NCBI GenBank assembly: GCA_944392295.1
Contig: CALXWE010000001.1
Location: 67,239-131,238 of the forward strand
Source of the DNA: an uncultured Alphaproteobacteria bacterium
Lineage (GTDB): Bacteria; Pseudomonadota; Alphaproteobacteria; RF32; CAG-239
Direction of reading: 5' to 3'
DNA length: 64,000 nucleotides
Part shown: positions 1 to 64,000 of the stretch, piece by piece
How positions within the stretch are numbered: the first letter of the stretch is position 1
How the letters are laid out: every line of letters begins with the position of its first letter
Notes under the pieces: generated by a model
Databases searched by the model: none
Told to the model about the DNA's origin: nothing
What the model saw: only the letters and a program-made list of their open reading frames with translations
Translations under genes and position numbers: made by a program

Positions 1-1
1 T

Positions 2-514
2 ACAGCACCAGGTGTATTATTTGCCGAATTAATCAGTGAAAGTGAATTAAAAATTTATACATCGGAAGAAGCTAGTCAATTAGCAGAGTGTTATTACGGT
101 GTATCAAATATTTATGCAAGATACTTTCCCGATAGCCAAATATTAACTTATGTAAAATGTAGTGAAGCATCGTCTTTGAATGATTTTATATACGGAGTAT
201 TTAAATATAATGCTGACGGTAAATGGCAAAAGTTAAATGTGGTGCTTCCGGCCGAAGTACCTGAAAATCTGGGCTATTCAGCAACACAATATTGTAAATA
301 TTTAGCAGTTTCAACAGATATGAGCAGATGTATTGTTGGCTACTGGGTATCCAGTTCTTCTCAAGTGCTTTACCGTTATCAATTAGAAAATTTTGATGGT
401 AACAATCTTTATCAATATCGTCGAGAAATAATAACGGAAAATTGTTTAACCGGCAAGGCTAACCAAGATATACCAAGTGGTCAAAGTGGTGAGGTGAGTA
501 CAGTATTATTATGA
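2..514 (+). CDS. hypothetical protein, 5'-truncated at window edge; translationally coupled (ATGA overlap) to downstream spanin genes, possibly lysis-module protein
   Basis: Frame open from position 2 to the stop at 512-514 with no stops; the stop overlaps the ATG of the next gene; no recognisable motifs. Confidence 0.35.
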   Translation, partial: TAPGVLFAELISESELKIYTSEEASQLAECYYGVSNIYARYFPDSQILTYVKCSEASSLNDFIYGVFKYNADGKWQKLNVVLPAEVPENLGYSATQYCKYLAVSTDMSRCIVGYWVSSSSQVLYRYQLENFDGNNLYQYRREIITENCLTGKANQDIPSGQSGEVSTVLL

Positions 515-795
515 AAATATTTTATTTATTCATGATTTTTTCCGCTTTTATGTGCGTTTACCTTAACTTTAGGGTAGACGCACTAAAAGAGCAAAATGAG
601 AGGCTTAAAACCTATAATAATGCCTTGCAATTAAATTCCGAAAGGTTAGTAAAAAATGAAAACGACTACCGTATACAAGTTAAAACGCTGCAAGCGGAAA
701 TTAAAAAGGATAAAAGCGGTTTTGATTGGCAGTACAATCTTAGCAATAATCCTGTTCGTATCAGGGTGTCAAAAGAGTGCTTATCCTGTGATTGA
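511..795 (+). CDS. i-spanin (Rz-like) phage lysis protein
   Basis: N-terminal TM segment (IFYLFMIFSAFMCVYL) followed by coiled-coil-like charged region; a lipoprotein ORF is embedded in +1 frame, classic Rz/Rz1 architecture. Confidence 0.5.
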   Translation: MKIFYLFMIFSAFMCVYLNFRVDALKEQNERLKTYNNALQLNSERLVKNENDYRIQVKTLQAEIKKDKSGFDWQYNLSNNPVRIRVSKECLSCD

Positions 796-910
796 GCCGA
801 TTAACTGCCTAAGGGAATGGACCACGCCCGAAGAGCTTTTATATTGTGCCAAGGAGTATGATATAAAGTATAATTCTTTACGGCGCCAATTAACCCCGAA
901 TGCCGATTAA
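656..910 (+). CDS. o-spanin (Rz1-like) outer-membrane lipoprotein, overlapping i-spanin in +1 frame
   Basis: Lipobox LFVSGC after basic n-region; short Pro/Cys-containing mature part; overlaps 511-795 out of frame. Confidence 0.5.
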   Translation: MKTTTVYKLKRCKRKLKRIKAVLIGSTILAIILFVSGCQKSAYPVIEPINCLREWTTPEELLYCAKEYDIKYNSLRRQLTPNAD

Positions 911-1279
911 TAAACATAAGTAAATCCTGGAAAATTGCTTTGACTTTTGCAAATTATTTTGTAAAGTAATAATCGGAACATTTGATGAATGTTCTGGGGT
1001 ATGAGAACCTCTGCATAGCGTCTTGTGTAAAGACGATAATTTTGCACGCCAGAAAGTCTGATAATGACTGGAAGGCGGCAAAATATACAAATATGTCGCA
1101 CTATCTATGCATAGTTCTCAGCTTCCAGTCGCTTTCATCAGGCGGCTTTTTTTATTTTAAAAGTCCGAGCGATGAAGGTTATGGATGTTGATGAACTGGT
1201 GATGTTTTTATCACCGACTTTATCCAGTTACAATCAAATGTTTGCAATAAAAACAACTCATTTATGAAAGGATAATATT

Positions 1280-1822
1280 ATGTTATTGCGAACACTGGTC
1301 TTGTTTACGATGATTTTTATTGCCGGTTGCGATGAAACCGAAGTCAGGTTTACTCCATCGGCAGAATGTGAACAGGGCATTATTAAACTTATAGATACGG
1401 CGGATACTTCCATTGATGCTGCCGTATATTCAATCAGTAATGACAACATTGTTAACGCTCTGTACAGAGCTCATAACCGTGGCGTAAAATTACGCATTTT
1501 AACCGATAGATTGCAAGCCTCCGGCAAATATTCAAAGGTGCCGGAAATGTACAAATCGGGTTTAAATGTTAAAGTAAATACCGCAAACAAAATAGAGCAT
1601 AATAAATTTGCGGTTTTTGACGGAGCAAAAGTTGTTACCGGTTCTTATAACTGGACAACCTCGGCGACCAAAAGTAATAGTGAAAACTGTCTGTTTATTT
1701 TACAAAAAAGCGACAGTGTTGCCGATTATCAAGACAGATTTAATGAATTGTGGCAAAAAAACAGTTATGTTAAATCGGATAAATGGCTAAAGAAGCGTCT
1801 TGAAAAGCAATTCCAAGAATAA
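1280..1822 (+). CDS. phospholipase D-family nuclease (Nuc-like endonuclease, single HKD motif), lipoprotein signal
   Basis: HNKFAVFDGAKVVTGSYNWT matches HxKx4Dx6GSxN; N-terminal FIAGC lipobox; ~180 aa as for Nuc. Confidence 0.75.
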   Translation: MLLRTLVLFTMIFIAGCDETEVRFTPSAECEQGIIKLIDTADTSIDAAVYSISNDNIVNALYRAHNRGVKLRILTDRLQASGKYSKVPEMYKSGLNVKVNTANKIEHNKFAVFDGAKVVTGSYNWTTSATKSNSENCLFILQKSDSVADYQDRFNELWQKNSYVKSDKWLKKRLEKQFQE

Positions 1823-1845
1823 TGCAGTTGCCTAACAACTAAAAA

Positions 1846-1873
1846 AGCCCTGATGACGTCAGGGCTTTTTTTG
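1846..1873 (+). terminator. intrinsic terminator after nuclease gene
   Basis: aaaaaagccctgatgacgtcagggcttttttt hairpin plus T-run. Confidence 0.6.
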
Positions 1874-1896
1874 CTGTGTGAATTATAATTTATAAA

Positions 1897-1977
1897 GAGA
1901 GCAAGTTTTGAAAAAACGCAGCTCGATTGGAACCGAGCACAAAAAAACCGCCTTCAAACGGCGGTCTTTAAATGGTG
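1897..1977. repeat. ~80-bp direct repeat copy 1 (contains ccgccttcaaacggcgg hairpin)
   Basis: agagcaagtt...cgcagctcgattggaaccgagcacaaaaaaaccgccttcaaacggcggtctttaaatggtg, near-identical to 2111-2188. Confidence 0.7.
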
Positions 1978-2110
1978 TGAGTTGGGATGGCTAAGTAAAA
2001 ACAACCGAAGTAACGGTTGTTTTTATCTGCAACTTCTTTGTCATCTTCTTGAGCCAAGAGGCGGCAGCCTTACCGGCGAAAGTTAGATGCCAAAGCGGGG
2101 CCCGTCCCCA

Positions 2111-2183
2111 AGAGAGCAAGTTAAAGAACGCAGCTCGATTGGAACCGAGCACAAAAAACCGCCTTCAAACGGCGGTCTTTAAA

Positions 2184-2188
<5 letters not shown>
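2111..2188. repeat. ~80-bp direct repeat copy 2, abutting and overlapping 3' end of tRNA-Phe
   Basis: Same sequence as 1897-1977; last 5 nt run into tRNA CCA end. Confidence 0.7.
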
Positions 2189-2259
<71 letters not shown>

Positions 2260-2371
2260 ATCGAACACGAAAACTCTTATAATGTATATTTTTTTAAATG
2301 TCCAGTATATTTTTTATTTTTTTGCATATTTTTTTATTATATCCCCAAAATCCTTGCTTTCTGCGGGTTTG

Positions 2372-2701
2372 TTATTTAGAAAAGGAGCTTTTATTATCTT
2401 TTTCAAGCTCTATAATATCTTTATTATTAAGTGTACGGCATTCTTTGGCAAACCAGCAACCGTTTTGCTTAGCAACGGAGTTTAACAAAATTTGTTTATC
2501 GGCAGAGCATTCGGTAAAATCTATATTTTCGGGGCTCTGCTTGCCGCATAAAACATCTCTTTCGCGTTCAAGCGCATCCAAGCGCAATAAATGGCGGTGG
2601 TACAGGGGCGAGCTGTAATAGCTATCGTTGCCGTTTTCTTGGCAAAAGATTAGTTCTTTTATAAATTTTATTTCGTTGTTTATTTCATCTAAAGTTTTCA
2701 T
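2372..2701 (-). CDS. hypothetical small Cys-containing protein
   Basis: Strong RBS (taaggagacagccATG); 20-bp perfect palindrome atatatcaatattgatatat upstream at ~2741-2760. Confidence 0.45.
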   Translation of the reverse strand: MKTLDEINNEIKFIKELIFCQENGNDSYYSSPLYHRHLLRLDALERERDVLCGKQSPENIDFTECSADKQILLNSVAKQNGCWFAKECRTLNNKDIIELEKDNKSSFSK

Positions 2702-2857
2702 GGCTGTCTCCTTATATTAAAATTAATATAATTATAAAAATATATCAATATTGATATATCGGCTTGTGCAAAACTTTTAGCCATCACTTTTTATAAGTAC
2801 GTCATTAAAAAATCCACCGAAGCAAAATCGGCGGATTTTTTACTCGAAATCTTATTT

Positions 2858-3559
2858 TTATACGTGCATCAGTACGCCGATAACCTTTCCTAAAACCTTT
2901 AATTGACCGGCATCTTGCGTGCGATATGCTTTATATTGCTGGTTATCACAGCTTATTTCCGTAGAACCATCCAAAGGTGAGGTTTGTAAACGCTTAATAT
3001 TAACCTCTCGTCCGCTGGCCAATAAATACAACCCGTCGGTCTCCGGCCTTTGGTAAGAAATATCAACCCAAACATAATCCCCCGGATTAATCGACGGTTT
3101 CATGGTATCGCTTACTATTTTAACAATTTTAATGTCTTGCGGATGCGAATAGGTAAAGTCAGCCAAAATGTTCTTGCTTATGTATTGCCTGCCGATAATG
3201 TTGTGCGCAAAATCGGTGCCGTCGATTTGCGGTTTTAATATGTCAATTACTGCCATTTCGCTATCTTCCGATGACGCGGTTTTTACAATTTCGGATATCA
3301 GATTTATATTTTTATCTGTTGAACTTGTTGCTTTTGAGGCAATAATTTCATCATCCATAAGCTCAATGTCGTCAATGCCCAGTAACTGAGCTAAGCGTGC
3401 GCGGTCGATTTCTTTTAAGCGGCGAGGGTAGCCGTATTTTACATATTGCTGCAAATAAGAATCTTTGCGCCCGATTTTGAGCGATAGCTCACGGTAATTA
3501 AAGCCTTTTTGTGCAATTAATTGGTCAATTTTTTTTCTTATATCTTCAATATCTGCCAT
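2858..3559 (-). CDS. phage CI/LexA-like repressor (XRE HTH + S24 peptidase domain)
   Basis: N-terminal HTH region (NYRELSLKIGRKDSYLQQYV), C-terminal S24-like segment with SDTMKP...NIKRL (Ser/Lys dyad). Confidence 0.8.
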   Translation of the reverse strand: MADIEDIRKKIDQLIAQKGFNYRELSLKIGRKDSYLQQYVKYGYPRRLKEIDRARLAQLLGIDDIELMDDEIIASKATSSTDKNINLISEIVKTASSEDSEMAVIDILKPQIDGTDFAHNIIGRQYISKNILADFTYSHPQDIKIVKIVSDTMKPSINPGDYVWVDISYQRPETDGLYLLASGREVNIKRLQTSPLDGSTEISCDNQQYKAYRTQDAGQLKVLGKVIGVLMHV

Positions 3560-3684
3560 TTATGCCTCCTTTAATTTTCATACACTATATATTAAAAATA
3601 ATATTTGTGCAAATATTATTTTTCATATTGACTTTTGAGCATGTGTCTTTTTATATTAATATTAATATAGCAAGGAGGTCGTAT
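3560..3684. promoter_or_regulatory. divergent promoter/operator region between repressor and rightward phage genes
   Basis: TTGACT at ~3628-3633 with AT-rich -10 candidates; RBS aaggagg before 3685. Confidence 0.4.
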
Positions 3685-4080
3685 ATGCAAGAAGTAAGCT
3701 CAATTGAAGATGTCGAATATGAAATTAAAAAAGCCATAAAAGTTTTGCGGGCTTTGCCTAAAGACGGACCATATAAGGCAAAATCGTCATGGCCCAAGTT
3801 TTTGCCGGAAAAACAAGATGAAGAATACCAAAAAATTTGCGTAAACTTTACACCGCTTCCTTCCGAAATTGACGATATGGATATGGTGTTTGAACAATGG
3901 TTTAAAGTCTTGGACAGGCAAGACCGCTTGCTGGTATTTTATAAAAATTTCGGGTATCGCGATAAAGTGTTAATGCGTATTTTTAATAAAGCCCGCAGTT
4001 CGCTGTTTGTACAATATAAAAAAGCTCTGCAGTCTATTCTAGATTACGTACTCGAACAACAAGTCAAACATTGCGCCTAA
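3685..4080 (+). CDS. hypothetical phage protein, candidate small terminase subunit by position
   Basis: ATG with aaggagg RBS; immediately upstream of large terminase; no motif recognised. Confidence 0.3.
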   Translation: MQEVSSIEDVEYEIKKAIKVLRALPKDGPYKAKSSWPKFLPEKQDEEYQKICVNFTPLPSEIDDMDMVFEQWFKVLDRQDRLLVFYKNFGYRDKVLMRIFNKARSSLFVQYKKALQSILDYVLEQQVKHCA

Positions 4081-4095
4081 CGGAGTACCACAAAT

Positions 4096-5418
4096 ATGCC
4101 CAAACACCCATCTCTTATTTTTTATGAAAAATATTTTCCGCTGCTGGAAATGGATAACGGTAAATACGATACTTTTGTTTTTACCGGCGGTCGCGGCTCA
4201 TTAAAAACCGGGCACGTTTGTCGGGCAGTTTTGGTGGCCATGATGCGCTCTAAAAAACGTGTTGCCGTGTTCAGAGAAACTAAAGTTTCCACCGAAGAAA
4301 GTCTGTATATTGAATTTAAAGAATTAATCAATAGCGAATTTTTTAATCGAGGGTTTGATTATTCTAAAAATAAAATCGTTCATAAATCCACCGGCTCGGA
4401 ATTGTTCTTTATGGGGTTGCAAGATAAAAATCAGAGTGCGCGCGAGAGCCTAAAAGGCTTGGCTCAGGTAGATATTTTATTAATCGACGAAGCCCAAGCC
4501 GTCAGCGCTGCCGTATGGAGCGTACTGTTAAAAACCATACGAAAACAAGGCGTCGTTTTAATTGTTATTTATAACCGTATAGATGACGACTTACCGGTTG
4601 AACAGGCTCTGTTTTTAGATTACGTTTCAATGTCGGCACCCGATAAAACTTATTTTGTAGAGGTAAACTATCCTGAGGTAGAACATTTAGGCGTGTTATC
4701 GGAAAAATTTTTAACCTACGCCGGTTTGATAAAACAAAACAAGCCCGATGAATATGAACGCGATTATCTAAACAAGCCCAAAGGCTCCGATGCCGCCAAA
4801 GTTGTTAAATATTGGTCGCCGGAAAACATTAATCCCGATATTCGCTATTGTGAAGATTTGGATATTTACTGGAGCCTTGATTTTAACGTTAATCCGGCTA
4901 TGTCAACGCTTGCTCATTACGATGGCAAAAAGTTTTTTGTTTTTGATGAATTAGTCTTAAATAATGTTATAACTCAGGACGTCGTCGATGAATTTATGCA
5001 TCGCTATCCGCCGGAAAAGGTTAGGGGAATAATTCAAATTTGCGGTGATGCTTCGGGCAAATATCGCAAGACCCAAAGCCGGTTTTCTGATTATGCCATT
5101 ATTGTTAATACGTTGGCTAAAAACGGGTATCATTATAAACTTAATTTACGTCCATTTAATCCGCCGATTATTGCCAGGGTTAATGCGTTTAACAAACAAG
5201 TTTTAACTGATGACGGTAACAGAAATGTACTGGTTCATCCAAGGTGTAAGTGGCTTATTTATAATATGAAAAATCTGCGTTACAAAGAAGGAACGAATAT
5301 CATCGATGAGGCAACGCCTTCGCAAATTGCTGATGATGACGCCAAACTTTACTTAGGACATATCTTTGATGCCGTAAGCTATATGGTAGAATTTTTTAAA
5401 CCAGTCGTTAAAGAATGA
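4096..5418 (+). CDS. terL: phage terminase large subunit (PBSX/Terminase_3-like)
   Basis: Walker A-like FTGGRGSLKTGH, Walker B VDILLIDEAQ, C-terminal nuclease-like region. Confidence 0.85.
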   Translation: MPKHPSLIFYEKYFPLLEMDNGKYDTFVFTGGRGSLKTGHVCRAVLVAMMRSKKRVAVFRETKVSTEESLYIEFKELINSEFFNRGFDYSKNKIVHKSTGSELFFMGLQDKNQSARESLKGLAQVDILLIDEAQAVSAAVWSVLLKTIRKQGVVLIVIYNRIDDDLPVEQALFLDYVSMSAPDKTYFVEVNYPEVEHLGVLSEKFLTYAGLIKQNKPDEYERDYLNKPKGSDAAKVVKYWSPENINPDIRYCEDLDIYWSLDFNVNPAMSTLAHYDGKKFFVFDELVLNNVITQDVVDEFMHRYPPEKVRGIIQICGDASGKYRKTQSRFSDYAIIVNTLAKNGYHYKLNLRPFNPPIIARVNAFNKQVLTDDGNRNVLVHPRCKWLIYNMKNLRYKEGTNIIDEATPSQIADDDAKLYLGHIFDAVSYMVEFFKPVVKE

Positions 5419-5473
5419 CTATTTTACTAAACTAATAAGAGAGTTACTTAAGCTTGAAAGGGGTGCTCTGTTT

Positions 5474-5660
5474 GATGACAAAACCGAACAAAATCGAACA
5501 TTTTCGAACATTTTTGCGCTGGACATTTTTTGTAAAAAAAGGCTATAAAAAAGCTATAATCGTAAGATCGAGTGCAAGCCATAAACTCTCACGATTATAT
5601 TTAAACTTAAACTGAAATTTTAACAACCAATACCGAAGCTCATAACTTCGGTATTTTTTT
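5474..5660 (+). repeat. cassette element copy A: 3 cgaaca iterons, promoter, stem-loop, intrinsic terminator
   Basis: Shares ...cgaacattttcgaacatttttgcgctggacattttttgtaaaaaaaggctataaaaaagctataatcgtaagatcgagtgcaagccataaactctcacgattat...taccgaagctcataacttcggtattttttt with copies C and D. Confidence 0.8.
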
Positions 5661-5749
5661 ACAAGAAGTAAAGCCCATGTTTTATTATGGGCTTTACAAA
5701 AATAAACAAAAGTTGTACTGTGTGAAAAAATCAACCGAGGAGGCTGTCA

Positions 5750-6658
5750 ATGAAAATAATTAAATATCTGATTGCGGAACTTTTGTTTATTATCTTAATT
5801 ATCAATAATTACGGTATGTTTGTTAATATGGATAAAGCCGATTTGGTTTGCATTAACGAGGGTATCAACAATTATCTGCAATTTGATTGGAATAGTTATT
5901 TTCATTGGTTCCGAGATGATATAAATACCGTTTGTCGTTTTGATACACAAAGCTTATTTATGTATTTTTGGTTTGTTCTTACTTATTATACCTTATTTAA
6001 AATCATTGCTCTCAAAATCTTCCCTGATAGCTTAAAAATAAAATTTTTGATTCCCGAAACTTTGGTTTACATATTGTCTTTCGGCATACGAATTGTTTGG
6101 ACCGATGGTTTTGAAGTAACATCCGGAAGTCTGCAAAACGCCGCTCTCGGTTTGATGTATATGTTCTCACCGTTCATTGTATATGTTATTATTGTATATT
6201 TAGCATACCACATGGCTGAGACCTATGGCAGGAAAATGCCGCAATCCGTTAAAAACTTATTTTTAAGTATTGGCTTGTTTATTTTTTCGGTAGTGGCATT
6301 TCCGCCGATATGGGCAATACTTTACAGCTTGTTGCTGCTGCCTTTTATTTTATGGTTTATTTACCTTTACATACCCCGACTATTCGTAAAATCTGTTGCC
6401 GATAAACAAACAACTCCTGCCTCTTATTTTTGTCTTAGGTTGCCTGCCGGAATCATCTTGTTTTTGGGATGTATCAGTTATGAAATTTTATTTTCAAGAC
6501 AGTATTACCGAGCTCTGTCTATAGAGGAGTTTTTCGCCTATTATATTTTGTGTACAACCTTTATCCGATTGACCTATTATCTGTTAATTGCTTTAATTTG
6601 GAATCCCAAAGCCGTTAAAAATTTTGTAAATAAACTACATTTAACTCAAAATACCTAG
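5750..6658 (+). CDS. integral membrane protein (multi-TM), cargo gene
   Basis: RBS gaggagg; many hydrophobic segments. Confidence 0.5.
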   Translation: MKIIKYLIAELLFIILIINNYGMFVNMDKADLVCINEGINNYLQFDWNSYFHWFRDDINTVCRFDTQSLFMYFWFVLTYYTLFKIIALKIFPDSLKIKFLIPETLVYILSFGIRIVWTDGFEVTSGSLQNAALGLMYMFSPFIVYVIIVYLAYHMAETYGRKMPQSVKNLFLSIGLFIFSVVAFPPIWAILYSLLLLPFILWFIYLYIPRLFVKSVADKQTTPASYFCLRLPAGIILFLGCISYEILFSRQYYRALSIEEFFAYYILCTTFIRLTYYLLIALIWNPKAVKNFVNKLHLTQNT

Positions 6659-6669
6659 AGCTTGAATAT

Positions 6670-7104
6670 TTATTCAAGCTCTACCACAAAGGTTGCAACC
6701 CCCAATCGTTGCCAATTTTCATCATAGGAATATTCTTTTATGTAGCGGGCGGTACATATCCCTTTGGCATCTTTAAGGAAACATTCTTCCGGTACATATC
6801 TGTAAAACTCGTCACTGCCGAAAATTTGACATTTTAAAATTATATAATCATTTTCATTTTCCAACAGCTGACAAGTATTAGTCGTCCAACCGTCCTTATA
6901 ATTATCGCCGTCTTTATGAATAACCGAGTTGGAGTAGCGTAGGGAATTGGGTGTTAAAAATGTTTCACGCGAATTAGACGATAAAGGAGATAATTGTTTA
7001 TAAAACAACGGATTTACAAATTTTTCTTCCTTCTCACTTCCGGCCCGCAATGAACATCCGACAATAAATAACACGCTTAATATTACCCATAAACTTTTTT
7101 TCAT
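6670..7104 (-). CDS. lipoprotein, Cys-containing, cargo gene
   Basis: Signal peptide with lipobox FIVGC. Confidence 0.5.
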   Translation of the reverse strand: MKKSLWVILSVLFIVGCSLRAGSEKEEKFVNPLFYKQLSPLSSNSRETFLTPNSLRYSNSVIHKDGDNYKDGWTTNTCQLLENENDYIILKCQIFGSDEFYRYVPEECFLKDAKGICTARYIKEYSYDENWQRLGVATFVVELE

Positions 7105-7168
7105 AATCTTATTTCCTTATACTTAATTTCCATAAATAATAATTAATCCCGGCTATTCCGTCAAAGAT

Positions 7169-7657
7169 TTACTTGTAATTTTTAAGAAAGCCATAAACGG
7201 CAAGTTCCTGTTTAATTTGCAATAATAGGGTATTAAGGTATTGCAAAACAATTTCTTTGGATTTTGCCATATTTTCCTGTTCGCATACAGTGCCGGCAGG
7301 AGTTGCATATTTATTTAAGCAATAAACAACCCCATAGGCCGATAATGTGGCTTTAACATAGTTGTTATAACTTGCCATATTACGCTCAAGATTATGATTA
7401 TAAAAAGTTTTCATAACCTTATCGGCAAGAGTGTTGGCACAATCAAATTGTCGAGAGCTTTCGGTACATAAAGATAATTCTTTTTGATATTGTGTGATGA
7501 GGGTGTAGTCATCAATTATATCTTTGATTTTTTCTTTACTGCTCCAATCGCTTTTAGCATACACATCATCTATATCAATACCATGGTAAATTTCCGCATT
7601 AACGTTTGTTGCAGATATTAAAAAGCTCAAAAGAGAAATAATGTATATTTTTTTCAT
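7169..7657 (-). CDS. secreted protein with signal peptide, cargo gene
   Basis: AAGGA RBS 8 nt upstream of ATG at 7657; N-terminal signal peptide ...ATNVNA; four Cys. Confidence 0.5.
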   Translation of the reverse strand: MKKIYIISLLSFLISATNVNAEIYHGIDIDDVYAKSDWSSKEKIKDIIDDYTLITQYQKELSLCTESSRQFDCANTLADKVMKTFYNHNLERNMASYNNYVKATLSAYGVVYCLNKYATPAGTVCEQENMAKSKEIVLQYLNTLLLQIKQELAVYGFLKNYK

Positions 7658-7751
7658 AATCAATTATCCTTATGCATAAAACCGATGAAACAAGTTTAGA
7701 TTTAATCCATAATATAAGCAACAACTTTTATAGTTAAAGCACAAGAAAATA

Positions 7752-7840
7752 ATATTTTAACTTAAACTAAAATTTTAACAACCAATACCGAAGCTCTTTG
7801 CTTCGGTATTTTTTTTATTTAAAAGAAAGGAAAATAAATC
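7752..7840 (+). repeat. cassette element copy B (3' part only: terminator hairpin + conserved RBS leader)
   Basis: ttaacttaaactaaaattttaacaaccaataccgaagctctttgcttcggtattttttttatttaaaagaaaggaaaataaatcATG. Confidence 0.75.
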
Positions 7841-8428
7841 ATGACAAATAAAAAATATAATCCATTTGCGGATATGTATAACTTTAATGCTAACAGTAAC
7901 AACTGGGTACAAAAGCTAGGATATAATGCGGATTTTTATAATAATCCGCTGGGCTATAACAGCTCACCCATCCCCAGACCTTATGATAACACAACAAAAT
8001 TAAATAATAATGTTCCTAAATATTGGGACAGTGCAAATGAGGGTAGAAAAGTTCTTGACTATGTAATACAAAAAGAAGGGAATATTACTCCTGAATCACA
8101 AGATTTTTTTGCATATGGAAAATCTGGTCTGACTGGAGGATTAAACACGATACAGAATTATATGTCTTTAAGAGATAAAAGATATACAGATAAGTACAAG
8201 CACGCACTTATAAATTGTAAGGCAGCTCAATCCGGAAAAGGAGGATACGATATTGTAAAATTTATTTCTGATTTAAAAGAAAAGAGTGATGTTAAAAATG
8301 GTCGCAATACTATTGACAGTAGTTTAAGTGATAACTATGCTAACGAAATAGGACGGCTGTTAGGAACAAAATATCGCAAAGGAGATTGTGATGCTCTCAT
8401 CCAACAATACATTAACAAAAATTGGTAA
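7841..8428 (+). CDS. MTNK-family protein with shared N-terminal module and unique C-terminal domain (candidate toxin/effector)
   Basis: First ~52 aa near-identical to 11801-13084 protein (MTNKKYNPFADMYNFNANSNNWVQKLGYNADFYNNPLGYNSSP.PRPYDNTT). Confidence 0.6.
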   Translation: MTNKKYNPFADMYNFNANSNNWVQKLGYNADFYNNPLGYNSSPIPRPYDNTTKLNNNVPKYWDSANEGRKVLDYVIQKEGNITPESQDFFAYGKSGLTGGLNTIQNYMSLRDKRYTDKYKHALINCKAAQSGKGGYDIVKFISDLKEKSDVKNGRNTIDSSLSDNYANEIGRLLGTKYRKGDCDALIQQYINKNW

Positions 8429-8557
8429 GTGGCTTATTATATCTTTTGTTTTCGTTGCGGGGCTTGTGCTTACTGCCCTTATTAGTTTGAGCTGTGTCTA
8501 CATCTTCAGCTTGTAACAGGTCTATAAAATTGTTTGAGTAAAACAAGGAGATTGCTG

Positions 8558-9349
8558 ATGAAAAAGGCTCTGTACATTCTTTTAGAGGTCTTGTTTATAT
8601 TTTTGATTGTAAATCATCGGGAATATTGGCTTGTTGCCAACCAAGCAGTCCGGGTAAACGGAGTTTATGTATGGCTTATCTTAACGGCTTATTCAGTCCT
8701 TAAAACATACGGAGCCTTTAATTGGAAACTTACCATAAAGCCTGTTTTTGTAATATGTGAACTATTGTTGTTTATATTATCAGGTTGCGTTTTGGGATTA
8801 TACACCCAAAGTTTGCCAGTAACCGCACAAATATACACTGTATTTTTACCCTTAATTTTTTATGTTTTGGTATTGGGGATGGGATGGTATATACTGCTTA
8901 AAAACAACCCGACAATAAACGATTTTACCACCCATTGCCAACAGCATTCCAAACGTTATCTTGCTTTGATTTGGTTTTTGGCTGCCTTGTTTATATGTCC
9001 GCCGATTTTAACCGTTGTTTACAGCAAGGTATGGTTTGTGCTGATACTGATGGGAATATATGTGTTTTTGCCGTATAAAATAAGTACTTTGTTGCTCAAA
9101 GATTTATCGTTACACAAATTCTTTTCATTAGGAAAAGTAATTCCCGTAATGTTGATAATTTTTGTTCAGATAAATCTGGAAGCGATACTCAGTGGCTTTT
9201 GTTTTTACGGATCTTGGTTGGATGCTTATAGGGTGGTAAAATACATAATAATTGTTGCCGTTTTGCGATTTATTATTTGCGGCTTAATATTATGCGTATT
9301 AGATTACAAACAAATTAAAGGATTATTTATAACAGCCAAAACAAAATAA
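8558..9349 (+). CDS. integral membrane protein (candidate immunity protein)
   Basis: ATG with AAGGAG RBS; multiple TM helices. Confidence 0.5.
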   Translation: MKKALYILLEVLFIFLIVNHREYWLVANQAVRVNGVYVWLILTAYSVLKTYGAFNWKLTIKPVFVICELLLFILSGCVLGLYTQSLPVTAQIYTVFLPLIFYVLVLGMGWYILLKNNPTINDFTTHCQQHSKRYLALIWFLAALFICPPILTVVYSKVWFVLILMGIYVFLPYKISTLLLKDLSLHKFFSLGKVIPVMLIIFVQINLEAILSGFCFYGSWLDAYRVVKYIIIVAVLRFIICGLILCVLDYKQIKGLFITAKTK

Positions 9350-9377
9350 ATAAGGTTAATCATATAAGAGGTGATTT

Positions 9378-9914
9378 ATGGAAGAAGGAACACAAAAGCC
9401 AGAAGAAGATGACGCATTGTTCAAAGAGGATGCCAAGACCATATATTTTTCATTTGAAGGGGTATTCGGTCGCATACAATTTTTTATAGTAGCGGTTACC
9501 CTCGGTGGTTTTATGGATTTAATGAGTACGGGAAATAATATAGTACTCGTGGTCATAGGCACAGCCATAGTATTTTATGCGATGCTGGCAGCGATTCAAA
9601 AACGCAGTCGTGATATGAATATTGGCGGTAGTTTGTTTATTTTATTGTATTCTCTGAGTTTTCCGATAAGTCGGATGATGTTATACGGTAGGGATACTGG
9701 AAATCCGATAATTATCCATAACGACATAATTCGGAAAAGTTTTTACGGAGCGTTAATAGGATATTTGATAGTATCATTACTTTTGGTGCTTATGCCCGGA
9801 GCAAAGAAGAAGGATATGAGCAAAAGGAGTCCGTTATTAAAAAATCCTCCGCTGTATTTTTTAATATGCGTAATAATTTATGCCATAGTCGCCTATTTTA
9901 TCAGAGATTTATAG
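9378..9914 (+). CDS. DUF805-like inner membrane protein
   Basis: YFSFEGVFGRIQFF motif resembles DUF805 signature; several TM segments; terminator hairpin ccaaagagggagg...ctccctcttt downstream. Confidence 0.45.
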   Translation: MEEGTQKPEEDDALFKEDAKTIYFSFEGVFGRIQFFIVAVTLGGFMDLMSTGNNIVLVVIGTAIVFYAMLAAIQKRSRDMNIGGSLFILLYSLSFPISRMMLYGRDTGNPIIIHNDIIRKSFYGALIGYLIVSLLLVLMPGAKKKDMSKRSPLLKNPPLYFLICVIIYAIVAYFIRDL

Positions 9915-9984
9915 CTTGTAAGAGATTACCAAAGAGGGAGGATAAAAACTCCCTCTTTAGTATTTTAAAAGCAAATAAGTGAGA

Positions 9985-10273
9985 GGGAAACCGCTCTCAA
10001 AAAGGACAAAAACGGCGTATTTAATGACAAAACCGAACATTTCCGAACATTTTCGAACAAAAATGAACAATTCCGAACAAAATCGAACATTTTCGAACAT
10101 TTTTGTGCTGGACATTTTTTGTAAAAAAAGGCTATAAAAAAGCTATAATCGTAAGATCGAGTGCAAGCCATAAACTCTCACGATTATATTTTAACTTAAA
10201 CTAAAATTTTAACAACAGATACCGAAGCTCATAACTTCGGTATTTTTTTATTTAAAAGAAAGGAAAATAAATC
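9985..10273 (+). repeat. cassette element copy C (full: 7 iterons, promoter, stem-loop, terminator, RBS leader)
   Basis: Near-identical to 11505-11800. Confidence 0.85.
10145..10259 (+). ncRNA. candidate short terminated leader transcript (stem-loop ataatcgt...acgattat + intrinsic terminator taccgaagctcataacttcggta-T7)
   Basis: Promoter-like TGGACA/TTGTAA with TATAAA/TATAAT upstream; strong terminator ~110 nt downstream and 14 nt before next ATG. Confidence 0.35.
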
Positions 10274-10531
10274 ATGACAAATAAATTAATCACTGTAGCT
10301 GGTAAATATGCAGCTAAAAAAGTTCGTAATAAAACCGTTAATAAGGCCATGGAAAAAATAAGCGAGCCATATGAAAAATTCAAAAAAGAGGTTTTCAGTA
10401 TAAAACCTCTAAATGTTGGGGAAAGAGAAACCATAAAATGTTTACAAAATCGTCATAACACCTTAGACTATTGCAAGAATATAGGAAACAAGGCAAGGAA
10501 AGCTTATCAAAAATCCGGAAAATATAGGTAA
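10274..10531 (+). CDS. small basic protein starting with MTNK leader
   Basis: Shares cassette RBS and first 4 codons with other MTNK genes. Confidence 0.45.
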   Translation: MTNKLITVAGKYAAKKVRNKTVNKAMEKISEPYEKFKKEVFSIKPLNVGERETIKCLQNRHNTLDYCKNIGNKARKAYQKSGKYR

Positions 10532-10595
10532 CTTTTTATTAAAACAAAAGTACTCATCAATACGGACAATATGCACTGTGTAACGGGAAGATAAT

Positions 10596-10856
10596 ATGAA
10601 AAAGATAGTACTGTTTATAATTGGTCTTATGTGTATACCGCCGATATTGGGGTATTTGACAACATATGTGAGTAACAATCCTGAATGTGAAGTATACACC
10701 GGATTTTGGGGAGTGCTGTATCTATTTATTTATATTCTTTTTCCTTTGTTATATAAAGGGAAAATAAAACAAGCTATGAATAGATATGCTTTTTATGCCT
10801 TGTTGTACGGCATTTTGTTTCTGATAATAAATATATTACTTATTTGTTTTAATTAG
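10596..10856 (+). CDS. small membrane protein
   Basis: Three hydrophobic segments in 86 aa. Confidence 0.4.
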   Translation: MKKIVLFIIGLMCIPPILGYLTTYVSNNPECEVYTGFWGVLYLFIYILFPLLYKGKIKQAMNRYAFYALLYGILFLIINILLICFN

Positions 10857-10906
10857 ATGTAATGAAGCTGTAAAAAGCAGCAAGATTATAATGGTAAATA
10901 GAAAGG

Positions 10907-11416
10907 ATGGCAGAAATGAAGAATATAATATTTTTACTGCTGGCAGTACTAATGCCGACATTGAGTTTAGCAGCAGAAGAAAAGTCAACATTTACATATG
11001 AAGCAGAAAAATGTTCCGGTGAAGAAGATGTATTTATACGAGGTTTAGAGGAAGAATTAGCTAATTGTAAAATTCAAATGCCGGATAATCCATCTACGGC
11101 AGATATGAATAATGCCACTTATGATTTTGGCGATTGTTGTATTGCTGTAGCCAATAAACTTTTTGATAGAAATTACAAAAAGTATAATGAGCAGGTAAAA
11201 CAGGATTTTGATGCACTTGTCAAAGCATTTTATGCAAATGCTCATGATATGGTTCAACATAGCGATTTTGGACTTTTAAGAGGAGGAACTATGTACAATA
11301 CGGAAGCCATTGCTACGGGGGCTTTTTGGATTAGAGATGTGGTAAAAGAATACCTTTATCAAGCACGAATGGAATGCGATGATAAGGCAGGATTTGATTC
11401 ACTGGATATAGAATAG
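10907..11416 (+). CDS. secreted protein with signal peptide
   Basis: MAEMKNIIFLLLAVLMPTLSLAAEEK signal peptide; Cys-containing. Confidence 0.45.
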   Translation: MAEMKNIIFLLLAVLMPTLSLAAEEKSTFTYEAEKCSGEEDVFIRGLEEELANCKIQMPDNPSTADMNNATYDFGDCCIAVANKLFDRNYKKYNEQVKQDFDALVKAFYANAHDMVQHSDFGLLRGGTMYNTEAIATGAFWIRDVVKEYLYQARMECDDKAGFDSLDIE

Positions 11417-11504
11417 ATTATTTTAATCAAACAATGAAAAAGAGGCTTATAAAAGTCTCTTTTTTGTGCTTTTAAAGAAAGGAAAAATAAGTTAGGCTAG
11501 ATAA

Positions 11505-11800
11505 AAGGATAGGGAAATTGTTTCTAAAACGGACAAAAACGGCGTATTTAATGACAAAACCGAACATTTCCGAACATTTTCGAACAAAAATGAACAATTC
11601 CGAACAAAATCGAACATTTTCGAACATTTTTGTGCTGGACATTTTTTGTAAAAAAAGGCTATAAAAAAGCTATAATCGTAAGATCGAGTGCAAGCCATAA
11701 ACTCTCACGATTATATTTTAACTTAAACTAAAATTTTAACAACAGATACCGAAGCTCATAACTTCGGTATTTTTTTATTTAAAAGAAAGGAAAATAAATC
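11505..11800 (+). repeat. cassette element copy D (full)
   Basis: Near-identical to copy C, including 7 cgaaca iterons at ~11558-11632. Confidence 0.85.
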
Positions 11801-13084
11801 ATGACAAATAAAAAATATAATCCATTTGCGGATATGTATAACTTTAATGCTAACAGTAACAACTGGGTACAAAAGCTAGGATATAATGCGGATTTTTATA
11901 ATAATCCGCTGGGCTACAACAGCTCACCCACTCCCAGACCTTATGACAACACAACTGTCTTTGGTGCAGATGATGACAATGAAGTTGTAAGTGGGTTTAA
12001 GCCTCAAACCCCTCGGACAACAAGCTTAAATAACGGATTTAATGTTAATAAGCAGCAACCGTCCATGGGTAATATGTCAAGCTTTAACCTTAAAGGAAAT
12101 AATAACGCTTCTGACTTTAATACGGGCAGTAGCAACTGGGTGCAAAGGTTAGGGTATAATGCGGACTTTTATAATAATCCGCTGGGCTATAACAGCTCGC
12201 CAACTCCCAGACCTTATGACAACACAACTGTCTCTGGTATAAATAACAGCTTTAATATTAATAACCGACAGCCTTCTTTAAGCGGATTGGAAAGTTACAA
12301 TCAACCTCAAAAGAAGCAGTATACTAACCCTAAAGTAAAACCCTTTACTTCATGGGATATTGCTTTATCAGCTCTTGAAGGATTTGGAGAGGGAGCAGCC
12401 GGAGGAACTGAAAATATTATGAATGGACTAACTTTGGGAGGATATGGGATTGTTAGTGATAAATTAGGGTTAGGTATGAAAGAAAGAAAAACAAAATTAC
12501 AACTTTCCTCAGATTATGCTGGTGTAGGAGATGTTTTTAATGTAACCAATAAAGGGACATATTTAATTGGAAATGGATTGTTATTATACCTATTGCGATC
12601 AAAAGGGATACCGGCTATTGGACAAGCTTATAATATATACAATATTTTTAATGGAAGTCGTAACCTTGCAAACCAATTGCACAGAGGTAGCAATTTTAAG
12701 GATATTTACATGGGGAAGATTGATAAAAATAAATTTAATCAAATTAATGATATTAGACTAGGTTTAGGCGAGGCTCCTATTTTATCCAGACAAGTAAAAA
12801 TCCCCAAGCAAAATGTACAACATATTTGGGATAGGCGAATTAATATTGGACAATCTAAACCCAGAGAAGTTGCAAATTATGTGAAAGATAGCATTTTTAG
12901 TAAAGATAGTCAGGTGTTTCCAGGTAATGTCTCTCGTAACCAGGTGATTATTAAAACGGGTGATAAACACCCCAGTATGAGTGTTATATCAAAAGATGAT
13001 ATATTTGATGGTATATCGGTAAGAAGTTCTATGCAGAAAGATTTGCCAAGCCTATTAAAAAAATATCCCGATTTAAAATACTAA
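11801..13084 (+). CDS. MTNK-family protein, N-terminal module present twice, Gly-rich linker, unique C-terminal domain (candidate toxin/effector)
   Basis: Residues 1-52 and ~107-150 repeat SNNWVQ(K/R)LGYNADFYNNPLGYNSSPTPRPYDNTTV; C-terminal ~250 aa unrelated to 7841 protein. Confidence 0.6.
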   Translation: MTNKKYNPFADMYNFNANSNNWVQKLGYNADFYNNPLGYNSSPTPRPYDNTTVFGADDDNEVVSGFKPQTPRTTSLNNGFNVNKQQPSMGNMSSFNLKGNNNASDFNTGSSNWVQRLGYNADFYNNPLGYNSSPTPRPYDNTTVSGINNSFNINNRQPSLSGLESYNQPQKKQYTNPKVKPFTSWDIALSALEGFGEGAAGGTENIMNGLTLGGYGIVSDKLGLGMKERKTKLQLSSDYAGVGDVFNVTNKGTYLIGNGLLLYLLRSKGIPAIGQAYNIYNIFNGSRNLANQLHRGSNFKDIYMGKIDKNKFNQINDIRLGLGEAPILSRQVKIPKQNVQHIWDRRINIGQSKPREVANYVKDSIFSKDSQVFPGNVSRNQVIIKTGDKHPSMSVISKDDIFDGISVRSSMQKDLPSLLKKYPDLKY

Positions 13085-13404
13085 AGTGGCTTTGGATGGA
13101 CGGTGTTTCCCATCATTACAACACAAATACGTCGTGTTCTGCAGTTGCACCGATTTTCTGCTCTTCAAAGCCACTACATTTATGTAGTATTTGTCACTAC
13201 ATAAAATATGCATTAGGTTGACAAATAACCTAATAACATTGATATGTTAAGCTAAAAACAACAATTTGTCAATCATATTGATTATCTGTATTTTTTAATA
13301 TGCGTAATAGTTTATTCCATAGTCGCCTACTTTATCAGAGATTTATAGTCTGTAAGAGATTACCAAAGAGGGGGTAAAAGCTCCCTCTTTGGTATTTTAA
13401 AAGC

Positions 13405-13515
13405 AGACAAGGGATAGGGAAATCGCTCTCAAAACGGACAAAAACGTCTTTAATTTTAACAACCAATACCGAAGCTCATAACTTCGGTATTTTTTTATAA
13501 TAAGAAAGGAAAATA
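13405..13515 (+). repeat. cassette element copy E (deletion derivative: upstream part joined directly to terminator + RBS)
   Basis: gggaaatcgctctcaaaacggacaaaaacg...ttttaacaaccaataccgaagctcataacttcggtattttttt; upstream 13290-13400 duplicates 9850-9960 (3' end of 9378-9914 gene). Confidence 0.75.
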
Positions 13516-15294
13516 ATGTTCGCATATACTCTTGAAAAAGAAAGCTTTATGTCAACGGGAAATCCCGATGATAAGCGGGCAGTAGTTCAAGATGTGGTGG
13601 ATTTATTCACATCTTGGGATACTGTTCGTACTAAACAAAAAAATATTGCCGATAAGTTGCATTCGGAAATCTATCTGGATGACCGAAAAAAAACTTATGT
13701 CCCGGAAGATGACGAATGGAAATCGGATATCCATCTTAATAAAATCTATTCGTTATTCCAAACACATCAGGCCTACATTTGGGATAATATCTATTCTAAT
13801 GTGGAAAATATGTTTGATGTTGAAGGAATTGATGATCTTTCGGCACAAACGGCTTTGTTGCAAAAACAAAAACTGGTTAATACCTTTTATAATATCGGTA
13901 TTCAACGCAAGCTGGATACCGCTATTGAGCATTTAGACAGTGTCGGTGAAATTTGTTTGTTTATCGGTTGGCAAAAAAAATATAAACAAATCCGCCGTCG
14001 TTTGGATAAATTCAGCTCCTCTGCCGATAAGCCCTTGCTTACTCAAGGCTTGTTCGGGGTGTTTAATCAGGAAATTTATAACGGAGCCGATGTTGAGGCC
14101 ATTAACCCGCTCAATTTGGTATTTGACCCCAGGGTTAATCCTGACGATAAGGAAAAATGGAATGCCTGCGGTAAAATTATTAAATCATGGGAAACATATC
14201 AGTCGGTAGCTTCCAATAAATTGTATAATCTTAAAAAAGAAGAGCTTGATGATTTGCATAAAATGTTAAACTCTCCTTCCAAAGATGAAGATCGTTCGGA
14301 AACAGATAAAACCGATGATGTGGTTGATAGCGATAGGGTTGAGGTTTTACAATATTGGGGAGATTATGTTACCCCAAAAGGCGATGTTTTAAAAAACTGG
14401 CATATCGTAGTTATCGGTCGTAAATATCTGGCGGTGTTTGAACCTAATCGCTGGGTAATTAACCCGATTATCAATATGGCTTTATTTAGGGATATCAACA
14501 GTAAGCGAGGTATTCCCGAATTATGGTCCATTTACGATATATGTAAGGAACAGGAAAATAAAGTAAACTTACAAAATGATGCTCAATCACTTAACCTAAA
14601 TCCTCCGGCCTATGCTCCGGAGGGTTTTTTTAAGGAGGAAAAAGTAAAACTCTTCCCCGGTAAACAAGTGGAATACAAACAGGGTCTTGAAGATCCCGGA
14701 GCAATCATCAAAATGCAGTTTCCGTTGTTCAGTAATGAAAATATTATTCAGTATTATGACAATACGGCTTCAAGCGTAAGCGGTATTTTTCCCAATATGC
14801 AGGGACAACAGGAAGTAAGCAAAGCTACGGCCACCGAAATAAGCATTAAGGTTCAGGGACAAACCACGCGTTTGGGTAAAACTTTGGATACCATCAAGCA
14901 AAATGTTATTGTCCCGATGGTGCAAAAAGTTGCCGAACTTGAAGCTAATATGAAATTCGGTGATGAGGTTTTAAAGCTTAACATTTTGGGGTATCCGGTT
15001 ACCAAAACCATTGATGATGTGGTGCGTCAGGGCAATTATGAATATCGTTATACCGATAATACCGGTATTCAGAAAAAGCTTAACACCAATCAAACGCTTA
15101 TTCAGATTTTTACGCAAATCTGGAATGATGAAAGCGTCCCCTTAAACAAACTGCAAATTGTTAAAGAAGTACTGCGTAATGCCGGCATAGAAAATACCGA
15201 AAAGTTTTTTCTAAGCCAAAATCAAATTCCGGCAGCCAATCAAAATACAGCGGCGGCTGGTGTCAACAATAATCTTTTACCCGTTCAAAAGTAG
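13516..15294 (+). CDS. putative portal protein
   Basis: 592 aa, first structural gene after terminase/cargo, followed by scaffold and capsid genes. Confidence 0.55.
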   Translation: MFAYTLEKESFMSTGNPDDKRAVVQDVVDLFTSWDTVRTKQKNIADKLHSEIYLDDRKKTYVPEDDEWKSDIHLNKIYSLFQTHQAYIWDNIYSNVENMFDVEGIDDLSAQTALLQKQKLVNTFYNIGIQRKLDTAIEHLDSVGEICLFIGWQKKYKQIRRRLDKFSSSADKPLLTQGLFGVFNQEIYNGADVEAINPLNLVFDPRVNPDDKEKWNACGKIIKSWETYQSVASNKLYNLKKEELDDLHKMLNSPSKDEDRSETDKTDDVVDSDRVEVLQYWGDYVTPKGDVLKNWHIVVIGRKYLAVFEPNRWVINPIINMALFRDINSKRGIPELWSIYDICKEQENKVNLQNDAQSLNLNPPAYAPEGFFKEEKVKLFPGKQVEYKQGLEDPGAIIKMQFPLFSNENIIQYYDNTASSVSGIFPNMQGQQEVSKATATEISIKVQGQTTRLGKTLDTIKQNVIVPMVQKVAELEANMKFGDEVLKLNILGYPVTKTIDDVVRQGNYEYRYTDNTGIQKKLNTNQTLIQIFTQIWNDESVPLNKLQIVKEVLRNAGIENTEKFFLSQNQIPAANQNTAAAGVNNNLLPVQK

Positions 15295-15306
15295 AAAGTA
15301 TTTATC

Positions 15307-15507
15307 GTGGATTTAATAGAGCTTCGTGAACTGATGCGTTCCGAAAAGGGTCGGCTGTTGTTACGCTACCTTACGGATTTTATGGTTGAAGTTTCCACCC
15401 GCGGTAATGCCAATGCCGAATGGATAAAAGGTATGGGCATGCTTATCAATCACTTAAAAGAAATTGATGAAATATGCCAAAAATTAAATGAAGAAAAAAG
15501 GAGATAA
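15307..15507 (+). CDS. small phage protein
   Basis: ORF in head-morphogenesis cluster. Confidence 0.35.
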   Translation: MDLIELRELMRSEKGRLLLRYLTDFMVEVSTRGNANAEWIKGMGMLINHLKEIDEICQKLNEEKRR

Positions 15508-15509
15508 AA

Positions 15510-16499
15510 ATGACAATTAAAACAAAATCAACACCTTCACAGCGTTTGACGGATAACTCCTCTGATATATTTGTTGCGGATACCTCTCTAAAAGAGCCTG
15601 AAGCAGTATATCAAGAGCCCGTAAGCGATGCTATGGAAGCTGATGTTAATGATAAAGCCTTGGAAGATGGCGGTCTTATCTTTGGTAAGTTTAAGACCAT
15701 GGAAGAGGCTCAAAAAGGCTATAAAGAGGCGGAACGAGCCATCACGCGAGCCGCCGATTTGGAAAAAGAACTGCAAAACTACCAGTATCTTTCCAAAGCT
15801 TATGAAGAAGATGCCATAGCTAGGCAGAACGGTTATTCCGATCGTTTGGAAATGGCACTTAATCATGATGTAAAGCAACATGAACTTGACAGTTATGCCT
15901 TGGCGGCCAGCCATACATTACCGTATCAGGCTCAGTTGGAAGTTGCTCAATTGATAAATACGTGCCGCCTTGGTGGTACGGAAAAGGAATTCAACCTTTT
16001 ACGGCAGTATTTTCCGCCGCAAGTGGTGGCATTAGTTTCCGAAGATGCGGCTTTATACAAAAATTCGCGTCAGGGCGAGTTTGATAATATCCGCAGTAAC
16101 GATAAAGCCATTCGTTATGCTCGGAAATTGCATGAATTCCGCAATCAAAACGAGAGTTGGTTTGATTCTCCCTTAAAAGAAGACCTTATAAATCAGGCTC
16201 TGGAAGTCTCGGACGGCAGAGTAGATTTAAACGGGCTTAAAAAAATGGCCGATGCCGTAGTGGAAGAAGCTCTCAAAAAATATCAAACCGGTCAGGATAC
16301 GGCGTATCAAAATGCTCTGATGCAAGACAGCTTGCAAACTCCGGGCAATGATAACACGCGTATCAAAAACAAAAAATGGCTTACCAAGGATGAGTATTAC
16401 AAACTCACTCCGGCACAGGAAGCCGAAAAATATGATTTAATCGTGGAACAGGTTTTGCTTGAAAAACAAGGCAAGTTACCGCGTATGTTAACCAAATAA
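15510..16499 (+). CDS. putative scaffolding protein
   Basis: Acidic, helical, low-complexity; directly upstream of capsid gene. Confidence 0.5.
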   Translation: MTIKTKSTPSQRLTDNSSDIFVADTSLKEPEAVYQEPVSDAMEADVNDKALEDGGLIFGKFKTMEEAQKGYKEAERAITRAADLEKELQNYQYLSKAYEEDAIARQNGYSDRLEMALNHDVKQHELDSYALAASHTLPYQAQLEVAQLINTCRLGGTEKEFNLLRQYFPPQVVALVSEDAALYKNSRQGEFDNIRSNDKAIRYARKLHEFRNQNESWFDSPLKEDLINQALEVSDGRVDLNGLKKMADAVVEEALKKYQTGQDTAYQNALMQDSLQTPGNDNTRIKNKKWLTKDEYYKLTPAQEAEKYDLIVEQVLLEKQGKLPRMLTK

Positions 16500-16523
16500 T
16501 TTAATTTTTGAAAGGAAAAAACT

Positions 16524-17462
16524 ATGTCAACAAATGCAGAAACTTTAAACAGACAATTATCCGCCATTATTCCTGAAGTATGGAGTATGTCTTTAACCAA
16601 AGGTTTGGATAAATCCGGTGTGGGAATGAAGGTAGTTAACCGTATTCACGAAGCCGATACTCACGAATACGGCGATACCGTAAACATCGGTGAATTGGGT
16701 GATGTAACCATTTCCGATTACTCGGAAGATGTATCCTCAGGCGGAGTAAATTACCAAAGAATTGATGCCAAAAATCAGCAATTAAAGCTTGATCAAAGCA
16801 AGGCTTTCGGTATTTTTGTTTCCGATATCAGCAACAAACAAGGCAACATTAAAGACTTGCAGTCTAAAATTGAAGCCAAAGCCAAAACGGCAATTGATTT
16901 GGCCAAAGATACCTATATCCTTTCGGCATTTTCGGAAATTCCTGAGGAAAACAAACTGGATAACATTACTTTAACTCCCGATAATGCTTATAAGTGCTTG
17001 GTATGGTTGTCTAAAACCTTAAAGAACAATAACGCCATTCAACTTAAAAACGATCAGGTGTTTAAGTCCAATCAAGCCGGCGGCGATGCCATGCCGTATG
17101 TAATAATCAATCCGGATGTTGAAGCAATTTTATTGCAATCACCCGATTTTATTCATGCTACCCAAGCCGGCGACAGAGTGTTGCGTGAGGGTTCAATCGG
17201 TACCATTGCCGGATTGGATGTTTTGGTATCTACCAACTTGCCGACAACCGAGAAAAAAGTCAACATTATGGCCGGTATCAACGATGCCATTGCCTTTGTG
17301 GGCAATATTTCGCATATTGAGGCCATTCGTGACGAAAAATTCTTCGGCACCAATATCCGCGGCTTATATGTTTACGGTAAAAAAGTAGTTTTACCAAAAG
17401 CCTTAGCCGGTATGACGGTAGATGTAAGTGCAGCTGATTCCATTGTGGAAGCTGCGGCTTAA
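16524..17462 (+). CDS. major capsid protein
   Basis: 312 aa, strong RBS, followed by strong terminator hairpin at ~17500-17546. Confidence 0.6.
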   Translation: MSTNAETLNRQLSAIIPEVWSMSLTKGLDKSGVGMKVVNRIHEADTHEYGDTVNIGELGDVTISDYSEDVSSGGVNYQRIDAKNQQLKLDQSKAFGIFVSDISNKQGNIKDLQSKIEAKAKTAIDLAKDTYILSAFSEIPEENKLDNITLTPDNAYKCLVWLSKTLKNNNAIQLKNDQVFKSNQAGGDAMPYVIINPDVEAILLQSPDFIHATQAGDRVLREGSIGTIAGLDVLVSTNLPTTEKKVNIMAGINDAIAFVGNISHIEAIRDEKFFGTNIRGLYVYGKKVVLPKALAGMTVDVSAADSIVEAAA

Positions 17463-17499
17463 TATTAAAATTAATTCATGTAAATCCTTTCGTTATAAA

Positions 17500-17546
17500 A
17501 AAGCAGAGGACGCAATGAAAATTGCGTCCTCTGTGGGTTTAAAGGA
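17500..17546 (+). terminator. intrinsic terminator after capsid gene
   Basis: gcagaggacgcaatgaaaattgcgtcctctg + T-rich. Confidence 0.6.
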
Positions 17547-17570
17547 AAAATGTTTTGAGGAGAAATAAAA

Positions 17571-17801
17571 ATGGCATCGGAAATTGCAGATAAAGTTTTA
17601 GGCAAAAAGACCGATAACTTTACAAAAAACGATAAATATCTGACCGCCGATTGCGTATGGCAGGTTTATAAAACCGGCTGTGGCAAGAGCCGTGTCAACG
17701 GGTTAATGGCAGCCGAAATGCTAAGTCAGGAAGGTAAGAAAAAAGCCAGAAGAGGCATTAAAAAGATTACCGACAAAGACTTTGTTTTTGAGCGGCAATA
17801 A
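17571..17801 (+). CDS. small phage protein
   Basis: RBS gaggag; 76 aa basic. Confidence 0.35.
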   Translation: MASEIADKVLGKKTDNFTKNDKYLTADCVWQVYKTGCGKSRVNGLMAAEMLSQEGKKKARRGIKKITDKDFVFERQ

Positions 17802-17816
17802 TAAAAAGGAGGAAAG

Positions 17817-18482
17817 ATGAAAACCTATTTTGATATTATACGCGATGTATCCAATTTAAGATGGTCGGTAGTTGATACCGATCCTTCATCTTTTGCGGAA
17901 GTTCAAAAAGCCGTAAAGTTAGCCGTACAGCAAGCCAATAGCTATATTTGGGGATTGGATAATTTTCCGTTTAAGGTAAAAAAAGAGGCTTTTAAGATTA
18001 ACAAAGGGCAGTCGGCATTACCGGCACCTAAAGGCAGTATTGTTAATATTTGGCTTGATGGTTCCAATACATATTTGGAAGAAATCAGTCAGGAAAAAGC
18101 CGATTTTCTTTCGGGAGAAGAGAAGGGTAAGCCGGTGTGTTTTTGGATAGAATTCGGAGATGATGGCGCCGAAGTGCATTTTTATCCCAAGGCTTCCGAA
18201 GATTGCACCATGTTAATCCGTTATATAACTAACTGTAAGGCCAAAGCTCAAGACGGCACTTTAAAGGCCAACTTATCGGATATGGACGATGTATTAAACT
18301 TGCCTGACGACAGTGTGATAGAGGACTTGTTTTTGCATTGTTTAAATACCAAGGCAATGGAGTATTTAATTGCCGATACCAATGATGAAAACTATCAGCC
18401 CTACCAAAAAGAATTTGTGGAAGCTTATTCGTCGTTATTATGTTTTAGTGGGGTTAAGCATAATCCTCGTTTAATCGTTTAA
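17817..18482 (+). CDS. phage structural protein (putative adaptor/tail tubular)
   Basis: Position between capsid and large tail protein. Confidence 0.35.
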   Translation: MKTYFDIIRDVSNLRWSVVDTDPSSFAEVQKAVKLAVQQANSYIWGLDNFPFKVKKEAFKINKGQSALPAPKGSIVNIWLDGSNTYLEEISQEKADFLSGEEKGKPVCFWIEFGDDGAEVHFYPKASEDCTMLIRYITNCKAKAQDGTLKANLSDMDDVLNLPDDSVIEDLFLHCLNTKAMEYLIADTNDENYQPYQKEFVEAYSSLLCFSGVKHNPRLIV

Positions 18483-18492
18483 GGAGGAGGCT

Positions 18493-20082
18493 ATGCTAAA
18501 CACACTGTTTATTGATAATTTTCGGGGAATTCGCAAATTTAATCCGGTGGCAGATTTGATATCAAGCGGAGTGGTTTCGGCTGTTAACTGTCAAAATGTG
18601 GAGCTTACCAATACCGAACACAGTAAAAATTTAGCCATTTTTACGACCAAAGGCAACAAAGCGGTTAAAGATATCGGGCAAAAAGTTGTTGGACAGTTTG
18701 AAAGTATTCAAAACGGGACATCTTATTGGTTTATATATGCCACGGACGATACAAGAGGATATCTTTATGCTTTAGGAGCAGATAATGAGCTGACGCTTTT
18801 AGATGTAAGTTTATCGGTAAGTGATGATTGTAACGGTATTACCATTGCCCAAGGTTATAATGACTGGTTTGTGTTTACCAACGGTGTGGATGATTATTTG
18901 GGAGTTTGTATGTCGCAAGCATCCCCCGAAGACCGTATTAAATTTTTGAATGCAACCGATGCCGAAGGGCGTGATATCAGAGGCTTAGGGCTTGAAGTTC
19001 AGGACGGAAGATTGGTAACCTTTTGCCAAAATCGGGTTCATTGGTCGGGACAATCCAACATTTTTGACTGGATATCAAGCGATGAAGAGTTGCTTACGGC
19101 TCCGGCATATCAGGAGTTTGACCGTGATGTAACAGCTATTATTCTTTATAATGATATGTTGATAGCCTTTACCGATGAGTATTCCACTTATTTTAAGGGC
19201 AATCCCGGAGATGCAAGTACCTTCACCCGAGGCGGAGCTTCTGGCGGAGGGTGTCCGTCGTTTCGTTCGGTAATCAAGTTTGATAACAAGCTTTTTTATT
19301 ACGATAACAAAGCCAAAAATGTTTTTGCTTATTACTTAATGGACAGCGGACAAACGCGTCCGAGTGAAGGGCTTGCCAATAATGTCATTTCCTATTTTGA
19401 AGAAATTGATGAAAGTAAATTAAATAAAATAGAAATGGTAAGTTATATCCACGGTAATAAAAGCGAGATATGGCTTAAATTTCCCTCAACAGAGAGGAAT
19501 GTAGTTTTAATTTACGATTATTTGAACGGCGAATGGTGTGAACGTGTTGCTCAAGCCGATATTCACGGATTAAGCCTGATAAAGGGCGGATTATATTCAC
19601 TGTCCGGAACTAAGGTCTTAAAAGAATATATCGGTTCTACATTTGATGGGGAATATATACCTTCGGAATATAAGACCAACATCATCAACTTGCAAAGCGA
19701 CAGTAATATCAAAGTGCCGAAAATGCCTTTGATTTTAACCTTGGATTTTGACTGTGAAAACGACTTTTATATAGAGTTTATCTACGATGATATGCCTAAA
19801 AAAAGCCGCACATTTCATATTGTTAAAATGATGAAAGGTTACTTGATTTGGGCAAACTCGGCAGCAGATGAAAAAGGCGGTCTTTGGAGTTTAGATGCAT
19901 CAGATGAAAACGGCGGCATGTGGGTAAGTTCGGATAAAAACACCGTAATGTTTAACTTGGCGGGAGTTTTACCGTTTAAGCAGTTGCAGATACGAATTTT
20001 TACCAAAGACAGTCCGCAAGAGTTTGCCGTTAAACGGCTGGAGTTCAAACGCGTCGGCTTAAAAACCAAAAGTCTGGGTTAA
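18493..20082 (+). CDS. phage tail protein (large)
   Basis: 529 aa, RBS ggaggagg, position in tail module. Confidence 0.4.
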   Translation: MLNTLFIDNFRGIRKFNPVADLISSGVVSAVNCQNVELTNTEHSKNLAIFTTKGNKAVKDIGQKVVGQFESIQNGTSYWFIYATDDTRGYLYALGADNELTLLDVSLSVSDDCNGITIAQGYNDWFVFTNGVDDYLGVCMSQASPEDRIKFLNATDAEGRDIRGLGLEVQDGRLVTFCQNRVHWSGQSNIFDWISSDEELLTAPAYQEFDRDVTAIILYNDMLIAFTDEYSTYFKGNPGDASTFTRGGASGGGCPSFRSVIKFDNKLFYYDNKAKNVFAYYLMDSGQTRPSEGLANNVISYFEEIDESKLNKIEMVSYIHGNKSEIWLKFPSTERNVVLIYDYLNGEWCERVAQADIHGLSLIKGGLYSLSGTKVLKEYIGSTFDGEYIPSEYKTNIINLQSDSNIKVPKMPLILTLDFDCENDFYIEFIYDDMPKKSRTFHIVKMMKGYLIWANSAADEKGGLWSLDASDENGGMWVSSDKNTVMFNLAGVLPFKQLQIRIFTKDSPQEFAVKRLEFKRVGLKTKSLG

Positions 20083-20105
20083 TTTTAAAAAAGGAGGAGG
20101 CAATA

Positions 20106-20318
20106 ATGAAAAAAAAGGCAACCGGCAAAGTCAGTTATCAGCCTTCGGAAAGTTTTGAGCAGTTAAACAAGCTGCAAGAAATGGCAATTTCGCAAGAAAA
20201 TGTAAGTTTGGCATTAAAAGCGGAAGAGCTCAAAGGCAAGCTTGCCGGATTGTATAGCGATAAAAAAGAGGCGGAAGAAGTTGATACGACGCCTCTTGAG
20301 ATAAAAATCATCAAATAG
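20106..20318 (+). CDS. small phage protein
   Basis: RBS aggaggagg. Confidence 0.35.
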   Translation: MKKKATGKVSYQPSESFEQLNKLQEMAISQENVSLALKAEELKGKLAGLYSDKKEAEEVDTTPLEIKIIK

Positions 20319-20330
20319 GAGGTTGGTAAA

Positions 20331-20741
20331 ATGGTAGTTTTAATAGAAAAAGACAGTCCTTTTTTTGAAAGGCAGAAAGCCAAAGAGCTATTTGAAGCCA
20401 ATCGGGAAAATTTGGATGATGAAAACGGCTTTGAGGGCATATTAGCCAACAGCCGTTTTTTTAATGTCTATCAACACGGTTATATCGGCTCCGGTTTTGT
20501 ATATCAGGGAGCCGAGGATAATCGCAATTATTTGGGAGGATATATGCTGCGAAAACATCATAAAGAAGCGGTGGAGGCTATTAAGCAAATCTGTTCGTTT
20601 TTTGATGAGGTTTACGCTCATACCCGCCATGTAAATGCGGTTATAGCCTTAAAGCGAGCAGGCTTTAAGTGGTATGATCGCAACAAAAAATTGTTAGTTA
20701 AGAAAAACAAAATCAAGAAAGGAGAAAATAATGTCAAGTAA
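20331..20741 (+). CDS. hypothetical phage protein
   Basis: RBS aggaggttgg. Confidence 0.35.
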   Translation: MVVLIEKDSPFFERQKAKELFEANRENLDDENGFEGILANSRFFNVYQHGYIGSGFVYQGAEDNRNYLGGYMLRKHHKEAVEAIKQICSFFDEVYAHTRHVNAVIALKRAGFKWYDRNKKLLVKKNKIKKGENNVK

Positions 20742-21423
20742 TGTAAAAGCCAAACCGCAAACTTTTTCAAGTGGAGGTTTATACGGTACGGCAACCACCA
20801 ATAAAAACGGAACAACTTATAATCCGAGTAATTTTGAAAAACAGCTGGTAGGAATGACTACGCAATATATTCCGCAGTATTTGCAACAGCTGGTAAATCC
20901 GACATATGACAGTGAGGTTTTTAAGGCGCAGACCACGCAAAGGAACAGACTTGCCAATCAAAGCTTTGAAAACAATTTAATAAATCCATTGTCGCAAAGA
21001 GGTCTGACCAGAGGTTCAAGCGTTAATCAAATGAGCAATCAGTTTGCCAACAAATTGGCCGATCTAGAGGTTGATGCGATGGCCAATGAAGATAGTCGCA
21101 ATGCCGGAATATTGAATAATTTATTTAGTTACTATCAGGTTCCGTATGAGATGATGATGGGTATGTCTGATTTCAGTAACAAGCAATATCAAAGTGCCGT
21201 TCAAAATGCCATGATGCAAAATAAAATAAATAACGATGCACTGGGAGGCTGGGCGCAGTCATTAGGAAATATGTCAGTATCTGGAACAGGTAAAAACAAT
21301 AACTCATCCGGCATGGGCTGGGGAGGCTTGGTAGGTACGGGTCTTGGTTATGCGCTGGGAGGTCCGGCAGGAGCATCGGTTGGTTCCGTATTTGGCAATC
21401 AATTGGGCAATTTATGGAAATAA
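20731..21423 (+). CDS. putative internal virion protein, Gly-rich C-terminus
   Basis: Q/N-rich with GxGxG C-terminal tail. Confidence 0.3.
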   Translation: MSSNVKAKPQTFSSGGLYGTATTNKNGTTYNPSNFEKQLVGMTTQYIPQYLQQLVNPTYDSEVFKAQTTQRNRLANQSFENNLINPLSQRGLTRGSSVNQMSNQFANKLADLEVDAMANEDSRNAGILNNLFSYYQVPYEMMMGMSDFSNKQYQSAVQNAMMQNKINNDALGGWAQSLGNMSVSGTGKNNNSSGMGWGGLVGTGLGYALGGPAGASVGSVFGNQLGNLWK

Positions 21424-21489
21424 CAGTAAAATTAATGACAAAACTCCGCTTATTTAAAGCGGAGTTTTAATTTTTTAAAGGAGATAAAA

Positions 21490-22602
21490 ATGGCAGATAC
21501 TAATTTAGTGTATCCGTACGAGTTTCAAGGAGGAACAAAGGCCGTAGCATCGGAAGTAAATGCCAACTTTGAAGCGGTAAAAAGCTTTGCCGGCGGCATT
21601 AATGCCAGCCTTGACGAATTACGTACGGCAATTGCGGATTTAAAAAATAAACCGACGCGTGAGATGTTTGACATTTATTACAGTTTTTCAAGTAACACTC
21701 CGGCCGGAGCATATCCGTTATGGACTGGGGAGACCATAACTCACTGTAAAAGTTTATATCCGGATTTTTGGAACAAATTAAACAATCTGGTAAGTTTGGG
21801 TAATGTTGTGAGTGTAACTCAAGAAGAATACGAAGAAAAGTTGGAAGAGTACGGTCAATGTGCCGGTTTTTACATTGATAGTTTAAACGGTCATGTCAGA
21901 TTGCCGAAAATCACGCGTTTTATTTCAGGAATTGATGAGTTGAGTCAATTAGCAGCTGAGGAAAACGCAGTAAATACGGCTCATACACATAATTTAAAGG
22001 CCTATACCGGATCTGGTAACCGCAATGCGGCAGAGGAAAGATATTTAGGCTCGGGAACCGATAACTCAAAATCGGATATGTTCTGGAGCGATACGACAGA
22101 TATTGAAAATACGGCAGCAGTGGTAAGCCAAGGTGAAGAAGAGGGGCACCCAAAAAATGTGCGTTTATGCTTGTATATTCAAGTTGCCAATAACTTAGGG
22201 GAGCTATCGGAGCTTGATACAGCTGCTATTGCCAAGGAACTAGAAAGCGGATTGATTGCTTTAGAAAATGCCTACACCACATACAGCACGGAATTAAACA
22301 AACTGTATGCCAAGGTTAAACAGGATATTTTAAGCTCTTCTCCGGTGGTTAAGGATGTGCGTTTGGAAGTAACACCCGAGATGTTTAAGAGCGACGATAC
22401 GTATGAGGAGTATCCGTACAGTGCCGATATTGAGTTTGAAGATGCATCGTCCGAACTTATTCCGACGGTAAATTTCAATTTAGCGGAAAGTCAGAGCGGC
22501 AATTACGCACCTGTGGCGGAAAGTTTGGACGGATATGTCAGGATATACGCTAAGCAAATACCGGAACAAAGCTTTGAGATAGCCTCAATCATACTGCAAT
22601 AG
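21490..22602 (+). CDS. putative tail fibre / receptor-binding protein
   Basis: Last structural gene before lysis cassette; terminator hairpin immediately downstream. Confidence 0.4.
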   Translation: MADTNLVYPYEFQGGTKAVASEVNANFEAVKSFAGGINASLDELRTAIADLKNKPTREMFDIYYSFSSNTPAGAYPLWTGETITHCKSLYPDFWNKLNNLVSLGNVVSVTQEEYEEKLEEYGQCAGFYIDSLNGHVRLPKITRFISGIDELSQLAAEENAVNTAHTHNLKAYTGSGNRNAAEERYLGSGTDNSKSDMFWSDTTDIENTAAVVSQGEEEGHPKNVRLCLYIQVANNLGELSELDTAAIAKELESGLIALENAYTTYSTELNKLYAKVKQDILSSSPVVKDVRLEVTPEMFKSDDTYEEYPYSADIEFEDASSELIPTVNFNLAESQSGNYAPVAESLDGYVRIYAKQIPEQSFEIASIILQ

Positions 22603-22603
22603 G

Positions 22604-22640
22604 GATTATGCCGCATTACCTAATGCGGCATAAGTTTTTT
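22604..22640 (+). terminator. intrinsic terminator between tail fibre gene and lysis cassette
   Basis: ttatgccgcattacctaatgcggcataagtttttt. Confidence 0.6.
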
Positions 22641-22655
22641 AAAAAGGAGGTAAAA

Positions 22656-22913
22656 ATGGATTTTTTAAATTTACTGGGAGCGATGTCGGGGTGCGCCTCA
22701 ATAGTGTCGTTTTTAGCGTTGGTAATAAGACTTGGAGAGTGGAAAGCCCGCCATGAGGAACGCTTGGCAAGTCAGGGCAAACGCATTGACGGGATAGAAA
22801 TCAAGCAAGATTCGTTATCGCTATTATTAAACAAAAACAACGAGATACTAGCTGAAATTAAAGTAAAAGTTGATTTGATGCACAAAGAAAAAAATAAAAG
22901 GAGTAAGCAATGA
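22656..22913 (+). CDS. holin-like single-TM protein
   Basis: aggagg RBS; one TM (LGAMSGCASIVSFLALVI) then charged coiled-coil tail; stop overlaps lysozyme ATG. Confidence 0.55.
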   Translation: MDFLNLLGAMSGCASIVSFLALVIRLGEWKARHEERLASQGKRIDGIEIKQDSLSLLLNKNNEILAEIKVKVDLMHKEKNKRSKQ

Positions 22914-23380
22914 TAGATGAAGAAGAAATCATAAGAAGATTGATATTACATGAAGGTATGAGATTAGAACCATATAAATGTTCTAAAGGTTATTTAACCA
23001 TAGGCGTGGGCAGAAATTTAATAACCAATCCTTTGAGTAAAGAGGAAAAAGAATATATCGGTGACTGGAGTAAGGGTATTACCAGAGAGGAGGCATTGTA
23101 CTTATTAAGGCACGATATCAAAAGATTAATCAAAGAGTGTAAAGAAAAAATAAGCTGCTGGCGTTATTTAGATGCGGAAAGAAAATATGCTCTTTTAGAT
23201 ATGGCATTTAATTTAGGAATAAGCGGGGTTTTAAAGTTTAAGAATATGCTGGAGGCGTTATCAATCGGTGATTATCGCGGAGCAGCCAAAGAATGCTTAA
23301 ATTCAAAATATGCTAAAGATGTTGGGATAAGAGCGGTAAGAATAGCTAATATTTTTAAGACTGGGAGGTTTGAAATATGA
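22910..23380 (+). CDS. phage lysozyme (GH24, T4-lysozyme-like endolysin)
   Basis: LHEGMRLEPYKCSKGYLTIGVGRNL matches GH24 catalytic motif. Confidence 0.9.
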   Translation: MIDEEEIIRRLILHEGMRLEPYKCSKGYLTIGVGRNLITNPLSKEEKEYIGDWSKGITREEALYLLRHDIKRLIKECKEKISCWRYLDAERKYALLDMAFNLGISGVLKFKNMLEALSIGDYRGAAKECLNSKYAKDVGIRAVRIANIFKTGRFEI

Positions 23381-23535
23381 TAAAGAAAAAAGAACACAGC
23401 TGTAAATATCAGTTGCGAAGGGAAATAGTTCATAAATTAACTCGAACGCAGTTATTTTGGTTGTGTGTGTTGTTTTTAACGGTGGTAGGTATCATCGGAA
23501 TATGTGCTCCTACGGCTTTAGTTGGTATTTTCTAA
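23377..23535 (+). CDS. small C-terminally anchored membrane protein, translationally coupled to lysozyme (lysis accessory candidate)
   Basis: ATGA overlap with lysozyme stop, GGGAGG RBS, 52 aa with C-terminal TM. Confidence 0.4.
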   Translation: MIKKKEHSCKYQLRREIVHKLTRTQLFWLCVLFLTVVGIIGICAPTALVGIF

Positions 23536-23618
23536 GTAGTAAAATTTAAAAATAAGATTTACAAATCCTAAAATAGATGATTTAATAGGCTCTATATCAG
23601 GAAGGTTCTCAACGGAGA

Positions 23619-24071
23619 TTGATTATGAAAACATTTTTACATCAGGCTTGTGTGCTTGGCGGTTTTTATTTTATAATTTCAAAAATTTTAGGCCGTATAC
23701 CTTGCGTAATAACATCATGGGTCGAGTGGATTATGGTATTTATGCTTATAGTTGCTCTTATGGTGTTGGTATACCAAAAATCATTTCCTGTTATTAAAGG
23801 TTTTGTTCAAAAGTATCCTAAAATAAGCAATTATGTTACAGCACTTGGTGTGGTAGCATATTTTAGCTTTTTCTTTGGATTTATTCCCGGAGCCATAGAT
23901 GGTTATTTTGCCGCCCGCGCCGAAATTAACAAAACTTTATATGTTTCGCAGTTCGTTACTTATCTTCCCATATTTACCACTCTGTATTGGGTAGTCTTTT
24001 GGGCATCAATAATAATGGCAACATATTTAAGTTTTGTTCGTAATTTAATTTATAAATCGGGTAACAAATAA
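23619..24071 (+). CDS. membrane protein, paralog 1
   Basis: Shares KKYPKIS..Y....GVV.YFS..FG.IPGAIDGY with 24125-24658. Confidence 0.45.
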   Translation: MIMKTFLHQACVLGGFYFIISKILGRIPCVITSWVEWIMVFMLIVALMVLVYQKSFPVIKGFVQKYPKISNYVTALGVVAYFSFFFGFIPGAIDGYFAARAEINKTLYVSQFVTYLPIFTTLYWVVFWASIIMATYLSFVRNLIYKSGNK

Positions 24072-24124
24072 TTAAGGATTATGTGTAAGTATCAAAAACA
24101 GCTGTAATCAACTAAGGAGGAAAC

Positions 24125-24658
24125 ATGAAACAGTTTATTAAAGAAGCTCTTTTATTGGGAGGATTTTACTTTTTCCTTTCATATTTTGTATGTTATTTTA
24201 CCGGCAACGATGCCTGGATTTGGGGCTTGGCAATTATTACCATTTTGCTCATTGCCGTTATTGTTTTGGCGTTTAAGAAATCGTTTGCTCCGTTAGCAAA
24301 GTTTTGGAAAAAATATCCTAAAATTTCTACATACCTTGCCGGTTTCGGTGTTGTAAAATATTTCAGTATCATCTTCGGAGGTATTCCGGGAGCCATTGAT
24401 GGTTATTTGATGGTAACGGCAACCGATATAGCTTGGTATCAAGAATATTTTGAAGCATATATGCCTACCTTTATTTTTGTTTATTGGTTGGTATTTTGGT
24501 GCTGCTTGTTCGGAGCTACCTATTTGGCGTTTTTCTCAGATATTAAGTTGGTAAAAATTATTGAAGTTCCGGCTAAAGTAGAGAGCAAAGACGTAGCTCA
24601 AAACAAGGCAAGAGCTCCGCGCAAGAATGCTCGTAAAAAACCAGCCAAAAAGAAATAA
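24125..24658 (+). CDS. membrane protein, paralog 2, basic C-terminal tail
   Basis: Paralog of 23619-24071; bidirectional terminator aaaaaatcccgctcaaatgcgggatttttt downstream. Confidence 0.45.
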   Translation: MKQFIKEALLLGGFYFFLSYFVCYFTGNDAWIWGLAIITILLIAVIVLAFKKSFAPLAKFWKKYPKISTYLAGFGVVKYFSIIFGGIPGAIDGYLMVTATDIAWYQEYFEAYMPTFIFVYWLVFWCCLFGATYLAFFSDIKLVKIIEVPAKVESKDVAQNKARAPRKNARKKPAKKK

Positions 24659-24720
24659 TTATTAGAAGTTAAAAAAAATCCCGCTCAAATGCGGGATTTT
24701 TTGTGCGTGATTAAAATAAA

Positions 24721-26022
24721 TTACTGCACGCCGAGAGCGTGAATTTCAAAGCCCAAAGAACGAGCTTCGTCACGGTTGATGATATTTCTTAAATCAACGA
24801 TTTTAGGAGTTTTCATCAGCTGTTTTACTTTTGCCAAATCCAACGATTTAAAATCTTCCCATTCGGTTAAAATGGCTAAGACATCTGCATTTGGTAAGGC
24901 TGCATACATATCCGAGGCATAAGATACTTTATCGCCCAGAATTTTTTGAGCATTGCCCATAGCCTCAGGGTCATAAAGAGTAATAGAAGCGCCTTTTTCC
25001 AACAAAACTTGAATAATCTGCATAGCAGGAGATTCACGGCAATCGTCAGTACCGCCTTTAAATGCGGCGCCTAAAACGGCAATATGCGGATTGCGGATAT
25101 TATCAACAGTTTCAAGTATGCGTTTTGCCATGTTGATTTTGCGCTTATCGTTGCCTTGAATAGTGGCTTCAATCAGAGATAAATCAACACCTTTAACACG
25201 TCCCATATAGGCCATGGCGTTAGTATCTTTCGGAAAACAAAATCCGCCGTATCCGGGGCCTGGGTTTAAGAACTTGTTACCGATACGCGAATCAAGCCCC
25301 ATACCTTGAGCAACTTCATAAACATCGGCGCCGGCCTTTTCGCAAAAATCGGCCATTTCGTTAATGTATTGAATTTTCATAGCCAAAAAGGCATTGGAAG
25401 CATATTTAATTGTTTCCGAAGAGCGGCGATGAACATATAAAATTTTAGTTTTACCGGCAAATGGTTCATAGAGCTTGGCAATGACATTTTTAGCCCGTTC
25501 GGTGTTAGCGCCGACGATAATTCTATCGGGGTTAAAAAAGTCGTGTACGGCAAAGCCTTCGCGTAAAAATTCCGGCAAAGAAACAACATCAAATTCGCCT
25601 TTAGGTTTTTGAGAAGCAACAATTTTTTCAACTTCATCGCCGGTATTAACCGGAACGGTAGATTTCACGGCAATAACGGTATATCCACTGATATATTGAG
25701 CCAATTCTTCGGCAGCAGCGTAGATATACTTCATATCAGCTTCTTTGGTAATGGGGTTTGGTGGTGTACCGACAGCTAAAATGACTAAATCAGCATCTTG
25801 TACGGCCTCTTGCATGGAAGTGGTAAATTTAACTTTACCGTTAGCGGTATTTTTATTAAAAAGCTCCTCCAAGCCATATTCAAAAATAGTTAACTTACCG
25901 GCTTTTAAGGAGTTAATTTTATTTTCATCTTTATCAATACAGATTACGTCATTACCAAGTTCAGCCAAGCCGACGCCTGTAGGTAAACCGACGTAACCGG
26001 TTCCGACAACAGCAATTTTCAT
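24721..26022 (-). CDS. ugd: UDP-glucose 6-dehydrogenase
   Basis: MKIAVVGTGYVGLPTG Rossmann N-terminus, full-length conservation. Confidence 0.9.
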   Translation of the reverse strand: MKIAVVGTGYVGLPTGVGLAELGNDVICIDKDENKINSLKAGKLTIFEYGLEELFNKNTANGKVKFTTSMQEAVQDADLVILAVGTPPNPITKEADMKYIYAAAEELAQYISGYTVIAVKSTVPVNTGDEVEKIVASQKPKGEFDVVSLPEFLREGFAVHDFFNPDRIIVGANTERAKNVIAKLYEPFAGKTKILYVHRRSSETIKYASNAFLAMKIQYINEMADFCEKAGADVYEVAQGMGLDSRIGNKFLNPGPGYGGFCFPKDTNAMAYMGRVKGVDLSLIEATIQGNDKRKINMAKRILETVDNIRNPHIAVLGAAFKGGTDDCRESPAMQIIQVLLEKGASITLYDPEAMGNAQKILGDKVSYASDMYAALPNADVLAILTEWEDFKSLDLAKVKQLMKTPKIVDLRNIINRDEARSLGFEIHALGVQ

Positions 26023-26099
26023 TATAGACCTCATAAATATTTATACTAGCCTGAGTTTACTCATATTGTGGTTAAAAGCAAGCTATTAAGCCAAGTTAT

Positions 26100-26987
26100 C
26101 TACTTATGTTTAAATTGGGGATAGATGATAAGTAAAATTCCCAAAGAAATTACGGCAATGCCGATAATTTTGATAAAATCAGGAGCTTGGTTAAGAAATA
26201 TGTAAGAAAAAAACATGGTAAAAATGGGCATAGTGTAGTAAAGAGAGCCGGCAGCAAGAGTTCCTATTTTTGGTACGGCATTATCCCAGCATAAGTACGC
26301 CAAAAAAGAGTTAGCAAAGCCCAATATAAAGAGGATTATCCACACTTCATAGCCCAGGGTTAAAGTTTTAGCTAAAGAAAATTGATAAATAAATCCCGGA
26401 GTAAAAAAGAGTGTGCTCAATCCAATGGCAGATAACAATAAAGACGAAGAGTGTACAGCCTCAGGCAGTTTTCTCTGCGAGAGAGAATAAGAGGCAAACA
26501 GCAATGCCGAGCCCAGCATAAAGACATCACCCGGGACAAAGTTGAAATTGGTTAAATTGGCAAAGTTGCCGTCTAAGATGATAAGTAATACTCCGAATAC
26601 GGTAATGGAGATACCCAGTATTTGTACCAAAGAAATGGCCTGAGCGGAGATGATGATAAGAAATATGGGACCTAATATGCTGATAAGCGACATATCGGTA
26701 GGAGAGGCGGTATAACCGGCATGATAGATAAAATAATTTATGCCGCTGATGCCGCTTAAAGCCATAATCAAAATTAAGAGCCAATGCTTTTTAAGAGCAG
26801 TCCAGTCGGTTTTGAGGTTTTTAAAGAAAAAAGGCAGCATAATAATTAGGGCAATAAACCAGCGATAAAAAGATATTTGCACCGGGGTAAGAGCTCCTGC
26901 CAAGTGAGCAGAGTAGATAAGATTAAGGCTCCACATCATAATTGTAAAAAAAGCAAGTAAATAACCTTTGAGCATAATAGGAAGCAT
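26100..26987 (-). CDS. DMT-superfamily (EamA-like) permease
   Basis: ~10 TM, two EamA-like halves. Confidence 0.7.
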   Translation of the reverse strand: MLPIMLKGYLLAFFTIMMWSLNLIYSAHLAGALTPVQISFYRWFIALIIMLPFFFKNLKTDWTALKKHWLLILIMALSGISGINYFIYHAGYTASPTDMSLISILGPIFLIIISAQAISLVQILGISITVFGVLLIILDGNFANLTNFNFVPGDVFMLGSALLFASYSLSQRKLPEAVHSSSLLLSAIGLSTLFFTPGFIYQFSLAKTLTLGYEVWIILFILGFANSFLAYLCWDNAVPKIGTLAAGSLYYTMPIFTMFFSYIFLNQAPDFIKIIGIAVISLGILLIIYPQFKHK

Positions 26988-27093
26988 CCTTTTTAAAAAA
27001 TGTTATAAAAACGATATAATCATAAAAAAATTAAATTTAAATGTGAACTTTATTTTAAAACTTTTCGTTATAGAATAATGAAAGGAGAAAACA

Positions 27094-27345
27094 ATGGAAG
27101 ACATATCTGCTCTTATTAAAGAGGCTAAGCCGCTATATTTTGCACGCAAAAGACGTCGTCGTATAGGAACGGGCTTGCTTGCGATGTTAGTGGTTTTGGT
27201 AGGTTTAAGGCTGCCGAAATACAACGCTGAGCCCGAGGTTCTATATGATTTATGGACAACTCAGATATATGTAACCGAGAGCGGATCGGTAATTGAAGAT
27301 ATGGGGCTTCCGGTAGATGAATACGGATTATTGATGGTAGGCTGA
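27094..27345 (+). CDS. small single-TM protein, first gene of ECF-sigma operon
   Basis: Basic RKRRRR then TM; stop overlaps sigma-factor ATG. Confidence 0.4.
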   Translation: MEDISALIKEAKPLYFARKRRRRIGTGLLAMLVVLVGLRLPKYNAEPEVLYDLWTTQIYVTESGSVIEDMGLPVDEYGLLMVG

Positions 27346-27848
27346 TGAAAGAAATAATAAGAGATAATAAGAAGTACGTCAAATCCGTAATTAAGAAGCT
27401 GACCGGGTCGGAGAACGATGATATCGAGCAAGAGGTATACATCAAAGCCTGGCAGAATATGCCCAAATATGAAGAAATGGGCAAGTTCAAGCAGTGGATT
27501 TGCACATTAACGGCTAATGTCTGTCGGGATTATTTTCGTTCCAAAAGCTTTAAGAAAACAAGTAAAGAGGTTGCCGATGATAATTTAGAAGAAATATATC
27601 AAGAGGCATCAACCCCGGAAGATAAAATAAGCAGTCGGCAGCGCCAAAAGATTATATTAAAGGCGGTCGACGATTTACCAAAAATCTATAGGGAGGTTAT
27701 AATATTATTTGAGTTTGAAGAATACCCAATGGAAAAGATAGCCAAGAAGTTAAAAATACCTGAAGGTACGGTAAAATCGAGGTTATCCAATGCGCGTAAG
27801 ATACTAAGTAAAAATTTAAGTTTTTTGAAAGGATACAAATATGAATAA
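27345..27848 (+). CDS. ECF-type RNA polymerase sigma factor (sigma-70 family)
   Basis: Region 2 (YIKAWQNMPKY) and region 4 HTH (EKIAKKLKIPEGTVKSRLSNARKIL). Confidence 0.85.
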   Translation: MKEIIRDNKKYVKSVIKKLTGSENDDIEQEVYIKAWQNMPKYEEMGKFKQWICTLTANVCRDYFRSKSFKKTSKEVADDNLEEIYQEASTPEDKISSRQRQKIILKAVDDLPKIYREVIILFEFEEYPMEKIAKKLKIPEGTVKSRLSNARKILSKNLSFLKGYKYE

Positions 27849-28521
27849 AAAATTTTTAGCAATATTATTGGCTACCACCGTTTTGTCGGCAGGGGCAGTG
27901 CAAGCAGAACCTATGGTCGAAAAAGCAGGAGCAGCACCGGAGGTGGTTAAGGTCGAAAAGCCGGGTGAAGTAAGACGTCTCGGCAAAAAACATCACAAAG
28001 AAATGGCAGAGCGTATGGCCAAAGATTTAGGCTTAACTGCAGAACAGCGCCAAAAAGCAGAAGAAATACGCAAAGAAAGCCAAAAGAAGATAAAACCGTT
28101 AATGGATGAGATGAAAGCATTAAGAGAAAAAATTGATGCCGAACGTAAGGCCAATATGGAAGAGTTTGAAAAGATTTTAACACCTGAACAAAAGGAAGCT
28201 TTTGAAGCAATGAAAAAAAGAGGAGCTGAAGATTTCAAACGCCGCCATAAAGAGATGCGTGAATTTATGATGGGTAAACGCCCACACAAGGATAAAGAGG
28301 GCAGATTCCTGCCTCATGAAAGAGAATATGAAAAGCTAAAAGGTCATGAACTTGAGCATGAAGATGAATTAAGAGGAAGACATAAAAGGATAAGAGATCA
28401 CAGAGGTGAGCCGGGAGAAATATTGCCTCCTCCGCCTCCGCCGGTAGAAGATAAAGATATTATACCGCCGATGCCTTTATTGGAAGATGACAGTATCTTA
28501 CCGCCGGCTCCCGAAGAATAG
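27841..28521 (+). CDS. periplasmic LTXXQ-motif (CpxP/Spy-like) protein with Pro-rich C-terminus
   Basis: Signal peptide; LTAEQRQK and LTPEQKEA motifs; K/E-rich; PPPPPPVEDKDIIPPMP tail; overlaps sigma gene by 8 nt. Confidence 0.6.
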   Translation: MNKKFLAILLATTVLSAGAVQAEPMVEKAGAAPEVVKVEKPGEVRRLGKKHHKEMAERMAKDLGLTAEQRQKAEEIRKESQKKIKPLMDEMKALREKIDAERKANMEEFEKILTPEQKEAFEAMKKRGAEDFKRRHKEMREFMMGKRPHKDKEGRFLPHEREYEKLKGHELEHEDELRGRHKRIRDHRGEPGEILPPPPPPVEDKDIIPPMPLLEDDSILPPAPEE

Positions 28522-28590
28522 TTAAGAAGCATTAAATAATTAAGCCTCGGCATCTGCCGAGGCTTAATATTTAAGCTATAAGTTCTAAAT

Positions 28591-29334
28591 TTATAAAAAG
28601 GTATCAAGAGCCGATAAAATTTCATTTATATCTTGGTCGGAATTAAGACGATGGTCGCTGCTTTTCAAGAGCTTAACCAAAACATCTTGACTTTGAACTT
28701 TTTCGGCAATTTTCAGCACCTTCGGCCAATAAACAGAGTCGTCTTCCATACCCTGAATTAAGGCAACTTTACAAAAAATCGGAATATAAGGCTTATCAAG
28801 CAGCAAGTTTTGATTTCCGGTTTCAACGAGTTGCTTGGTAACAACAGTTATAAAACCATTATCATCAAAAACAATTTTACCGTTTTGTTCCATTTGTTCT
28901 TTTTGCTCTTGAGTAATAAATTGTTCGTTATCTTTGGTAAAATCAGGAGCGGCAGCCAGTCCCAAAAGTCCGCAAACACGTTCAGGACGTTTAACGGCGG
29001 CAACCAAACTCAGCCAACCTCCTAATGAAGCTCCGGCAACCAGAATAGGTCCTTGTAAAATATTATCGATAATTTCGAGTATCTGCGATTTCCAGATATT
29101 AAAATCGGCTTTTTCCAGATTTTGCTTATCTGAGCCGTGTCCGGCGAGTTCATAACGGTAAAAATTAATACCGTTTTTAATGCACCAGTTTTTTATTTCT
29201 TCAGGCTTTCTGCCCCAAGGATCTGCGCAAAAACCGTGTGTATAAAGCACGCTAAATTTGGGATTGTGGGAAGAATCTGCTTGAATATACTCAAAATCAG
29301 TAGTAAAACCAGATGAAAAAGTGTGTTGTGGCAT
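28591..29334 (-). CDS. alpha/beta hydrolase
   Basis: GASLGG nucleophile elbow, HG oxyanion motif. Confidence 0.7.
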   Translation of the reverse strand: MPQHTFSSGFTTDFEYIQADSSHNPKFSVLYTHGFCADPWGRKPEEIKNWCIKNGINFYRYELAGHGSDKQNLEKADFNIWKSQILEIIDNILQGPILVAGASLGGWLSLVAAVKRPERVCGLLGLAAAPDFTKDNEQFITQEQKEQMEQNGKIVFDDNGFITVVTKQLVETGNQNLLLDKPYIPIFCKVALIQGMEDDSVYWPKVLKIAEKVQSQDVLVKLLKSSDHRLNSDQDINEILSALDTFL

Positions 29335-29382
29335 AAGTCATAAACTCCAAAAAATTAATTTAAGAAGGATTGTATACTTAAA

Positions 29383-30537
29383 ATGAGTAAAAATAAAGAT
29401 AAAAAACCGGTAGTGTTACAAGTTTTGCCGGAAATGAATCAAGGCGGTGTTGAAATCGGTACTATAGAGATAGCATCGGCATTGCAGGAAAAAGGCATAA
29501 CCAACTACGTAGCTTCGGCCGGAGGTCGTCTGGAGTATAATCTGGAAAGACTCAAGGTTAAGCATTTTACATTACCGTTAAAGACCAAAAATCCCTTCAA
29601 GATGTGGTTAAATTATCGCCGTTTGGTAAAAATAATTAAAGAAAACGGCATAAATATAGTTCATGCGCGTTCTCGTGCTCCGGCATGGAGTGCTTATTGG
29701 GCAGCCAAAAAAACAGGAGCACATTTTGTTACTACATTTCACGGAACTTATGGTTTAGGTCCTAAAGGTATTAAAAAGATTTACAATAGGGTGATGACGT
29801 ACGGAGAGTTGGTAATAGCCGTTTCAAACCACATCAAACAGCACATACTAAAAAATTACAAATGCGATGAAAAGAAAATAAGAATGATACATCGCTGTGT
29901 AAACATGGAAAAGTTTGATGTAAACAAGATGACGGCAGAAAGAATGATAAAGCTGATAGAAGAGTTTCATTTGCCCGAGGATAAGCCGATAATTTTATTA
30001 ATCGGCAGATTAACCCGTTGGAAGGGTCAAATGTTAATGATAGAAGCATTATCAAAGCTTAAAGATAAAGATTATTTCTGCGTATTTGTTGGTGATGATC
30101 AAGGTAGAGATTATTACACCAAAGAACTTAAAGATGCTATAGCAGCCAATGGCTTAGACGGAAGGTTTGCCTTTATCCGCCATGTAACGGATGTTCCTGC
30201 AATGATGATGGTTTCAGATGTAGTCGTATCGGCATCATTGGAGCCTGAAGCATTTGGTCGCATAGCCGCCGAAGGAGAAGCAATGGGCAGGATTGTAATT
30301 GCATCAAACATCGGTGGTTCGCTTGAGAACATTAAAGACGGTGAAACCGGACGCTTATTCGAGAGCGGTAATGCAGATGCTTTGGCCGAGGCTTTGGAGT
30401 GGGCATTAAGTTTAAGCACCGAAGAGCGAGAAAAAATCGGTGAAGCAGCGATAGAATATGTTAAACAAAACTTCACAAAACAAATTATGTGCGATAAAAC
30501 TATTGCAGTTTATGAAGAATTGATTAATATGGACTAA
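29383..30537 (+). CDS. glycosyltransferase family 4 (GT-B)
   Basis: EPEAFGRIAAEGEAMGRIVIASNIGG...E.G motif typical of GT4. Confidence 0.8.
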   Translation: MSKNKDKKPVVLQVLPEMNQGGVEIGTIEIASALQEKGITNYVASAGGRLEYNLERLKVKHFTLPLKTKNPFKMWLNYRRLVKIIKENGINIVHARSRAPAWSAYWAAKKTGAHFVTTFHGTYGLGPKGIKKIYNRVMTYGELVIAVSNHIKQHILKNYKCDEKKIRMIHRCVNMEKFDVNKMTAERMIKLIEEFHLPEDKPIILLIGRLTRWKGQMLMIEALSKLKDKDYFCVFVGDDQGRDYYTKELKDAIAANGLDGRFAFIRHVTDVPAMMMVSDVVVSASLEPEAFGRIAAEGEAMGRIVIASNIGGSLENIKDGETGRLFESGNADALAEALEWALSLSTEEREKIGEAAIEYVKQNFTKQIMCDKTIAVYEELINMD

Positions 30538-30636
30538 TTAGAGTCTTATCCGCAAAAAGCCGGATAAGGGTACTAATGAGCCGGAATACCGGCAAAGTAT
30601 AAAATAAAACTTAAACAATATGAAAAGGAAAAAATA

Positions 30637-32568
30637 ATGGTTAAAATAAAGTTGCCTGATGGCAGTGTGATGGAAATGGAGAGCGGCATCAGCGGTTATG
30701 ATGTAGCATCCAAGATCAGTGCCGGGCTTGCTAAAGCAGCTCTGGCGGTTAAGGTAAATGACAAATTGCAAGATTTGACTACACCAATCACTACCGATGC
30801 AACCGTAACCGTTATAACCGCCAAAGATAAAGACGGCTTGCACATATTGCGTCACTCAGCATCTCATATTATGGCAGAAGCCGTGAAGGAATTGTGGCCT
30901 GACGTACAAGTAACGATAGGTCCTGCCATTGAGAATGGTTTTTATTACGATTTTTCACGTAAAGAACCGTTTACGACCGAAGACTTTGCTAAAATTGAAG
31001 CTAAAATGCATGAGATAGTTAAGCGCGATGAAAAGATAGAAAGGTTCGTATTGCCGCGCAATGAAGCAATTAAGTTTTTTAATGATTTAGGTGAACATTA
31101 TAAGGCTGAAATTATTAATGACTTACCTGAAGATGAGACGATATCGCTTTATAAACAGGGTAACTTTACGGATTTGTGCCGCGGTCCGCACGTTCCGTCA
31201 ACCGGCAAAGTAGGCGATGCCTTTAAGTTAATGAAAGTTGCCGGAGCCTATTGGCGTGGAAATTCTGAAAATGAGATGTTGCAAAGAATCTATGCAACAG
31301 CTTGGGCAGACAAAAAAGATTTGAAAGCATATTTAGATATGCTTGAAGAAGCCGCCAAGCGCGACCACCGTAAACTCGGAAGAGAAATGGATTTATTCCA
31401 TTTTGAACCGGAATATGCTCCCGGTGCGGTTTTCTGGCACGATAAGGGATATAAAATTTACCGTAAGTTGATTGAGTATATGCGCAACCGCCAAGAAAAC
31501 AACGGTTATATTGAAATATCAACTCCGCGTGTTATGGATAGATGCTTGTGGGAGACCTCCGGACACTGGGATAAATACGGTGCGCATAACTATTCCGGTC
31601 AGACAGAAGATAAGAAGTGGTTTTGTATTAAACCGATGAACTGCCCGGGAGGATTGTTGGTATATAAGCAAGGTATAAAGTCATACCGTGATTTACCGCT
31701 TCGTATAGCCGAGTTTGGTAAAGTAAACCGCTATGAAGCTTCAGGAGCATTGATGGGTTTGATGCGTGTTCGCGAATTTACGCAAGATGATGCGCACATT
31801 TTCTGCACGCCTGAGCAAATGGAAGAAGAATGCATTAATACTTTAAAACTGATTTTAGATATTTATAAAGATTTTGGTTTTGAAGACGTTAAGATTTATC
31901 TATCAACTCGTCCTGACAGCATTTACCGTATCGGTTCTGATGAAATTTGGGATTTATGTGAAAACTCTTTGGCAAATGCCTTAACTTCACATGGTTATAA
32001 ATATGAGATAAATCCAGGTGAGGGAGCTTTTTACGGTCCTAAATTGGAATTTATATTAAAAGATGCCATTGGCCGTGAATGGCAATGCGGCACCATACAA
32101 GTAGATATGAATTTGCCGGAACGTTTTGACATTTCGTACATTGGTGAAGACGGTGAAAAACATCGTCCGGTAATGTTGCACAGAGCTTTGTTTGGTTCTA
32201 TTGAACGCTTTTTAGGTATTTTGATAGAAAACCATGCCGGTAAATTACCGTTATGGTTATCGCCTGAGCAAGTCGTTGTAGCTCCGATTGTAAGCGAGTT
32301 TGACGGCTATGCTCAAGAGGTGGCAAAAGAGCTGCGCAAAGCCGGTTTAAGTGCGAAGACGGATTTACGTAACGAAAAGATTAACTATAAGATACGTGAA
32401 CATTCCGTAGCCAAGATACCGGTTATAGCGGTTGTCGGAGCCAAAGAGCAAGAGAACAGAACGGTAACCGTGCGTCGTTTAGGTTCAGAAAAACAAGAAG
32501 TTATGAAGTTAGAAGACTTTATAAAGATGTTATCTGAAGAGGCCAAGATGCCGCACTTGGGAGAATAG
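30637..32568 (+). CDS. thrS: threonine--tRNA ligase
   Basis: TGS N-domain, class II core motifs (HRKLGREMDLFHF), full length 643 aa. Confidence 0.95.
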   Translation: MVKIKLPDGSVMEMESGISGYDVASKISAGLAKAALAVKVNDKLQDLTTPITTDATVTVITAKDKDGLHILRHSASHIMAEAVKELWPDVQVTIGPAIENGFYYDFSRKEPFTTEDFAKIEAKMHEIVKRDEKIERFVLPRNEAIKFFNDLGEHYKAEIINDLPEDETISLYKQGNFTDLCRGPHVPSTGKVGDAFKLMKVAGAYWRGNSENEMLQRIYATAWADKKDLKAYLDMLEEAAKRDHRKLGREMDLFHFEPEYAPGAVFWHDKGYKIYRKLIEYMRNRQENNGYIEISTPRVMDRCLWETSGHWDKYGAHNYSGQTEDKKWFCIKPMNCPGGLLVYKQGIKSYRDLPLRIAEFGKVNRYEASGALMGLMRVREFTQDDAHIFCTPEQMEEECINTLKLILDIYKDFGFEDVKIYLSTRPDSIYRIGSDEIWDLCENSLANALTSHGYKYEINPGEGAFYGPKLEFILKDAIGREWQCGTIQVDMNLPERFDISYIGEDGEKHRPVMLHRALFGSIERFLGILIENHAGKLPLWLSPEQVVVAPIVSEFDGYAQEVAKELRKAGLSAKTDLRNEKINYKIREHSVAKIPVIAVVGAKEQENRTVTVRRLGSEKQEVMKLEDFIKMLSEEAKMPHLGE

Positions 32569-32580
32569 CCTAAGTAAAAC

Positions 32581-32618
32581 AACAACCGCCGCCATTAACT
32601 TGGCGGCGGTTGTTGTTT
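32581..32618. terminator. bidirectional intrinsic terminator between thrS and pilin-like gene
   Basis: aacaaccgccgccattaacttggcggcggttgtt. Confidence 0.65.
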
Positions 32619-33240
32619 ATTTCCATTGGACATAGAGAGCACAGCTTTGCTCATTACAGATGTTGCAAAGAGCATCAAGGTCATTCAATGATATATGACC
32701 TAAACATTTCAAGTTTGCGCCATTACAATATTTATCTCCATATACTGCGCCTTCATTAGTATATTTATCATCATTGGTATATTTTTTTTGAGTAAAGACG
32801 GTATATAAATCGTTACTGTTAGGTTTTACGGCGTTAACAACATTATAACATATTTCTTTTCCCTGAACTGAAGGCTCAAAGCGTAAACCCATTCCGTTAT
32901 TATTTTTGGAAGAATATATCCATACATCATTATTAAATATGTCTTTAAATACGGCAGAATTAGACTTATAAGTTATACCGTCAGGAATCATATTAAGTTT
33001 TTTCAGAATGGATGTATAATAAATTGCCCCATTAGCATCTACAGTATCACCGCTGTCAATTTCATTAACTATCTGCAATGAATTATTAAGAAGTATACTT
33101 ATAGATTCTGCTTGTTTATTGAGCTTATATTTAAACATAGCTTTAGAGTAGCCGGAGAGTGCACCGACGGAAAGTACACCGATGATGGCTAAAACTCCTA
33201 ACATCTCGACCATACTTCTACCCAGTTCATTAAATTTCAT
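32617..33240 (-). CDS. type IV pilin-like protein, paralog 1
   Basis: Prepilin N-terminus MKFNELG|RSMVEMLGVLAIIGVLS (E at +5), C-terminal Cys pair and ...WK end. Confidence 0.75.
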   Translation of the reverse strand: MKFNELGRSMVEMLGVLAIIGVLSVGALSGYSKAMFKYKLNKQAESISILLNNSLQIVNEIDSGDTVDANGAIYYTSILKKLNMIPDGITYKSNSAVFKDIFNNDVWIYSSKNNNGMGLRFEPSVQGKEICYNVVNAVKPNSNDLYTVFTQKKYTNDDKYTNEGAVYGDKYCNGANLKCLGHISLNDLDALCNICNEQSCALYVQWK

Positions 33241-33325
33241 CTAAAACCTCCGAGTTTTGGGTTGTTAAAGGGCTTTAAACGAAATCATAAACCGTTTTTT
33301 TTTTTTGCAATCAAAAAGAGTCTTT
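33241..33325 (-). promoter_or_regulatory. conserved pilin upstream element (promoter/5'UTR) with poly-T tract
   Basis: ctaaaacctccgagttttgggttgttaaagggctttaaacgaaatcataaaccg-T12-gcaa shared by 6 paralogs. Confidence 0.6.
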
Positions 33326-33357
33326 CGATATAAACTATTTTTAATTTTCTTAAATAG

Positions 33358-33984
33358 CTACTTCCACACTGCATATAATCTGCATCTTGTAGCATCATTA
33401 GCGCAATTATTACATAAGATATCAATATCATTTAATGTCATATCTTTAATACAATTATCCGATGAATTACAATATTTATTACCATAAAATCTTCCCATTA
33501 TTTGAGCATTTTCTTTATCATCAGCAGTAAATTTATCAGAAGACACATAGTACAGAATATCCATATGTTGTTTGTACATATTAAAGAGATTAAAACAAAT
33601 TTCTTTATCATTATTATTAGATGTAAAATTGTATCCTATACCAAAAGCTGTCGGATAAGCATATACCCATATACTATTTCCGAACGGATCTACTAAAATT
33701 TTCGGATTATTTACATCTAATCTGACACCATCAGGAAGAAGTCCTAGTTTATCCATTGTTTGTGCAAGAAACAATGCATCGGTAGTGGACGAAGTGTTAT
33801 TAATCTTAGGCATTAGTTGAAAAGCATTCATAAATAAGAAATTAAAGGCTTCGGCTTGTTTATTTAGCTTATATTTAAACATTGCTTTAGAGTAGCCGGA
33901 AATAGCACCGACGGAAAGTACGCCGATGATGGCTAAAACGCCGAGCATTTCGACCATAGAACGACCAAGTTCATTAAATTTCAT
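33358..33984 (-). CDS. type IV pilin-like protein, paralog 2
   Basis: Same N-terminus; divergent C-terminal domain with Cys-rich tail. Confidence 0.75.
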   Translation of the reverse strand: MKFNELGRSMVEMLGVLAIIGVLSVGAISGYSKAMFKYKLNKQAEAFNFLFMNAFQLMPKINNTSSTTDALFLAQTMDKLGLLPDGVRLDVNNPKILVDPFGNSIWVYAYPTAFGIGYNFTSNNNDKEICFNLFNMYKQHMDILYYVSSDKFTADDKENAQIMGRFYGNKYCNSSDNCIKDMTLNDIDILCNNCANDATRCRLYAVWK

Positions 33985-34066
33985 CTAAAACCTCCGAGTT
34001 TTGGGTTGTTAAAGGGCTTTAAACGAAATCATAAACCGTTTTTTTTTTTTGCAACTTTAAAAGGAA
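33985..34066 (-). promoter_or_regulatory. conserved pilin upstream element
   Basis: Same 80-bp element, T12. Confidence 0.6.
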
Positions 34067-34131
34067 AATATACCACTTAAACAAAAAACTCCCATTTTAA
34101 CGGGAGTTTTTTTGTTTAAGTAGAATAAAAT

Positions 34132-35472
34132 TTATTCCTGAACTTCGGGTAAATTACATACTCGGTCTTTTACCGTAACTTTAACACGTTTAACGCGCAT
34201 CTTGTTGGCGGAAATTACTTCGTAAATACAATAATCGTCTTCTACCTTATCACCAACTTTCGGAGCATTGCCCAAAAGGGTAAATACGTAACCGCCAATA
34301 GTGCTCTCTTCACATTCAAATTCAGGCAGTTCAAGATAATCAAAAGCATCTTCAACCAATACTTTACCGTCAAATTCACAAACCTTTTCATTTACTTTAT
34401 GAATTTCTTCCATTTCGGGAGCGTCATGTTCATCGAATATATCTCCGACCAACTCTTCCAAAATATCTTCCATAGAAAGGAGACCTGCCGTTCCACCATA
34501 CTCATCTACCACAATGGCAACATGAGTACGCTTGCGCATCATCAAGTGTAATACTTCGGAAATAGATTGATTTTCAGGTACAAACAATATCTGACGGGCA
34601 ATCTTGTTTAAACGACCTTTTTCCAACTTTTCTTCACTATGTTCCAGCAAATCACGAATATGAATCATACCCACAACATTATCTCTGTCTTTATCACATA
34701 AAGGATAACGTGTGTGTTTGGTACGCTTAACCAAACTCATTACTTCATCAAAGCTGTCGTCCAAAAACAAACATTGCATATCTTGTCTGGGTATCATAAC
34801 TTCGTGAGCATAAATTTCTGAAAAATCAACAGCATTTTGAATAATATCACGTTCGGTATCATCAATAAAACCTCCTCTTTGCGAAGCGTTAACAATTAAC
34901 TTGATTTCTTCTTCAGAGTGAGCTGAATCTTGTTCAGATGCCGGTTCAACACCGATAATATGCAAAATTTTTAAAGTCATTGTATCTAACACCCAAATAA
35001 ATGGGTAAAAAATACGCTTGAACATATATAACGGATAAGCAATCATCAAAACGAAAGTTTCGGTTTTTTGAATAGCCAAAGACTTAGGTATTAATTCACC
35101 CAACACAACGTGCAATAAAGTAATCAAACCGAAAGCAACGGCAATGCTTACCGAATGTAATAAAATCTGATTTTCTTCAAAAACTCCGCCGAACAAATCT
35201 TCAAACAAATGCGCAACTGCAGGCTCACCGATCCAACCTAGACCTAAAGAGGCAAGGGTAATACCAAGCTGAATAGCACTCAAGTAAGAGTCCAGATGTT
35301 CGGTAATTTTTAAGGCAATTTGTGCACGTTTATTACCGGAGTGTATCATTTCTTCGAGTTTTGTGCGACGAATTTTAACAATCGCAAACTCAGACACTAC
35401 GAAGAAAGCATTAAAGAAAATTAAAATTAAAACGAAAATAAAATTAAATAAATAACCATAAAGCGGATTCAT
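34132..35472 (-). CDS. HlyC/CorC-family transporter (DUF21-CBS-CorC)
   Basis: DUF21 TM region (EFAIVKIRRTKLEEM), CBS pair, CorC_HlyC C-terminus. Confidence 0.8.
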   Translation of the reverse strand: MNPLYGYLFNFIFVLILIFFNAFFVVSEFAIVKIRRTKLEEMIHSGNKRAQIALKITEHLDSYLSAIQLGITLASLGLGWIGEPAVAHLFEDLFGGVFEENQILLHSVSIAVAFGLITLLHVVLGELIPKSLAIQKTETFVLMIAYPLYMFKRIFYPFIWVLDTMTLKILHIIGVEPASEQDSAHSEEEIKLIVNASQRGGFIDDTERDIIQNAVDFSEIYAHEVMIPRQDMQCLFLDDSFDEVMSLVKRTKHTRYPLCDKDRDNVVGMIHIRDLLEHSEEKLEKGRLNKIARQILFVPENQSISEVLHLMMRKRTHVAIVVDEYGGTAGLLSMEDILEELVGDIFDEHDAPEMEEIHKVNEKVCEFDGKVLVEDAFDYLELPEFECEESTIGGYVFTLLGNAPKVGDKVEDDYCIYEVISANKMRVKRVKVTVKDRVCNLPEVQE

Positions 35473-35570
35473 TTTATATATAAAACCTATGTTGTTAAAA
35501 AAACAGCGTAGATGATATGCTTAACATATACGTTTGTCAATAGGTGATTATATTTTCAAAACCGTGTTTG

Positions 35571-37646
35571 TTATTTATGTTCCAGATTATACATCAAATT
35601 AGCGTTTTTTAAGCTGTTTTCGTTATATAAAACAGCAAAAGCTTCATCTTTGGTAAACACGGGCTCTAAGTTATAACGAATAAAGTTTTCGAGCTTGATT
35701 TCGGCATTTTTAAGATCGCTGCGTTTATAATCGGGAGCCGGACCGTTTACCGGAAGCATTAAAATATGCAAAGCATTAAGCTCATTATCGGTTATAACAT
35801 TTTTAACATCTATATCATCAAGGTGGTTCTTTTCTAAGAACAATAAATACTCATGAGCTTTTTGCAACACTTCAGGTTTATTAACTTCTTCGGGTATAAC
35901 AAAATAGTTATGACGTTTAGCCCATAATCCGAGTTTTTCTTTAGATGATAAAAATGAAAACGGAATGGATAAAATTAAGCCTACGGTAATAGGGCTCATC
36001 CACCAAAAGAGCCCGTTAGCATATTTCCAAACAACAACGGCGGTTACAATGCCGAGCAAGGTATGCCATTTATGCCGCTGCCAAGCTATTGTCCACGGAG
36101 TTCCCGTATCATCTCGGTTTTGTGATTTCCAGCCGGAATCATGACCGGTAAAAATATCCCAAACAAACTTGCTTTGAAACAGCATCATAATGGGGGCGCT
36201 CAAAGCGCTGAATATAATTTCGGCAACAACACTTTTGATTGCTCCCCAATATCCGCCGATAGTCGATGATTTATTTTGTTTAAGGTATACTACCAGTCCC
36301 AAAAACTTAGGAAAGATAAGCATAAATATTGAAAAAGCAAACATGCTGATAATGCCTATTTTATCAAAAATCGGCCAGGTCGGAAACAAGGTATAAGATT
36401 TCGGGAAATACTCCGGCGGAAAAAAGTTTCGCCCTAAAGCCACCGATAAACCTACCAACAAAAAGCACAACCACAAAGGAGAGGATAAATATGACATAAT
36501 TCCGATGGTGAAATGTACACGGCTTATGGGGTTTAGCCCTTTAGCGGTTACGATTTTTAAATGTTGCATATTTCCCTGACACCACCGTCTGTCGCGCAAA
36601 GCAAAATCAATTAAAGTAGGCGGACATTCTTCATAACTTTCGGTAAGTTCGGGCAACAACCAAGCATTCCAACCGCCGCGTCTTATAAGCGCCGCTTCTA
36701 CAAAATCGTGGCTTAATATTGGTCCGCCGAATGGAGCTTTACCTTTTAATACCGGCAATTTACAACAATCCATAAAAGCTTTGGTTCTGATAATGGCATT
36801 GTGCCCCCAGTAATTGCTATCGCCGAGCTGCCAATAAGCAAGTCCTGCCGAAACAATCGGTCCGTATACTTTTCCGGCAAACTGCTGTACTCTGGCAAAT
36901 AAAGAGTTTTTATTAATACACATCGGCGGCGCCTGAATAATACCGGTTGCCTCATTTGCTTGCATTAATTTGGTCATGGTTACTATGGTTTTTCCGGCAA
37001 GCAAACTATCGGCATCTAAAACTACCATAAAATCATAAAGAGCCCCCCACTTGCTGCAAAAATCTTCAATATTTCCGCTTTTACGGGCCGTATTTTGGGC
37101 TCTGCGGCGATAATACAAGTTCATACCTTCGGGCATATTTTCTTTTGTAGCGAGCCACACGGCTTCTTCTTTAATCCATAGATCAGGGTTGGTTGTATCG
37201 CTTAACACAAACATATCATAGTTTTGTTGTTGACCGGTAAGTTTCAAGCTTTGAGCAATCGCCGCCAAATTTGAAAATACCTCCAGAGGATTTTCGTTAT
37301 ATATCGGCATAAGAATAGCCGTTTTGGTGCTTATGCTTGAATTGTCATCCGGCCAGATAATTCCCGGAACGTTTTTACCTTTTAACAGCTCACAAAATCC
37401 AAAGATGCTCGACCAAAAAAACAATGAAATCCAGCCAAAGGTAAGTACAAACAAAACAATCATTAATACAGAGGTAAACCACGAAGCATCTGAAGGAATT
37501 ACCTCCATCCATTTAAGAGTAGAAATCAAAGTGCATAATAACGTTATTCCGAAAATTTTGACACGACGTCTTTTAATCTGCGAGGCGTTTATGGCTATGG
37601 TTTGAGGTTTCATCGTTACATTCTTTCTTACGTTTTTATTGCTCAA
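35571..37646 (-). CDS. opgH: glucans biosynthesis glucosyltransferase H
   Basis: GT2 core with DADS, RRWCQGN motif, multiple TM. Confidence 0.85.
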   Translation of the reverse strand: MSNKNVRKNVTMKPQTIAINASQIKRRRVKIFGITLLCTLISTLKWMEVIPSDASWFTSVLMIVLFVLTFGWISLFFWSSIFGFCELLKGKNVPGIIWPDDNSSISTKTAILMPIYNENPLEVFSNLAAIAQSLKLTGQQQNYDMFVLSDTTNPDLWIKEEAVWLATKENMPEGMNLYYRRRAQNTARKSGNIEDFCSKWGALYDFMVVLDADSLLAGKTIVTMTKLMQANEATGIIQAPPMCINKNSLFARVQQFAGKVYGPIVSAGLAYWQLGDSNYWGHNAIIRTKAFMDCCKLPVLKGKAPFGGPILSHDFVEAALIRRGGWNAWLLPELTESYEECPPTLIDFALRDRRWCQGNMQHLKIVTAKGLNPISRVHFTIGIMSYLSSPLWLCFLLVGLSVALGRNFFPPEYFPKSYTLFPTWPIFDKIGIISMFAFSIFMLIFPKFLGLVVYLKQNKSSTIGGYWGAIKSVVAEIIFSALSAPIMMLFQSKFVWDIFTGHDSGWKSQNRDDTGTPWTIAWQRHKWHTLLGIVTAVVVWKYANGLFWWMSPITVGLILSIPFSFLSSKEKLGLWAKRHNYFVIPEEVNKPEVLQKAHEYLLFLEKNHLDDIDVKNVITDNELNALHILMLPVNGPAPDYKRSDLKNAEIKLENFIRYNLEPVFTKDEAFAVLYNENSLKNANLMYNLEHK

Positions 37647-38049
37647 TGGACTGAGGTTTCATTGCCTGATAATGATATTGCGGCGCGTTTACGACATATG
37701 ATTTACGCATTTTGGCGATTAAATCTTCGGGAAGCTGAAGCTTTTTAAGATTGTCTGTCGAACAACATTTAGCACCTTTACACTTTAAAAAGCACAATTT
37801 GAATTGTGCCAAAAGCTGATTATCCTCAAGAGGTGATGGACTAAAAATACGCTTAGCTTGTTTGGTTAAAATATCATCAATAAATTGCACAATTTTATCG
37901 GCATCTTGAATAGGCACGTTTTGCAGTTTACCTAAAATAGTCTCGGTAACAATCACCAGTCTTTCTTTTTCAAAGCCGAAGCTTTTAAGATAGGCTTTTA
38001 TTATATCTTCTTTACTTTGAATTTTTACGGCAACCATTGATAACTCCAA
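37636..38049 (-). CDS. hypothetical protein between opgG and opgH
   Basis: 137 aa, CFLKCKGAKCC motif; overlaps both neighbours. Confidence 0.4.
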   Translation of the reverse strand: MELSMVAVKIQSKEDIIKAYLKSFGFEKERLVIVTETILGKLQNVPIQDADKIVQFIDDILTKQAKRIFSPSPLEDNQLLAQFKLCFLKCKGAKCCSTDNLKKLQLPEDLIAKMRKSYVVNAPQYHYQAMKPQSIEQ

Positions 38050-39599
38050 ATTTCAGAAATCTGTTTTCCGTTCTTTTTAACAACAGCCTTAAGCTCAGAA
38101 GTTTGTCCATTAGGTTCAAAATCGATATAAGCGGTAAGCCCTTTTGTAACCGGATTGTAGGTTAAATACTGGCCGACTATTTTACCCTGAGAAGCCGAAA
38201 CTTCAAGTGTGGCAATACCTTTTTTAACTTCCGACTGCATATTAAGGATATCAAAATCAATTACAAACTTGCGTTGTTGAGTTTGCAGCATACCGGATAC
38301 TCCGCCGATTCCCGTATAGGTTGCAGTAATATCACCCGGAATTTTATTGACGGGCAGAGTGTTAAACCAGTACAAACGATATTTAAAATTCATCGGCTCC
38401 AGAGGTTTAACGGGAGTTTCGGGTACCCAGTAAGCAACAACGTTATCATGTATTTCTTGTATTGACGGAATTTCAACCAATTCTACCCAGCCTTTGCCCC
38501 AATTTTCCAACGGTTCGACCCATACGCTGGGGCGTTGTTCATAAAAGGCTTCAAAATCCAGATAATGAGCCGGATTGCGATCGCGCTGCAGCAAGCCAAA
38601 CCCTTTGGGATTATTATCTACAAACGCGCTTATACGTAGGGTTTTGGCATTGTCAAGCGGACGCCAAATCCATTCATTATTGCCGTTTAAAACCAGAAGT
38701 CCGTCGCTGTCATGCACTTCGGGGCGATGATCATCAAAACGATTTTTGGTATTTTCACCAAACAGGTACATTGAGGTAAGGGGAGCAATTCCCAGTTTGG
38801 TAATTTTTTCTCTGGCAAACAAGGTAGCGTTTGTATCAATTATGGTGTTTTTTCCCGGAGTAACCACAAAGGTAAAAGCACCGGTTATTCTGGGGCTGTC
38901 AAGTAACGCATATATGGTAATAGATTTATCTTTACGGTTCGGTTTTTTGAGCCAAAATTCTCTAAAAATAGGAAATTCTTCCCCGATGGGAAGCGCCGTA
39001 TCCACAGCCAACCCTCGTGCAGAAATACCATATTTTTGATTTTGTGCCAAAGCTCTGAAATAGCTGGCGCCCAAAAAGGATATTAATTCATCATAATATT
39101 TTTTAGAGTTGAGCGGATAATGAATGCGAAATCCGGCATAACCGAGAGCATTAAATCCGGATGTATCAATAGTATTTTTGCCAAAGTCAAAATACGCGGC
39201 ATCATATTTAATTTCGTGGCTTTTTTGGTGGATTATTTCGTTTACGGTAACCGAATTTTGAAATAATGAACCGGGGTGAAAAAACTGAATTTCAAACGGA
39301 AGTTTTTTGCCGAACCAAGGTCCGTTTTCGCGAATAAAACGTATATCCCGGTACTGGTCGTAATTTAGATTTTTTAATGATGTTGGAAGATTGTTTTGTG
39401 GCGCGACATAAGGATGTTGAGCTAAATTTTGAGCCATAGCAATTAGCTTTTGTTCATCAAAAATTTCATTTTGAGCACTAATAGCTTCAAATAATTGCTG
39501 TTGTTTATAATTATTATAAAAATCTATAGCAAAAGCTACTCCCAATCCAAATGCAACAAGTAGTAGGAAAAACAATAAATTATAATAAATTTTTTTCAC
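38025..39599 (-). CDS. opgG: periplasmic glucan biosynthesis protein G
   Basis: Signal/TM N-terminus, ~520 aa MdoG-like. Confidence 0.75.
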   Translation of the reverse strand: MKKIYYNLLFFLLLVAFGLGVAFAIDFYNNYKQQQLFEAISAQNEIFDEQKLIAMAQNLAQHPYVAPQNNLPTSLKNLNYDQYRDIRFIRENGPWFGKKLPFEIQFFHPGSLFQNSVTVNEIIHQKSHEIKYDAAYFDFGKNTIDTSGFNALGYAGFRIHYPLNSKKYYDELISFLGASYFRALAQNQKYGISARGLAVDTALPIGEEFPIFREFWLKKPNRKDKSITIYALLDSPRITGAFTFVVTPGKNTIIDTNATLFAREKITKLGIAPLTSMYLFGENTKNRFDDHRPEVHDSDGLLVLNGNNEWIWRPLDNAKTLRISAFVDNNPKGFGLLQRDRNPAHYLDFEAFYEQRPSVWVEPLENWGKGWVELVEIPSIQEIHDNVVAYWVPETPVKPLEPMNFKYRLYWFNTLPVNKIPGDITATYTGIGGVSGMLQTQQRKFVIDFDILNMQSEVKKGIATLEVSASQGKIVGQYLTYNPVTKGLTAYIDFEPNGQTSELKAVVKKNGKQISEIWSYQWLP

Positions 39600-39775
39600 A
39601 AAAACCTCCTTATTATATTTTCCGACACCAACGACAATAGAAACTAAAATTTTTCTAAAGTCAAGAGTATGTATTACAGATATGATAATAATAGATGTTT
39701 ATTTATACCAAGGGGGTGTTATTTTTAGATATACAATTATATATAAGGGCGACACATTAAAATCGGAGAATTTAC

Positions 39776-42700
39776 ATGCAAAATCGACGTCCTGTTTTTT
39801 ATATATTTTTAATTTTTTACTTTATTGGTTTTCCATATTCATCATATGCAATTACAACAATAATTGAAGCAGGAGAGACCGTAAACGGCGGAGATGTTAA
39901 TTCCGTTGTTACGCAAAAGGTATACGGAGAAGCCGATAATTTTACGGTATTGGGAACACAGCAGGTTATGAGCGGAGGCATCACAAAGAACAGTAATTTA
40001 TATCCTTACGGTACGCAGGAAGTTATGTCAGGTGGAACATCTTATAATACTAATTTACAGTATTCGTCAGTTCAGAGAATTTACGGCACATCTTACGATA
40101 CCACCATTGCCTCCCGAGCATCGGCTAACGTTTACGGCGGCGGTTTGGCGGAAAGTACGGTTTTAAACGGAGGTTCTTTTTATGTTTTGAGCGGAGGTAC
40201 GGCAGAAAGCAGTACCATTAACTTCGGTCACGGATATGTGTCGGGAACGGATAGTAATACTACGGTTAAGGGCGGAATTTGGGAAATAAGGAGCGGCGGT
40301 AAATCTGATGGGGCTGTTATAAGCGGAGGAGAACAACAGGTAGATTCCGGGGGAAGTGCCACAAATTCCACAATTAACAGCGGAGGATTACAAGAGGTAT
40401 ACGGTACGGCACAGGGGTCCATGGTACAAGGCGGAGTTTTGAAAGTAATAGACAGCGGCAGTATAGAAAACACCACATTAAATAGCGGAAGGATAGATGT
40501 CGGTTCGGGAACATCGGCAACCGGGACCGTGGTAAACGGCGGAACGGAATATGTATACGGAAGCGATACGCAAAGTACCATAAACGGCGGATTACAATAT
40601 GTGGGAAGCAGCGGTACGGTTATGAATGTAATATTGCAGAATCAAGGATCTCAGAGTGTTTACGGTACGGCAAACAATGTAACGGTGCAAAATGGCGGAG
40701 TGCAAAATGTCAGATACGGAGGTGTCAGTAATAATACCACATTGTTAAGCGGTGGGGTACAAAATGTTACGGGCACGGATAACAATGCGGTTATTAACGG
40801 AGGCACGCAGACGGTGGAAAGTGACGGTATAGCCAACGGCACGACATTAAACGGCGGAAACCAAAAGGTATTCGGTACGGTCAATAGTGTTAATATTAAA
40901 GGTGGAATACAGAATATATTAAGCGGCGGTCTGTCAAGCGGAAGTACCGTAAACGGCGGAGAGATGATGGTTGCAAGCGGAGCAACGGCTGAAAATACGG
41001 TCTTAAATACTGGAAGTGAGCTGGTATACGGTACGGATAATAATGCCGTTATTAACGGGGGCACACAGACGATAGAAAACGGCGGTATAGCAAGCGACAC
41101 AACGCTAAACGGCGGCGAGCAGGTAGTATTATCTGGAGCAACGGTAAACAATGCAAGCATCAACGGGGGCACGCAGGAAGTATCGGGCACGGTAAACGGC
41201 ACGAATATCAAAGGCGGAGTGCAGAGTATTTTGAGTGGCGGTGTTGCAAGCGGAAGTACCGTAAACGGCGGAGAGATGATGGTTGCAAGCGGAGCAACGG
41301 CTGAAAATACGGTCTTAAATACTGGAAGTGAGCTGGTATACGGTACGGATAACAATGCGGTTATTAACGGGGGCACGCAGACGATAGAGAGCAGCGGTAT
41401 AGCGAACGGCACAACGCTAAACGGCGGCGAGCAGATAGTATTATCTGGAGCAATAGCTAAAAACAGCAAGTTACAAGGAGGAACTTTAACTTTGTACAGT
41501 GGCGGAAATCTTGAGGGAATAACCAATGTCACCAATGCAGTTATGAATATTTCAGGAAGTAATGATATATCTTCTCTCAATGTTAGCAATTCTCAAATCA
41601 ATTTTTTAAGAGATTCCGGTTTTAGTACTCTTAATATAGAAAACTTAAATGGTAGCGGTACCTTTAATTTAAGTAGTAATTTAGCAGATGATGAGTCGGA
41701 TATTTTAAATATCACCAACGGGAACGGTAATTTTGGTCTGATTATTCACGATTATAGCTATGAAGGAAATTTACCCTCAAGCTTTAAGGTTATTAACGAA
41801 GCTTCAGCCACTGATGATTTTTACTTAATCGGCGGGGCTGTAGACGTAGGAGCATATGAGTATGAATTACAATATGACGGTAATGATTGGGTATTGGTAA
41901 GAACTCCAAATCTTACAGAAAGCGCGATCATTGCCAAAAACACATATACTTCACTTTCATCGGTTTTTTACAGTATGCTGACACCTGTATATAATCGTAT
42001 AAAAAGTAACAGAAGAAATGGCAGCCCTGAACACAATTTATGGTTCAAAGGCATTGGTCATGAAGTTAAGCTCAATTACAAAGATGATACAAAGAGCCGT
42101 TTACAGATTTATGGCGGAGCTTTAGGGTATGATAAGAATATTTGGCAAAGTGGCGGCAATAGCTTAAAATTAGGATTTTTTGGCAGTTATGCTTATTCCC
42201 ATCAAGATTACGATCGTCAAGGTCGAGGTCATGCCGATACGCAAAACTTTGGCTTATATGCCGGAATATTGACTAATAATAATTGGTTTTTAGATATCGC
42301 GGGCACCTATTTTATGCATGATCAAAGAGTACAAAGTTATACTCCGGCCATGTATGAAGTTATCGGAAAGTATAACACCAACGGCTGGCACGGAGCTGTA
42401 TTTATAGGTCGCAGAGTTGACCTTGCCAAAGATTGGTATATTGAGCCTAATTTAGGTTTTAACTACATTCATGTTGAGGGTATTGATTACCGAACCAATT
42501 TCAACACCTTAGTAACGGCCGATGATATGGATTACATGAATGCTCAAATAGGTAGTAATATTGGCAAGGGAGTAGAATTGGCGGAAGATACTAAGCTTAA
42601 TATTTTCGGAAGCTTTAATCTGATACATGATTGGGACGGAAAAAGTACGGTTCAAGTAGCAAACTACACATTTAATGAGGACATATCTTCGGTGCGCTAT

Positions 42701-42829
42701 GAACTGGGAATTGGTCTGGAAGCAATAAAAACAGATAAGGGCAATGCATACATAGAAGCAACCACCCAACTAGGCAATCGTGTCAAGATGCCCTGGGAGA
42801 TAAATTTAGGTGTAAGTTTTGCTTTTTAA
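39776..42829 (+). CDS. autotransporter with repetitive passenger domain and C-terminal beta-barrel
   Basis: Signal peptide; ~19-aa GG..V.G repeats; C-terminal ...GVSFAF terminal aromatic. Confidence 0.8.
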   Translation: MQNRRPVFYIFLIFYFIGFPYSSYAITTIIEAGETVNGGDVNSVVTQKVYGEADNFTVLGTQQVMSGGITKNSNLYPYGTQEVMSGGTSYNTNLQYSSVQRIYGTSYDTTIASRASANVYGGGLAESTVLNGGSFYVLSGGTAESSTINFGHGYVSGTDSNTTVKGGIWEIRSGGKSDGAVISGGEQQVDSGGSATNSTINSGGLQEVYGTAQGSMVQGGVLKVIDSGSIENTTLNSGRIDVGSGTSATGTVVNGGTEYVYGSDTQSTINGGLQYVGSSGTVMNVILQNQGSQSVYGTANNVTVQNGGVQNVRYGGVSNNTTLLSGGVQNVTGTDNNAVINGGTQTVESDGIANGTTLNGGNQKVFGTVNSVNIKGGIQNILSGGLSSGSTVNGGEMMVASGATAENTVLNTGSELVYGTDNNAVINGGTQTIENGGIASDTTLNGGEQVVLSGATVNNASINGGTQEVSGTVNGTNIKGGVQSILSGGVASGSTVNGGEMMVASGATAENTVLNTGSELVYGTDNNAVINGGTQTIESSGIANGTTLNGGEQIVLSGAIAKNSKLQGGTLTLYSGGNLEGITNVTNAVMNISGSNDISSLNVSNSQINFLRDSGFSTLNIENLNGSGTFNLSSNLADDESDILNITNGNGNFGLIIHDYSYEGNLPSSFKVINEASATDDFYLIGGAVDVGAYEYELQYDGNDWVLVRTPNLTESAIIAKNTYTSLSSVFYSMLTPVYNRIKSNRRNGSPEHNLWFKGIGHEVKLNYKDDTKSRLQIYGGALGYDKNIWQSGGNSLKLGFFGSYAYSHQDYDRQGRGHADTQNFGLYAGILTNNNWFLDIAGTYFMHDQRVQSYTPAMYEVIGKYNTNGWHGAVFIGRRVDLAKDWYIEPNLGFNYIHVEGIDYRTNFNTLVTADDMDYMNAQIGSNIGKGVELAEDTKLNIFGSFNLIHDWDGKSTVQVANYTFNEDISSVRYELGIGLEAIKTDKGNAYIEATTQLGNRVKMPWEINLGVSFAF

Positions 42830-42830
42830 T

Positions 42831-44246
42831 CTATTCGCCTGATGTTTGATTAACGTTGTTTATACAAGCGGCCAGTTTAATTTTATGGTAATTGTTTTTG
42901 AAATAGGTTACGGATTTTTTACCTTTGAAATGGCGAATAACAAATACATAACCTATCATTACCACCAAAGAGGCTCCTAACCAAGCAATCGGGCTGGCAT
43001 AAAATACACCTTTATAACCCATAGCGTGAGCCAAAACTATGGCAGCAAAAGAACGCATAACCAGTTCGGCAATACCGGCAATAAGAGGTATAATAGATTG
43101 TCCCATACCTTGTAAGGTATTGCGGAAAATAAATATCATACCCAAGAAAAAGTAAAATAAGGTGCTTATGCTGAGGTAAGCTTTACCTGTATTGATAATA
43201 AACTGGCTTTCATCTTTTAAGAAGACAGAAATCATATCACTTCCGACATAGCGTACCAGAAGGGACATAAAAATACTAATGATTAAAGAGACCAGTCCTG
43301 CAAATCTAACGCCTTTACGAATACGGGCAATTTTACCTGCGCCCCAGTTTTGAGCCGCATATGTAGCCATGGCAATACCCAAGGCGACCAAAGGTTGGGT
43401 AGCTAATTGTTCAATTCTTAAAGCGGCGGTAAAAGCAGCGATAACATCTGGACCGAATGAGTTGCAAACGCTTTGAATAACCATCATGCTCAAGGACAGA
43501 ATGGAAAATTGGATAGCCATAGGTATAGCAATATTCAAGTGCATTTTCATAAAATCTGGATCATAAGCCCAGTCTTTTTTAGTAATGCGCATTAACGGAA
43601 ATTTTTTATAAATATAGATAACACATAAAACCACAGCAACACTAATGGCCGAAACCGTACCGATAGCCGAACCGATAACGCCCAAATGAAAATGATAAAT
43701 TAAGGTAAAGTTAAACAGTATATTTAAAAGAGTTGAGAAGATTAAGAAGTAAAGAGGAGTTTTACTGTCGCCCAAAGCTCTTACAAATCCTGCCAAGAGG
43801 TTATAAAAAACAATCATAACCAATCCGCCGGTTAAAACAGCCATAAAATTAAAAGCATCTTCCATAATTTCTTGAGGCACGTTCATGATTTTTAAAAGAG
43901 GGTGCAAAAAGAGAGCCAAAAAAATCATAATTAAAATACTTAAAACAGAACTTGCCATAATAGAATGAGTAACCGATTTTCTAACTCCGTTATAATCTCC
44001 GGCACCGAAGCGTTGAGCGGTAATCACGGTTAAACCTCCGGTAAAGCCGAAAGATATGAGCAAAAATACAAAATAAATAGGAGCAGAAGCGCCCACGGCG
44101 GCCAAAGCCTTAACTCCGATTAAACGTCCAACGATTAAAATATCAGATATGTTATAAAGCTGCTGAAACAAGTTACCGATTAAAAGCGGTAAAGCAAACA
44201 GCAGAATAAGTTTAGCCGGTGAGCCGGATGTCATGTTTTGTACCAT
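42831..44246 (-). CDS. MATE-family efflux transporter
   Basis: 12 TM, N-terminus typical of NorM/MATE. Confidence 0.8.
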   Translation of the reverse strand: MVQNMTSGSPAKLILLFALPLLIGNLFQQLYNISDILIVGRLIGVKALAAVGASAPIYFVFLLISFGFTGGLTVITAQRFGAGDYNGVRKSVTHSIMASSVLSILIMIFLALFLHPLLKIMNVPQEIMEDAFNFMAVLTGGLVMIVFYNLLAGFVRALGDSKTPLYFLIFSTLLNILFNFTLIYHFHLGVIGSAIGTVSAISVAVVLCVIYIYKKFPLMRITKKDWAYDPDFMKMHLNIAIPMAIQFSILSLSMMVIQSVCNSFGPDVIAAFTAALRIEQLATQPLVALGIAMATYAAQNWGAGKIARIRKGVRFAGLVSLIISIFMSLLVRYVGSDMISVFLKDESQFIINTGKAYLSISTLFYFFLGMIFIFRNTLQGMGQSIIPLIAGIAELVMRSFAAIVLAHAMGYKGVFYASPIAWLGASLVVMIGYVFVIRHFKGKKSVTYFKNNYHKIKLAACINNVNQTSGE

Positions 44247-44413
44247 AAAAAATCTCCCTTTATTTTCGGCGGCAAGTTAAACCTACTTTTAAAAAATGTA
44301 AACAAAAATTTACAAAAAAATGTATGTAAATTTAAAAAGCTACTTGACAAGCGAATATATAGTATATACCATACATATATATTTTGTAATATTTCATCAA
44401 GAAAGGTAAAACT

Positions 44414-45028
44414 ATGGAAAAAGCTAAAAGTGTTAAAGAGTTTGTTGAACGTATGGATAATAGTAAAAAGGTTAATCCTAAAGATTTATCTTCTGATCAA
44501 GATTTAACAATTGCGATAATGAATTTAATTTCCATTGAAGAGCACTTGGTCTTTTCTGGAGCAAAAACGGGAAAGACAAGTTTCTATGATTTAATTGAAG
44601 AAGTAAGAGAGAGCCGTAAGCAATTAATGCAAAAAATCATTCCTGCGTATGAGGGTGAAGTTTGGTGTATATCCAAACACCTTTTAGCCACTTGTATGCG
44701 TTTAATGGAAGTTGGAACCAAGCAACAAAGTTTAGGTAACAAAGAGCAGGCATATGACTTGTTTAACAAAGCCTATGACATGTACTGCCTGTTTTGGGGT
44801 TTAAATATGAATATGTTAAATGTTGAAAACGTAAAATGGGTAGAAGATAGTCTGTCAGATGTTAAGAAATTAAGTAAAAAAGTAGATGAAGCAATGTCTA
44901 AAATGCCAGAAGCAAAAGTAAAAGAAACAGCATTGCAGACGGTAGCTAAGGATGAAAATGAACCCAAAGGGACCTTAGCCAAGATGAAAGCCTTTGTAAG
45001 AAAAGCCGTTGATTGCTGTATAGAGTAG
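44414..45028 (+). CDS. hypothetical protein
   Basis: TTGACA promoter-like upstream; no motif recognised. Confidence 0.4.
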   Translation: MEKAKSVKEFVERMDNSKKVNPKDLSSDQDLTIAIMNLISIEEHLVFSGAKTGKTSFYDLIEEVRESRKQLMQKIIPAYEGEVWCISKHLLATCMRLMEVGTKQQSLGNKEQAYDLFNKAYDMYCLFWGLNMNMLNVENVKWVEDSLSDVKKLSKKVDEAMSKMPEAKVKETALQTVAKDENEPKGTLAKMKAFVRKAVDCCIE

Positions 45029-45039
45029 GGATATAGGTA

Positions 45040-45390
45040 ATGAAAAAAGTTTTATTGGCCGTATTTGTTGGTTTGTTTTTGTTGAGCGGCTGTGGCAAAA
45101 AAGAAGCATTAAGCTCAGACAAGATATATTATTTTTACTCTGAAAGTTGCAGTCATTGTAAAGAGGCGAGCGCTTACATTAGTCAACATTATCCCGATTT
45201 AGAGATGATAAAAGTTGATGTAACAACCAAAGCCGGATACGATATGATAATTAAGTGTGCCCAAAAGTTTAAGTTGGGTAATCGTATAGGTACGCCACTG
45301 TTTTGCATGGGCGACAGATATATTATGGGTTGGTCGGATAGAGATGCCGCCAAGTTTAATGCGTATATCAAGCCCTATTTAGATAAGTAG
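45040..45390 (+). CDS. thioredoxin-fold lipoprotein (CxxC)
   Basis: Lipobox LLSGC; CSHC motif. Confidence 0.55.
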   Translation: MKKVLLAVFVGLFLLSGCGKKEALSSDKIYYFYSESCSHCKEASAYISQHYPDLEMIKVDVTTKAGYDMIIKCAQKFKLGNRIGTPLFCMGDRYIMGWSDRDAAKFNAYIKPYLDK

Positions 45391-45440
45391 CAAAGACTTA
45401 AGATTAAAAGACAAGCTGCAGTAATGCGGCTTATCTTTTA

Positions 45441-46055
45441 TTATCTGAAGGTAATGTATAATAAACATTGAGAAGATTCGCAAAAGCTACATCTATCATA
45501 AATATCGCTTATTTGCATATCTTTAAGACATACTACATTTTTTGTGCACCCAACATCTCCATATATGCGTGTAGACCATTCGTTATCTTTATCATCATAG
45601 TCGTTTCTAAAAAAAATAGTGCTAATGGCGCTATGATTTTCTTTGGCGGTAGTTATAATGTTTATACACTGTTCCATAGAAGAGTGAGAAGCATCAATAT
45701 AATATATAATTCCCAAATAGTTTGTCTCGTGGTAGTAGATACTCATTTCCGTTTTAAAAACATCAGATATTCGGCTTAAATTTGAAGTAAGCATGTCCTC
45801 AGGTATTTCGCCCAATTTATTAAGGTAAGGTATCAGGTTATTTTGTCCGCTAGCTGCTCCTGTTTTTATCCGTAAGTCATTTAGGTATCTAATACAAGCA
45901 TTGATAATGGTGTTGGCTTGTTCAGCCTGTTTATTAAGTTTATACTTCATCATAGCTTTAGAGTATCCGGAGATAGCACCGACGGAAAGAACGCCGATAA
46001 TGGCAAGAACGCCGAGCATTTCGACCATAGAGCGCCCAAGTTGATTAAATTTCAT
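45441..46055 (-). CDS. type IV pilin-like protein, paralog 3
   Basis: MKFNQLGRSMVEMLGVLAIIGVLSVGAISGYSKAMMKYKLNKQAE. Confidence 0.75.
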   Translation of the reverse strand: MKFNQLGRSMVEMLGVLAIIGVLSVGAISGYSKAMMKYKLNKQAEQANTIINACIRYLNDLRIKTGAASGQNNLIPYLNKLGEIPEDMLTSNLSRISDVFKTEMSIYYHETNYLGIIYYIDASHSSMEQCINIITTAKENHSAISTIFFRNDYDDKDNEWSTRIYGDVGCTKNVVCLKDMQISDIYDRCSFCESSQCLLYITFR

Positions 46056-46136
46056 TTAAAAACCTCCAAAGTTTGGGTTGTTAAAGGCATTTAAACGAAA
46101 TCATAAACCGTTTTTTTTTTTTGCAACTTTAAAAGG
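46056..46136 (-). promoter_or_regulatory. conserved pilin upstream element
   Basis: T12 tract. Confidence 0.6.
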
Positions 46137-46163
46137 AATTGTATCCAAATATATTCATATTAG

Positions 46164-46811
46164 CTAAAAATCTTCTTTATTGGTCAGATTATCGTAACGT
46201 TTATGGATACATTCGATTGCGGTTTTATGTACGCCTTTGGTAATGCTGTAAAATATAAATCTACCGTCACGGCGGCAAGAAACGAAACCGTCATCGCGTA
46301 ATCGCTTCAAATATTGTGATGTTTTAAGCTGATTGCAATCAATACCTTCCATAATTTGCGAAACGTTGCTTTCTCCGTTAAAATACAAAAATTCTAAAAT
46401 CCGCATTTTATCAAAATTGGCAAATAGCTTTATTTGGTTAGCGACCATATTGGTATAATCCTTGGGCAGCATTGCCTTAAATCCGTCGGCCAAATAGTGA
46501 AAATCATTGGCCATATAACCAAAGAGTTTGCGCAAACAAGTAAATAAACTTGCCGGATATTCTTCATGAATTTTGTAGTAAATAAATATACCGTGCCTTT
46601 CGGTTGTAACTAAACTGGCATCTCTTAGTTTTCGTAAACTTTGGGATACAAACACTTGCTCTGCTCCGATTCCTTTAGTTATAGCTGAAACAGATGAAGC
46701 TCCGTTTACATCTAAAAATTCTAAAATTCTAAGCCGCAAAGGGTGCGAAATGTAAGAAATACCCAAGGCGGCTTTTTTCATAGTTTCTACAGGCAGTTGT
46801 TTTGTATTCAT
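46164..46811 (-). CDS. transcriptional regulator with two tandem ArsR/SmtB-like winged-HTH domains
   Basis: HPLRLRILEFL...LRKLRDASLV and DKMRILEFL...LKRLRDDGFV; RBS-supported ATG at MNTKQ. Confidence 0.6.
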   Translation of the reverse strand: MNTKQLPVETMKKAALGISYISHPLRLRILEFLDVNGASSVSAITKGIGAEQVFVSQSLRKLRDASLVTTERHGIFIYYKIHEEYPASLFTCLRKLFGYMANDFHYLADGFKAMLPKDYTNMVANQIKLFANFDKMRILEFLYFNGESNVSQIMEGIDCNQLKTSQYLKRLRDDGFVSCRRDGRFIFYSITKGVHKTAIECIHKRYDNLTNKEDF

Positions 46812-46959
46812 TTTGTTTTCCTTTATACATTGATAGTACAATATATATCAAAACTGTAATTTATTGCAAATAAAAAATAAACATATTTGCTAATTGAATT
46901 TTAACAAACTTTGCATATTATGAAGTAAAAAATTACGTAATTTATACAAGGTAGATAAT

Positions 46960-48291
46960 ATGAAAATAAAAAATTTACTTATAGGCTTATTGTGCATTAT
47001 CAGCTTTCCTGCGCATGCCGAATTGGAGATAGACATTACTGGAGCTATGCGAGAACCGATGCCGATAGCTTATCCTAAAATGATAAACGATGGCAAAGCC
47101 ATGGGTTTATTCGGAGTAGGAATGTATGCCGATAGGATTCGCGACGTTGTTATGGCCGACTTAGACCGCAGCGGATTATTCAGAGTTATAGATGACGGCA
47201 GTTACATTGAAGATTTAACTTCAATAAATCAGCGACCCAATTTTATAGATTGGCAGGCAATAAAAGCCCATGCTTTAGTACAAAGTGCGGTGCAAGAAAC
47301 AACCGACGGTAAATTAAAAGTAGAACTACGCTTATGGGATGTTATGAGCGGCGAGCAGTTGCAAGGACAATCGTATTCTACAAGTAAAGATAACTGGCGT
47401 CGCATAGCCCATATTATTGCCGATACGATTTATGAGAGATTAACCGGTGAAAAAGGTTATTTTGATACACGCGTTGTTTATGTTTCGGAAAGCGGACCGG
47501 CAACTCGTAGGGTAAAACGCTTGGCAATTATGGATCAAGATGGCGAAAATCACCGTTTTTTAACATCAGGTACCTCAATGGCTTTAACTCCGCGTTTTTC
47601 ACCTAATATGCAAAAAGTAACTTATTTGTCATTTTCAGGTTCTGCACCTAAAGTGTATATTTTAGATATTGAAAGCGGTAAACAAGAGTTGGTAGGTCAT
47701 TTTCCGGGTATGACGTTTGCTCCGGTATTTTCGCCCGACAGTTCTAAATTGTTGCTGTCTTTTGCAGCCAACGGTAATACTGAGATTTATGAGATGGATT
47801 TAAAAAATCGTACCAGCCGTCAGTTAACCAAAAATCCGGCGATTGATACATCACCGAGTTACTCGCCGGACGGCAAACAAATCGTATTTAACTCCGACAG
47901 AGGCGGCAATCAACAACTTTACGTTATGGACGCTGACGGCTCCAATGTAAAGAGAATAAGTTTCGGCAACGGTCGTTATGCAACGCCGGTATGGTCTCCC
48001 CGAGGCGATTACATAGCCTTTACCAAAATGGCGGGAGGACAGTTTTACATCGGAGTTATGCATCCTGACGGCAGCGGCGAAAGATTGCTGGCCAGCGGTT
48101 ATTTGGTAGAAGGTCCGACCTGGTCGCCGAACGGACGTGTGTTAATGTTCTTCCGTCAAGATAGGGGAACGGCACGTAAGAATGCTCCGGTCAGATTGTA
48201 TACAATAGACTTAACCGGCTACAATGAACGTATGGTAGTAACTCCGGCCGAAGGTTCGGATCCGGCATGGTCTCCGTTGTTGCCGCAATAA
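46960..48291 (+). CDS. tolB: Tol-Pal system beta-propeller protein TolB
   Basis: Signal peptide, repeated SPDG/WSP propeller blades. Confidence 0.9.
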
Positions 48292-48304
48292 TGAGGCCTG
48301 ATTA

Positions 48305-48916
48305 TTATCGCCAAATGATATATAAGCCCCACCATGTGGTATCTTCATTAAATATGCTGCACAGCTCTTCGGCTTTGGCAAGAGTTAAATTGCGCAAACA
48401 TTTATCTTCGGAACTACAATACTTATCACCCCGCAGGCCTGATGCCAATAATTGAGGGCCGTCAGTTATATAATTTAGGAAAATGGAATTTATATCGGCA
48501 TGAAATTCTTTGGCAATCATATATAGATTGCGGCATTGGGTGGTGTTTCCGGCAGAATCTAAATTGACATTAATACCTACATATCCGGTATTGTGATGAT
48601 ATATCCAGTAGCGATTCTTGAACACATCCTCAATTTGATCTTCCACGTTGGCAATATACATCTCTTTGGGGATCTCATTTAGTTTTTTCAAAATAGGGAT
48701 TAAACTGAAAGCATCGGTGGAACCGTCGTTAATCATTAAATCTTTATAATAACGGGCAACGGTACTGATAATAGTATTTATTTGCTCGGTCTGCTTGTTG
48801 AGTTTGTACTTAAACATCGCCTTCGAGTAACCGGCAATCGCGCCGACGTAAAGTACCCCGATAATCGCCAGCACGCCCAGCATCTCAACCATAGAACGCC
48901 CTCTTTCTTGCATCAA
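48305..48916 (-). CDS. type IV pilin-like protein, paralog 4 (variant N-terminus MMQERG|RSMVEML)
   Basis: Same hydrophobic N-domain. Confidence 0.7.
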   Translation of the reverse strand: MMQERGRSMVEMLGVLAIIGVLYVGAIAGYSKAMFKYKLNKQTEQINTIISTVARYYKDLMINDGSTDAFSLIPILKKLNEIPKEMYIANVEDQIEDVFKNRYWIYHHNTGYVGINVNLDSAGNTTQCRNLYMIAKEFHADINSIFLNYITDGPQLLASGLRGDKYCSSEDKCLRNLTLAKAEELCSIFNEDTTWWGLYIIWR

Positions 48917-48992
48917 AAAACTCCTTAGAATACGTAAAAATCATCACTTTCGCGTCATTCTAAACCGTTTTTTTTTGCAACTTTAAAATGCG
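48917..48992 (-). promoter_or_regulatory. divergent copy of pilin upstream element (T9 tract)
   Basis: Only the aaaccg-T9-gcaactttaaaa core conserved. Confidence 0.5.
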
Positions 48993-49048
48993 GGTGGGGT
49001 ATGGCGTAAGGCTAATGCCGACAAGCATAGCCAAAAGATAAAGCCGGT

Positions 49049-49477
49049 TTAAAAGATTTCATGCAGATACATACTGTGTGGAAAAATAAAAATATGCACA
49101 AAGAGCCATACAAAAGAAAAAACACGGGCAAACCAAACAATCCGATTTTTTTGATTATAAATCCACCAGCCGAGCAACACCATCAGATTATCACAAATCA
49201 ATCGGTTGCTCCAATGTTCCACGCCTTGCAGCCAAAAAGCAACAGCTTGACCGCCGAGGCCGATCTCCAGATAATGCTCCAAAGTTTCCCACATATAGGC
49301 CGCCAAAAGGGTTAAAATAAAGCTGATGCGCAATTTCAAACGGTCGGAAACATCTTCATCACCGACAATTTTTTTTGTCATCCATGCCGCAAAACAGGCC
49401 ACGGATATCCCCATGATGATATGCTCAATTGACCAAACGTCAAAAGATGCTTCTGTTTTTAATCCCCACCAAACCAT
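49049..49477 (-). CDS. hypothetical membrane protein
   Basis: 4 TM segments. Confidence 0.45.
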   Translation of the reverse strand: MVWWGLKTEASFDVWSIEHIIMGISVACFAAWMTKKIVGDEDVSDRLKLRISFILTLLAAYMWETLEHYLEIGLGGQAVAFWLQGVEHWSNRLICDNLMVLLGWWIYNQKNRIVWFARVFSFVWLFVHIFIFPHSMYLHEIF

Positions 49478-49668
49478 AGAATAAAAAATTCCTGAAACGA
49501 TATGTCGGCTTAATTGTTATGAATAAGACTTTTAATTTTTTTCTTAAAGTTTGTCAACAAATATAAAAGAAAAGCACAGAATTTACGGCAAGTTTTTTTA
49601 TAACTTGACTTTTGAGCTAAAAAACGCAACAGTATGGTAGTTTATGCAACTAAAAATCGGAAAAAACA

Positions 49669-50430
49669 ATGGTGAAATTATCTGTTTATATTGTAACCTT
49701 AAATGAAGAATTACGCTTAGAAAGAACCTTAAAAGCCGCTTCTAAAGTCGCTGATGAAATTGTTATTGTCGACAGCGGCAGTACGGATAAAACGGAGGCT
49801 ATTGCCAAGAAATACAAGGCCAAGTTTCTTTTTCATAAATGGAAAAACATTTCTTCACAAAAGCATTTTGCTCAAAACAAATGCAAGAATGATTGGGTGC
49901 TTTCTTTGGATTCGGATGAAGTTTTATCTGATGAGCTGATTAAAGAAATCAATCAACTCAAAAAAGCACCGCAAGCAGATGCGTATAAAGTTAAAATTCG
50001 TGATATGCTTCCCGGAGATGTTAAGCCCCGGTTGTTTGCCAAGAGCTATAATCAAGTTCGTTTGTATAACCGAAACAAAGCCAATATGCCCGATGATTTA
50101 ACTCATGACAGGGTAGTGCTTGGACCGGATTGTTCGGTTATAGAGCTTAAAAACATTATTCACCACTATTCGTATGTGTCTTTGACACAGTTATGGTTTA
50201 AGCTTAATATGTATACCGATGAGTTGGTACATACGGCTGTGGTAAAAAACAAGAAGTATTCACGCTTACGGCTTTATACGGAAATGCCGCGCCAGTTTTT
50301 GTTTTACTATTTTGTACGTCGCTATTGTATGTATGGAACGTGCGGTTTCTGGATGGCAACATCGTATGCTTATTTCCGCTTTTTAAAGATAGCCAAGTGG
50401 TTTGAGTATCAAGCTTTGCATAAAAAATAA
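49669..50430 (+). CDS. glycosyltransferase family 2 (LPS-core-type), tandem paralog 1
   Basis: LSVYIVTLNEE...IVIVDSGSTD...SLDSDE (DxD). Confidence 0.75.
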   Translation: MVKLSVYIVTLNEELRLERTLKAASKVADEIVIVDSGSTDKTEAIAKKYKAKFLFHKWKNISSQKHFAQNKCKNDWVLSLDSDEVLSDELIKEINQLKKAPQADAYKVKIRDMLPGDVKPRLFAKSYNQVRLYNRNKANMPDDLTHDRVVLGPDCSVIELKNIIHHYSYVSLTQLWFKLNMYTDELVHTAVVKNKKYSRLRLYTEMPRQFLFYYFVRRYCMYGTCGFWMATSYAYFRFLKIAKWFEYQALHKK

Positions 50431-50439
50431 GATTTTTAG

Positions 50440-51213
50440 ATGATAAAGTTATCTGTTTATATCATAACCTTTAATGAAGAGCAACGCCTGGAAAAAACCT
50501 TAAAGGCAGCATCCAAAGTGGCAGATGAAATTGTTGTCGTGGATAGCGGCAGTACCGATAAAACACTTGAGATTGCAAAAAAACATAAAGCAAAGGTTAT
50601 ACAGCATAAATGGGAGACTTATTGTAAGCAAAAATCTTTTGCCGAAAAGCAGTGTACCAATGATTGGGTTTTGATGCTAGATGCCGATGAGGTTTTATCA
50701 GACGAACTGATTAAGGAAATTAAAATCTTAAAGCGTCATGAACCGCCTTTTAAGGCTTATAATATCAAAATTTGCAATATGTTTTTGCAAGATAAAAAGC
50801 CGCGTTTATTTGCTCAAAGTTTTAATGTAGTACGACTTTATAATCGCCAGTTTGCTCATATGCCGCCGGATTTGTATAATAAAGACAGAGTTAGAGTAAA
50901 TGAAGGAGAAAAAGTAGGTCAACTGCAAGGTAAAATTCATCATTATTGTTTCTTTAGCTTAGAGCAGGCAACTTCAAAGTACAACTTGCACAGTTTAGAG
51001 CTTGTGCATACGGCAATAGCTGAAAATCGACGATTTTCGCGATTGCGACTATATACGGAATTTCCGCGTCAGTTTTTGCATTATTATTTCATTAAACGGT
51101 ATTGTTTGCTAGGGACGCAAGGTTTTATTCAGGCAATGTTTTTAGCAAACTTCCGCTTTTTAAAAATAGCCAAGTGGTTTGAAAGCCAAAAACCGCACAA
51201 AGAATACAAATAA
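50440..51213 (+). CDS. glycosyltransferase family 2, tandem paralog 2
   Basis: Paralog of preceding gene. Confidence 0.75.
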   Translation: MIKLSVYIITFNEEQRLEKTLKAASKVADEIVVVDSGSTDKTLEIAKKHKAKVIQHKWETYCKQKSFAEKQCTNDWVLMLDADEVLSDELIKEIKILKRHEPPFKAYNIKICNMFLQDKKPRLFAQSFNVVRLYNRQFAHMPPDLYNKDRVRVNEGEKVGQLQGKIHHYCFFSLEQATSKYNLHSLELVHTAIAENRRFSRLRLYTEFPRQFLHYYFIKRYCLLGTQGFIQAMFLANFRFLKIAKWFESQKPHKEYK

Positions 51214-51276
51214 TATTTTTGTTCAACAAACAAAAAAGGCTCGCTAAAGCGAGCCTTTTTTAGATAAGCAATAAGC

Positions 51277-52107
51277 TTAAAATTCTGATAAAACCTTAGC
51301 GCTTTCTTGAACGTTGTTAAGGCTCATCATGGCAATTTTGTTATAACCGTTATCAACGTGAACAACTTCGCCGGTAATGGCAACGCCTAAAGGAGACAAC
51401 AAAGCCAAAGCAGCACGACCAACTTCTTCTTGAGTAACGTTACGTTGTAAAGGAGCGTTTAATTCGTTCCAACGCAAGATTTTTCTAAAATCACCGATAC
51501 CGGAAGCTGCCAAAGTTTTAATCGGTCCGGCAGAAATAGCGTTAACACGAACACCCTGTAAGCCCAAATCAACAGCGGCATAACGAACGGAAGCTTCCAA
51601 TGCAGCCTTAGCAACGCCCATAATGTTGTAGTTAGGCAAAACTCTTTCAGCGCCTAAGTAAGTTAAAGTTACGATAGAACCACCTTCATTCATAATCGTA
51701 GAAGCGCAACGACAAGTTTCAATAAATGAATAGCATGAAATGTGCATAGTATTTAAGAAGTTGTCCAAAGTGGTATCAATGGTACGACCTTTTAATTGAT
51801 CCTTATCGGAGAAGGCAATAGCATGAACAACAAAGTCGATTTTGCCCCATTTTTCACCCAATTCTTTAAAGCAGGCTTCAACAGAAGCAGAGTCTGAAAC
51901 ATCGCATTTAATGAGCAACGGAGAGTTTCCAAGTTGTTCAGCCAAGGGTTTAACTCTTTTTTCGAGAGCTTCATTTTGGTAAGAAATGGCAATTTGAGCA
52001 CCTTGCTCGTTCAAAGCTTTAGCAATACCCCAAGCGATGGAGTGGTCATTAGCCAAGCCCATAATTAAACCTTTTTTACCTTCCATAAGAGGATTAACTG
52101 TAGTCAT
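51277..52107 (-). CDS. fabI: enoyl-[acyl-carrier-protein] reductase (NADH)
   Basis: GKKGLIMGLANDHSIAWGIAKAL N-terminus, SDR fold. Confidence 0.9.
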   Translation of the reverse strand: MTTVNPLMEGKKGLIMGLANDHSIAWGIAKALNEQGAQIAISYQNEALEKRVKPLAEQLGNSPLLIKCDVSDSASVEACFKELGEKWGKIDFVVHAIAFSDKDQLKGRTIDTTLDNFLNTMHISCYSFIETCRCASTIMNEGGSIVTLTYLGAERVLPNYNIMGVAKAALEASVRYAAVDLGLQGVRVNAISAGPIKTLAASGIGDFRKILRWNELNAPLQRNVTQEEVGRAALALLSPLGVAITGEVVHVDNGYNKIAMMSLNNVQESAKVLSEF

Positions 52108-52215
52108 TTTATATTTTCCTTTTGCGTTTTAAAAAAATTAATATAAATTAATGCTAAGAGGATATTTATCCAATAATGTTGGTTTTGTAAACAATTTTTT
52201 TAAAGAAGAAGAAAA

Positions 52216-53127
52216 ATGTGTTGGAAAAGTAAGATTATAGATGTTATTCGTGAAGTCCGTGAGTTTTTATATTTTCTTATGAAAAGGGCTCAAAACGATA
52301 CAATTTTGCGAGTAGCATCATCGCTTAGTTATACATCGCTTATTGCCATGGTGCCGGTTTTGGCTATTGCGCTGGCCATATTTTCAGCATTTCCGGTGTT
52401 TAACGATGTAAGGCAGCAAGTTCAAGAGATAATAATAAATAATGTGGTTCCCGATGCCGGACAAGACATTAATATGTATTTTACGCAGTTTATCAATGCT
52501 GCAGCTAAATTAACCACTATTGGTGTAATCGGTATTATTTTGACGGCAATTTTACTGTTATCCACAATAGAGAACAGCTTCAATTTTATATTTAAGGTTA
52601 CAAGACCGCGTCGCTTTACGACCAAGATTACTTTGTATTGGACAATTATAACATTAGGACCCTTGTTGCTTGGCGTGGCATTTTCCATGAAGGGATATGT
52701 GGCGTTTAACGATGTTTTGCAAAGCATTCCCGAGTTAAATGTTATGCTGGGTACGATATTGCCGTTTTTATTAACCTGGCTGGTGTTGACAAGTGTGTAT
52801 GTATTTGTGCCCAATAAGCGGGTAGGGTTTTTAAATGCGGTAGCCGGAGCCTTTGTGGCCTTGTGCCTGTTTTGGATATTAAGGAATGGTTTTTCTCTGT
52901 TTTTTGTAAAGAACAGTACGTATAAAACATTGTACGGAGCGGTAGCGGCCGTGCCGATGATGTTAATTTGGATGTATTTATACTGGGCGGCGGTAATCTT
53001 CGGAGCAGTTTTTACGGCGGCTTTGGAAGAATATCGTCAGCTGGACAGACGCAGTTTAAATAAGATTATTGTCAGCGGTCAACCTAACAACAGAGGGAAA
53101 AAGAAGTTTAATAATATACACAGATAA
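52216..53127 (+). CDS. YihY/BrkB-family membrane protein
   Basis: Typical 6-TM YihY profile. Confidence 0.7.
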   Translation: MCWKSKIIDVIREVREFLYFLMKRAQNDTILRVASSLSYTSLIAMVPVLAIALAIFSAFPVFNDVRQQVQEIIINNVVPDAGQDINMYFTQFINAAAKLTTIGVIGIILTAILLLSTIENSFNFIFKVTRPRRFTTKITLYWTIITLGPLLLGVAFSMKGYVAFNDVLQSIPELNVMLGTILPFLLTWLVLTSVYVFVPNKRVGFLNAVAGAFVALCLFWILRNGFSLFFVKNSTYKTLYGAVAAVPMMLIWMYLYWAAVIFGAVFTAALEEYRQLDRRSLNKIIVSGQPNNRGKKKFNNIHR

Positions 53128-53197
53128 AAAATAGTTCTTGCAAACAGAACAAAAATAGAACATAAGAGTTAATAGTAACAATAAAAGGAAAGAAAAC

Positions 53198-54226
53198 ATG
53201 GAGAAAGATAAAGCCCTTGATGCGGCATTAAGCCAAATAGAAAGAGCCTTTGGTAAAGGTTCAATCATGCGCTTAGGTCAAAGCACCAATATAGATATTG
53301 AGGCTATTTCGACCGGTTCTTTGGGAATTGATATTGCCTTAGGTATCGGAGGATTGCCCAAAGGACGTATAGTTGAAATATATGGTCCGGAAAGTTCCGG
53401 TAAAACAACTTTGGCATTAAGCGTAATTGCTCAAGCTCAGAAAAAAGGCGGAACTTGTGCCTTTATAGATGCCGAGCACGCTTTGGATCCGTCTTATGCC
53501 AAGAAGATTGGTGTAGATATTGAAAACTTGCTGATATCTCAGCCTGATGCCGGTGAACAAGCTCTGGAAATTGCCGATACATTGGTAAGATCAGGAGCTA
53601 TTGACGTGTTGGTAGTAGACTCGGTTGCCGCCTTAGTACCTAAGGCCGAGTTGGAAGGTGAAATGGGAGATTCGCACATGGGCTTGCAAGCTCGTTTAAT
53701 GAGCCAAGCTTTAAGAAAGCTAACATCAACGGTATCTCGCTCCAATACCTTAATTATATTCATTAACCAGATTCGTATGAAAATCGGTGTAATGTTTGGC
53801 AATCCCGAAACCACGACCGGTGGTAACGCCTTAAAGTTCTACGCTTCGGTTAGAATGGATATTCGCCGTATCGGAGCTATTAAGGACAAAGACGATGTAA
53901 TCGGCAGTCAGACACGAGTTAAAATTGTTAAAAACAAGGTAGCTCCTCCGTTTAAGACGGTAGATTTTGACATTATGTACGGTGAGGGCATATCCAAAAC
54001 CGGTGAATTGATAGATTTGGGCGTTAAAGCCGGCATAGTAGAAAAATCGGGAGCATGGTTCTCTTATAAAGGTGAAAAACTCGGTCAAGGCAGAGAAAAT
54101 GCTAAGTTATATTTAAGAGATAATCCGAGTGTTGCTGAAGAAATTGAAAGCAAAATCAGAGCCGATGCCGGTCACTTAACGACCGAAATGATAGGCGATG
54201 ATGAACCTATTGAAAGCGAAGATTAA
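53198..54226 (+). CDS. recA: recombinase RecA
   Basis: GPESSGKTT Walker A, full-length conservation. Confidence 0.97.
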
Positions 54227-54318
54227 GTATTAAATAAGTCTTAGGCAGAACGTATAATTAAGCCCCGCAAATTTGCGGGGCTTAATTATTACGATAGCAA
54301 CAAACTGCTGAGTATGCG

Positions 54319-54957
54319 TTAAATCCACAAGATGTTAATCCATGAACGTTTACCATCTAAATCGGCACATATATCACCGATTTTAGTTAAGGTTAAATCT
54401 CTTAAACATGAATTTTTAGATGTGTTGCAATACTTATCGCCGTAATACTCATATAGGGAACCGCCGTTACCTACCTGAGGCGTAACTTTCCATAAATCGG
54501 CGTGCATTTGCTGTACAACGGTTAAAATATTTTGGCATGAGTTGAAATCAACATACGAGTTAGCAATTATATTGTTATCGTGTTCAACAGTAAGCCGAAA
54601 ATAACCATCGCCATAAGCATTTCCCTCTCTAACCCAATATAGTAGTATTAAATTGCCCATAGCATCTTCAAATCCCTGATTTCTATACACCTCATTAGCA
54701 GGAATAAGCCCTAGCTTGTACATAACAGGAACTAAATATGTAAAAGAAGAACTAACATTTTGTGCATTAAATTCAGGGCGATTATACAACTCGAAGGCAT
54801 TATATATAAGGGTTGATATTTGCTCGGCTTGTTTATTAAGTTTATACTTCATCATTGCCTTTGAGTAGCCGGAAATGGCGCCGATAGATAAAACGCCAAT
54901 GATAGCAAGAACGCCGAGCATTTCGACCATAGACCGCCCAAGTTGACTAAATTTCAT
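54319..54957 (-). CDS. type IV pilin-like protein, paralog 5
   Basis: MKFSQLGRSMVEMLGVLAIIGVLSIGAISGYSKAMMKYKLNKQAE. Confidence 0.75.
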   Translation of the reverse strand: MKFSQLGRSMVEMLGVLAIIGVLSIGAISGYSKAMMKYKLNKQAEQISTLIYNAFELYNRPEFNAQNVSSSFTYLVPVMYKLGLIPANEVYRNQGFEDAMGNLILLYWVREGNAYGDGYFRLTVEHDNNIIANSYVDFNSCQNILTVVQQMHADLWKVTPQVGNGGSLYEYYGDKYCNTSKNSCLRDLTLTKIGDICADLDGKRSWINILWI

Positions 54958-55040
54958 CTAAAACCTCCAAAGTTTTATTTGTTAAAGGACTTTAAACGAA
55001 ATCATAAACTGTTTTTTTTTTTTGCAACTTTAAAAGGAGC
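54958..55040 (-). promoter_or_regulatory. conserved pilin upstream element (T13 tract)
   Basis: Same element. Confidence 0.6.
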
Positions 55041-55181
55041 AATGTCCCCAAAGAATAAGCGATGTAAATAAAATTTAGAAAAATACAAAAAAAATTAAAT
55101 AGGCTATTGCTTAATGGTATTTGGCTACCTATATAACCCTTTAGAAAAAAGTTTTTTACTAATAAAATAAAAGGATTAGTC

Positions 55182-57104
55182 ATGAGTAATAAAGTTATAG
55201 GTATAGATTTAGGTACAACAAACTCCTGCTTTGCCGTTATGGATGGTGGAGAAGCTAAGGTTTTGGAAAACTCTGAAGGTGCTCGTACCACACCTTCAAT
55301 GGTTGCTTTTACCGACAATGAACGTCTGGTCGGCGCGGCTGCTAAACGTCAGGCTGTTACCAATGCCGAAAACACATTGTTTGCTATTAAACGTTTAATC
55401 GGTCGTCGTTACGATTCTCCGGAAGTCCAAAAAGATAAAGCTACCGCTCCGTTTAAAATCGTTGAAGGCGATAACGGTGATGCTTGGGTTGAAGTTAAAG
55501 GTCAAAAATATGCTCCTTCACAAATTTCAGCCATGGTTTTGCAAAAAATTAAAGAGTATGCAGAAAGTTATTTAGGTGAAAAGATTGAAAAAGCAGTTAT
55601 TACCGTTCCTGCATATTTTAACGACTCACAACGTCAGGCAACAAAAGATGCCGGTAAGATTGCCGGATTAGACGTATTGCGTATCATTAACGAGCCGACG
55701 GCCGCTGCATTGGCTTACGGTTTGGATAAAAAAGCCTCCGGCACGATTGCTGTTTACGACTTAGGTGGTGGTACGTTTGATATTTCTATTTTGGAAATCG
55801 GTGATGGCGTATTTGAAGTTAAATCAACTAACGGTGATACGTTCTTGGGTGGTGAAGATTTCGACCAGAGGATTGTTAACTACTTGGCTGATGAATTCAA
55901 AAAAGATACCGGTATTGATTTGAAAACCGATAAGTTGGCTTTGCAACGCTTGAAGGAAGCTGCCGAAAAGGCCAAAATTGAATTGTCTTCTGCAACTCAG
56001 ACTGATGTAAACTTGCCGTTTATTACAGCTGATGCAACCGGTCCTAAACACTTAAACATCAAATTAACTCGTGCCAAATTAGAATCTTTGGTAGATGATT
56101 TGATTGACAGAACCGTAGCTCCTTGTGAGAAGGCTTTGGCCGATGCCGGATTAAAAGCCAGCGACATCAGTGAAGTCATCTTGGTTGGTGGTATGACTCG
56201 TATGCCGAAAGTACAAGAAAAAGTAAAAGAGATTTTCGGTAAAGAACCGCATAAAGGTGTAAACCCGGATGAAGTAGTTGCCGTCGGTGCCGCTATTCAA
56301 GGTGGTGTATTGATGGGCGATGTTAAAGATGTATTGCTGCTTGATGTAACTCCGTTGTCATTAGGTATTGAGACTTTGGGTGGTGTATTTACTCGTTTGA
56401 TTGATAGAAACACGACCATTCCGACCCGTAAGTCGCAAGTATTCTCAACAGCCGAAGACGGACAAACGGCAGTAACCATTAGAGTCTTCCAGGGTGAACG
56501 TGAAATTGCCGCCCACAACAAACTGTTAGGTCAGTTTGACTTGGTAGGTATTCCGCCGGCACCGCGTGGTATGCCGCAAATTGAGGTTACCTTTGATATT
56601 GATGCCAACGGTATTGTAAACGTATCAGCTAAAGATAAGGCAACCGGCAAAGAGCAGGCCATTCGTATTCAAGCCTCGGGCGGTTTGTCTGATGCCGATA
56701 TTGAAAAGATGGTAAAAGATGCCGAAGCTAACGCCGAAGCTGATAAGAAGAAAAAAGAAGAAGTTGAAGCTCGTAACCAAGCCGAAGCTTTGATGCACTC
56801 TACCGAGAAGACATTAAAAGAAAATGCCGACAAAGTAAGTGCCGCCGATAAGACTGCTATTGAAGAGGCTATTGCTGCTTTGAAGACAGCCTTGGAAGGT
56901 ACTGATGTTAACGCCATTAAAGAAAAGAGCGATGCCTTAATGCAAGCTTCATTAAAATTGGGTGAAGCTATGTATAAAGCTCAAGGTGCTGCCGGAGCCT
57001 CCACGGCCGGAGCGACCGGAGCCGAGAGCGGAACTCAAGGTTCAAACGCTAACAACGGCGGAGACGACAAAGTAGTTGATGCCGACTACGAAGAAGTTAA
57101 GTAA
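55182..57104 (+). CDS. dnaK: molecular chaperone DnaK
   Basis: [19 protein letters not shown] motifs, full length. Confidence 0.97.
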
Positions 57105-57194
57105 TCAAAGAGCTTAGCTTACAAAAACCCCCATCGTTAAAAACGATGGGGGTTTTGATATAAAGCTTTTTTCCAAGTAATTATTGAAGCAAAT

Positions 57195-57800
57195 TTATTT
57201 TATTCTCAATTTTAGATGAGAATCTTCTTTATTAATATGTTCAGCACATAAATTATCTATTTCAGACATGGTTAAATCAACTAAGCATTTACTGTTGTTT
57301 GTACAGTATTTATCGCCATAGACATTACTAATTGCTTCATCTTCATTTCCATAGTTACTAAGAGAAGATACGACATAAATATCTTCATGAAACTCTTTCA
57401 CAATAGTAAAAAATTGACGACATACAGTCAGAGATTGGTCTGAATTATCAATTTTTAACAAACAATAAAGAGTGTCTCCGGTACTTTCAGAAGTTATTTG
57501 TACTTTATTTCCAAAAATATCGTAAACATAACTGTTGTCATTTTTAATCATTTCTGTTGGAATTAGATTTAATTTTATATAAGTACCAGTTATATCATAA
57601 TATTTTCCTGATGGGGTGATTTTTCCCACATATTCAACCATTGATGCAATAATTTGCCGATACTGTGCTGACATTTTATTTAGCTTATATTTCATCATTG
57701 CCTTGTTATAGCCGGAGATAGCACCTACTGATAATACTCCGATAATTGCGAGTACTCCTAACATCTCGACCATAGAGCGTCCAAGTTGATTAAATTTCAT
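57195..57800 (-). CDS. type IV pilin-like protein, paralog 6
   Basis: Same N-terminus. Confidence 0.75.
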   Translation of the reverse strand: MKFNQLGRSMVEMLGVLAIIGVLSVGAISGYNKAMMKYKLNKMSAQYRQIIASMVEYVGKITPSGKYYDITGTYIKLNLIPTEMIKNDNSYVYDIFGNKVQITSESTGDTLYCLLKIDNSDQSLTVCRQFFTIVKEFHEDIYVVSSLSNYGNEDEAISNVYGDKYCTNNSKCLVDLTMSEIDNLCAEHINKEDSHLKLRIK

Positions 57801-57888
57801 CTAAAATCTCCAAAGTTTGGGTTGTTAAAAAGCTTTAAACGAAATCATAAACCGTTTTTTTTTTTTGCAACTTTAAAAGGAATTATAT
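57801..57888 (-). promoter_or_regulatory. conserved pilin upstream element (T12)
   Basis: Same element. Confidence 0.6.
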
Positions 57889-57958
57889 GCAGGTAATGAA
57901 GAGCATAAAAAACTCCCTAAAACAATTAGGGAGTTTTTTATTGAAAATAAGTAACCGT

Positions 57959-59428
57959 TTACATTAATTTCATCAGTTCGTTAAATAATCGAACGCCAAA
58001 ACCGCTGGCTCCTTTAGGATTAAGCGGCTTTACTTTTTCTATTTTATCCATACCAGCAATGTCCAGGTGCGCCCATTTAATATTTTTATCAATAAAGCGC
58101 TGCAAGAAACAAGCTGCGGTAATTGAGCCGGCATTACGACCTTCGCTGATGTTTTTCATATCGGCAATGCTGGAATCCATCATTTTATCATATTCTTTGG
58201 TTATAGGTAATTGCCAAACTTTTTCATCAACGTTACTTCCGGCTTTGGCAACCAAATCGACAAACTTTTGGTTGTTACCCATAATACCGGCCATTTCGGT
58301 ACCCAAAGCGACCATAATTGCGCCGGTTAAAGTAGCAATATCTACCACATTTTTAACACCGAATTGTTTTTGAATATACCATAAGCAATCAGCCAATACC
58401 AACCGACCTTCGGCATCGGTATTTAATATTTCAACAGTTTGTCCTGACATTGAACGAACGATATCACCGGGGCGGGTGGCTGAGCCCGAGGGCATATTTT
58501 CAACCAAACCGACAACGGCGGCAACATTAATCGGCAATTTTTGTAAAGCTGCGGCTTTCATGGCACCGACAACGGCGGCGGCACCAGCCATATCCTGCTT
58601 CATATCCCACATACCGCTTCCGGGCTTAAGAGATATACCGCCGCTGTCAAACGTAACGCCTTTACCTACCAAGCCCAAAACAAACTCTTTACTTTGAGGG
58701 TTGCCTTGCCAGGTAATTACTGCGATGCGTGGCGGATTATTTGAGCCTTGAGCAACAGATAAAGCCAAATTAAATTCTTTTTCTTTCATGGCTTTTTCAT
58801 CTAAAATTTCAACTTTCAATCCCAAATATTCCAGACGTTTAATATCTTCGGCCATAATTGCCGGCGTCATATTATTTGCCGGTTCATTGGTCAAATCGCG
58901 TGTATAACGTACGGCATTGGCAAGAGCGGCAAAAGGAGTATAGCCGTCTTTAGAAATTACTTTACCGTCAGCGGCAAAAGCCACACTCTCAAGTTTAGGA
59001 AATTCTTCGGGTTTACGCTTGGTTAAATATTTATCAAACCTATAAGAAGATAACTCTAAGCCAAAAGCTATATTATAAGCAATTTCGGCGGTTTTAAGCT
59101 TGCAGCTTGTCGGTTTTGCAGCATAGACCACTGCCGATTGATACTTTTTGATGTAGTGATACAAATTTCCGCCCAATTTTTGCAGTTCAATTTTATCGGG
59201 GTTAAGAGCGCAACCTAAAAGCACAATTTTATTTTCAGCGGTAGCCGTGATAACAGCTTGCCCAAATTTAGGTTTAAAATTTTCACGATCAGCAATCTTG
59301 ACAAGGAGTTTAATTTCATCTTGGCTCAAAAACTTTGCCATATATTTTTTATCGAGTTTGCCACAAGCAAGAACAACCTTTACTTGATTGGGGCGTGGTT
59401 TTTTATTACTAAATACAATTTCCACCAT
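57959..59428 (-). CDS. pepA: leucyl aminopeptidase (M17)
   Basis: NTDAEGRLVLADCLWY signature. Confidence 0.9.
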   Translation of the reverse strand: MVEIVFSNKKPRPNQVKVVLACGKLDKKYMAKFLSQDEIKLLVKIADRENFKPKFGQAVITATAENKIVLLGCALNPDKIELQKLGGNLYHYIKKYQSAVVYAAKPTSCKLKTAEIAYNIAFGLELSSYRFDKYLTKRKPEEFPKLESVAFAADGKVISKDGYTPFAALANAVRYTRDLTNEPANNMTPAIMAEDIKRLEYLGLKVEILDEKAMKEKEFNLALSVAQGSNNPPRIAVITWQGNPQSKEFVLGLVGKGVTFDSGGISLKPGSGMWDMKQDMAGAAAVVGAMKAAALQKLPINVAAVVGLVENMPSGSATRPGDIVRSMSGQTVEILNTDAEGRLVLADCLWYIQKQFGVKNVVDIATLTGAIMVALGTEMAGIMGNNQKFVDLVAKAGSNVDEKVWQLPITKEYDKMMDSSIADMKNISEGRNAGSITAACFLQRFIDKNIKWAHLDIAGMDKIEKVKPLNPKGASGFGVRLFNELMKLM

Positions 59429-59564
59429 TTTATCCTCCTAAATTAATACTGCTTTAAAATATAATCACAAAAAATAAAAAAATGCTAAATATTTTAAAAT
59501 AAGCATAGACAAATAAGATTTTATATTTTACACTTTAGACAAAACAATAAAAAAGGTTGTAACA

Positions 59565-61133
59565 ATGGCAGAAAAAGGCAGCAAATACGCAAGAAAGCAT
59601 CAACAAATCGTAGAAATAGATGATGACGATTACCAAACAGAATCTTTAGAAGATGATAGCTTTTTAGGAGTTATTTATGATGATGTAACTTTTTTAAGAA
59701 CATTTCAAAAGCTAACGTTAACCGAACAGATTAAGGCGTACAGAACATTAAAACGCTTAGCCGAACCCAAAAGTAACAAAAAGATAAGTCCCTCGGATAG
59801 GCTTTTAGCGCAAACATCAAAATACAAACTTGAGCAGATAAATTTGGCAGCCGGACTACGTTTGGAAGAAAGACAGCATTATGCCTTAAGTGCCGATGAG
59901 CTACATATTATACGTATGGATTGTTATGGCTCGGTAGATGAGCGTCCGCAGCATCAACTTAGTACATATTATCGCGAATTTTTGAAAAATAAGTTACCAA
60001 AGCAAAGTCCTTTTAAGGCGTATGATTTAGATAAAGCCCCGGCTTGGCAGTTATTTCGTCAGTTCCGAAATTTCAGAAAAATTGAAAGGTCGGTTAAACA
60101 ATATCTTGTAAAATCTCGTTTAAATCCCGAAGCACTAAAGGTTATGGGAGTACGCGATTTTTCCGATGTGATTTTCAAAGCGTTTGCCGATAAGTCGAAA
60201 AACGGAAAATCTTTTTTCTTAAAAGGAGATGCTCCGCGTAATGCCTTTGTTAAAAAAGTTTCTAAAAAATTTGAGAGTAAAATCGGTCAATTACTTCGTC
60301 AAGAACATTTAGATGAAAGATATATAAGGTCATTATTAAGCGCCATGCAAACCTTTGGCACTACGGATGCCGAAAAGATTATAATTACGGAAATATATTT
60401 TACGCCGCGTATTTTAAAAGATATGGCTAAGGCCCGTATGGATCATCGGCAATATCATGTAGGAGATGAAATTCCGCCGGCACTTATCAAATCATTAATG
60501 AAGGCAGATAAAGGCTCTATTTTGGCGGCACGAGACGAAGCGGGCAATTTATTGTCGAGCAGTAATTTCCCGTCTTTTGAAGTCCATCATAAAACGGCAG
60601 TGTTAGAAAGCGGAAGTCTGGCATTTATAGCTATGGTCAACTACGAAAACAATTATGTTTTGGTTCCGGCTGATGTCCATCGCCACGTTTTGCACGGCTT
60701 TGATAGGTTAACCAGTGCCGCACATAAAGAAGCGTACCACCGCCGGCTTGAATTTATAGATAAAAATGCCACTTTTATGTCAGGTTTATCTGAAGACAAA
60801 CAGATTTATTTCGATTGGACTAAACGTCCTTCTTACAAAGAGCATCTAAAAGAAGATTCCCAGTATATAGTTTCTTATGATGAGGTTATGGGAAAATTAG
60901 CGCTTAATCGTCAAGAATATATGGAAGGCAGTAAAAGCGTTGAGTTTGATGTAGACAGCGTAGTTCAGGTTATACGTCATAAGCGAGGCATCACCAGCGA
61001 TGAATTGCTTAAAAAGCGCAAGATTAATCGGTTAGAAAAAAACAATAAGCAGGCCATAGCAAAGATTTCGGAAGACAAGATTAATCAGACACTGTCAAAA
61101 TACATCAAGTCGCAAAAATCACGCAAAAAATAA
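59565..61133 (+). CDS. large hypothetical protein with C-terminal HNH/AHH-like His-Me finger motif (candidate nuclease toxin/effector)
   Basis: EVHHK...NNYVLVPADVHRHVLHG resembles HH-N-H arrangement; followed by SUKH immunity-like gene. Confidence 0.4.
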   Translation: MAEKGSKYARKHQQIVEIDDDDYQTESLEDDSFLGVIYDDVTFLRTFQKLTLTEQIKAYRTLKRLAEPKSNKKISPSDRLLAQTSKYKLEQINLAAGLRLEERQHYALSADELHIIRMDCYGSVDERPQHQLSTYYREFLKNKLPKQSPFKAYDLDKAPAWQLFRQFRNFRKIERSVKQYLVKSRLNPEALKVMGVRDFSDVIFKAFADKSKNGKSFFLKGDAPRNAFVKKVSKKFESKIGQLLRQEHLDERYIRSLLSAMQTFGTTDAEKIIITEIYFTPRILKDMAKARMDHRQYHVGDEIPPALIKSLMKADKGSILAARDEAGNLLSSSNFPSFEVHHKTAVLESGSLAFIAMVNYENNYVLVPADVHRHVLHGFDRLTSAAHKEAYHRRLEFIDKNATFMSGLSEDKQIYFDWTKRPSYKEHLKEDSQYIVSYDEVMGKLALNRQEYMEGSKSVEFDVDSVVQVIRHKRGITSDELLKKRKINRLEKNNKQAIAKISEDKINQTLSKYIKSQKSRKK

Positions 61134-61148
61134 CGGGAAAGTAATGTC

Positions 61149-61571
61149 ATGGATAAAATATTATCACTATTGTCCGGCAGTCAGAGTAGATTAAAGTTAG
61201 GAGCTCCGCTTAACGCTAAAGATGTAATTAGTGTTCAAAAAGCACTGACCAGGGAGGGCTTGCCGATTTTGCCGCCTGATTTTATCAATTTTTTAAGACA
61301 TTATAACGGGGTTAAAAGTCAAGATTCGCAAATTTTGGGCATTGCGCCGGTAGCAGACGGGCAAGATGACATAGTATCCTTTAATGATGAGTATAATCAG
61401 TCGCCGGATATGGTGATTTTGGGCTATGATGATTTTGGTTATTTAGTTTATAACACTTCAACAAAAACCTATCAGTTAGTTGACAAAGAGGGCGGTATGG
61501 TGATAGAAGAGTTTTTTGAAGATGAACTGGAATATGCATTGATAAGTGTTATACATGTTAACTGCGAATAA
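61149..61571 (+). CDS. SUKH (Smi1/Knr4)-family immunity protein
   Basis: LPILPPDFINFLRHYNGV and MVILGYDDFGYLVYN motifs typical of SMI1/KNR4. Confidence 0.65.
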   Translation: MDKILSLLSGSQSRLKLGAPLNAKDVISVQKALTREGLPILPPDFINFLRHYNGVKSQDSQILGIAPVADGQDDIVSFNDEYNQSPDMVILGYDDFGYLVYNTSTKTYQLVDKEGGMVIEEFFEDELEYALISVIHVNCE

Positions 61572-62517
61572 AAACAATATATATAAAAACACGCCGGAAA
61601 ACATAGATTACGCAGCTTCCGTAATTAAGAAGGGCGGTCTTGTTGCGTTTCCGACGGAAACGGTTTACGGGCTTGGTGCAAATGTTTACGATGCCAAAGC
61701 GGTAGCCTCGATTTTTGCGGCAAAAGGACGTCCGTCGTTTAATCCGTTAATTTCGCATATTGCGGAAAAAGATTTTGTAAAAGAATATGCCAAAGTCGAT
61801 GAGCGGGTTTTAGCTTTAGCCGATAAGTTTTGGCCCGGTCCTTTAACATTTGTTTTAAACCGTATAGATGATAATCCGGCGCTTGATTTAGCCTGTGCCG
61901 GTTTAAGGACGGTAACGGTACGTATGCCCAATCACCCGGTAGCATTAAGCCTTATTAAAAAGAGCGGGGTGCCGATTGTGGCGCCTTCTGCCAACAAGTC
62001 GCAGACCATAAGCCCGACTACGGCGCAACACGTTGCCGACAGTTTAGGCGATAAGGTCGATGTTATCATTGACGGAGGAGCCTGCAAGGTAGGTGTAGAA
62101 TCAACCATTATCGATGTTACGGGCAAAAATGTTGTTTTGTTAAGAGCAGGGGGTATTGCTCTGGAAGATTTAGAGGCTTTTTTGGGTGAAAAAGTGCTTA
62201 TTTCTCACGGCAATCCCGATTTACCGACATCTCCCGGGCAAATGTTAAAGCACTATGCACCGTCTCATGAGCTGCGTATTAACGCTCAAAGCCGTAATGC
62301 CGATGAGTTTTTTATAGGCTTTGGCGATGTAAAGGATTGTGATTTGAATTTAAGTCCGAGCGGAGATTTATGTGAGGCGGCGGCAAACTTGTTTGCTTAT
62401 ATGCGTTTGGCAGATTCGCAAGACAAATATCCAAAGTTGGCTATGTCGCCGATACCCGAAAGAGGGTTGGGATTGGCCATTAATGACAGAATCCGCCGTG
62501 CCGCATATAAAAAGTAA
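61555..62517 (+). CDS. tsaC: L-threonylcarbamoyladenylate synthase (Sua5/YrdC family, long form)
   Basis: GGLVAFPTETVYGLGA motif; C-terminal Sua5 domain. Confidence 0.85.
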   Translation: MLTANKNNIYKNTPENIDYAASVIKKGGLVAFPTETVYGLGANVYDAKAVASIFAAKGRPSFNPLISHIAEKDFVKEYAKVDERVLALADKFWPGPLTFVLNRIDDNPALDLACAGLRTVTVRMPNHPVALSLIKKSGVPIVAPSANKSQTISPTTAQHVADSLGDKVDVIIDGGACKVGVESTIIDVTGKNVVLLRAGGIALEDLEAFLGEKVLISHGNPDLPTSPGQMLKHYAPSHELRINAQSRNADEFFIGFGDVKDCDLNLSPSGDLCEAAANLFAYMRLADSQDKYPKLAMSPIPERGLGLAINDRIRRAAYKK

Positions 62518-62582
62518 GCTAAAGGTTGACATTTATAATTTAGCGCTTAAGATTTTTAAAAATTAATTTTAAGGAGAAAGTT

Positions 62583-63734
62583 ATGCTAAAAGACACAAAT
62601 AAATGTAAATGTGATAAAGATTGCAAGTGCGGCTGCCAAGAAGGCAAAGAGTGCACCTGCGGTTGTGATAAAGATTGCAAGTGCGGTTGCCAAGAAGGTA
62701 AAGAATGTACTTGCGGATGCGATAAAGATTGCAAGTGCGGTTGCCAAGAAGGTAAAGAATGTACTTGCGGATGCGATAAAGATTGCAAGTGCGGCTGCCA
62801 AGAAGGCAAAGAGTGCACCTGCGGTTGTGATAAAGATTGCAAGTGCGGCTGCCAAGAGGGAAAAGAATGCACCTGTGGTTGCGGTAAAGATTGCAAGTGC
62901 GGTTGCCAAGAAGGTAAAGAATGTACTTGCGGATGCGATAAAGATTGCAAGTGCGGTTGCCGGGAAGGCAAAGAATGTACTTGCGGCTGTGGCAAGGATT
63001 GCAAATGCGGTTGTGGCCGTGGCAAAAAAGTTGTCAGTGCCGCAATGTTGGCTTTTGGTTTGGTGCTTGGCGGATTTTTCCCCGGATACTACTATTACCA
63101 TGCTAAAATGGATGCCAACAGTGTTGTAGTTAAAGGTTTGGCCGAAATGGACGTTAAGGCCGACTTAGCTATCTGGAATATCAAATTTGTTGTAACCGGC
63201 GATGATGTAATCAAAGCTCAACAAGATATGGAAAAGCAAAAAACAGTTGTGCAAGATTTTTTAATCAAGAATAACATTAAAGCCGAAGAAATCAGCGTTG
63301 GAAGGCTGGAAACCAACGATTTAATGGCTAATCCGTATCGCAGCAACAACGATAACAATGTTCGTTTTATTTTAACGCAAAACATAACCGTAAAATCGGC
63401 AAATGTTGATAACATTGCCAAAGTGCTTAATAAATCCGGCGATTTAGTGGCTCAAGGCGTGATATTCAATCAAGATTACGGTTACCCGGTATCATATTTA
63501 TTTACGGGTTTAAATAACATTAAGCCGCAAATGCTTGCCGAAGCTACCAAAAACGCCAAAGAGGCAGCTGAAGAGTTTGCCAAAAATTCCGGCAGCAAAG
63601 TCGGAAAAATTCGCCATGCCAATCAGGGGGTATTTTCAATTTTGCCGCGAGAGCAGAGTGCCTATGCCTCAGAGATGCAAGAGATTGAAAAGAAGGTAAG
63701 AGTAGTATCCACGATTGAATACTGGTTGGAATAA
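62583..63734 (+). CDS. membrane-anchored SIMPL-domain (DUF541/YggE-like) protein with N-terminal metallothionein-like Cys-rich tandem repeats
   Basis: ~7.5 copies of CDKDCKCGCQEGKECTCG, then TM (MLAFGLVLGGFF), then ~220-aa SIMPL-like domain. Confidence 0.65.
   Translation: MLKDTNKCKCDKDCKCGCQEGKECTCGCDKDCKCGCQEGKECTCGCDKDCKCGCQEGKECTCGCDKDCKCGCQEGKECTCGCDKDCKCGCQEGKECTCGCGKDCKCGCQEGKECTCGCDKDCKCGCREGKECTCGCGKDCKCGCGRGKKVVSAAMLAFGLVLGGFFPGYYYYHAKMDANSVVVKGLAEMDVKADLAIWNIKFVVTGDDVIKAQQDMEKQKTVVQDFLIKNNIKAEEISVGRLETNDLMANPYRSNNDNNVRFILTQNITVKSANVDNIAKVLNKSGDLVAQGVIFNQDYGYPVSYLFTGLNNIKPQMLAEATKNAKEAAEEFAKNSGSKVGKIRHANQGVFSILPREQSAYASEMQEIEKKVRVVSTIEYWLE
62608..63030 (+). repeat. 54-bp tandem repeat array (~7.5 units) in coding sequence
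   Basis: Near-perfect 54-nt units encoding 18-aa Cys-rich repeat; all six frames lack stops here. Confidence 0.8.
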
Positions 63735-63792
63735 GATAATTAATCAGTCAATTATAAATATAAGACCGCCGTCATAGATGGCGGTCTTTATT

Positions 63793-63990
63793 TTAAAAAT
63801 CTATAAAGGCTACTCTAATATCAAACACACGTTTCTGTGCGTCTTCATTAAATACATCGCAATAATTATATAAATCGGTTACCGACATATTTTTAAGACG
63901 TGGCTGGTTATTGATTTTTGTTCCGTTTTCGCCATACACAACACCCTTAAAATTATAAGAATTTTCACCTGCCGAGTTCATTAAATTTCA
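63793..63990 (-). pseudogene. truncated pilin-like gene (paralog 7): start MKFNELGR retained, hydrophobic N-domain deleted, frameshifted
   Basis: atgaaatttaatgaactcggcagg followed by tga in frame; a shifted frame continues 62 aa. Confidence 0.5.
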
Positions 63991-64000
63991 TCTAAAATCT

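Follow-up and report, generated by a model that had tools for sequence, protein, structure and literature searches.

Phage morons are promoter-gene-terminator units in the late operons of lambdoid phages. Late genes of phage-derived clusters can also be placed under the control of terminators that have to be bypassed: GafZ allows three 150-bp terminator repeats of CcGTA to be read through (PMC11150451), and BrrG, a Q21-like protein, is a processive antiterminator in BaGTA (bioRxiv 10.1101/2024.11.20.624540). A sigma-4-like fold is common to Q21, BrrG, GafZ, and GafA (bioRxiv 10.1101/2024.11.20.624540). A -10-like element located 5 bp after the -10 is functional at P_bgtA-K and at lambdoid pR', and a sigma-dependent pause element of such geometry is needed both by lambdoid Q and by BrrG at P_bgtA-K (bioRxiv 10.1101/2024.11.20.624540). 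Here, we describe a family of promoter-leader-terminator modules in a phage-like element of an uncultured alphaproteobacterium. The DNA analyzed is a stretch of 64,000 nucleotides (the window) with a GC content of 38%; it comes from a diderm bacterium and encodes an autotransporter and ThrRS. Judged from its sequence, the module is a real, non-random composite regulatory cassette, and it also appears to be a PeSL-like shuffling unit with modular parts.

The modules lie within a repressor-controlled, phage-like element of ~21 kb (window positions 2372 to ~24700). At its left end are a 109-amino-acid gene and a CI/S24 repressor gene (both on the minus strand), an operator/promoter region, a DUF6362 gene, and TerL; these are followed by the cargo region, a T7-like portal, the major capsid protein, tail genes, and an endolysin. 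The CI/LexA-like repressor (positions 2858 to 3559, minus strand; HTH plus S24 peptidase) was recognized by Pfam (Peptidase_S24, 2.4e-10) and PHROG (transcriptional repressor, 1.5e-18), and its gene runs divergently from the structural operon. Between the repressor gene and the operon promoter is a near-perfect palindrome (AATATTTGTGCAAATATT, positions 3600 to 3617, plus strand), which is kept in the relative L052. The main operon promoter, TTGACT-N18-TATATT (positions 3628 to 3657, plus strand), has the same arrangement in that relative. A second palindrome (ATATATCAATATTGATATAT) was seen at positions 2741 to 2760, 5' of the 109-amino-acid minus-strand gene; both palindromes are probably operators. 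The first gene of the operon (positions 3685 to 4080, plus strand) encodes the 131-amino-acid DUF6362 protein, which has a sigma-region-4-like HTH. The large terminase gene (TerL; positions 4096 to 5418, plus strand; Terminase_3, 2.5e-19) forms the left border of the cargo region, and the portal gene (positions 13516 to 15294, plus strand; PHROG 332 and 1216) forms the right border. Homologues of the portal number 242 at an E value of ≤1e-10, many of them on ~20-kb contigs. Within the element (2372 to 24700), no integrase or replication gene was recognizable, and a megablast search of positions 5000 to 15000 against phage genomes gave no match. The element may be GTA-like or defective, and the whole element, being repressor controlled, without an integrase, and furnished with toxin-like cargo, may be a more interesting object than the module itself.

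Several features of the surroundings were also recorded. Directly left of the element is a tRNA gene (positions 2187 to 2259, minus strand) that may mark where the element is bounded or attached; a PLD-like nuclease gene is found at 1280 to 1822. In the window, L049, and L052, the element is adjoined by UDP-glucose dehydrogenase. A 237-nt repeat is present in five copies, 68 to 87% identical (33074 to 33310, 33818 to 34054, 45889 to 46125, 54791 to 55027, and 57634 to 57870), which fall in minus-strand ORFs of ~200 to 212 amino acids, and similar genes are present in L054 at 814 to 2185; these repeats are a dispersed paralogous gene family of the host chromosome. Seven tandem 54-nt repeats (62556 to 63067) lie inside an ORF near the window end, and 156-nt tandem repeats (40772 to 41453) lie within a 1,017-amino-acid autotransporter (AIDA, pertactin, and beta-domain).

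The feature common to all copies of the module is a 23-nt hairpin, TACCGAAG-CTCATAA-CTTCGGTA, which is present at positions 5631, 10220, 11747, and 13467, with a loop variant at 7786. All five hairpins are in plus-strand orientation and lie downstream of TerL and upstream of the portal, and each heads an accessory ORF group. The hairpin followed by T7 gave five matches in the window compared with 0.00 expected (100 shuffles); it folds as an 11-bp stem (dG of -12.8 kcal/mol, z of -6.7; -16.5 for copy B) and is followed by U7. By sequence, the terminator is canonical and highly non-random. The preliminary description had recognized it in three copies, always with iterons and promoter; the hairpin and T-run are real but number five, of which three (A, C, and D) are full modules and two (B and E) keep just the 3' end of the leader and the terminator. 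The full modules form a 300-nt repeat family (A, 5392 to 5691; C, 9981 to 10280; D, 11508 to 11807), in which identity is 97% between C and D and 70% for A. Copy A (5485 to 5660, plus strand) comprises three CGAACA repeats, the promoter core, the leader, and the hairpin at 5631 to 5653 with its T7 extending to 5660, and it has a second hairpin between the T-run and the ATG. Copy D (11561 to 11776, plus strand; hairpin at 11747 to 11769) is the promoter module closest to the portal and structural genes on their 5' side. Copy B (7749 to 7816, plus strand) consists of the 3' half of the leader, the hairpin at 7786 to 7808 with a CTCTTTG loop, and T8, without iterons or promoter, and copy E (13452 to 13496, plus strand) consists of the 3'-terminal 13 nt of the leader, then the hairpin at 13467 to 13489 and T7, without a promoter.

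In copy C, the terminator (11-bp stem, 7-nt loop, and U7) occupies positions 10217 to 10249 on the plus strand and is followed by the SD (AGAAAGGAAAA) and ATG (10257 to 10276, plus strand) of an 85-amino-acid ORF (10274 to 10531). From the end of the T-run (10249) to the ATG (10274), there is a gap of 24 nt, not the 14 nt initially reported. The same gap of 24 nt is found in B and D; it is 89 nt in A and 19 nt in E, where the start codon is that of the portal gene and no promoter intervenes. Terminator-like sites as a class are frequent between positions 3000 and 17000 (29, versus 10.1 ± 2.8 expected). A GC-rich hairpin with a weak T tail (9931 to 9958, plus strand; dG of -19.1) closes the preceding cassette and recurs at 13367 to 13390. 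Scanning with the 23-nt hairpin gave no matches in viral contigs and 47 loci in genome contigs. Three of these came from one related MAG, which is labeled Alphaproteobacteria and is the closest genome match obtained for the window, and the other 44 were discarded as unrelated terminators from other phyla whose stem is identical. A promoter inside the hairpin (TTAACA-N17-TAACTT) was ruled out, as its would-be -10 is altered in copy B.

Upstream of the leader, module C begins with an array of seven (C/T)GAACA repeats phased at 10 bp (10034 to 10099, plus strand), which begins after ATGACAAAAC. Arrays always start after this sequence and contain 3 to 11 repeats each; in most arrays of the related MAG, the repeat unit is CGGACA. 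TTYCGAACA occurs 9 times compared with 1.74 expected, so that the iteron-like repeats described previously are real. The array is followed by an invariant promoter core (CTGGACATTTTTTGTAAAAAAAGGCTATAAAAAAGCTATAAT, 10107 to 10149, plus strand) that holds two pairs of hexamers, TGGACA (10108 to 10113) with TATAAA (10133 to 10138) and TTGTAA (10119 to 10124) with TATAAT (10144 to 10149). The hexamers had been correctly identified, as had the 19-nt spacer of the second pair, but the spacer of the first pair is also 19 nt and not 18 nt. Such spacers are unfavorable, and because of them neither pair was listed by a consensus scan for spacers of 16 to 18 nt. Promoter-like matches are not enriched in the AT-rich region from 3000 to 17000 (63, versus 54.6 ± 7.8 expected), so that it is conservation, and not score, that speaks for the promoter. 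Both TATAAA and TATAAT are invariant in all eight distinct promoter-bearing copies (four strains), while the bases between and after them vary, and the -35-like hexamer of these copies is either TGGACA or TAGACA. The -10-like TATAAT thus lies 5 bp 3' of the -10 TATAAA, and the promoter spacer contains an AT-only inverted repeat (TTTTTTGTA/TATAAAAAA). Scans with the promoter core gave no matches in either viral or metagenome contigs, and the CGAACA array with its promoter core is limited to the window's lineage. A Bacteroidetes-type promoter was ruled out, the motif being absent and the genes using strong SD sequences. Promoter activity, the TSS, and termination efficiency are given here as predictions from the DNA sequence.

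The leader starts with an inverted repeat (10144 to 10188, plus strand) with 13-nt arms (10144 to 10156 and 10176 to 10188) that are 92% complementary. The stem-loop ataatcgt/acgattat of the preliminary description is therefore real and longer than was stated, and it starts exactly at TATAAT; in the relative L011, the arms of this 5' hairpin are 19 nt and 95% complementary. Since the 5' arm overlaps TATAAT, it would be present in the RNA only if TATAAA were the -10. With TATAAA as the -10, the predicted TSS is at ~10145 and the RNA is ~105 nt, beginning with the 5' hairpin; with TATAAT, the predicted RNA is ~94 nt and is without the 5' arm. The short default product proposed earlier is retained at the sequence level, with its predicted length revised from ~110 nt to ~94 to 105 nt. 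A conserved AU-rich linker (UUUUAACUUAAACUAAAAUUUUAACAAC, 10189 to 10216, plus strand) connects the 5' hairpin to the terminator. In the MFE structure of a read-through transcript, the leader word CACGAUUAUAUUUU (10178 to 10197) pairs with the SD-AUG region (10255 to 10277) across the terminator (z of -2.6), and this word is also complementary to codons 4 to 7 of ORFs B and D (7852 and 11812); the pairing with the SD-AUG region could mask translation or could be a chance AU-rich match. GTGCAA, which the leader has in common with the operator at 3600 to 3617, was considered as a repressor operator and dropped (18 occurrences of the motif, versus 14.75 expected).

We propose that the full module is a late-type pR'-tR' unit that has been multiplied at the heads of cargo cassettes between the terminase and the portal. 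The 10-bp-phased CGAACA array would be a putative binding site for a regulator, a sigma-70-type promoter (T(G/A)GACA-N19-TATAAA) would drive the module, and the TATAAT located 5 bp 3' of the -10 would act as a sigma-dependent pause and loading site; the 5' hairpin, the AU-rich linker, the strong intrinsic terminator, and the SD/start codon of the next gene would follow in that order. By default, transcription would stop at U7 and yield an RNA of ~95 to 105 nt. A processive antiterminator would render RNA polymerase terminator resistant and allow the cargo genes to be expressed, and polymerase starting from module D would pass three further terminators to transcribe the portal-to-lysis genes. 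The factor responsible and its mode of action we infer. From the sequence features, this lambda pR'-tR'-type arrangement with antitermination is the best-supported mechanism, and we consider the chances of its being correct to be about even. It gains strength from the -10-like element, the position of the portal, and the Q21-like candidate protein described below. Against it stand the 19-nt spacers of both hexamer pairs, the lack of enrichment of promoter-like matches, a promoter part in L011 that is without a terminator, and the finding of no double-sided compensatory base-pair changes among six distinct copies.

The position of the structural genes bears directly on this proposal. The closest promoter module (D) is 1.8 kb 5' of the portal and behind the terminators at 11747 and 13367, and ~7 terminators lie between the main operon promoter and the portal. 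With the portal behind several terminators and without a promoter of its own, we infer that either very leaky terminators or processive antitermination would be needed. The differing terminators that L011, L050, and L051 have at this place, and those inside the structural operons of relatives (see below), also point to a need for read-through. The lambda pR'-6S-tR'/Q logic that was suggested initially is upheld at the sequence level by the conserved promoter, the -10-like TATAAT, and the terminator, which are three of the four components of the Q circuit as laid out in bioRxiv 10.1101/2024.11.20.624540.

As the candidate trans-acting factor, the DUF6362 protein was analyzed. Its only protein family match is PF19889. 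A structure model obtained after aligning 13 sequences had a pLDDT of 81.5; an earlier model from 5 sequences was unusable (pLDDT of 45.6). Foldseek returned sigma-4 matches with probabilities of 0.97 to 0.99 and non-significant E values (>0.5), and comparison with a viral library gave matches to sigma-4/ECF-like and DUF1492 phage regulators. Pfam, NCBIfam, and PDB sequences gave no connection of the protein with Q, GafZ, or AlpA, and a profile search of PDB sequences with DUF6362 returned nothing. Identification of the protein as GafZ was rejected by family name, as GafA-family homologues are annotated as DUF6456 (PMC9638019) and not as DUF6362. According to the model, the resemblance to Q21/GafZ is at the fold level only, and the similarity to Q21 may rest largely on a shared sigma-4-like HTH. 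The modeled fold indicates that DUF6362 is a transcription factor and makes it a candidate for a Q21-like antiterminator, an array-binding late activator, or both; other possible identities are a late activator of the RinA type and a small terminase. One caveat is that DUF6362 is conserved in the distant relatives L052 and L053, which are without the iteron/promoter module. Co-variation between DUF6362 and the repeat sequence was not visible, since the repeats remain of the GAACA type in a strain whose protein is 82% identical.

A second reading, which we regard as unlikely, is that the module is a PeSL-like insulating and shuffling cassette, in which ordinary, partly leaky terminators end moron units and dampen read-through and a promoter restarts the next cassette with no dedicated antiterminator. 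The main significance of the module would then be as a repeated recombination substrate. A composite that joins promoter, stem-loop, SD, and ATG and stands between core genes in a hyperplastic region matches the description of PeSL (PMC2839356, PMC4122927), and cassette content does vary between strains with identical TerL: L054 and L056 have the same arrangement as the window, and L055 and L057 have extra cassettes. Copy B is an exact crossover product, its left flank and CTCTTTG loop being those of the L055 copy at 14169 and its right flank, SD, and ORF being those of the L055 copy at 16172. The crossover lies inside the hairpin and removes ~2 kb, which is the cassette indel between the identical-TerL strains. 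The related MAG, whose portal is 99% identical, has a rearranged cargo region; the breaks fall within the repeats, at ~+20 of the leader, and immediately 5' of the hairpin. L011 has the promoter part fused directly to a gene remnant, without a terminator, at ~3000, the hairpin behind unrelated sequence at 4856, and a variant hairpin (GATACCCGGCG/CGTCGGATATC plus T6; dG of -19.2) before the same SD and ORF. The rearrangements in L011 and the breakpoints in hairpin and repeats show that promoter, leader, and terminator are separable parts and that the copies are recombination substrates; being near-identical, the copies serve, under the antitermination proposal too, as crossover points at which cassettes are added, deleted, and swapped between strains. 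In relatives, contigs end within the hairpin or within the repeats, and the module would explain why assemblies break between the terminase and the portal. The separability of promoter and terminator, the terminator plus SD as a conserved unit, and the modules as points of cassette exchange had all been missed in the preliminary description.

More distant relatives were also compared. L052 and L053 share the backbone and carry cargo with a Tlde1 domain in the interval from TerL to the portal, and their ordinary moron-like promoter-gene-terminator units also favor the PeSL-like reading. L050 has two unrelated terminators directly 5' of the portal SD. L051 carries a repeated double terminator of its own. 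The same SD (AGAAAGGAAAA) follows it, and this unit stands before the portal, a later gene, and no fewer than five cassettes; terminator-like sites in L051 number 34, versus 10 ± 2.9 expected. In L048, whose TerL is 77% identical, a different intergenic palindrome (GATCCCTT..hairpin..AAGGGATGAC) without a T-run is found at 1176 to 1320, 2793 to 2900, 4945 to 5062, and 7286 to 7360. These palindromes sit at gene-block junctions, and the block order is unlike that of the window. Further intergenic terminators are located within the structural operons of relatives. As relatives carry terminators of their own at equivalent sites, the conserved design is one or more terminators immediately 5' of an SD. 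Several points weigh against the PeSL-like reading. The terminator is between the promoter and the gene, whereas a restart design needs it upstream of the promoter; the portal would be behind up to three strong terminators when transcribed from the closest promoter, or ~7 from the operon promoter; leaky terminators alone would lead to very low structural-gene expression; and the invariant -10-like element is left unexplained.

The genes downstream of the hairpins are unrelated to one another, and their products include polytopic membrane proteins and secreted proteins. Two cargo proteins have a common N-terminus, and one of them has an SAA-like domain. Toxin-like cargo was located at 7841 to 8428 and 11801 to 13084 in the window, 3619 to 4401 in L051, 8411 to 9112 in L052, and 8467 to 9162 in L053. 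The shared cargo N-terminus (MTNKKYNPFADMYNFNANS..NWVQKLGYNADFYNNPLGYNSSPTPRPYDNTT) is duplicated in a 427-amino-acid protein, and the C-termini are variable, SAA-like in the window and Tlde1_dom in relatives. From their sequences, these cargo proteins look like polymorphic toxins. The polytopic membrane proteins come after the toxin-like genes and could be immunity genes; in L011, the toxin-like gene is truncated and the downstream membrane genes are kept.

It is less probable still that the short RNA is itself the product, the module being a three-copy prophage sRNA gene whose RNA would act in trans on mRNAs of the host or the phage. In favor of this, the 5' hairpin, linker, and terminator form when the 108-nt RNA is folded, with z scores of -4.6 in the window and -9.9 in L011, and copy-to-copy variation is confined to the inner 5' hairpin, where G-C changes to G-U at three pairs, and spares the linker. 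At the gathering threshold, Rfam found only a tRNA in the window. At an E value of ≤5, the best match to the leader scored 21.9 bits against a 43-bit cutoff, so that no family was identified. A search for trans targets gave no convincing candidate, the best antisense matches being AU-rich words of 11 to 14 nt. B, E, L050, and L051 retain only the terminator and SD, and the fixed 24-nt distance to the start codon argues for a role in cis.

We assign a slightly lower probability again to the possibility that the array and its AT-rich core are a DNA-level site (an origin, a pac/terminase-binding site, or a partition site) or that the leader is a leftward antisense or convergent promoter. Phased direct repeats beside an AT-rich block, varying in number from 3 to 11, would suit such a site, and the minus strand of the linker reads TTGTTA-16-TAAAAT/TTAAAA-18-TATAAT, which is kept in copies A to D and in copy B faces minus-strand genes (7663→6670). 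By sequence, a leftward promoter in the linker may serve the minus-strand genes beside copy B. The details fit an iteron-type origin poorly. The repeats have 6-bp cores at a 10-bp period, unlike iterons of 17 to 22 bp; three or four arrays per genome would be unusual for an origin or pac site; and no Rep-like or Par-like gene was found. Arrays of 6 to 11 CGAACA units are also present outside the element, at 5044 to 5099 in L054 (~850 nt left of window position 1) and at 4817 to 4922 in L055, where they precede a 414-amino-acid gene and a 94-amino-acid membrane/coiled-coil gene. The array before this unrelated 414-amino-acid gene is followed by a different core and SD and is without a terminator, which suggests a regulator shared with the module arrays; a transcription factor regulon is therefore a better fit than an origin.

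A riboswitch or classical attenuator, also raised in the preliminary description, in which the leader would change between antiterminator and terminator folds in response to a ligand, a tRNA, a leader peptide, or an RNA-binding protein, is very improbable: the promoter-leader-terminator-gene order would fit and UUUUAAC words repeated beside the terminator are a possible protein-binding site, but the ~60-nt, AU-rich leader is nearly unstructured, shows no pairing that competes with either terminator arm in MFE and centroid folds, has no Rfam family and no ORF, is reduced to just 13 nt in copy E, and precedes mutually unrelated genes.

Returning to antitermination, a more far-reaching form of the proposal is that DUF6362 represents a new Q21/GafZ-like family of antiterminators loaded at multi-copy, recombinogenic pR'-like cassettes, and that these cassettes gate the toxin-like cargo and structural genes of an integrase-less, domesticated podovirus-like particle (GTA-like or toxin delivering) that is widespread in gut Alphaproteobacteria. 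We hold this only tentatively and think it doubtful as a whole. If antitermination at the module is correct, these little-studied gut Alphaproteobacteria would contain a compact and easily testable antitermination circuit, the uncharacterized DUF6362 family would gain a function, and another independent alphaproteobacterial phage-derived element would join CcGTA and BaGTA under terminator bypass. One repeated regulatory cassette would then both gate late expression and drive the exchange of toxin-like cargo between strains.

With the lambdoid pR'/Q systems (lambda Q, Q21, and Q82), the locus shares a strong intrinsic terminator ~100 nt after the promoter and ahead of morphogenesis/lysis genes, a -10-like hexamer just 3' of the -10, further terminators inside the late operon, and a small sigma-4-like candidate protein, resembling Q21, that is encoded upstream. 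It differs from them in having three full and two terminator-only copies, a phased repeat array upstream of a promoter with a 19-nt spacer, and a terminator directly (24 nt) before the start codon. The candidate protein is without sequence similarity to the Q families and is the first gene of its operon, not the last early gene. For lambdoid phages, pR'-like units in multiple copies are not known, which is a further point against the proposed mechanism.

CcGTA with GafZ/terGTA and BaGTA with BrrG/T_bgtA-K are, like this element, alphaproteobacterial phage-derived clusters where polymerase has to get past repeated or strong terminators close to the beginning of the structural genes, and their factors have sigma-4/Q21-like folds. 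[quoted passage not shown] In contrast to these systems, the element has no homology to GafY, GafZ (DUF6456), or BrrG, possesses a CI-like repressor and a T7-like portal, uses short canonical hairpins and not 150-bp GC-rich repeats, and has cargo cassettes interleaved with its terminators.

The PeSL of T4-like phages (PMC2839356, PMC4122927) are similarly short, conserved composites of a sigma-70-like promoter and terminator stem-loop that end in an SD and start codon. They too are clustered in hyperplastic regions around non-essential ORFs, and recombination between copies likewise produces indels between close relatives, the breakpoints here being in the hairpin, iterons, and leader. In PeSL, the position of the stem-loop is inside the promoter or overlapping it, and transcription arriving from upstream is halted there, whereas the terminator here is ~75 to 100 nt downstream of the promoter. 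Upstream repeat arrays are present here, and the host is a small temperate or defective podovirus-like element and not a T4-like myovirus.

As with phage morons, accessory genes flanked by transcription signals of their own interrupt the series of core structural genes, and late read-through is required. Unlike in morons, the order here is promoter-terminator-gene, and the signals form a repeated, near-identical family.

Follow-up and report, generated by a model that had tools for sequence, protein, structure and literature searches.

A dispersed family of type IV pilin-like genes, with poly(A) tracts of variable length in their putative promoters, in uncultured gut Alphaproteobacteria

Within a 64-kb stretch of DNA from an uncultured alphaproteobacterium, hereafter the window, there are six intact minus-strand open reading frames (ORFs) of 201–212 aa for proteins resembling type IV pilins, together with one deletion remnant, and the spacer of the putative promoter ahead of each intact copy is mostly a run of A's whose length, at five of the six loci, differs between near-identical strains. 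The original prediction had proposed variation of a surface filament and named no mechanism for it; the T-run of the ~80-bp upstream element that it described now appears to be a hypermutable poly(A) promoter spacer, polymorphic between strains. On balance we favour the reading that interchangeable type IVb-like pilin subunits undergo slippage-driven promoter phase variation, independently for each gene, and that cassette recombination adds to it.

The intact copies, all on the minus strand, are at 32617–33240 (paralog 1, 207 aa, second in a tandem pair), 33358–33984 (paralog 2, 208 aa, the copy used for the structure model), 45441–46055 (paralog 3, 204 aa), 48305–48913 (paralog 4, 202 aa, with a different 5′ UTR type), 54319–54957 (paralog 5, 212 aa) and 57195–57800 (paralog 6, 201 aa), with ORF, translation and alignment as the evidence for paralogs 1, 3, 5 and 6. 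On the same strand, at 63793–63991, the codons for MKFNELGR are followed by a stop and then, out of frame, by those for the C-terminal ~60 aa of a family member, and to judge by its sequence this copy is an internal-deletion pseudogene. The places originally predicted for the seven hold, apart from small corrections to starts: for the 48305 copy the most likely start is the ATG at 48913 (MQERG|RSMVEML, the leader being MQERG) rather than 48916, and the ATG of the remnant begins at 63991, not 63990. Alignment of the proteins bears out the prepilin-type N-terminus proposed for the six ORFs and the remnant, which in the six is MKF(N/S)(E/Q)LGRSMVEMLGVLAIIGVLS..GY(S/N)KAM.KYKLNK; the W(K/R) tail proposed with it is present in four of the six copies and missing from the other two. 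Overall identity to the first copy is 39–49%, four Cys positions are invariant in the six paralogs, and among 55 aligned members G7, E12 and M13–L23 are invariant or nearly so. Leaders of the window copies are 5–7 aa long and the mature proteins ~195–205 aa. A degenerate DNA motif for the N-terminus and a motif for the upstream element have 5–6 matches each, as against 0 expected in shuffles, and neither matches anywhere in positions 1–32,600 of the window. (The first ~24 kb of the window is a prophage.) The neighbours thrS, tolB, recA, dnaK and pepA were verified with Pfam, though pepA is on the minus strand and not, as had been thought for all of them, on the plus strand; a CNNM transporter is also among the neighbours.

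What lies ahead of these genes? In order there are TTGCAA, the A-tract, CGGTT and TA..AT, then a leader of ~45 nt with a Shine-Dalgarno (SD) site, an element that we infer to have promoter function. Its core is common to the six intact genes and the remnant, whose full promoter, with an A11 tract, sits just beyond the window end, and an ~80-nt leader is common to five. For paralog 1 the core, TTGCAA-(A-tract)-CGGTT-TATGAT, is at 33284–33310 on the minus strand (A12 at 33295–33306), and is followed at 33241–33283 by the conserved 5′ leader, with SD GGAGG 6 nt before the ATG; the flank upstream of TTGC differs in this copy, and a predicted hairpin in its leader, with the 5′ end pairing with the SD and AUG, is not significant (z-score −1.4). 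The minus-strand cores of paralogs 2, 3, 5 and 6 are at 34028–34054 (A12 at 34039–34050), 46100–46126 (A12 at 46111–46122), 55001–55027 (A12 at 55012–55023) and 57844–57870 (A12 at 57855–57866). That of paralog 4, TTGCAA-(A-tract)-CGGTT-TAGAAT, is at 48957–48980 on the same strand (A9 at 48968–48976); in this copy the element is limited to its promoter part, TTTAAAGTTGC-A9-CGGTTTAGAAT, with a different 5′ UTR, and the claim that the conserved element precedes each full-length copy stands for the core and fails here for the element as a whole. Each intact copy has its own promoter-like hexamers, SD, start codon and full N-terminus, as predicted for complete and separately promoted variants, and on this sequence evidence the intact copies are self-contained, monocistronic units. 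Several units are flanked by terminator-like hairpins, and the pepA terminator (57905–57941) is just upstream of the paralog 6 promoter. The UTR is conserved above the synonymous sites of the N-terminal codons (synonymous-position codon identity 0.53): upstream identity is 0.79–0.90 in six of ten paralog pairs and 0.74 as the mean over the ten, the four pairs that involve the 45441 copy being at 0.52–0.58 in an ungapped comparison, a low value attributed to a 1-nt indel that such a comparison does not handle.

All six homopolymers of ≥9 nt in the window are promoter A-tracts. At the orthologous loci of other strains the paralog 1 tract is A12, A11 or A9, and the A12 of the window is replaced for paralog 2 by A11 in one other strain, for paralog 3 by A11 in two independent samples, for paralog 5 by A13 or A8 in other strains and for paralog 6 by A11 in one strain. 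These lengths are read from consensus assemblies, which cannot show heterogeneity within a population, and part of the differences come from low-coverage contigs; several of the values recur in independent samples. In three assemblies TTGC has turned A-rich beside the tract, a change that resembles an artefact of homopolymer sequencing. A change of tract length is the commonest difference between strains and at times the only one, as in the strain where the paralog 5 A13 is the sole departure from the window over 12,041 aligned nt, with 0 SNPs.

In the favoured reading a sigma-70-type promoter, formed by TTGCAA, a mostly poly(A) spacer and TA..AT, would drive a ~45-nt leader with its SD and then a class III (prepilin) signal peptide, short and with Gly as its last residue. 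Replication slippage in the poly(A) run would alter the −35 to −10 distance and so turn each gene up or down separately. The near-invariant alpha1 helix would make up the core of the filament and be what a single, common assembly machine recognises, with the divergent globular domain forming the filament surface, and recombination between the conserved 5′ cassettes would delete, replace or convert copies. The outcome would be a population in which the combination of pilin surfaces differs from cell to cell, plausibly an advantage in the face of host antibodies or pilus-specific phages, or a way to change adhesion. How tract length acts on transcription, the processing and filament assembly, and the selective benefit are here all inferred.

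Could the A-tract instead be a fixed structural element of the promoter, as a rigid or curved spacer or as the site for a regulator or nucleoid protein, with its length polymorphism a neutral by-product? The proteins would then be specialised pilins, for instance for different adhesion targets, constitutive or conventionally regulated. Conservation of TTGC-A(n)-...-TA..AT extends to 93 copies from many species of metagenome-assembled genomes (MAGs), in two promoter types, A12 with CGGTT and A10 with CGCGAGC, whose UTRs differ. Common to both is a 15-nt distance from TTGCAA to TA..AT, found in 72 of the 93 copies, and the 17 nt that is optimal in E. coli is found in none of them. This tight spacing, compensated between the types, points to selection on one geometry and not to free switching. 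A block upstream of TTGC that is conserved across species, GACTC.T.AAA.A, may bind a regulator, and none of the six assemblies examined departs from A9 at the 48305 copy. For each paralog the nearer relatives are in other species (57–61% identity, as against 36–48% among paralogs of the same genome), which suggests distinct functions kept over a long time. However, the geometry could as well come from a non-mutable spacer of mixed sequence, yet none of the promoters found, from many species, lacks a pure run of 8–13 A's; about a fifth of the 93 copies depart from the modal spacing, and the prominence of tract length among strain differences also counts against a fixed element. We hold specialised, stably expressed pilins to be somewhat unlikely.

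The argument for phase variation of pilin subunits also involves what the proteins are. Their family, taken to be of type IVb-like pilins, is very large, has no annotation and is found in uncultured Alphaproteobacteria of gut and rumen: 7,894 of 8,000 scored candidates match the family, clusters at 50% identity number 5,663 with E ≤ 1e-3 and 633 with E ≤ 1e-30, at least 565 matches are in GTDB species representatives, and among the best 80 matches, in MAGs of gut and rumen Alphaproteobacteria, there are up to 12 loci per MAG. The hallmarks of a class III signal are present, with Gly at −1, Glu at +5 and a ~20-residue hydrophobic stretch opening alpha1, and Arg replaces Phe/Met at +1. Pfam PF07963 (N_methyl) scores 12.7–15.8 bits, below its cut-off of 21.2, TIGR02532 10–14 bits, below 16.3, and Pfam PilS_N (type IVb) is sub-threshold and for paralog 6 only (E = 3.7e-4, 21 bits against a cut-off of 22). 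Structure prediction, proposed originally for the C-domains, gave for paralog 2 an AlphaFold2 model (pLDDT 83) with the fold of a pilin, in which a long N-terminal helix packs against an antiparallel beta-sheet. Over 152–156 residues it comes nearest to CofA, TcpA and PilS, which are type IVb major pilins, and not to type IVa pilins or pseudopilins. A Foldseek search against the PDB returned nothing significant, and the best PDB sequence matches, BfpA and TcpA, are not significant either (E = 0.04–0.07). Sequence and model together support the proteins being type IV pilin-like.

Are they subunits of an external pilus, or is the prepilin signal used for export or anchoring through a T2SS-like or other type IV filament machine, for which pseudopilins, archaeal binding proteins with class III signals and the expanded pilin-like families of Planctomycetes would be parallels? 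The search for pilus assembly genes, also proposed at the outset, found no motif of an assembly ATPase (GspE/PilB/CpaF Walker A) or a prepilin peptidase (PilD GGGD) in the window or in 648 + 274 kb (~920 kb) of related loci, and no dedicated assembly operon was found around the copies, with their neighbours of the housekeeping kind already given. This is in favour of a non-pilus role, as are weak N-terminal matches to GspH, XpsH and ComGE models and the Arg at +1 of the mature protein, which is unusual and atypical for major pilins. The fit of the whole predicted fold to type IVb major pilins is against it. T2SS pseudopilins (GspG-K) themselves were rejected, with NCBIfam scores for GspH and XpsH of 11–15 bits against cut-offs of 80–160, over the N-terminal helix only, and with no gsp operon context of the gspG-K type; altogether a role outside an external pilus seems quite improbable.

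Strains differ also in which copies they have. Either gene of the tandem pair (paralogs 1 and 2) is absent in some strains, and in three the pair is down to one gene, two of these three having the first promoter fused to the body of the second gene. At the paralog 3 site strain L094 has a different allele, with C-domain identity of only 30%, paralog 4 with its adjacent 142-aa ORF is replaced in four strains by a 420-aa plus-strand gene, and at another locus the 5′ end is replaced. Orthologs are nevertheless under purifying selection between strains (dN/dS 0.05–0.18) and therefore, contrary to the case set against the original prediction, are not silent cassettes, and not T2SS pseudopilins of a single operon either. 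That the copies are silent donors or decaying pseudogenes feeding one expression locus by gene conversion, like Neisseria pilS and pilE, would accommodate the conversion-like swaps of 5′ ends and whole alleles and the one remnant, but is scarcely credible, as all six intact copies have the promoter-like element, SD, ATG and complete signal peptide that pilS cassettes lack, and as their invariant N-terminus is held by purifying selection despite synonymous-site divergence.

In the conspecific strains L093–L095 a palindrome of 108 nt is inserted in frame into the paralog 5 leader, with the G-R codons on one side and the S-M-V-E codons on the other. Two types of palindromic element occur, in the leader-peptide region of pilin genes only (17 of 17 and 54 of 54 BLAST matches), always upstream of the cleavage motif G|RSMVEML and always in frame, and the relatives with such insertions have leaders of 18–95 aa. 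The stems covary and the elements are found in both orientations. Rickettsia palindromic elements (RPEs) and BIME/REP-like sequences are similarly palindromic, ~40–275 nt long and in frame within alphaproteobacterial coding sequences, where they are read through as peptide (PMC10969869), but RPEs are spread over many unrelated genes whereas those here are confined to the pilin leader region. A more ambitious view, which we consider doubtful, is of programmed surface diversification in three layers on one 5′ cassette: poly(A) switching of dozens of type IVb-like pilin genes, each independently, in-frame leader palindromes that would serve in cis to signal recombination, processing or translational control, and cassette-mediated exchange of gene bodies between loci. 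If true, it would be a new combinatorial mechanism of antigenic variation for type IV filaments, and in a gut commensal.

With the type IVb major pilins (CofA of ETEC CFA/III, TcpA of Vibrio cholerae, PilS of Salmonella Typhi and R64, BfpA) the proteins share a residue other than Phe at +1, Glu at +5 and conserved pairs of Cys towards the C-terminus, and their mature length of ~195–205 aa fits the type IVb range of about 180–200 aa. The organisms are gut-associated in both cases. However, type IVb leaders are 13–30 aa, as against 5–7 aa here with Arg at +1, and a type IVb system has a tcp/cof/bfp-type assembly operon and one major pilin, whereas the genes here are dispersed and monocistronic, with many paralogs per genome. 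As in Neisseria pilE/pilS, there are many copies of type IV pilin genes with a conserved N-terminus, a variable C-domain and recombination among them; but pilS copies are silent donors without promoter and N-terminus, while those here are complete, each with its promoter-like element, and the proposed switch is promoter slippage in place of gene conversion into one expression site.

In Bordetella pertussis fim2, fim3 and fimX are scattered away from the assembly operon, and the length of a poly-C tract in their promoters sets expression. Those are three genes for chaperone-usher fimbriae, with the tract between the site of an activator (BvgA) and the −10; here, where the subunit genes are also scattered, they are type IV pilin-like, number dozens and have an A-tract between the promoter-like hexamers. 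The vlp genes of Mycoplasma hyorhinis (also maa2 and vmm) are, like those here, a multigene family whose members have promoter, 5′ UTR and signal peptide in common ahead of a divergent surface domain, and both have a homopolymer in the −35/−10 spacer, here a putative one. M. hyorhinis is a wall-less Mollicute whose Vlp proteins are lipoproteins with clustered genes, whereas here predicted pilin-fold proteins of a Gram-negative alphaproteobacterium are encoded by genes dispersed among housekeeping genes. In mycoplasmas indels in the −35/−10 homopolymer switch transcription ON or OFF (PMC2268961), and combinatorial expression of Vlp was described by Rosengarten and Wise, according to the passage of PMC11868660 that cites them. 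The best reading of the family here is of a slippage-driven variation that would be comparable to that of Mycoplasma vlp or Bordetella fim.

Six complete ORFs on the minus strand, at 32617-33240, 33358-33984, 45441-46055, 48305-48916, 54319-54957 and 57195-57800 (each named below by its lower coordinate), encode proteins of 201-212 aa whose N-terminal ~45 residues, MKFN(E/Q)LGRSMVEMLGVLAIIGVLS.GA.SGYSKAM.KYKLNK, are almost identical, and which diverge from there on to an overall 39-49% alignment identity to the first copy, with four Cys invariant among the six. The seventh copy, at 63793-63991 on the same strand, reads MKFNELGR, then a stop, then the out-of-frame C-terminal ~60 residues of a family member, and is an internal-deletion pseudogene. 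ORFs and translation thus bear out the seven features of the original prediction; its interpretation, a dispersed family of separately promoted pilin variants serving surface variation, is supported in part and sharpened. The W(K/R) tail ascribed to all copies is carried by four of the six intact ones and is lacking in two. For the 48305 copy the most likely start is the ATG at 48913, giving a leader of MQERG. Degenerate patterns for the N-terminal DNA and for the upstream element each find 5-6 matches where shuffles expect 0, and find none in the first 32 kb of the window; pilin gene density is ~1 per 5 kb of chromosomal DNA. Window 1-24000 is prophage-like: it holds a tRNA (2187-2259), a large terminase (4096-5418) and numerous ORFs for which Pfam gives no match, and two related loci (L089 and L090) have a phage-lysozyme gene at the syntenic position.

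What are the proteins? Curated models (Pfam, NCBIfam) do not recognise the copies and give only weak sub-threshold matches to the N-terminal helix: N_methyl reaches 13-16 bits where 21.2 are required, and one copy falls just below threshold for PilS_N, the type IVb Pfam family. Structure prediction, which had been proposed for the C-domains, was done for the 33358 copy with AlphaFold2 from a 55-sequence alignment, and the model (pLDDT 83, pTM 0.73) has an N-terminal helix of 53 residues followed by an alpha/beta domain; a Foldseek search of the PDB with it gave no significant match. The top two profile-to-PDB sequence matches, both non-significant, are BfpA and TcpA. Since, in addition to the model and these best profile matches, the Gly at -1, the Glu at +5 (relative to the cleavage site) and the hydrophobic stretch are invariant in the pilin alignments, we conclude that the proteins are type IV pilins with a globular domain predicted to be type IVb-like. 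Compared with known type IV pilins the window copies are atypical in their 5-7-residue leader and the Arg at +1. Convergent with the 45441 pilin is the gene of a small lipoprotein (window 45040-45390) with a thioredoxin-like CxxC (SCSHC), possibly a disulfide oxidoreductase and of interest given the four conserved pilin Cys.

On the gene strand the upstream element runs TTTAAAG, TTGC, A12, CGGTT, TATGAT, ~45 nt of leader, GGAGG, 6 nt and ATG. Among 93 copies compared from many MAG species, the conserved parts are TTGC with a block 5′ of it, an uninterrupted A run and a TA..AT hexamer (TAAAAT, TAGAAT, TATGAT, TAATAT, TAAGAT or TATAAT); the leader 3′ of the hexamer is lineage-specific, with a Shine-Dalgarno site reappearing before the ATG. 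There are two promoter types, the first with a modal A12 followed by CGGTT and the second with a modal A10 followed by CGCGAGC, and in both the distance from TTGCAA to TA..AT is 15 nt (72 of the 93 copies; the others have 12-14 or 16 nt). That every window copy has the same upstream element, as originally predicted, holds for the 48305 copy in the promoter part, the rest of the element being absent there. Pairwise upstream identity within the window is 0.79-0.90 for six of ten pairs, with a mean over the ten of 0.74; the four pairs that include the 45441 copy score 0.52-0.58 in this ungapped comparison, attributed to a 1-nt indel beyond its reach. Of the same-amino-acid codons that encode the N-terminal part, only 53% are identical, and the higher upstream identity therefore places leader and promoter under constraint beyond that of synonymous sites.

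A sigma-54 (-24/-12) promoter was rejected by inspection as the GG core positions mismatch, and so was a sigma-28 promoter (TAAA-N15-GCCGATAA), for which the CGA core positions mismatch. The element is best read as a putative sigma-70-type promoter with an A-tract spacer and a 5′ UTR, the hexamer assignment coming from conservation. An Rfam search of the upstream elements found no known RNA. Two unrelated 5′ UTR types (33241-33283 and equivalents, and the type 2 UTRs of other MAGs) have a predicted pairing of the 5′ end with the Shine-Dalgarno site and AUG, with z-scores of -1.4 to -1.8; over all the sequestering hairpins the z-scores run from -0.8 to -1.8, short of significance, and a further two UTR types have no such hairpin. 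Terminator-like hairpins border several pilin units, which supports their probable expression as monocistronic units.

The 64-kb window has six homopolymers of at least 9 nt, every one a pilin promoter A-tract. The same loci in other samples, fetched by exact-protein look-ups of neighbour genes and with flanks 97-100% identical, include several low-coverage contigs. Among them the 32617 tract is A12, A11 or A9 (A9 in two independent assemblies), that of 33358 A12 or A11, that of 45441 A12 or A11 (A11 in two samples), that of 54319 A12, A13 or A8, and that of 57195 A12 or A11; the 48305 tract is A9 in six of six assemblies. Over 12,041 nt one contig matches the window without a substitution and differs by one added A, which lies in the 54319 tract. 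The tracts are ~0.2% of the aligned DNA, yet 8 of the 72 gap events listed fall in them, and among the other 64 many are paired alignment compensations. Judged from these comparisons, the pilin promoter A-tracts appear hypermutable. In three low-coverage or contig-end assemblies (L085, at a contig end, L095 and L188) the TTGC beside the tract reads ATAA, TAAA or TAGA, and the A run is longer. Homopolymer phasing errors are expected to give this pattern, and a sequencing or assembly artefact is the probable cause; if real, these would be -35 knock-out variants.

Which tract length would be the active one? The E. coli optimum between -35 and -10 lies two nt above the modal 15, and in the Caulobacter promoter consensus 15 nt is mid-range. 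Strong sigma-70-like matches 5′ of other window genes peak at 17 nt (6 of 15), which is not decisive for the ON length because such matches are no commoner in the window than chance expectation. That the mode is tight, and compensated between the two promoter types, argues that 15 nt is a selected spacing, and it is probably also the active state. A mutable homopolymer between -35 and -10 is the classic arrangement for promoter phase variation. The Vlp system produces combinatorial surface variation (cited in PMC11868660). Like the pilin family, that system places a promoter, 5′ UTR and signal peptide shared by its genes before a divergent surface domain. From these two parallels we propose that poly(A) slippage would modulate each pilin gene independently, and that every variant would, through the invariant alpha1 helix, still fit a single assembly machine. 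Scans for assembly ATPase and prepilin-peptidase motifs, the pilus assembly genes that had been thought worth looking for, found none across the window and ~920 kb of related loci, and the 10 kb beyond the window end hold housekeeping genes only and no assembly genes.

Could the copies instead be silent stores of sequence? In pilS systems the silent cassettes have neither a promoter nor an N-terminus. For orthologous pilins compared between strains dN/dS is 0.05-0.18, with no sign of positive selection in these comparisons; the values mark the pilins as functional genes, and they are not silent cassettes of the pilS kind. High pilin dS is common to some neighbour genes, and the pattern is therefore that of a recombination mosaic. 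In three strains (L184, L187 and L188) only one gene is left of the tandem pair 33358/32617, and two of these three carry the first promoter fused to the body of the second gene, a junction that recombination between repeated 5′ parts would produce; this indicates that the pair was probably reduced by recombination between the 5′ cassettes. At the 45441 site one strain has a different allele, with a C-domain identity of 30%. The 48305 pilin and the adjacent ORF for a 142-aa membrane protein (together 48305-49477) are replaced in four strains by an unannotated plus-strand gene of 420 aa, between tolB and glycosyltransferases (loci L094, L095, L097, L099, L194 and L196 compared), and the 54319 ortholog has another 5′ end in three strains (L093-L095).

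The SIMPL-domain protein at 62583-63734 has N-terminal Cys-rich tandem repeats of 18 aa (54 nt), CGCDKDCKCGCQEGKECT, whose number varies between otherwise identical strains (383 aa in the window, 229 aa as called in L092), and the autotransporter adhesin at 39776-42829 (AIDA, pertactin, beta-domain) differs in length between strains, from 516 aa (L089) through 1017 aa (window) to 1035 aa (L090). In one strain (L093 12075-13997) a two-gene insertion of AAA_21 and RloB, in appearance a defence system, lies beside the pilin promoter between the 54319-type pilin and dnaK.

In L093-L095 the 54319 ortholog also has a 108-nt in-frame insertion exactly between the G-R and S-M-V-E codons. Palindromic insertions of 39-275 nt between the ATG and the cleavage motif G|RSMVEML occur in 47 of the 114 copies with a detectable promoter (related loci L001, L032, L054, L060-L062, L072 and L106 are examples), and in 45 of the 47 the frame from the canonical ATG is kept and free of stops, so that the leaders are 18-95 aa long. 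Of two types of inserted element examined, one is a long hairpin of ~100 nt with compensatory changes in 8 of 21 predicted pairs; the other is a module of hairpins with 8-bp stems and a constant TCAAG or CTTGA loop, found with at least six different perfectly complementary stems and in both orientations. BLAST matches of both types lie beside pilin signal peptides only (17/17 and 54/54), and 62 of the 71 small TCAAG/CTTGA hairpins in the window and related loci adjoin them. Rickettsia palindromic elements are in-frame palindromes (PMC10969869). The leader insertions share both properties with them, but keep to a single site of a single gene family.

In a word-seeded search 7,894 of 8,000 candidates were significant, all of them either unnamed or a ‘hypothetical protein’ of Alphaproteobacteria MAGs. 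When 1.84 billion cluster representatives were searched exhaustively with a profile, 5,663 clusters matched at E <= 1e-3 and 633 at E <= 1e-30, for the most part over the full length. One genome per GTDB species yields at least 565 confirmed family matches; among the best 80 of these, single MAGs supply up to 12 loci each, and the sources are human, deer, rumen and other gut samples. In genome and metagenome scans many matches start no more than ~50-250 nt from a contig end, so assemblies evidently break at the repeated 5′ part of the pilin genes, which accounts for the poor assembly of these genomes. The window paralogs are 57-61% identical to relatives in other species and 36-48% to paralogs in their own genome, which points to an old and maintained pilin repertoire. 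Full-text literature searches on the peptide motif and on pilins of RF32 or of Alphaproteobacteria returned nothing relevant, and the family is undescribed there.

The minus strand, which is the C-rich one, carries all seven copies, against 13 of ~30 other chromosomal genes by a tally of the gene list; pepA, predicted among the plus-strand housekeeping genes, is itself on the minus strand. Of 52 related loci that span 5 kb or more, 41 have a negative GC skew along the pilin strand (p = 4e-5). The orientation may reflect lagging-strand (head-on) placement, or opposition to neighbour genes.

Type IVb pili have been known chiefly for their part in colonisation by enteric pathogens, where an operon has a single major pilin, and what is met here is an uncultured but widespread gut and rumen alphaproteobacterial lineage with many complete, dispersed type IVb-like pilin genes. 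Thousands of ‘hypothetical’ proteins gain a structural assignment from it. A standardised hypermutable promoter layout has, to our knowledge, so far been tied to mycoplasma lipoproteins and a few fimbrial genes, and if the switch works as proposed this would be a new example of commensals varying their surface against IgA and phages. The kinds of system involved, type IVb-like pilins and promoter phase variation by simple sequence repeats, are known ones; the lineage is an unstudied one, and the scale is unusual.

Follow-up and report, generated by a model that had tools for sequence, protein, structure and literature searches.

Prepilin genes and their upstream element

The window, that is, the whole 64-kb stretch of DNA analyzed here, carries six genes of one pilin family within 25 kb. 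The gene at 57195..57800 (minus strand) encodes a type IVb-like prepilin whose leader, MKFNQLG, is followed by RSMVEML..., with Glu at +5; its prepilin paralogs lie at 32617-33240, 33358-33984, 45441-46055, 48305-48913, and 54319-54957. Across 31 sequences, G7, E12, and the stretch 7-46 show little or no variation, and a helix is predicted at residues 6-57. The proteins have the N-terminus of type IV pilins (a leader with a terminal Gly, Glu at +5, and a hydrophobic helix) together with a pilin alpha/beta fold like that of solved type IVb pilins. Their sequence similarity to the type IVb pilins TcpA, CofA, and PilS is marginal; one paralog scored 21 bits against the Pfam PilS profile (cut-off 22), the other five paralogs gave no match to it, and the TcpA profile was matched with an E value of 0.037. 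They also differ from TcpA, CofA, and PilS in their short leader (5-7 residues, as is typical of type IVa pilins) and in gene arrangement, being dispersed singly amid housekeeping genes. Among the window ORFs examined, none encoded a prepilin peptidase, an assembly ATPase, a platform protein, or a secretin. An ArsR-like tandem winged-helix gene adjoins the pilin genes at two loci. The family comprises thousands of homologs, one member being labelled 'Alphaproteobacteria bacterium', and at least 11 copies of the promoter described below were found in contigs of one metagenome assembly. DnaK, too, resembles its alphaproteobacterial counterparts, and the host is probably alphaproteobacterial.

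The conserved element upstream of the pilin gene 57195-57800 (57801..57880, minus strand) reads, in the alignment of canonical copies, CCTTTTAAAGTTGC-A12-CGGTTTATGATTTCGTTTAAAG...TTTAAC...GGAG-N7-ATG, from which we infer a putative promoter, a leader of ~40 nt, and a ribosome-binding site. Between this pilin gene and pepA, which lies upstream of it, a terminator-like hairpin belonging to pepA (57905..57941, minus strand) indicates that the pilin gene is an independent transcription unit. An exact-pattern search of genome contigs for the element returned only three chance matches, in unrelated taxa, and JGI metagenomes searched for CRGTTTATGATTTCGTTTAAA gave no match.

Geometry of the candidate promoter

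The hexamers that the sequence-only reading had described are present on either side of the A-tract. Read on the coding (minus) strand, the tract begins within a palindromic, −35-like TTGCAA, which overlaps its 5' end (57865..57870; also 33305-33310, 34049-34054, 46121-46126, 48975-48980, and 55022-55027), and the −10-like TATGAT lies 5 nt past the tract (57844..57849; also 33284-33289, 34028-34033, 46100-46105, and 55001-55006). The sixth copy has TAGAAT in this place (48957-48962). All copies in two lineages carry, in silico, TTGCAA and a TAnnAT box on either side of the tract, which bears out the proposal that the tract lies within each gene's own candidate promoter; on sequence grounds, the two hexamers would constitute that promoter. 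TTGC is the sole upstream element kept across lineages; at an equal distance from it, the −10-like box of the second lineage reads TAAAAT or TAATAT. At modal tract length, TTGC and TAnnAT are 17 nt apart in both lineages (A12 plus 5 nt and A10 plus 7 nt, respectively), and this offsetting of 12- and 10-nt tracts by 5- and 7-nt fillers upholds the earlier claim that tract length matters for spacing. In the copy at 55012-55023, the filler is CAGTT, not CGGTT. In the copy with the shortest tract, A9, only 14 nt separate TTGC from TAGAAT as against 17 nt elsewhere, and its promoter is therefore probably weak or silent; the related P0089 and P0020 promoters, which are of this type, carry A12.

Read as the −35 element, TTGCAA is separated from TATGAT by 15 bp at modal length. 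Because this falls outside the 16-18 bp of the canonical sigma-70 arrangement (TTGACA, 16-18 bp, TATAAT), TTGCAA is only a putative −35 element; other putative promoters here favor spacers of 16-17 bp. The 15-bp spacer also kept a scan for the sigma-70 consensus from calling the pilin promoter. Three other assignments were tried and rejected. For a sigma-54 promoter (GG-N10-GC), the window lineage lacks the GG, and the GG of the second lineage lies 13 nt upstream of the GC; a sigma-28-like reading (TAAAGTTG-N11-aaCGgTtt) is a partial match that is missing in some copies and in the second lineage; and a CtrA box (TTAA-N7-TTAAC) is one base off, the leader having TTAA-N6-TTAAC.

Position, purity, and length polymorphism of the tract

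The tract is conserved in position and spacing, pure, and polymorphic in length across samples and paralogs. In five copies of the window, an A12 tract on the minus strand (T12 on the plus strand) lies in the candidate promoter spacer, namely at 33295..33306 (pilin 32617-33240), 34039..34050 (pilin 33358-33984), 46111..46122 (pilin 45441-46055), 55012..55023 (pilin 54319-54957), and 57855..57866 (pilin 57195-57800); an A9 tract lies at 48968..48976 (minus strand), 5' of the divergent pilin 48305-48913. These lengths agree with those read earlier by eye, save that a T13 had been counted at 55011-55023; base 55011 is a G (context aaacTg), and the run is T12. Since the five canonical copies all have 12 and the length of 9 occurs only in the divergent paralog, the description of the tract as variable in length is weakened as far as the window goes, but it stands between assemblies. 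The tract at 33295-33306 is A12 in six other assemblies and A11 in L028, and that at 34039-34050 is A12 in 4/4 assemblies. At 46111-46122, three assemblies have A12 and three A11, and the L009 allele has a 49-nt deletion in the promoter. At 55012-55023, L019 and L022 have A12, and L020 and L021 have A13, while the A9 tract is A9 in four independent samples.

The 64 kb contain no A/T run of at least 9 nt other than the six pilin-promoter tracts. Elsewhere in the window, a first-order Markov model predicts 11.8 ± 3.4 such runs, and none was observed; for runs of at least 12 nt, the model predicts 0.66, whereas the window has five, each of them at the homologous promoter position. The pattern of long A/T runs is not due to chance.

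Tract lengths in the window lineage were 12 (n = 24), 11 (n = 5), and 13 (n = 3), plus 9 in four samples for one paralog, and those in the second lineage were 10 (n = 23), 9 (n = 5), and 11 (n = 1). The modal length makes up ~75-80% of observations, and deviations do not exceed one base, the fixed A9 excepted. The A12 tract differed in 8 of 23 comparisons, as against 2/596, 1/175, and 0/61 for the 6-, 7-, and 8-nt runs that these alignments also contain, these control runs (3/832 jointly) being shorter than the tract and the assemblies of low coverage; set against the remainder of the genome, tract length is hypervariable, as in a contingency locus. Three of six locus pairs with zero SNPs differ in the tract alone (L019/L021, L046/L050, and L028/L032). 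Off-mode lengths recur per locus across independent assemblies (A11 in L005, L007, and L008; A13 in L020 and L021), a pattern that random miscalls would hardly produce. The idea that each paralog switches ON and OFF independently fared unevenly: two paralogs on the L028 contig have lengths of 12 and 11, as independence predicts, but a spread of one base around the mode speaks against ON/OFF switching. Paralogs with 4-8 differences among the 45 leader positions and 18-39 within the initial 138 coding nt (13-28%) all keep A12, and this retention of the modal length looks like stabilizing selection with fine-tuning, not free ON/OFF switching.

The ~63 tracts are uninterrupted except in two contigs, L015 and L047, which have A-rich sequence in place of TTGC at low coverage or contig ends. 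Both were left out as probable artefacts of sequencing past a homopolymer; most assemblies have 3-10x coverage.

Slippage in the spacer as a candidate regulator of pilin expression

We lean slightly towards the reading that the poly-A tract in the promoter spacer acts, paralog by paralog, as a slippage rheostat or phase-variation switch; to judge from its sequence, the tract is plausibly an expression dial of a well-known kind. Each pilin paralog would have its own promoter, in which the pure A-tract forms most of the spacer from the TTGC(AA) contact to TAnnAT, and selection on tract length would keep the distance from TTGC to the −10 box at exactly 17 nt. Replication slippage would add or remove one A more quickly than point mutations build up, as the tract is an uninterrupted homopolymer of 10-12 nt, in which slippage is expected to outpace point mutation. 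Each one-A step would then shift spacing and rotational phasing by 1 bp and lower (or raise) the transcription of that paralog, with the other paralogs unaffected, while in the default state every paralog would stand at its optimum length. The A9 copy and the promoter-deleted L009 allele are probably stably off. From the conserved spacing and by analogy with known systems (PMC3899988, PMC4081817), a one-base change would be expected to alter expression, and the variation may be used adaptively.

Several observations count against a switch. The five canonical window tracts are identical, with ~75-80% of all observations at the mode; the 15-bp spacer is not canonical sigma-70 geometry; and, as L015 and L047 illustrate, base calls at such a homopolymer can be artefactual, coverage being mostly 3-10x. 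Classical contingency loci have wider length spreads and mixed ON/OFF states among paralogs, whereas lengths here depart by at most one base except for the fixed A9. A/T tracts generally mutate less than G/C tracts.

Some of these features would suit a fixed-length structural spacer, either rigid AT-rich DNA or a site for an architectural protein, in which one-base changes are neutral or mildly deleterious slippage or assembly errors. We consider this unlikely, albeit a serious contender. The identity of the canonical window copies (5/5), the dominant mode and preserved total spacing in both lineages, the fixation of A9 in four samples, and low coverage, with artefact-like tract calls in L015 and L047, are all in keeping with it. 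However, interrupted tracts would be safer if spacing alone mattered, yet there are 0 in ~63, and a fixed spacer does not sit well with off-mode lengths that form the consensus in 20-30% of populations and recur per locus across independent samples, with zero-SNP haplotypes that differ in the tract alone, or with a genome otherwise purged of long homopolymers. The 15 bp between TTGCAA and TAnnAT, off the canonical range and off the 16-17 bp of other genes here, would also fit an activator-dependent or alternative-sigma promoter, where TTGC and the upstream GACTC-N7 serve as the contact instead of a −35 element and the tract sets its phasing to the −10 box, much like the C-tract that separates the BvgA site from the −10 box in Bordetella fim. 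Such a promoter seems to us fairly improbable, and we give equally little credence to its corollary that slippage still modulates expression, only with the activator present. GACTC stands exactly 7 nt 5' of TTGC in all second-lineage copies as well as in c33295, P0089, and P0020, and the ArsR-like tandem winged-helix gene beside the pilins at two loci would be in line with a regulator; on the other hand, GACTC is missing in 4/6 window copies, no GG lies 10 nt 5' of the GC as in sigma-54 promoters, and the sigma-28-like match is partial.

Two further explanations give the tract no part in tuning transcription. We regard as very unlikely the view that pilin cassettes are shuffled by recombination or gene conversion, with the conserved element mainly serving as the boundary and the tract as a passenger. 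In L022, a different gene precedes the c55012 pilin, the junction falling exactly at CCTTTTAAAG; some strains carry the c48968 paralog and others lack it; and numerous contigs end at the element. The paralogs, however, are complete genes with their own ribosome-binding site and −10 box, not silent cassettes, and shuffling does not account for pure tracts, for spacing that is compensated between lineages, or for the one-base changes. The T12 run on the plus strand looks like the tail of an intrinsic terminator for opposing transcription, a role to which we assign next to no probability; it was rejected because no G+C-rich hairpin precedes the run on that strand, and, moreover, scans made no plus-strand terminator call at three tracts, and the plus strand to the left of each tract is pilin gene antisense.

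The slippage reading has counterparts in several known systems. In Mycoplasma hyorhinis, each vlp member has a poly-A tract in its promoter (Citti & Wise 1995, cited in PMC10502178). The resemblance lies in a surface-protein multigene family made up of single-gene transcription units with a highly conserved 5' region and pure poly-A in the promoter, where insertions or deletions of A would hit each paralog independently. The vlp tract is ~17-20 nt long, against 10-12 here. The products here are type IVb-like pilins of a diderm, probably alphaproteobacterial host, not lipoproteins of a mollicute; the spread is one base, with most paralogs at a single length, and switching is predicted from sequence. 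Between −35 and −10, Neisseria meningitidis porA, opc, and fetA carry poly-G or poly-C, whereas the spacers of Haemophilus influenzae hifA/hifB hold TA repeats (PMC3899988). There, too, a simple repeat lies between these elements, and gain or loss of a unit changes transcription via spacing. Those tracts are of G/C or dinucleotides, range widely among isolates, and have demonstrated graded or ON/OFF expression, whereas the tract here is A/T, narrow in range, and part of a 15-bp modal spacer if TTGCAA is the −35 element.

Bordetella pertussis fim2/fim3 have a promoter C-tract (Willems et al. 1990, cited in PMC3899988). There as here, paralogous fimbrial or pilin genes have a homopolymer 5' of the −10 box whose length determines how far the box lies from an upstream contact. 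In the Bordetella fim promoters, this contact is a BvgA activator site; here, TTGC is the putative contact, and the tract is poly-A instead of poly-C. Helicobacter pylori sabA has a promoter T-tract termed a 'rheostat' (PMC4081817); this A/T homopolymer by the core promoter gives, in one-base steps, a graded, multiphasic output and not strict ON/OFF. Graded output of the sabA type is the best fit to the narrow spread here. The tract described here is part of the spacer itself and departs from the mode by no more than one base.

Tentatively, at somewhat short of an even chance, the pilin family in uncultured gut Alphaproteobacteria would be under a gene-by-gene, poly-A promoter-spacer contingency switch that yields combinatorial pilus-surface variation. 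In that case, selection would keep both optimal length and mutability in an unusual 15-bp A-tract spacer, and repeat-driven phase variation, so far essentially undescribed in this class and in commensal lineages, would bear on host immune recognition, evasion of phages that use the pilus as receptor, and colonization. Homopolymer-spacer phase variation, as in Neisseria, Bordetella, Haemophilus, Helicobacter, and Mycoplasma, would thereby reach a new class and type IVb-like pilins. If the tract tunes transcription, the pilus surface could vary combinatorially without recombination. The same features affect assembly: contigs L010, L011, L052, and L063 start within the tract, a faint hint of mixed tract lengths in one population, and metagenome assemblies break at the pilin loci, where the tract is combined with a repeated promoter and N-terminal block.

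A homopolymer tract upstream of six pilin genes

The six pilin genes of the window (32617-33240, 33358-33984, 45441-46055, 48305-48913, 54319-54957, and 57195-57800; all on the minus strand, about 200 aa each) carry a poly-A tract 54-55 nt upstream of the ATG, which reads as T on the plus strand. T12 runs lie at 33295-33306, 34039-34050, 46111-46122, 55012-55023, and 57855-57866, and a T9 run lies at 48968-48976. The sequence-only reading had located all six tracts and counted the T9 run and four of the T12 runs correctly; its count of 13 at 55011-55023 was one too many, because base 55011 is a G. Thus, the five canonical copies are equal in length, and the single divergent copy is shorter. 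In the window (38% G + C), no other A/T run reaches 9 nt. A first-order Markov model trained on the rest of the window predicted 11.8 ± 3.4 runs of at least 9 nt outside the pilin promoters (0 observed), 0.66 runs of at least 12 nt (5 observed), and, over the whole window, 30 runs of at least 8 nt (10 observed, a strong depletion). These results indicate that the genome avoids long homopolymers except at six homologous positions.

The six proteins share a near-invariant N-terminus (MKFNQLG/RSMVEMLGVLAIIGVLSVGAISGYSKAMMKYKLNKQAEQ) with Gly at the cleavage position and Glu at +5, followed by a variable C-terminal domain with conserved cysteines. Profile matches are marginal, i.e., 21 bits to Pfam PilS for one paralog (cut-off, 22) and E = 0.037 to TcpA (PDB). 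At E below 1e-5, the family numbers 4698 homologs, among them an entry labelled 'Alphaproteobacteria bacterium', and the other window products (TolB, OpgG/H-like proteins, an autotransporter, RecA, DnaK, and ThrRS) fit a diderm, probably alphaproteobacterial, host. The probable autotransporter (39776-42829) combines a highly repetitive passenger region, rich in Gly, Thr, Ser, and Asn, with a beta-barrel-like C-terminus, and its length varies by strain: 1017 aa (L004, as in the window), 1035 aa (L007), and 1139 aa (L005). We also observed a tandem duplicate of closely similar family-2 glycosyltransferase-like genes (49669-50430 and 50440-51213; 253 and 257 aa) and a prophage-like block (2187-24650) adjoined by a tRNA gene (2187-2259, minus strand), in which a terminase large subunit gene (4096-5418) is followed by ~20 kb of ORFs on the same strand that lack a Pfam match.

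Anatomy of the putative pilin promoter

On the coding strand, the canonical copies read CCTTTTAAAG-TTGC-A12-CGGTT-TATGAT-TTCGTTTAAAG...TTTAAC...GGAG-N7-ATG, whereas the divergent copy retains TTTTAAAG-TTGC-A9-CGGTT-TAGAAT ahead of an unrelated leader, so that the common core is TTGC-A(n)-CGGTT-TAnnAT. One element is preceded by a terminator-like hairpin (57941-57905) belonging to the gene upstream, which implies that the pilin genes need their own promoter. By sequence, TAnnAT is a good −10 box, and TTGCAA, whose last two bases are already part of the tract, resembles a −35 box. The 15-bp spacer between them escaped a sigma-70 consensus scan, which admits spacers of 16-18 bp. When 53 other upstream regions, taken from this organism and from its relatives, were surveyed for TTG[AC]NN-N-TANNNT pairs, the spacing peaked at 16-17 bp (13 matches vs. 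2 at 15 bp). Calling the element a promoter is therefore reasonable, but its geometry is non-canonical.

Several features accompany the core. A GACTC, of the GANTC type methylated by CcrM in Alphaproteobacteria, precedes TTGC by exactly 7 nt in all promoters of a second lineage (described below), in the window copy whose tract starts at 33295 (33321-33325, minus strand), and in two related promoters of the window's type, P0089 and P0020; the loci that carry it include L043-L051 and L133, and the motif is missing from four window copies. An imperfect palindrome, GTTTAAAG(N3)CTTTAAC, kept in the canonical copies (e.g., 57815-57835), spans the start of the predicted transcript and the first part of the leader; it may serve as an operator or form a small hairpin in the leader, and its TTAA-N6-TTAAC misses a CtrA box by one base. 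Directly upstream of pilin 45441-46055 lies a gene (46164-46841, minus strand) for an ArsR/MarR-like protein with two winged-helix domains, and a homolog precedes the P0020 pilin at another locus (L133, 1-26); given this recurrence, the protein is a candidate that may regulate pilin.

Spacing and tract length across assemblies

The same loci were retrieved from many independent metagenome assemblies by exact-protein look-up, and a protein-profile scan added 80 further loci. Two tract-bearing promoter lineages were found. The window's lineage, TTGC-A(n)-CGGTT-TA(T/A/G)(G/A)AT, takes in pilins just 40-45% identical to those of the window; the second reads GGACTCGTAAATA-TTGC-A(n)-CGCGAGC-TAAAAT. 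Other family branches (leaders MKQNQFG... and MKVSQFG...) have no tract. At the modal tract length, TTGC and TAnnAT are 17 nt apart in both lineages (12 + 5 in the window's, 10 + 7 in the second), the longer filler of the second offsetting its shorter tract. Moreover, window paralogs all retain A12 despite 4-8 differences in 45 leader positions and 18-39 in the first 138 nt of coding sequence. Together, the shared spacing and the retention of A12 show, at the level of sequence comparison, stabilizing selection on tract length, i.e., on spacing.

Tract lengths were read from assembly consensus sequences, with coverage of 3-10x for most contigs. Counted as locus-by-sample observations, the tract of the window's lineage is 12 nt in 24, 11 in 5, and 13 in 3, that of the second lineage is 10 nt in 23, 9 in 5, and 11 in 1, and that of the A9 paralog is 9 nt in all four samples; all of the roughly 63 tracts are uninterrupted. 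Length differences in the A12 tract occur in 8 of 23 comparisons, for which no control homopolymer of equal length exists; in the same alignments, shorter control runs differ in 2/596 (6 nt), 1/175 (7 nt), and 0/61 (8 nt) cases. One of these three differences among 832 control comparisons is a T6/T7 polymorphism between strains in the tolB/ArsR-like intergenic region (L004, 2179; window about 46870-46960). Six locus pairs have no SNP over 1-6 kb, and three of them differ solely in the tract (L019/L021 and L046/L050, 12 and 13; L028/L032, 11 and 12). Independent assemblies share off-mode lengths at a given locus (A11 in L005, L007, and L008; A13 in L020 and L021), which is not the pattern of random miscalls. 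Tract length varies independently among paralogs: a tandem pilin pair on contig L028 carries 12 and 11, and of the 11 second-lineage copies in metagenome ERZ1034928, two carry 9 and the others 10. The tract can nonetheless disturb base calling, as in L015 (40-75) and L047 (8470-8500), where A-rich sequence replaces TTGC and its neighbours (GTTGC to ATAAA), which looks like a post-homopolymer artefact at low coverage or a contig end.

Proposed tuning, rival readings, and loss of the element

The reading best supported by these sequences makes the tract the spacer of a putative pilin promoter, held at an optimal length. Being slippage-prone, it would gain or lose one base faster than SNPs accumulate. 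By analogy with porA, hif, and fim (PMC3899988), vlp (PMC10502178), and sabA, whose T-tract acts as a rheostat (PMC4081817), such steps should alter how strongly individual paralogs are expressed. The sequence-only reading had proposed free, independent ON/OFF switching of each paralog; the narrow spread and dominant mode of tract lengths argue instead for a graded adjustment about a default state of 'all on'. The main rival, a purely structural spacer whose length changes are tolerated noise, is a minority possibility of some weight. An activator-dependent version, resembling Bordetella fim, is compatible with the spacer model and would account for both the 15-bp geometry and the conserved GACTC-N7-TTGC. 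Repeat-length promoter tuning is a well-known class of mechanism; the novelty lies in its gene family, its host lineage, and an A-tract spacer of compensated length.

Two alleles look like stable OFF states of the promoter. The A9 copy, fixed in four samples, has a TTGC-to-TA distance of 14 nt and lies in a strain-variable island, and an allele in L009 has a 49-nt deletion (about 2920-2950; cf. window 46111-46170) that takes out nine A of the tract together with TTGC and the block upstream of it. L009 represents a more divergent strain, whose pilin allele is left without a promoter. The island, beside tolB (48305-49477), comprises the A9 pilin and an adjacent gene for a 142-aa membrane protein; in the other strains compared (L005, L007, L008, and L009), a 420-aa gene holds the site. 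In L022, from another sample (1-430; cf. window 55024-55120), a different gene lies upstream of the 54319-54957 pilin, and the junction coincides exactly with the 5' border of the conserved element (CCTTTTAAAG), suggesting recombination there. Many contigs start within the tract or a few bases from the pilin ATG (L010, L011, L052, L063, L016-L018, and L036-L040); assembly is thus systematically interrupted at this repeated block of promoter and N-terminal sequence.

Follow-up and report, generated by a model that had tools for sequence, protein, structure and literature searches.

Pairs of an HNH nuclease toxin and a SUKH immunity protein count among the textbook weapons with which bacteria fight one another; they are mobile and polymorphic, and they evolve fast. 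The locus described here encodes a 522-aa protein, which we call X, and a 140-aa protein of SUKH type, which we call the partner. The pair appears to have a weapon's ancestry, yet it behaves differently: about 70 species carry it at one fixed core position with vertical inheritance, its constraint is at the level of PepA, X has a previously undescribed N-terminal domain, and in some lineages the partner near X has been lost. Should the pair still serve as a weapon, it would reveal a new kind of delivery domain, present in gut bacteria that are abundant yet uncultured. Domestication would instead make it a clear example of a toxin-immunity module that became a cellular enzyme-regulator pair and would give the roughly 170 clusters of "hypothetical proteins" in this family a function; the regulatory pair would then parallel, in bacteria, the way in which eukaryotes have recruited SUKH domains to cellular functions.

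Organization of the locus

The features of the locus are collected in Table 1; the window is the whole 64-kb stretch of DNA that was analysed. Both open reading frames proposed in the first-pass annotation lie exactly where it placed them, and the motifs that it had singled out, LPPDFINFLRHYNG, VILGYDDFGYLVYN, EVHHK and NNYVLVPADVHRHVLHG, were all found in the translations. X and the partner gene are separated by 15 nt in the window, and in 26 of 53 loci the stop codon of X and the start codon of the partner gene overlap by 4 nt or 1 nt. The 3' end of the partner gene is in turn overlapped by tsaC/sua5. No terminator-like site was detected between X, the partner gene and sua5, the first one being found after the SIMPL gene, and tsaC/sua5 is probably co-transcribed with the partner gene. 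On the other side, a consensus scan placed a promoter-like site at 59506-59534 in the pepA/X intergenic region, where such sites show no enrichment over shuffled sequences. X and the partner each occur as a single copy per locus and per window, and tandem arrays of SUKH paralogues are absent. The genes of the window include ordinary envelope, pilus-like and metabolic ones; no T6SS, T7SS, T4SS or T3SS genes were seen within its 64 kb.

Table 1. Coordinates of the X locus and of the segments of X, in window positions
Feature	Position	Strand	Basis
pepA, M17 leucyl aminopeptidase; conserved upstream neighbour, divergent from X	57959..59428	-	Pfam Peptidase_M17 6e-124
pepA/X divergent intergenic region, AT-rich	59429..59564	.	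sequence
X gene, 522-aa protein	59565..61133	+	ORF; homologues; AF2 model
Basic N-terminal peptide of X, residues 1-12, conserved, consensus MAxKGSKYARKH	59565..59600	+	alignment consensus
N-domain of X, residues ~31-265, mostly alpha-helical	59655..60359	+	best-conserved part in distant relatives
Predicted YhhZ-CT-type HNH (His-Me finger) nuclease domain of X, residues ~271-420	60375..60824	+	
Beta-beta-alpha core FEVHHK...VNYENNYVLVPADVHRHVLHGFD, residues 338-380, predicted catalytic	60576..60704	+	near-invariant columns, DSSP of model
Long predicted C-terminal helix and Lys/Arg-rich tail of X, residues 463-522, with stop codon	60951..61133	+	DSSP, charge
Partner gene, 140-aa SUKH-superfamily YrhA-like protein	61149..61571	+	NCBIfam/Pfam matches
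tsaC/sua5, threonylcarbamoyl-AMP synthase	61546..62517	+	Pfam Sua5_yciO_yrdC 7.5e-58 and Sua5_C

X carries a predicted HNH nuclease domain

Scans of X against Pfam and NCBIfam gave no family match, and searches of PDB sequences with X and with the partner, using phmmer and profiles, returned only noise. Profile comparison, motif conservation and the predicted fold all point to an HNH/His-Me finger domain at residues ~271-420 of X. When this region was compared with the YhhZ-CT family by hhalign, the match had a probability of 96.1% (E 3.5e-9), and the core residues of X aligned with the invariant HHK, N, N and H of the YhhZ family. These core residues are H341, H342, N359, N363, H372, H377 and D380. 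Among 63 full-length relatives, H341, H342, N359, H377 and D380 are kept in at least 97% and N363 in 92%, while H372 is conserved once small alignment shifts are allowed. Each of the canonical catalytic and metal-binding positions is at least 92% conserved, even as overall identity in the family drops below 30%. A loose HNH motif pattern is present in 153 of the 173 family representatives of at least 330 aa, and the dN/dS of the domain is 0.10. The AF2 model of X (pLDDT 85.7) contains the beta-beta-alpha elements expected of the fold, with strands at 338-342 and 364-368 and a helix at 369-376 according to DSSP; a model of trimmed X has the same elements. These features lie well outside what chance would produce, and the first-pass view of the C-terminal third of X as an HNH/His-Me finger is well borne out, with one correction of detail: the spacer that follows EVHHK, put at 14 residues, measures 18 residues up to NNYVLV (344-361).

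Assignment to a narrower family is another matter. The AHH label (PF14412) given to X has to be dropped, as neither the window protein nor 38 sub-sequences matched that model even at E values up to 10. One distant member (P0134) matched the AHH family at E 0.059, below the cut-off, and the motif of X reads V-H-H-K, which is also that of the YhhZ family. The weak Pfam matches that recur in this region are to HNH, with a best E of only 0.11 among members of the X family, and to Col-Pyo_DNase, in 3 of 38 members. An hhalign comparison with an approximate colicin E9 DNase sequence left the motif unaligned. We do not claim a specific relationship to the colicin DNases.

If X works like other HNH enzymes with an HH dyad, the metal would be held by H341, H372 and H377, H342 would act as the general base, and N359 and N363 would brace the hairpin; the functional roles given to the HH dyad are taken from PMC9424270. 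On these features of its sequence, X is a putative nuclease.

X begins with a new domain and has basic tails

X has a pI of about 9. From its N-terminus onward, a basic peptide is followed by an acidic linker, a helical N-domain and the HNH domain, and a basic helical tail completes the protein. Its homologues, comprising 57 close ones and 169 representatives, are all full length. Residues 1-12 (MAEKGSKYARKH) have a net charge of +3, and distant members likewise begin with a basic, MAxK/R-rich peptide. The N-terminus had been described as acidic, which is accurate for the stretch at residues ~16-35 (net charge -9) and inaccurate for the first 12 residues. It had also been described as lacking a signal peptide, and we agree: the N-terminus is charged, not hydrophobic.

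The N-domain contains the conserved motifs IRMDxYG, W161, FRxFxxFRKIE and DFSD. Conservation in distant relatives is highest at profile positions 80-270, which correspond to this domain, and its dN/dS is 0.07. The first 270 residues matched nothing in Pfam, NCBIfam, PADLOC or PHROG in any clade, and no PDB fold match was obtained for the N-domain. The N-terminal ~270 residues of X are a new domain. Hcp, Rhs, PAAR, LXG and CDI domains are absent from X, as are pre-toxin modules of the PT-VENN, HINT, Rhs and filamentous-haemagglutinin kinds. At the other end, the tail (residues 463-522) has a net charge of +12 and is helical in the model from 463 to 521 (DSSP). Basic, R/G-rich C-terminal tails recur in distant members, and the tail is the least constrained part of X (dN/dS 0.21).

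The partner resembles SUKH proteins of the YrhA family

The partner is acidic, with a pI of 4.35 (about 4.7 for its family), and its conserved acidic residues include those of YDDF and LEEY. It is matched by the NCBIfam model for the YrhA family, NF038335, with an E value of 4.8e-12, scoring 46 bits against a cut-off of 55; the same model matches 38 of the 39 partner-family members, at best with 5.2e-20. The earlier identification of the protein as SMI1/KNR4 holds insofar as the Pfam SMI1_KNR4 match is significant (E 3.1e-4), but at 21.8 bits that match lies under the gathering score of 25.4. Across the 39 family members, Pfam matches at E values up to 0.01 were to SUKH_6 in 18, SMI1_KNR4 in 7 and SUKH_5 in 4. 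A sequence search with the partner-family profile matched no solved SUKH structure. Judged by these matches, the partner is a divergent relative of the SUKH superfamily that lies nearest the YrhA family, below the curated cut-offs, and the broader claim that an immunity protein of SUKH/YrhA kind is encoded downstream of X is sustained.

In Listeria and Clostridium, LXG/WXG100 loci encode full-length homologues of the partner directly 3' of YhhZ-type HNH genes, and a position immediately 3' of a gene of nuclease-toxin type is common to E. coli, Listeria and Clostridium. Both X and the partner are homologous to components of polymorphic toxins, as had been supposed. Given their homology to YhhZ and YrhA and the recurrence of HNH/YrhA-like pairs in T7SS loci, we infer that X and the partner descend from a toxin-immunity pair. 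It is very likely that the locus combines an HNH nuclease domain with a SUKH/YrhA-type partner of toxin-immunity ancestry.

The partner gene is absent near X in four lineages (L063, L079, L081 and L083), in all of which the HNH motif is intact. A six-frame hmmsearch of 10-14 kb from each revealed no fused or hidden partner gene; in these genomes, the partner may be encoded outside the 10-14 kb inspected. In a mirror-tree comparison, the divergence of the partner tracks that of the N-domain of X and not that of the HNH domain. Because the distances are saturated, we keep this outcome as a hint only. It is the opposite of the simple expectation and fits poorly with a model in which the partner simply plugs the active site.

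The pair is inherited vertically under purifying selection

The order pepA (minus strand), X, partner, tsaC/sua5 is found in essentially all of the loci from about 70 species of gut Alphaproteobacteria and in distant clades. In every locus that extends past X, save two (L079 and L083), sua5 lies downstream of X, and in two of the lineages that lack the partner (L063 and L081) it follows X directly. Relatives come from gut and rumen Alphaproteobacteria MAGs from many hosts. The genome with the very distant homologue L079 also encodes ankyrin- and MORN-repeat proteins.

The divergence of X and the partner correlates with that of PepA and Sua5 (Spearman rho 0.65-0.89), and the dN/dS values are 0.11 for X, 0.11 for the partner and 0.09 for PepA. 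X and the partner show 39-41% identity versus 60-76% for their neighbours, an approximately twofold faster evolution. Identical X proteins were found again across many samples. The pair is inherited vertically under purifying selection of housekeeping level. X gave no matches on plasmids, phages or viral contigs, including those of IMG/VR. There is no swapping of toxin domains, in that all clades with the shared N-domain keep the same HNH motif, and no orphan toxin or immunity cassettes were seen. A trafficking module of a recognised type, polymorphism and a patchy, mobile distribution, which mark polymorphic toxin systems in the sense of Zhang et al. (2012, PMC3482391), are all lacking here, and the literature searched offered no direct precedent for a polymorphic-toxin pair that is vertically fixed.

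Alternative explanations

X might still be a classical antibacterial toxin that is exported or delivered to competitors, with the N-domain and N-terminal peptide forming an undescribed delivery module and the partner protecting the producer as well as its kin. Both components have homologues in toxin-immunity modules of the T6SS (Hcp-fused YhhZ) and of the T7SS (LXG/WXG100-linked), and an HNH-DNase, Hcp-ET1, has been reported as an antibacterial toxin delivered by the T6SS (PMC6730261; PMC5714182). The placement of the toxin domain at the C-terminus with the immunity gene next to it, the pairing of a basic toxin with an acidic immunity protein and the faster evolution of the pair relative to its flanking genes are likewise as expected for a weapon. 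Some T4SS substrates have a positively charged C-terminal tail, to which the positive tail of X may be analogous. All of this has to be set against the lack of any known secretion or trafficking domain or signal peptide in X and the lack of T6SS, T7SS and T4SS genes in the 64-kb window. Moreover, the toxin domain is unswapped on the shared N-domain, orphan cassettes are missing, synteny is strictly vertical, dN/dS is about 0.1, identical sequences occur in many samples, and four lineages without a nearby partner retain the active-site motif. We consider a delivered weapon unlikely on balance, and the suggestion of a contact-dependent toxin made in the first-pass annotation meets the same obstacles. 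Its other suggestion, an effector that an intracellular bacterium directs at its host, would have X moved into eukaryotic cells with its basic tails acting like nuclear-localisation signals. The tails at both ends of X are basic, and the L079 genome carries those ankyrin- and MORN-repeat proteins, but the relatives are known from MAGs of free gut and rumen metagenomes, sampled from many hosts, and nothing here indicates an intracellular lifestyle. Given also the ordinary envelope, pilus-like and metabolic genes of the window, in which no T3SS or T4SS was seen, and an immunity-type partner that suggests a bacterial cytoplasmic target, we regard a host effector as extremely improbable.

Two further explanations concern defence and a loss of catalysis. 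In one, the pair defends against phages or foreign DNA, either by abortive infection, in which the HNH domain is freed from a SUKH-like inhibitor, or by McrA-like modification-dependent restriction, in which the N-domain is the sensor. Type IV restriction enzymes usually combine an N-terminal sensor with a C-terminal HNH domain, and a toxin held by its inhibitor is a common logic of abortive infection. However, PADLOC defence models gave no matches, and the HNH domain of X is closest specifically to those of polymorphic toxins. A patchy distribution and mobility are the norm for defence genes, but this pair stays at a single core locus in about 70 species and is under housekeeping-like constraint, and we find a defence role improbable. 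In the other explanation, X has lost its nuclease function, and the HNH-like module survives as a structural or nucleic-acid-binding remnant in a non-catalytic complex, comparable to the binding of SecY by Syd-type SUKH proteins. Syd is one example of a SUKH protein with a non-immunity role (PMC3113570), inactivated members are present in the His-Me finger superfamily (PMC5714182), and partner divergence follows the N-domain rather than the HNH domain. Nevertheless, catalysis is favoured, because conservation of at least 92% at the canonical positions in a family with less than 30% identity, with a dN/dS of 0.10 for the HNH domain, is hard to explain otherwise. Loss of the nuclease function is accordingly very improbable.

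Proposed function of the pair

Given the vertical inheritance and housekeeping-level selection, we lean toward a domesticated intracellular nuclease and consider an exchanged weapon less likely. To the reading as a whole, a descendant of a toxin-immunity pair that now functions as a domesticated, partner-regulated intracellular nuclease, we assign a probability of roughly 45%. A single capture would have placed the cassette between pepA and tsaC in an ancestor from which a large clade of gut Alphaproteobacteria descends; the cassette would have been fused to or have evolved with the new ~270-residue N-terminal domain and would then have been passed on vertically. The partner would be made from the X transcript with close translational coupling. 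In the producing cell it most likely forms a one-to-one complex with X and keeps the activity of X under control. There, X would act on a defined substrate, a nucleic acid selected by the N-domain together with the basic tails. A more specific version, which we put forward tentatively, is that of a domesticated core system linked to tsaC, in which the N-domain directs the nuclease to endogenous nucleic acid and the former immunity protein has become a regulatory subunit that engages the N-domain instead of plugging the active site. Against domestication, X could be exported by a route with an undescribed recognition domain. A long N-terminal extension, a C-terminal toxin and an immunity gene next to it are also the exact layout of a polymorphic toxin.

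Comparison with known systems

The closest comparison is with YhhZ and YrhA of E. coli. YhhZ, an Hcp-fused HNH endonuclease counted among the T6SS effectors of Hcp-ET1 type, matches T6SS_HCP (PF05638) with an E value of 1.6e-11 and Pfam HNH with an E value of 0.005 at residues 322-343, and it has been placed in group 32 of the His-Me fingers (PMC5714182); in E. coli K-12, yrhA lies directly downstream of yhhZ. The two loci have in common homologous HNH domains with the signature VHHK...N.F.NL.L...PYH, a downstream partner from the same YrhA-like family, and a gene order of toxin first and partner second with stop and start codons that overlap or closely abut. They differ in that YhhZ has an Hcp domain and X has none, whereas the novel 270-residue N-domain and the basic helical tail belong to X; the predicted last metal ligand is His (H377) in X and Asn in the YhhZ family. 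The setting differs as well, since yhhZ-yrhA occupies a variable region, with yrhA broken by IS1E in K-12, and X is at a fixed core locus with vertical inheritance.

The LXG/WXG100 (T7SS) toxins of Listeria rocourtiae (L085) and Clostridium kluyveri (L086) have a toxin domain of the same family as that of X, and directly downstream they have the same immunity family (E 3.5e-13 and 1.6e-11, respectively, with the window-family HMM). Unlike the window locus, these loci carry LXG/WXG100 delivery domains and lie in islands with SUKH and Imm70 immunity genes. Among the SUKH-associated nuclease toxins described by Zhang, Iyer & Aravind (2011, PMC3113570), of which the colicin/pyocin-type HNH, WHH, LHH and AHH toxins are examples, a nuclease of HNH fold is encoded beside a SUKH gene, as it is here. 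The AHH, WHH, LHH and Colicin-DNase Pfam models give no match to the window protein.

Tox-REHH/RehhI (bioRxiv 10.64898/2026.09.22.753552) resembles X as a deeply divergent HNH DNase on an unfamiliar scaffold that acidic immunity proteins, SUKH-type ones among them, neutralise. X is not a member of that family, because both the catalytic residues (R46, H52, E53, H102 and H121, as opposed to H341, H342, N359, N363, H372 and H377 in X) and their spacing differ. Secreted toxins carry Tox-REHH as a C-terminal domain that is swapped among them, unlike X. Tox-REHH is nonetheless a useful model for the way in which the acidic partner might block a basic active site.

The barnase-barstar and Anabaena NucA-NuiA pairs are nuclease-inhibitor pairs that are inherited vertically and are stable on the chromosome, and in each of them a nuclease that endangers its producer is encoded with a dedicated, acidic, intracellular inhibitor. 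Their inhibitor folds are unrelated to that of the partner, and their nucleases are secreted with signal peptides, which X does not have; the likeness of the X pair to them is one of concept.

Organization of the locus encoding X and its partner

The first-pass annotation had proposed a pairing of an HNH/AHH-like nuclease toxin (here called X) with a SUKH-type immunity protein (its partner). Both open reading frames are found as claimed, and all of the motifs quoted occur in their translations, with the exception that the spacer between EVHHK and NNYVLV in X is 18 residues rather than 14. X lacks an N-terminal signal peptide, as had been stated. An acidic run does exist near its N-terminus, but it follows a basic and conserved extreme N-terminus (MAEKGSKYARKH). 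The two genes are separated by 15 nt in the window, and the first terminator-like site downstream of X, at 63762-63788, lies beyond the gene that follows sua5 (tsaC, threonylcarbamoyl-AMP synthase). Overlaps of 4 nt or 1 nt between the X and partner genes are present in 26 of 53 loci, indicating tight translational coupling. The partner is acidic (pI ~4.7) and X is basic (pI ~9).

Features of the window discussed in the text
Feature	Position	Strand	Description
Phage terminase large subunit	4096-5418	+	Terminase_3, E 2.5e-19
Six ~200-aa paralogues	57195-57800, 54319-54957, 48305-48916, 45441-46055, 33358-33984, 32617-33240	-	Prepilin-type N-terminus, MKF.QLGRSMVEMLGVLAIIGVLS
Autotransporter	39776-42829	+	1017 aa; AIDA, Pertactin, Autotransporter beta-domain
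pepA (M17 leucyl aminopeptidase)		opposite to X	Upstream of X
X	59565-61133	+	ORF, 522 aa
Partner	61149-61571	+	ORF, 140 aa
tsaC/sua5	start 61546 or ATG at 61555	+	Overlaps 3' end of partner gene
SIMPL/DUF541 gene	62583-63734	+	Downstream of sua5
Repeat array in SIMPL/DUF541 gene	62609-63013	+	7.5 copies of a 54-nt (18-aa) Cys-rich unit, CDKDCKCGCQEGKECTCG; N-terminal

The C-terminal region of X is an HNH domain

Residues H341, H342, A345, N359, H377, and D380 are kept in at least 97% of 63 full-length X members, a set in which overall identity drops to less than 30%; N363 is kept in 92%, and H372 is conserved save for small alignment shifts. Of the 173 representatives with 330 aa or more, 153 pass a loose [HD]H...N...N...H...H pattern, and in most of the failures that we inspected, the only departure is that inserts are longer or the Asn position has diverged. 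In the confident AlphaFold model of X (pLDDT 85.7), FEVHH and YVLVP occupy one strand each and ADVHRHVLH lies in a helix, a predicted layout that is the beta-beta-alpha-metal arrangement. Among weak Pfam matches over 38 X-family sub-sequences, HNH and Col-Pyo_DNase are the two most recurrent.

We compared this region by hhalign with an alignment of YhhZ C-terminal domains (30 aligned out of 65 relatives collected), which gave a probability of 96.1% (E 3.5e-9, 66 columns) and paired HHK, both Asn residues, and the helix His. When the full-length X alignment was used instead, X residues 271-419 were matched (70%, E 3.9e-5). The two families differ at the last ligand position, which is Asn in the YhhZ family and His (H377) in X. 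The HNH assignment made from sequence inspection is thus upheld by independent lines that concur (conserved motif, predicted fold, and weak Pfam matches), with the decisive link coming through the partner and YhhZ. The AHH label finds no support in Pfam searches, and Tox-REHH is a separate family with a different active-site layout. These data show that X bears a YhhZ-type HNH module, all catalytic positions of which are under purifying selection.

The partner and the YhhZ/YrhA module

The Pfam SMI1_KNR4 match of the partner is genuine (E 3.1e-4), but it falls below threshold (21.8 bits versus 25.4). The NCBIfam "YrhA family" model NF038335 is matched by 38 of 39 partner-family members (best E 5.2e-20), the window copy doing so at E 4.8e-12 and 46 bits, under the 55-bit cut-off. 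Many of the 39 also match Pfam SUKH_6, SMI1_KNR4, and SUKH_5. The partner is YrhA/SUKH-like, in keeping with the immunity family first proposed.

In E. coli K-12, yrhA, which is split by IS1E, lies directly downstream of yhhZ with a 4-nt overlap. YhhZ, annotated as "putative endonuclease YhhZ", carries an Hcp domain at its N-terminus and matches HNH at its C-terminus; in a His-Me finger classification, it appears as group 32 (PMC5714182). A review describes the Hcp-ET1 HNH-DNase as a T6SS-delivered antibacterial toxin (PMC6730261). YhhZ-type HNH genes also follow an LXG ORF in Listeria rocourtiae and lie inside a WXG100/SUKH/Imm70 island in Clostridium kluyveri, and in both species the next gene, of 143-150 aa, matches the partner-family HMM along its entire length (E 3.5e-13 and 1.6e-11, respectively). 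Given these pairings, X and its partner are, as judged by sequence, homologous to both parts of a recurrent polymorphic toxin-immunity module.

Conservation and distribution of the locus

Essentially all loci that extend far enough show pepA(-), X, partner, and sua5 in this order, even with distant X members (P0110, 399 aa; P0093, 437 aa; P0213, 351 aa). At the locus encoding P0106 (383 aa; L084), recJ replaces pepA upstream, and X, partner, and sua5 are still in order. In keeping with vertical descent, the identity of X and partner to the window copies rises and falls with PepA and Sua5 identity (Spearman rho 0.65-0.89). When closely related loci are compared, the N-domain of X has a dN/dS of 0.07, its HNH domain 0.10, and its tail 0.21; the values for partner, PepA, and Sua5 are 0.11, 0.09, and 0.03, respectively.

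At four loci (L063, L079, L081, and L083), X has an intact HH...N...H...H motif, and a six-frame HMM search with filters off found no partner-like ORF within 10-14 kb. In L081 (5001-7087), X overlaps sua5/tsaC directly, by 4 nt. The linkage of X to sua5 therefore outlasts its linkage to the partner. In L083 (5001-12027), X has relocated beside adk-secY, with tsaD 4 kb off, so that X remains next to t6A-pathway genes in L081 and L083 despite the lack of a nearby partner; this proximity could be coincidence or a functional tie to tRNA modification. L079 (GCA_965350415.1) has a very distant 639-aa homologue (6001-7920) flanked by the ATP synthase operon and clpB; its genome also encodes a large ankyrin/MORN-repeat protein and may represent a host-associated lineage. 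Some X proteins are much enlarged (960-1032 aa in L071-L074, 813 aa at L063:5668-8109, and 570-640 aa in L055-L070) through large insertions or C-terminal extensions that are rich in Lys and of low complexity, and in L063 the extension fills the position where the partner gene is missing. A possible unrelated toxin-antitoxin pair lies a few kb from X in a goat-rumen MAG (L001:1977-3002), where a small ORF precedes a Zeta_toxin/AAA_33 gene.

We found 57 full-length X relatives (32-99% identity), none of which bears a name or Pfam domain, and an exhaustive profile search yielded 169 representative clusters. X was present in 71 species when one genome per species was scanned. Almost all of these carry the label of uncultured Alphaproteobacteria, Candidatus Scatocola faecigallinarum being one, from the gut or rumen of humans, ruminants, rabbits, and chickens; a few bins are labelled as other taxa. 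Dozens of samples contain X proteins of identical sequence. Database searches did not find X among plasmids, phages, or IMG/VR contigs.

Other genes in the window

The window contains an autotransporter, the sole secretion-related gene recognized among the ORFs scanned, as well as pilin-like genes and a phage terminase. A long same-strand (+) run of ORFs follows the terminase, three of which were scanned and have no Pfam match, which suggests that positions ~1-24000 are a prophage or gene-transfer-agent-like region. The six prepilin-like paralogues show weak PilS and N_methyl matches and are interspersed with recA, dnaK, and other housekeeping genes; in L083, the distant X homologue has similar Bundlin/PilS-like genes on its flanks. 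The Cys-rich unit of the SIMPL protein looks metal-binding, and, since the L003 orthologue is only 280 aa, versus 383 aa in the window, the array may have expanded recently.

Proposed function of X and its partner

The first-pass observation is borne out, and its interpretation is supported in part. Both components are homologous to a polymorphic toxin module, but the pair departs from the behavior of one: it shows vertical synteny, low dN/dS, no swapping, no known delivery domain, and loss of the partner in some lineages. Profile scans revealed no known trafficking or secretion domain in X of any clade, and X has no signal peptide. The first ~270 residues are a new domain of mostly helical structure, conserved better than any other part of the family, for which a PDB search gave no fold match; every clade having this domain has the same HNH module. 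Each locus has a single X and a single partner, without orphan cassettes, and no T6SS, T4SS, or T7SS genes were recognized among the ORFs scanned in the 64-kb window. The vertical, core-like, non-polymorphic behavior and the partner-less lineages lead us to favor, tentatively and at somewhat below even odds (about 0.45), a domesticated, partner-regulated intracellular nuclease that would be directed to its substrate by the N-domain and basic tails. A serious rival, though a less likely one in our estimation, is that X is an exported weapon that uses an undescribed delivery domain. Smaller chances attach to a defence or abortive-infection module, which we doubt, and to a non-catalytic remnant, which is slightly less probable again; a role as a host effector is very improbable.

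X is most likely a metal-dependent nuclease; comparison with the HH dyads of other HNH domains (PMC9424270) suggests H341 as a putative metal ligand and H342 as the putative general base. The partner would bind X stoichiometrically and hold it in check in the cytoplasm; acidic immunity proteins that block basic HNH pockets offer a precedent (Rehh preprint, bioRxiv 10.64898/2026.09.22.753552). In an exploratory partial-Mantel (mirror-tree) analysis of 49 taxa, controlled for Sua5 and PepA distances and based on saturated distances, residual divergence of the partner correlated with that of the X N-domain (r 0.52, p 0.0005) and not with that of the HNH domain (r 0.08, p 0.07), a pattern compatible with a partner that contacts the N-domain instead of blocking the active site.

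A search of a literature library found no precedent for the architecture or evolutionary mode of this pair. The kinds of component, an HNH toxin domain and a SUKH/YrhA immunity protein, are already known. The architecture is new in joining a novel N-domain to this nuclease module without a delivery module, and the evolutionary mode is new in being that of a fixed core locus under housekeeping-level constraint with occasional loss of the partner.
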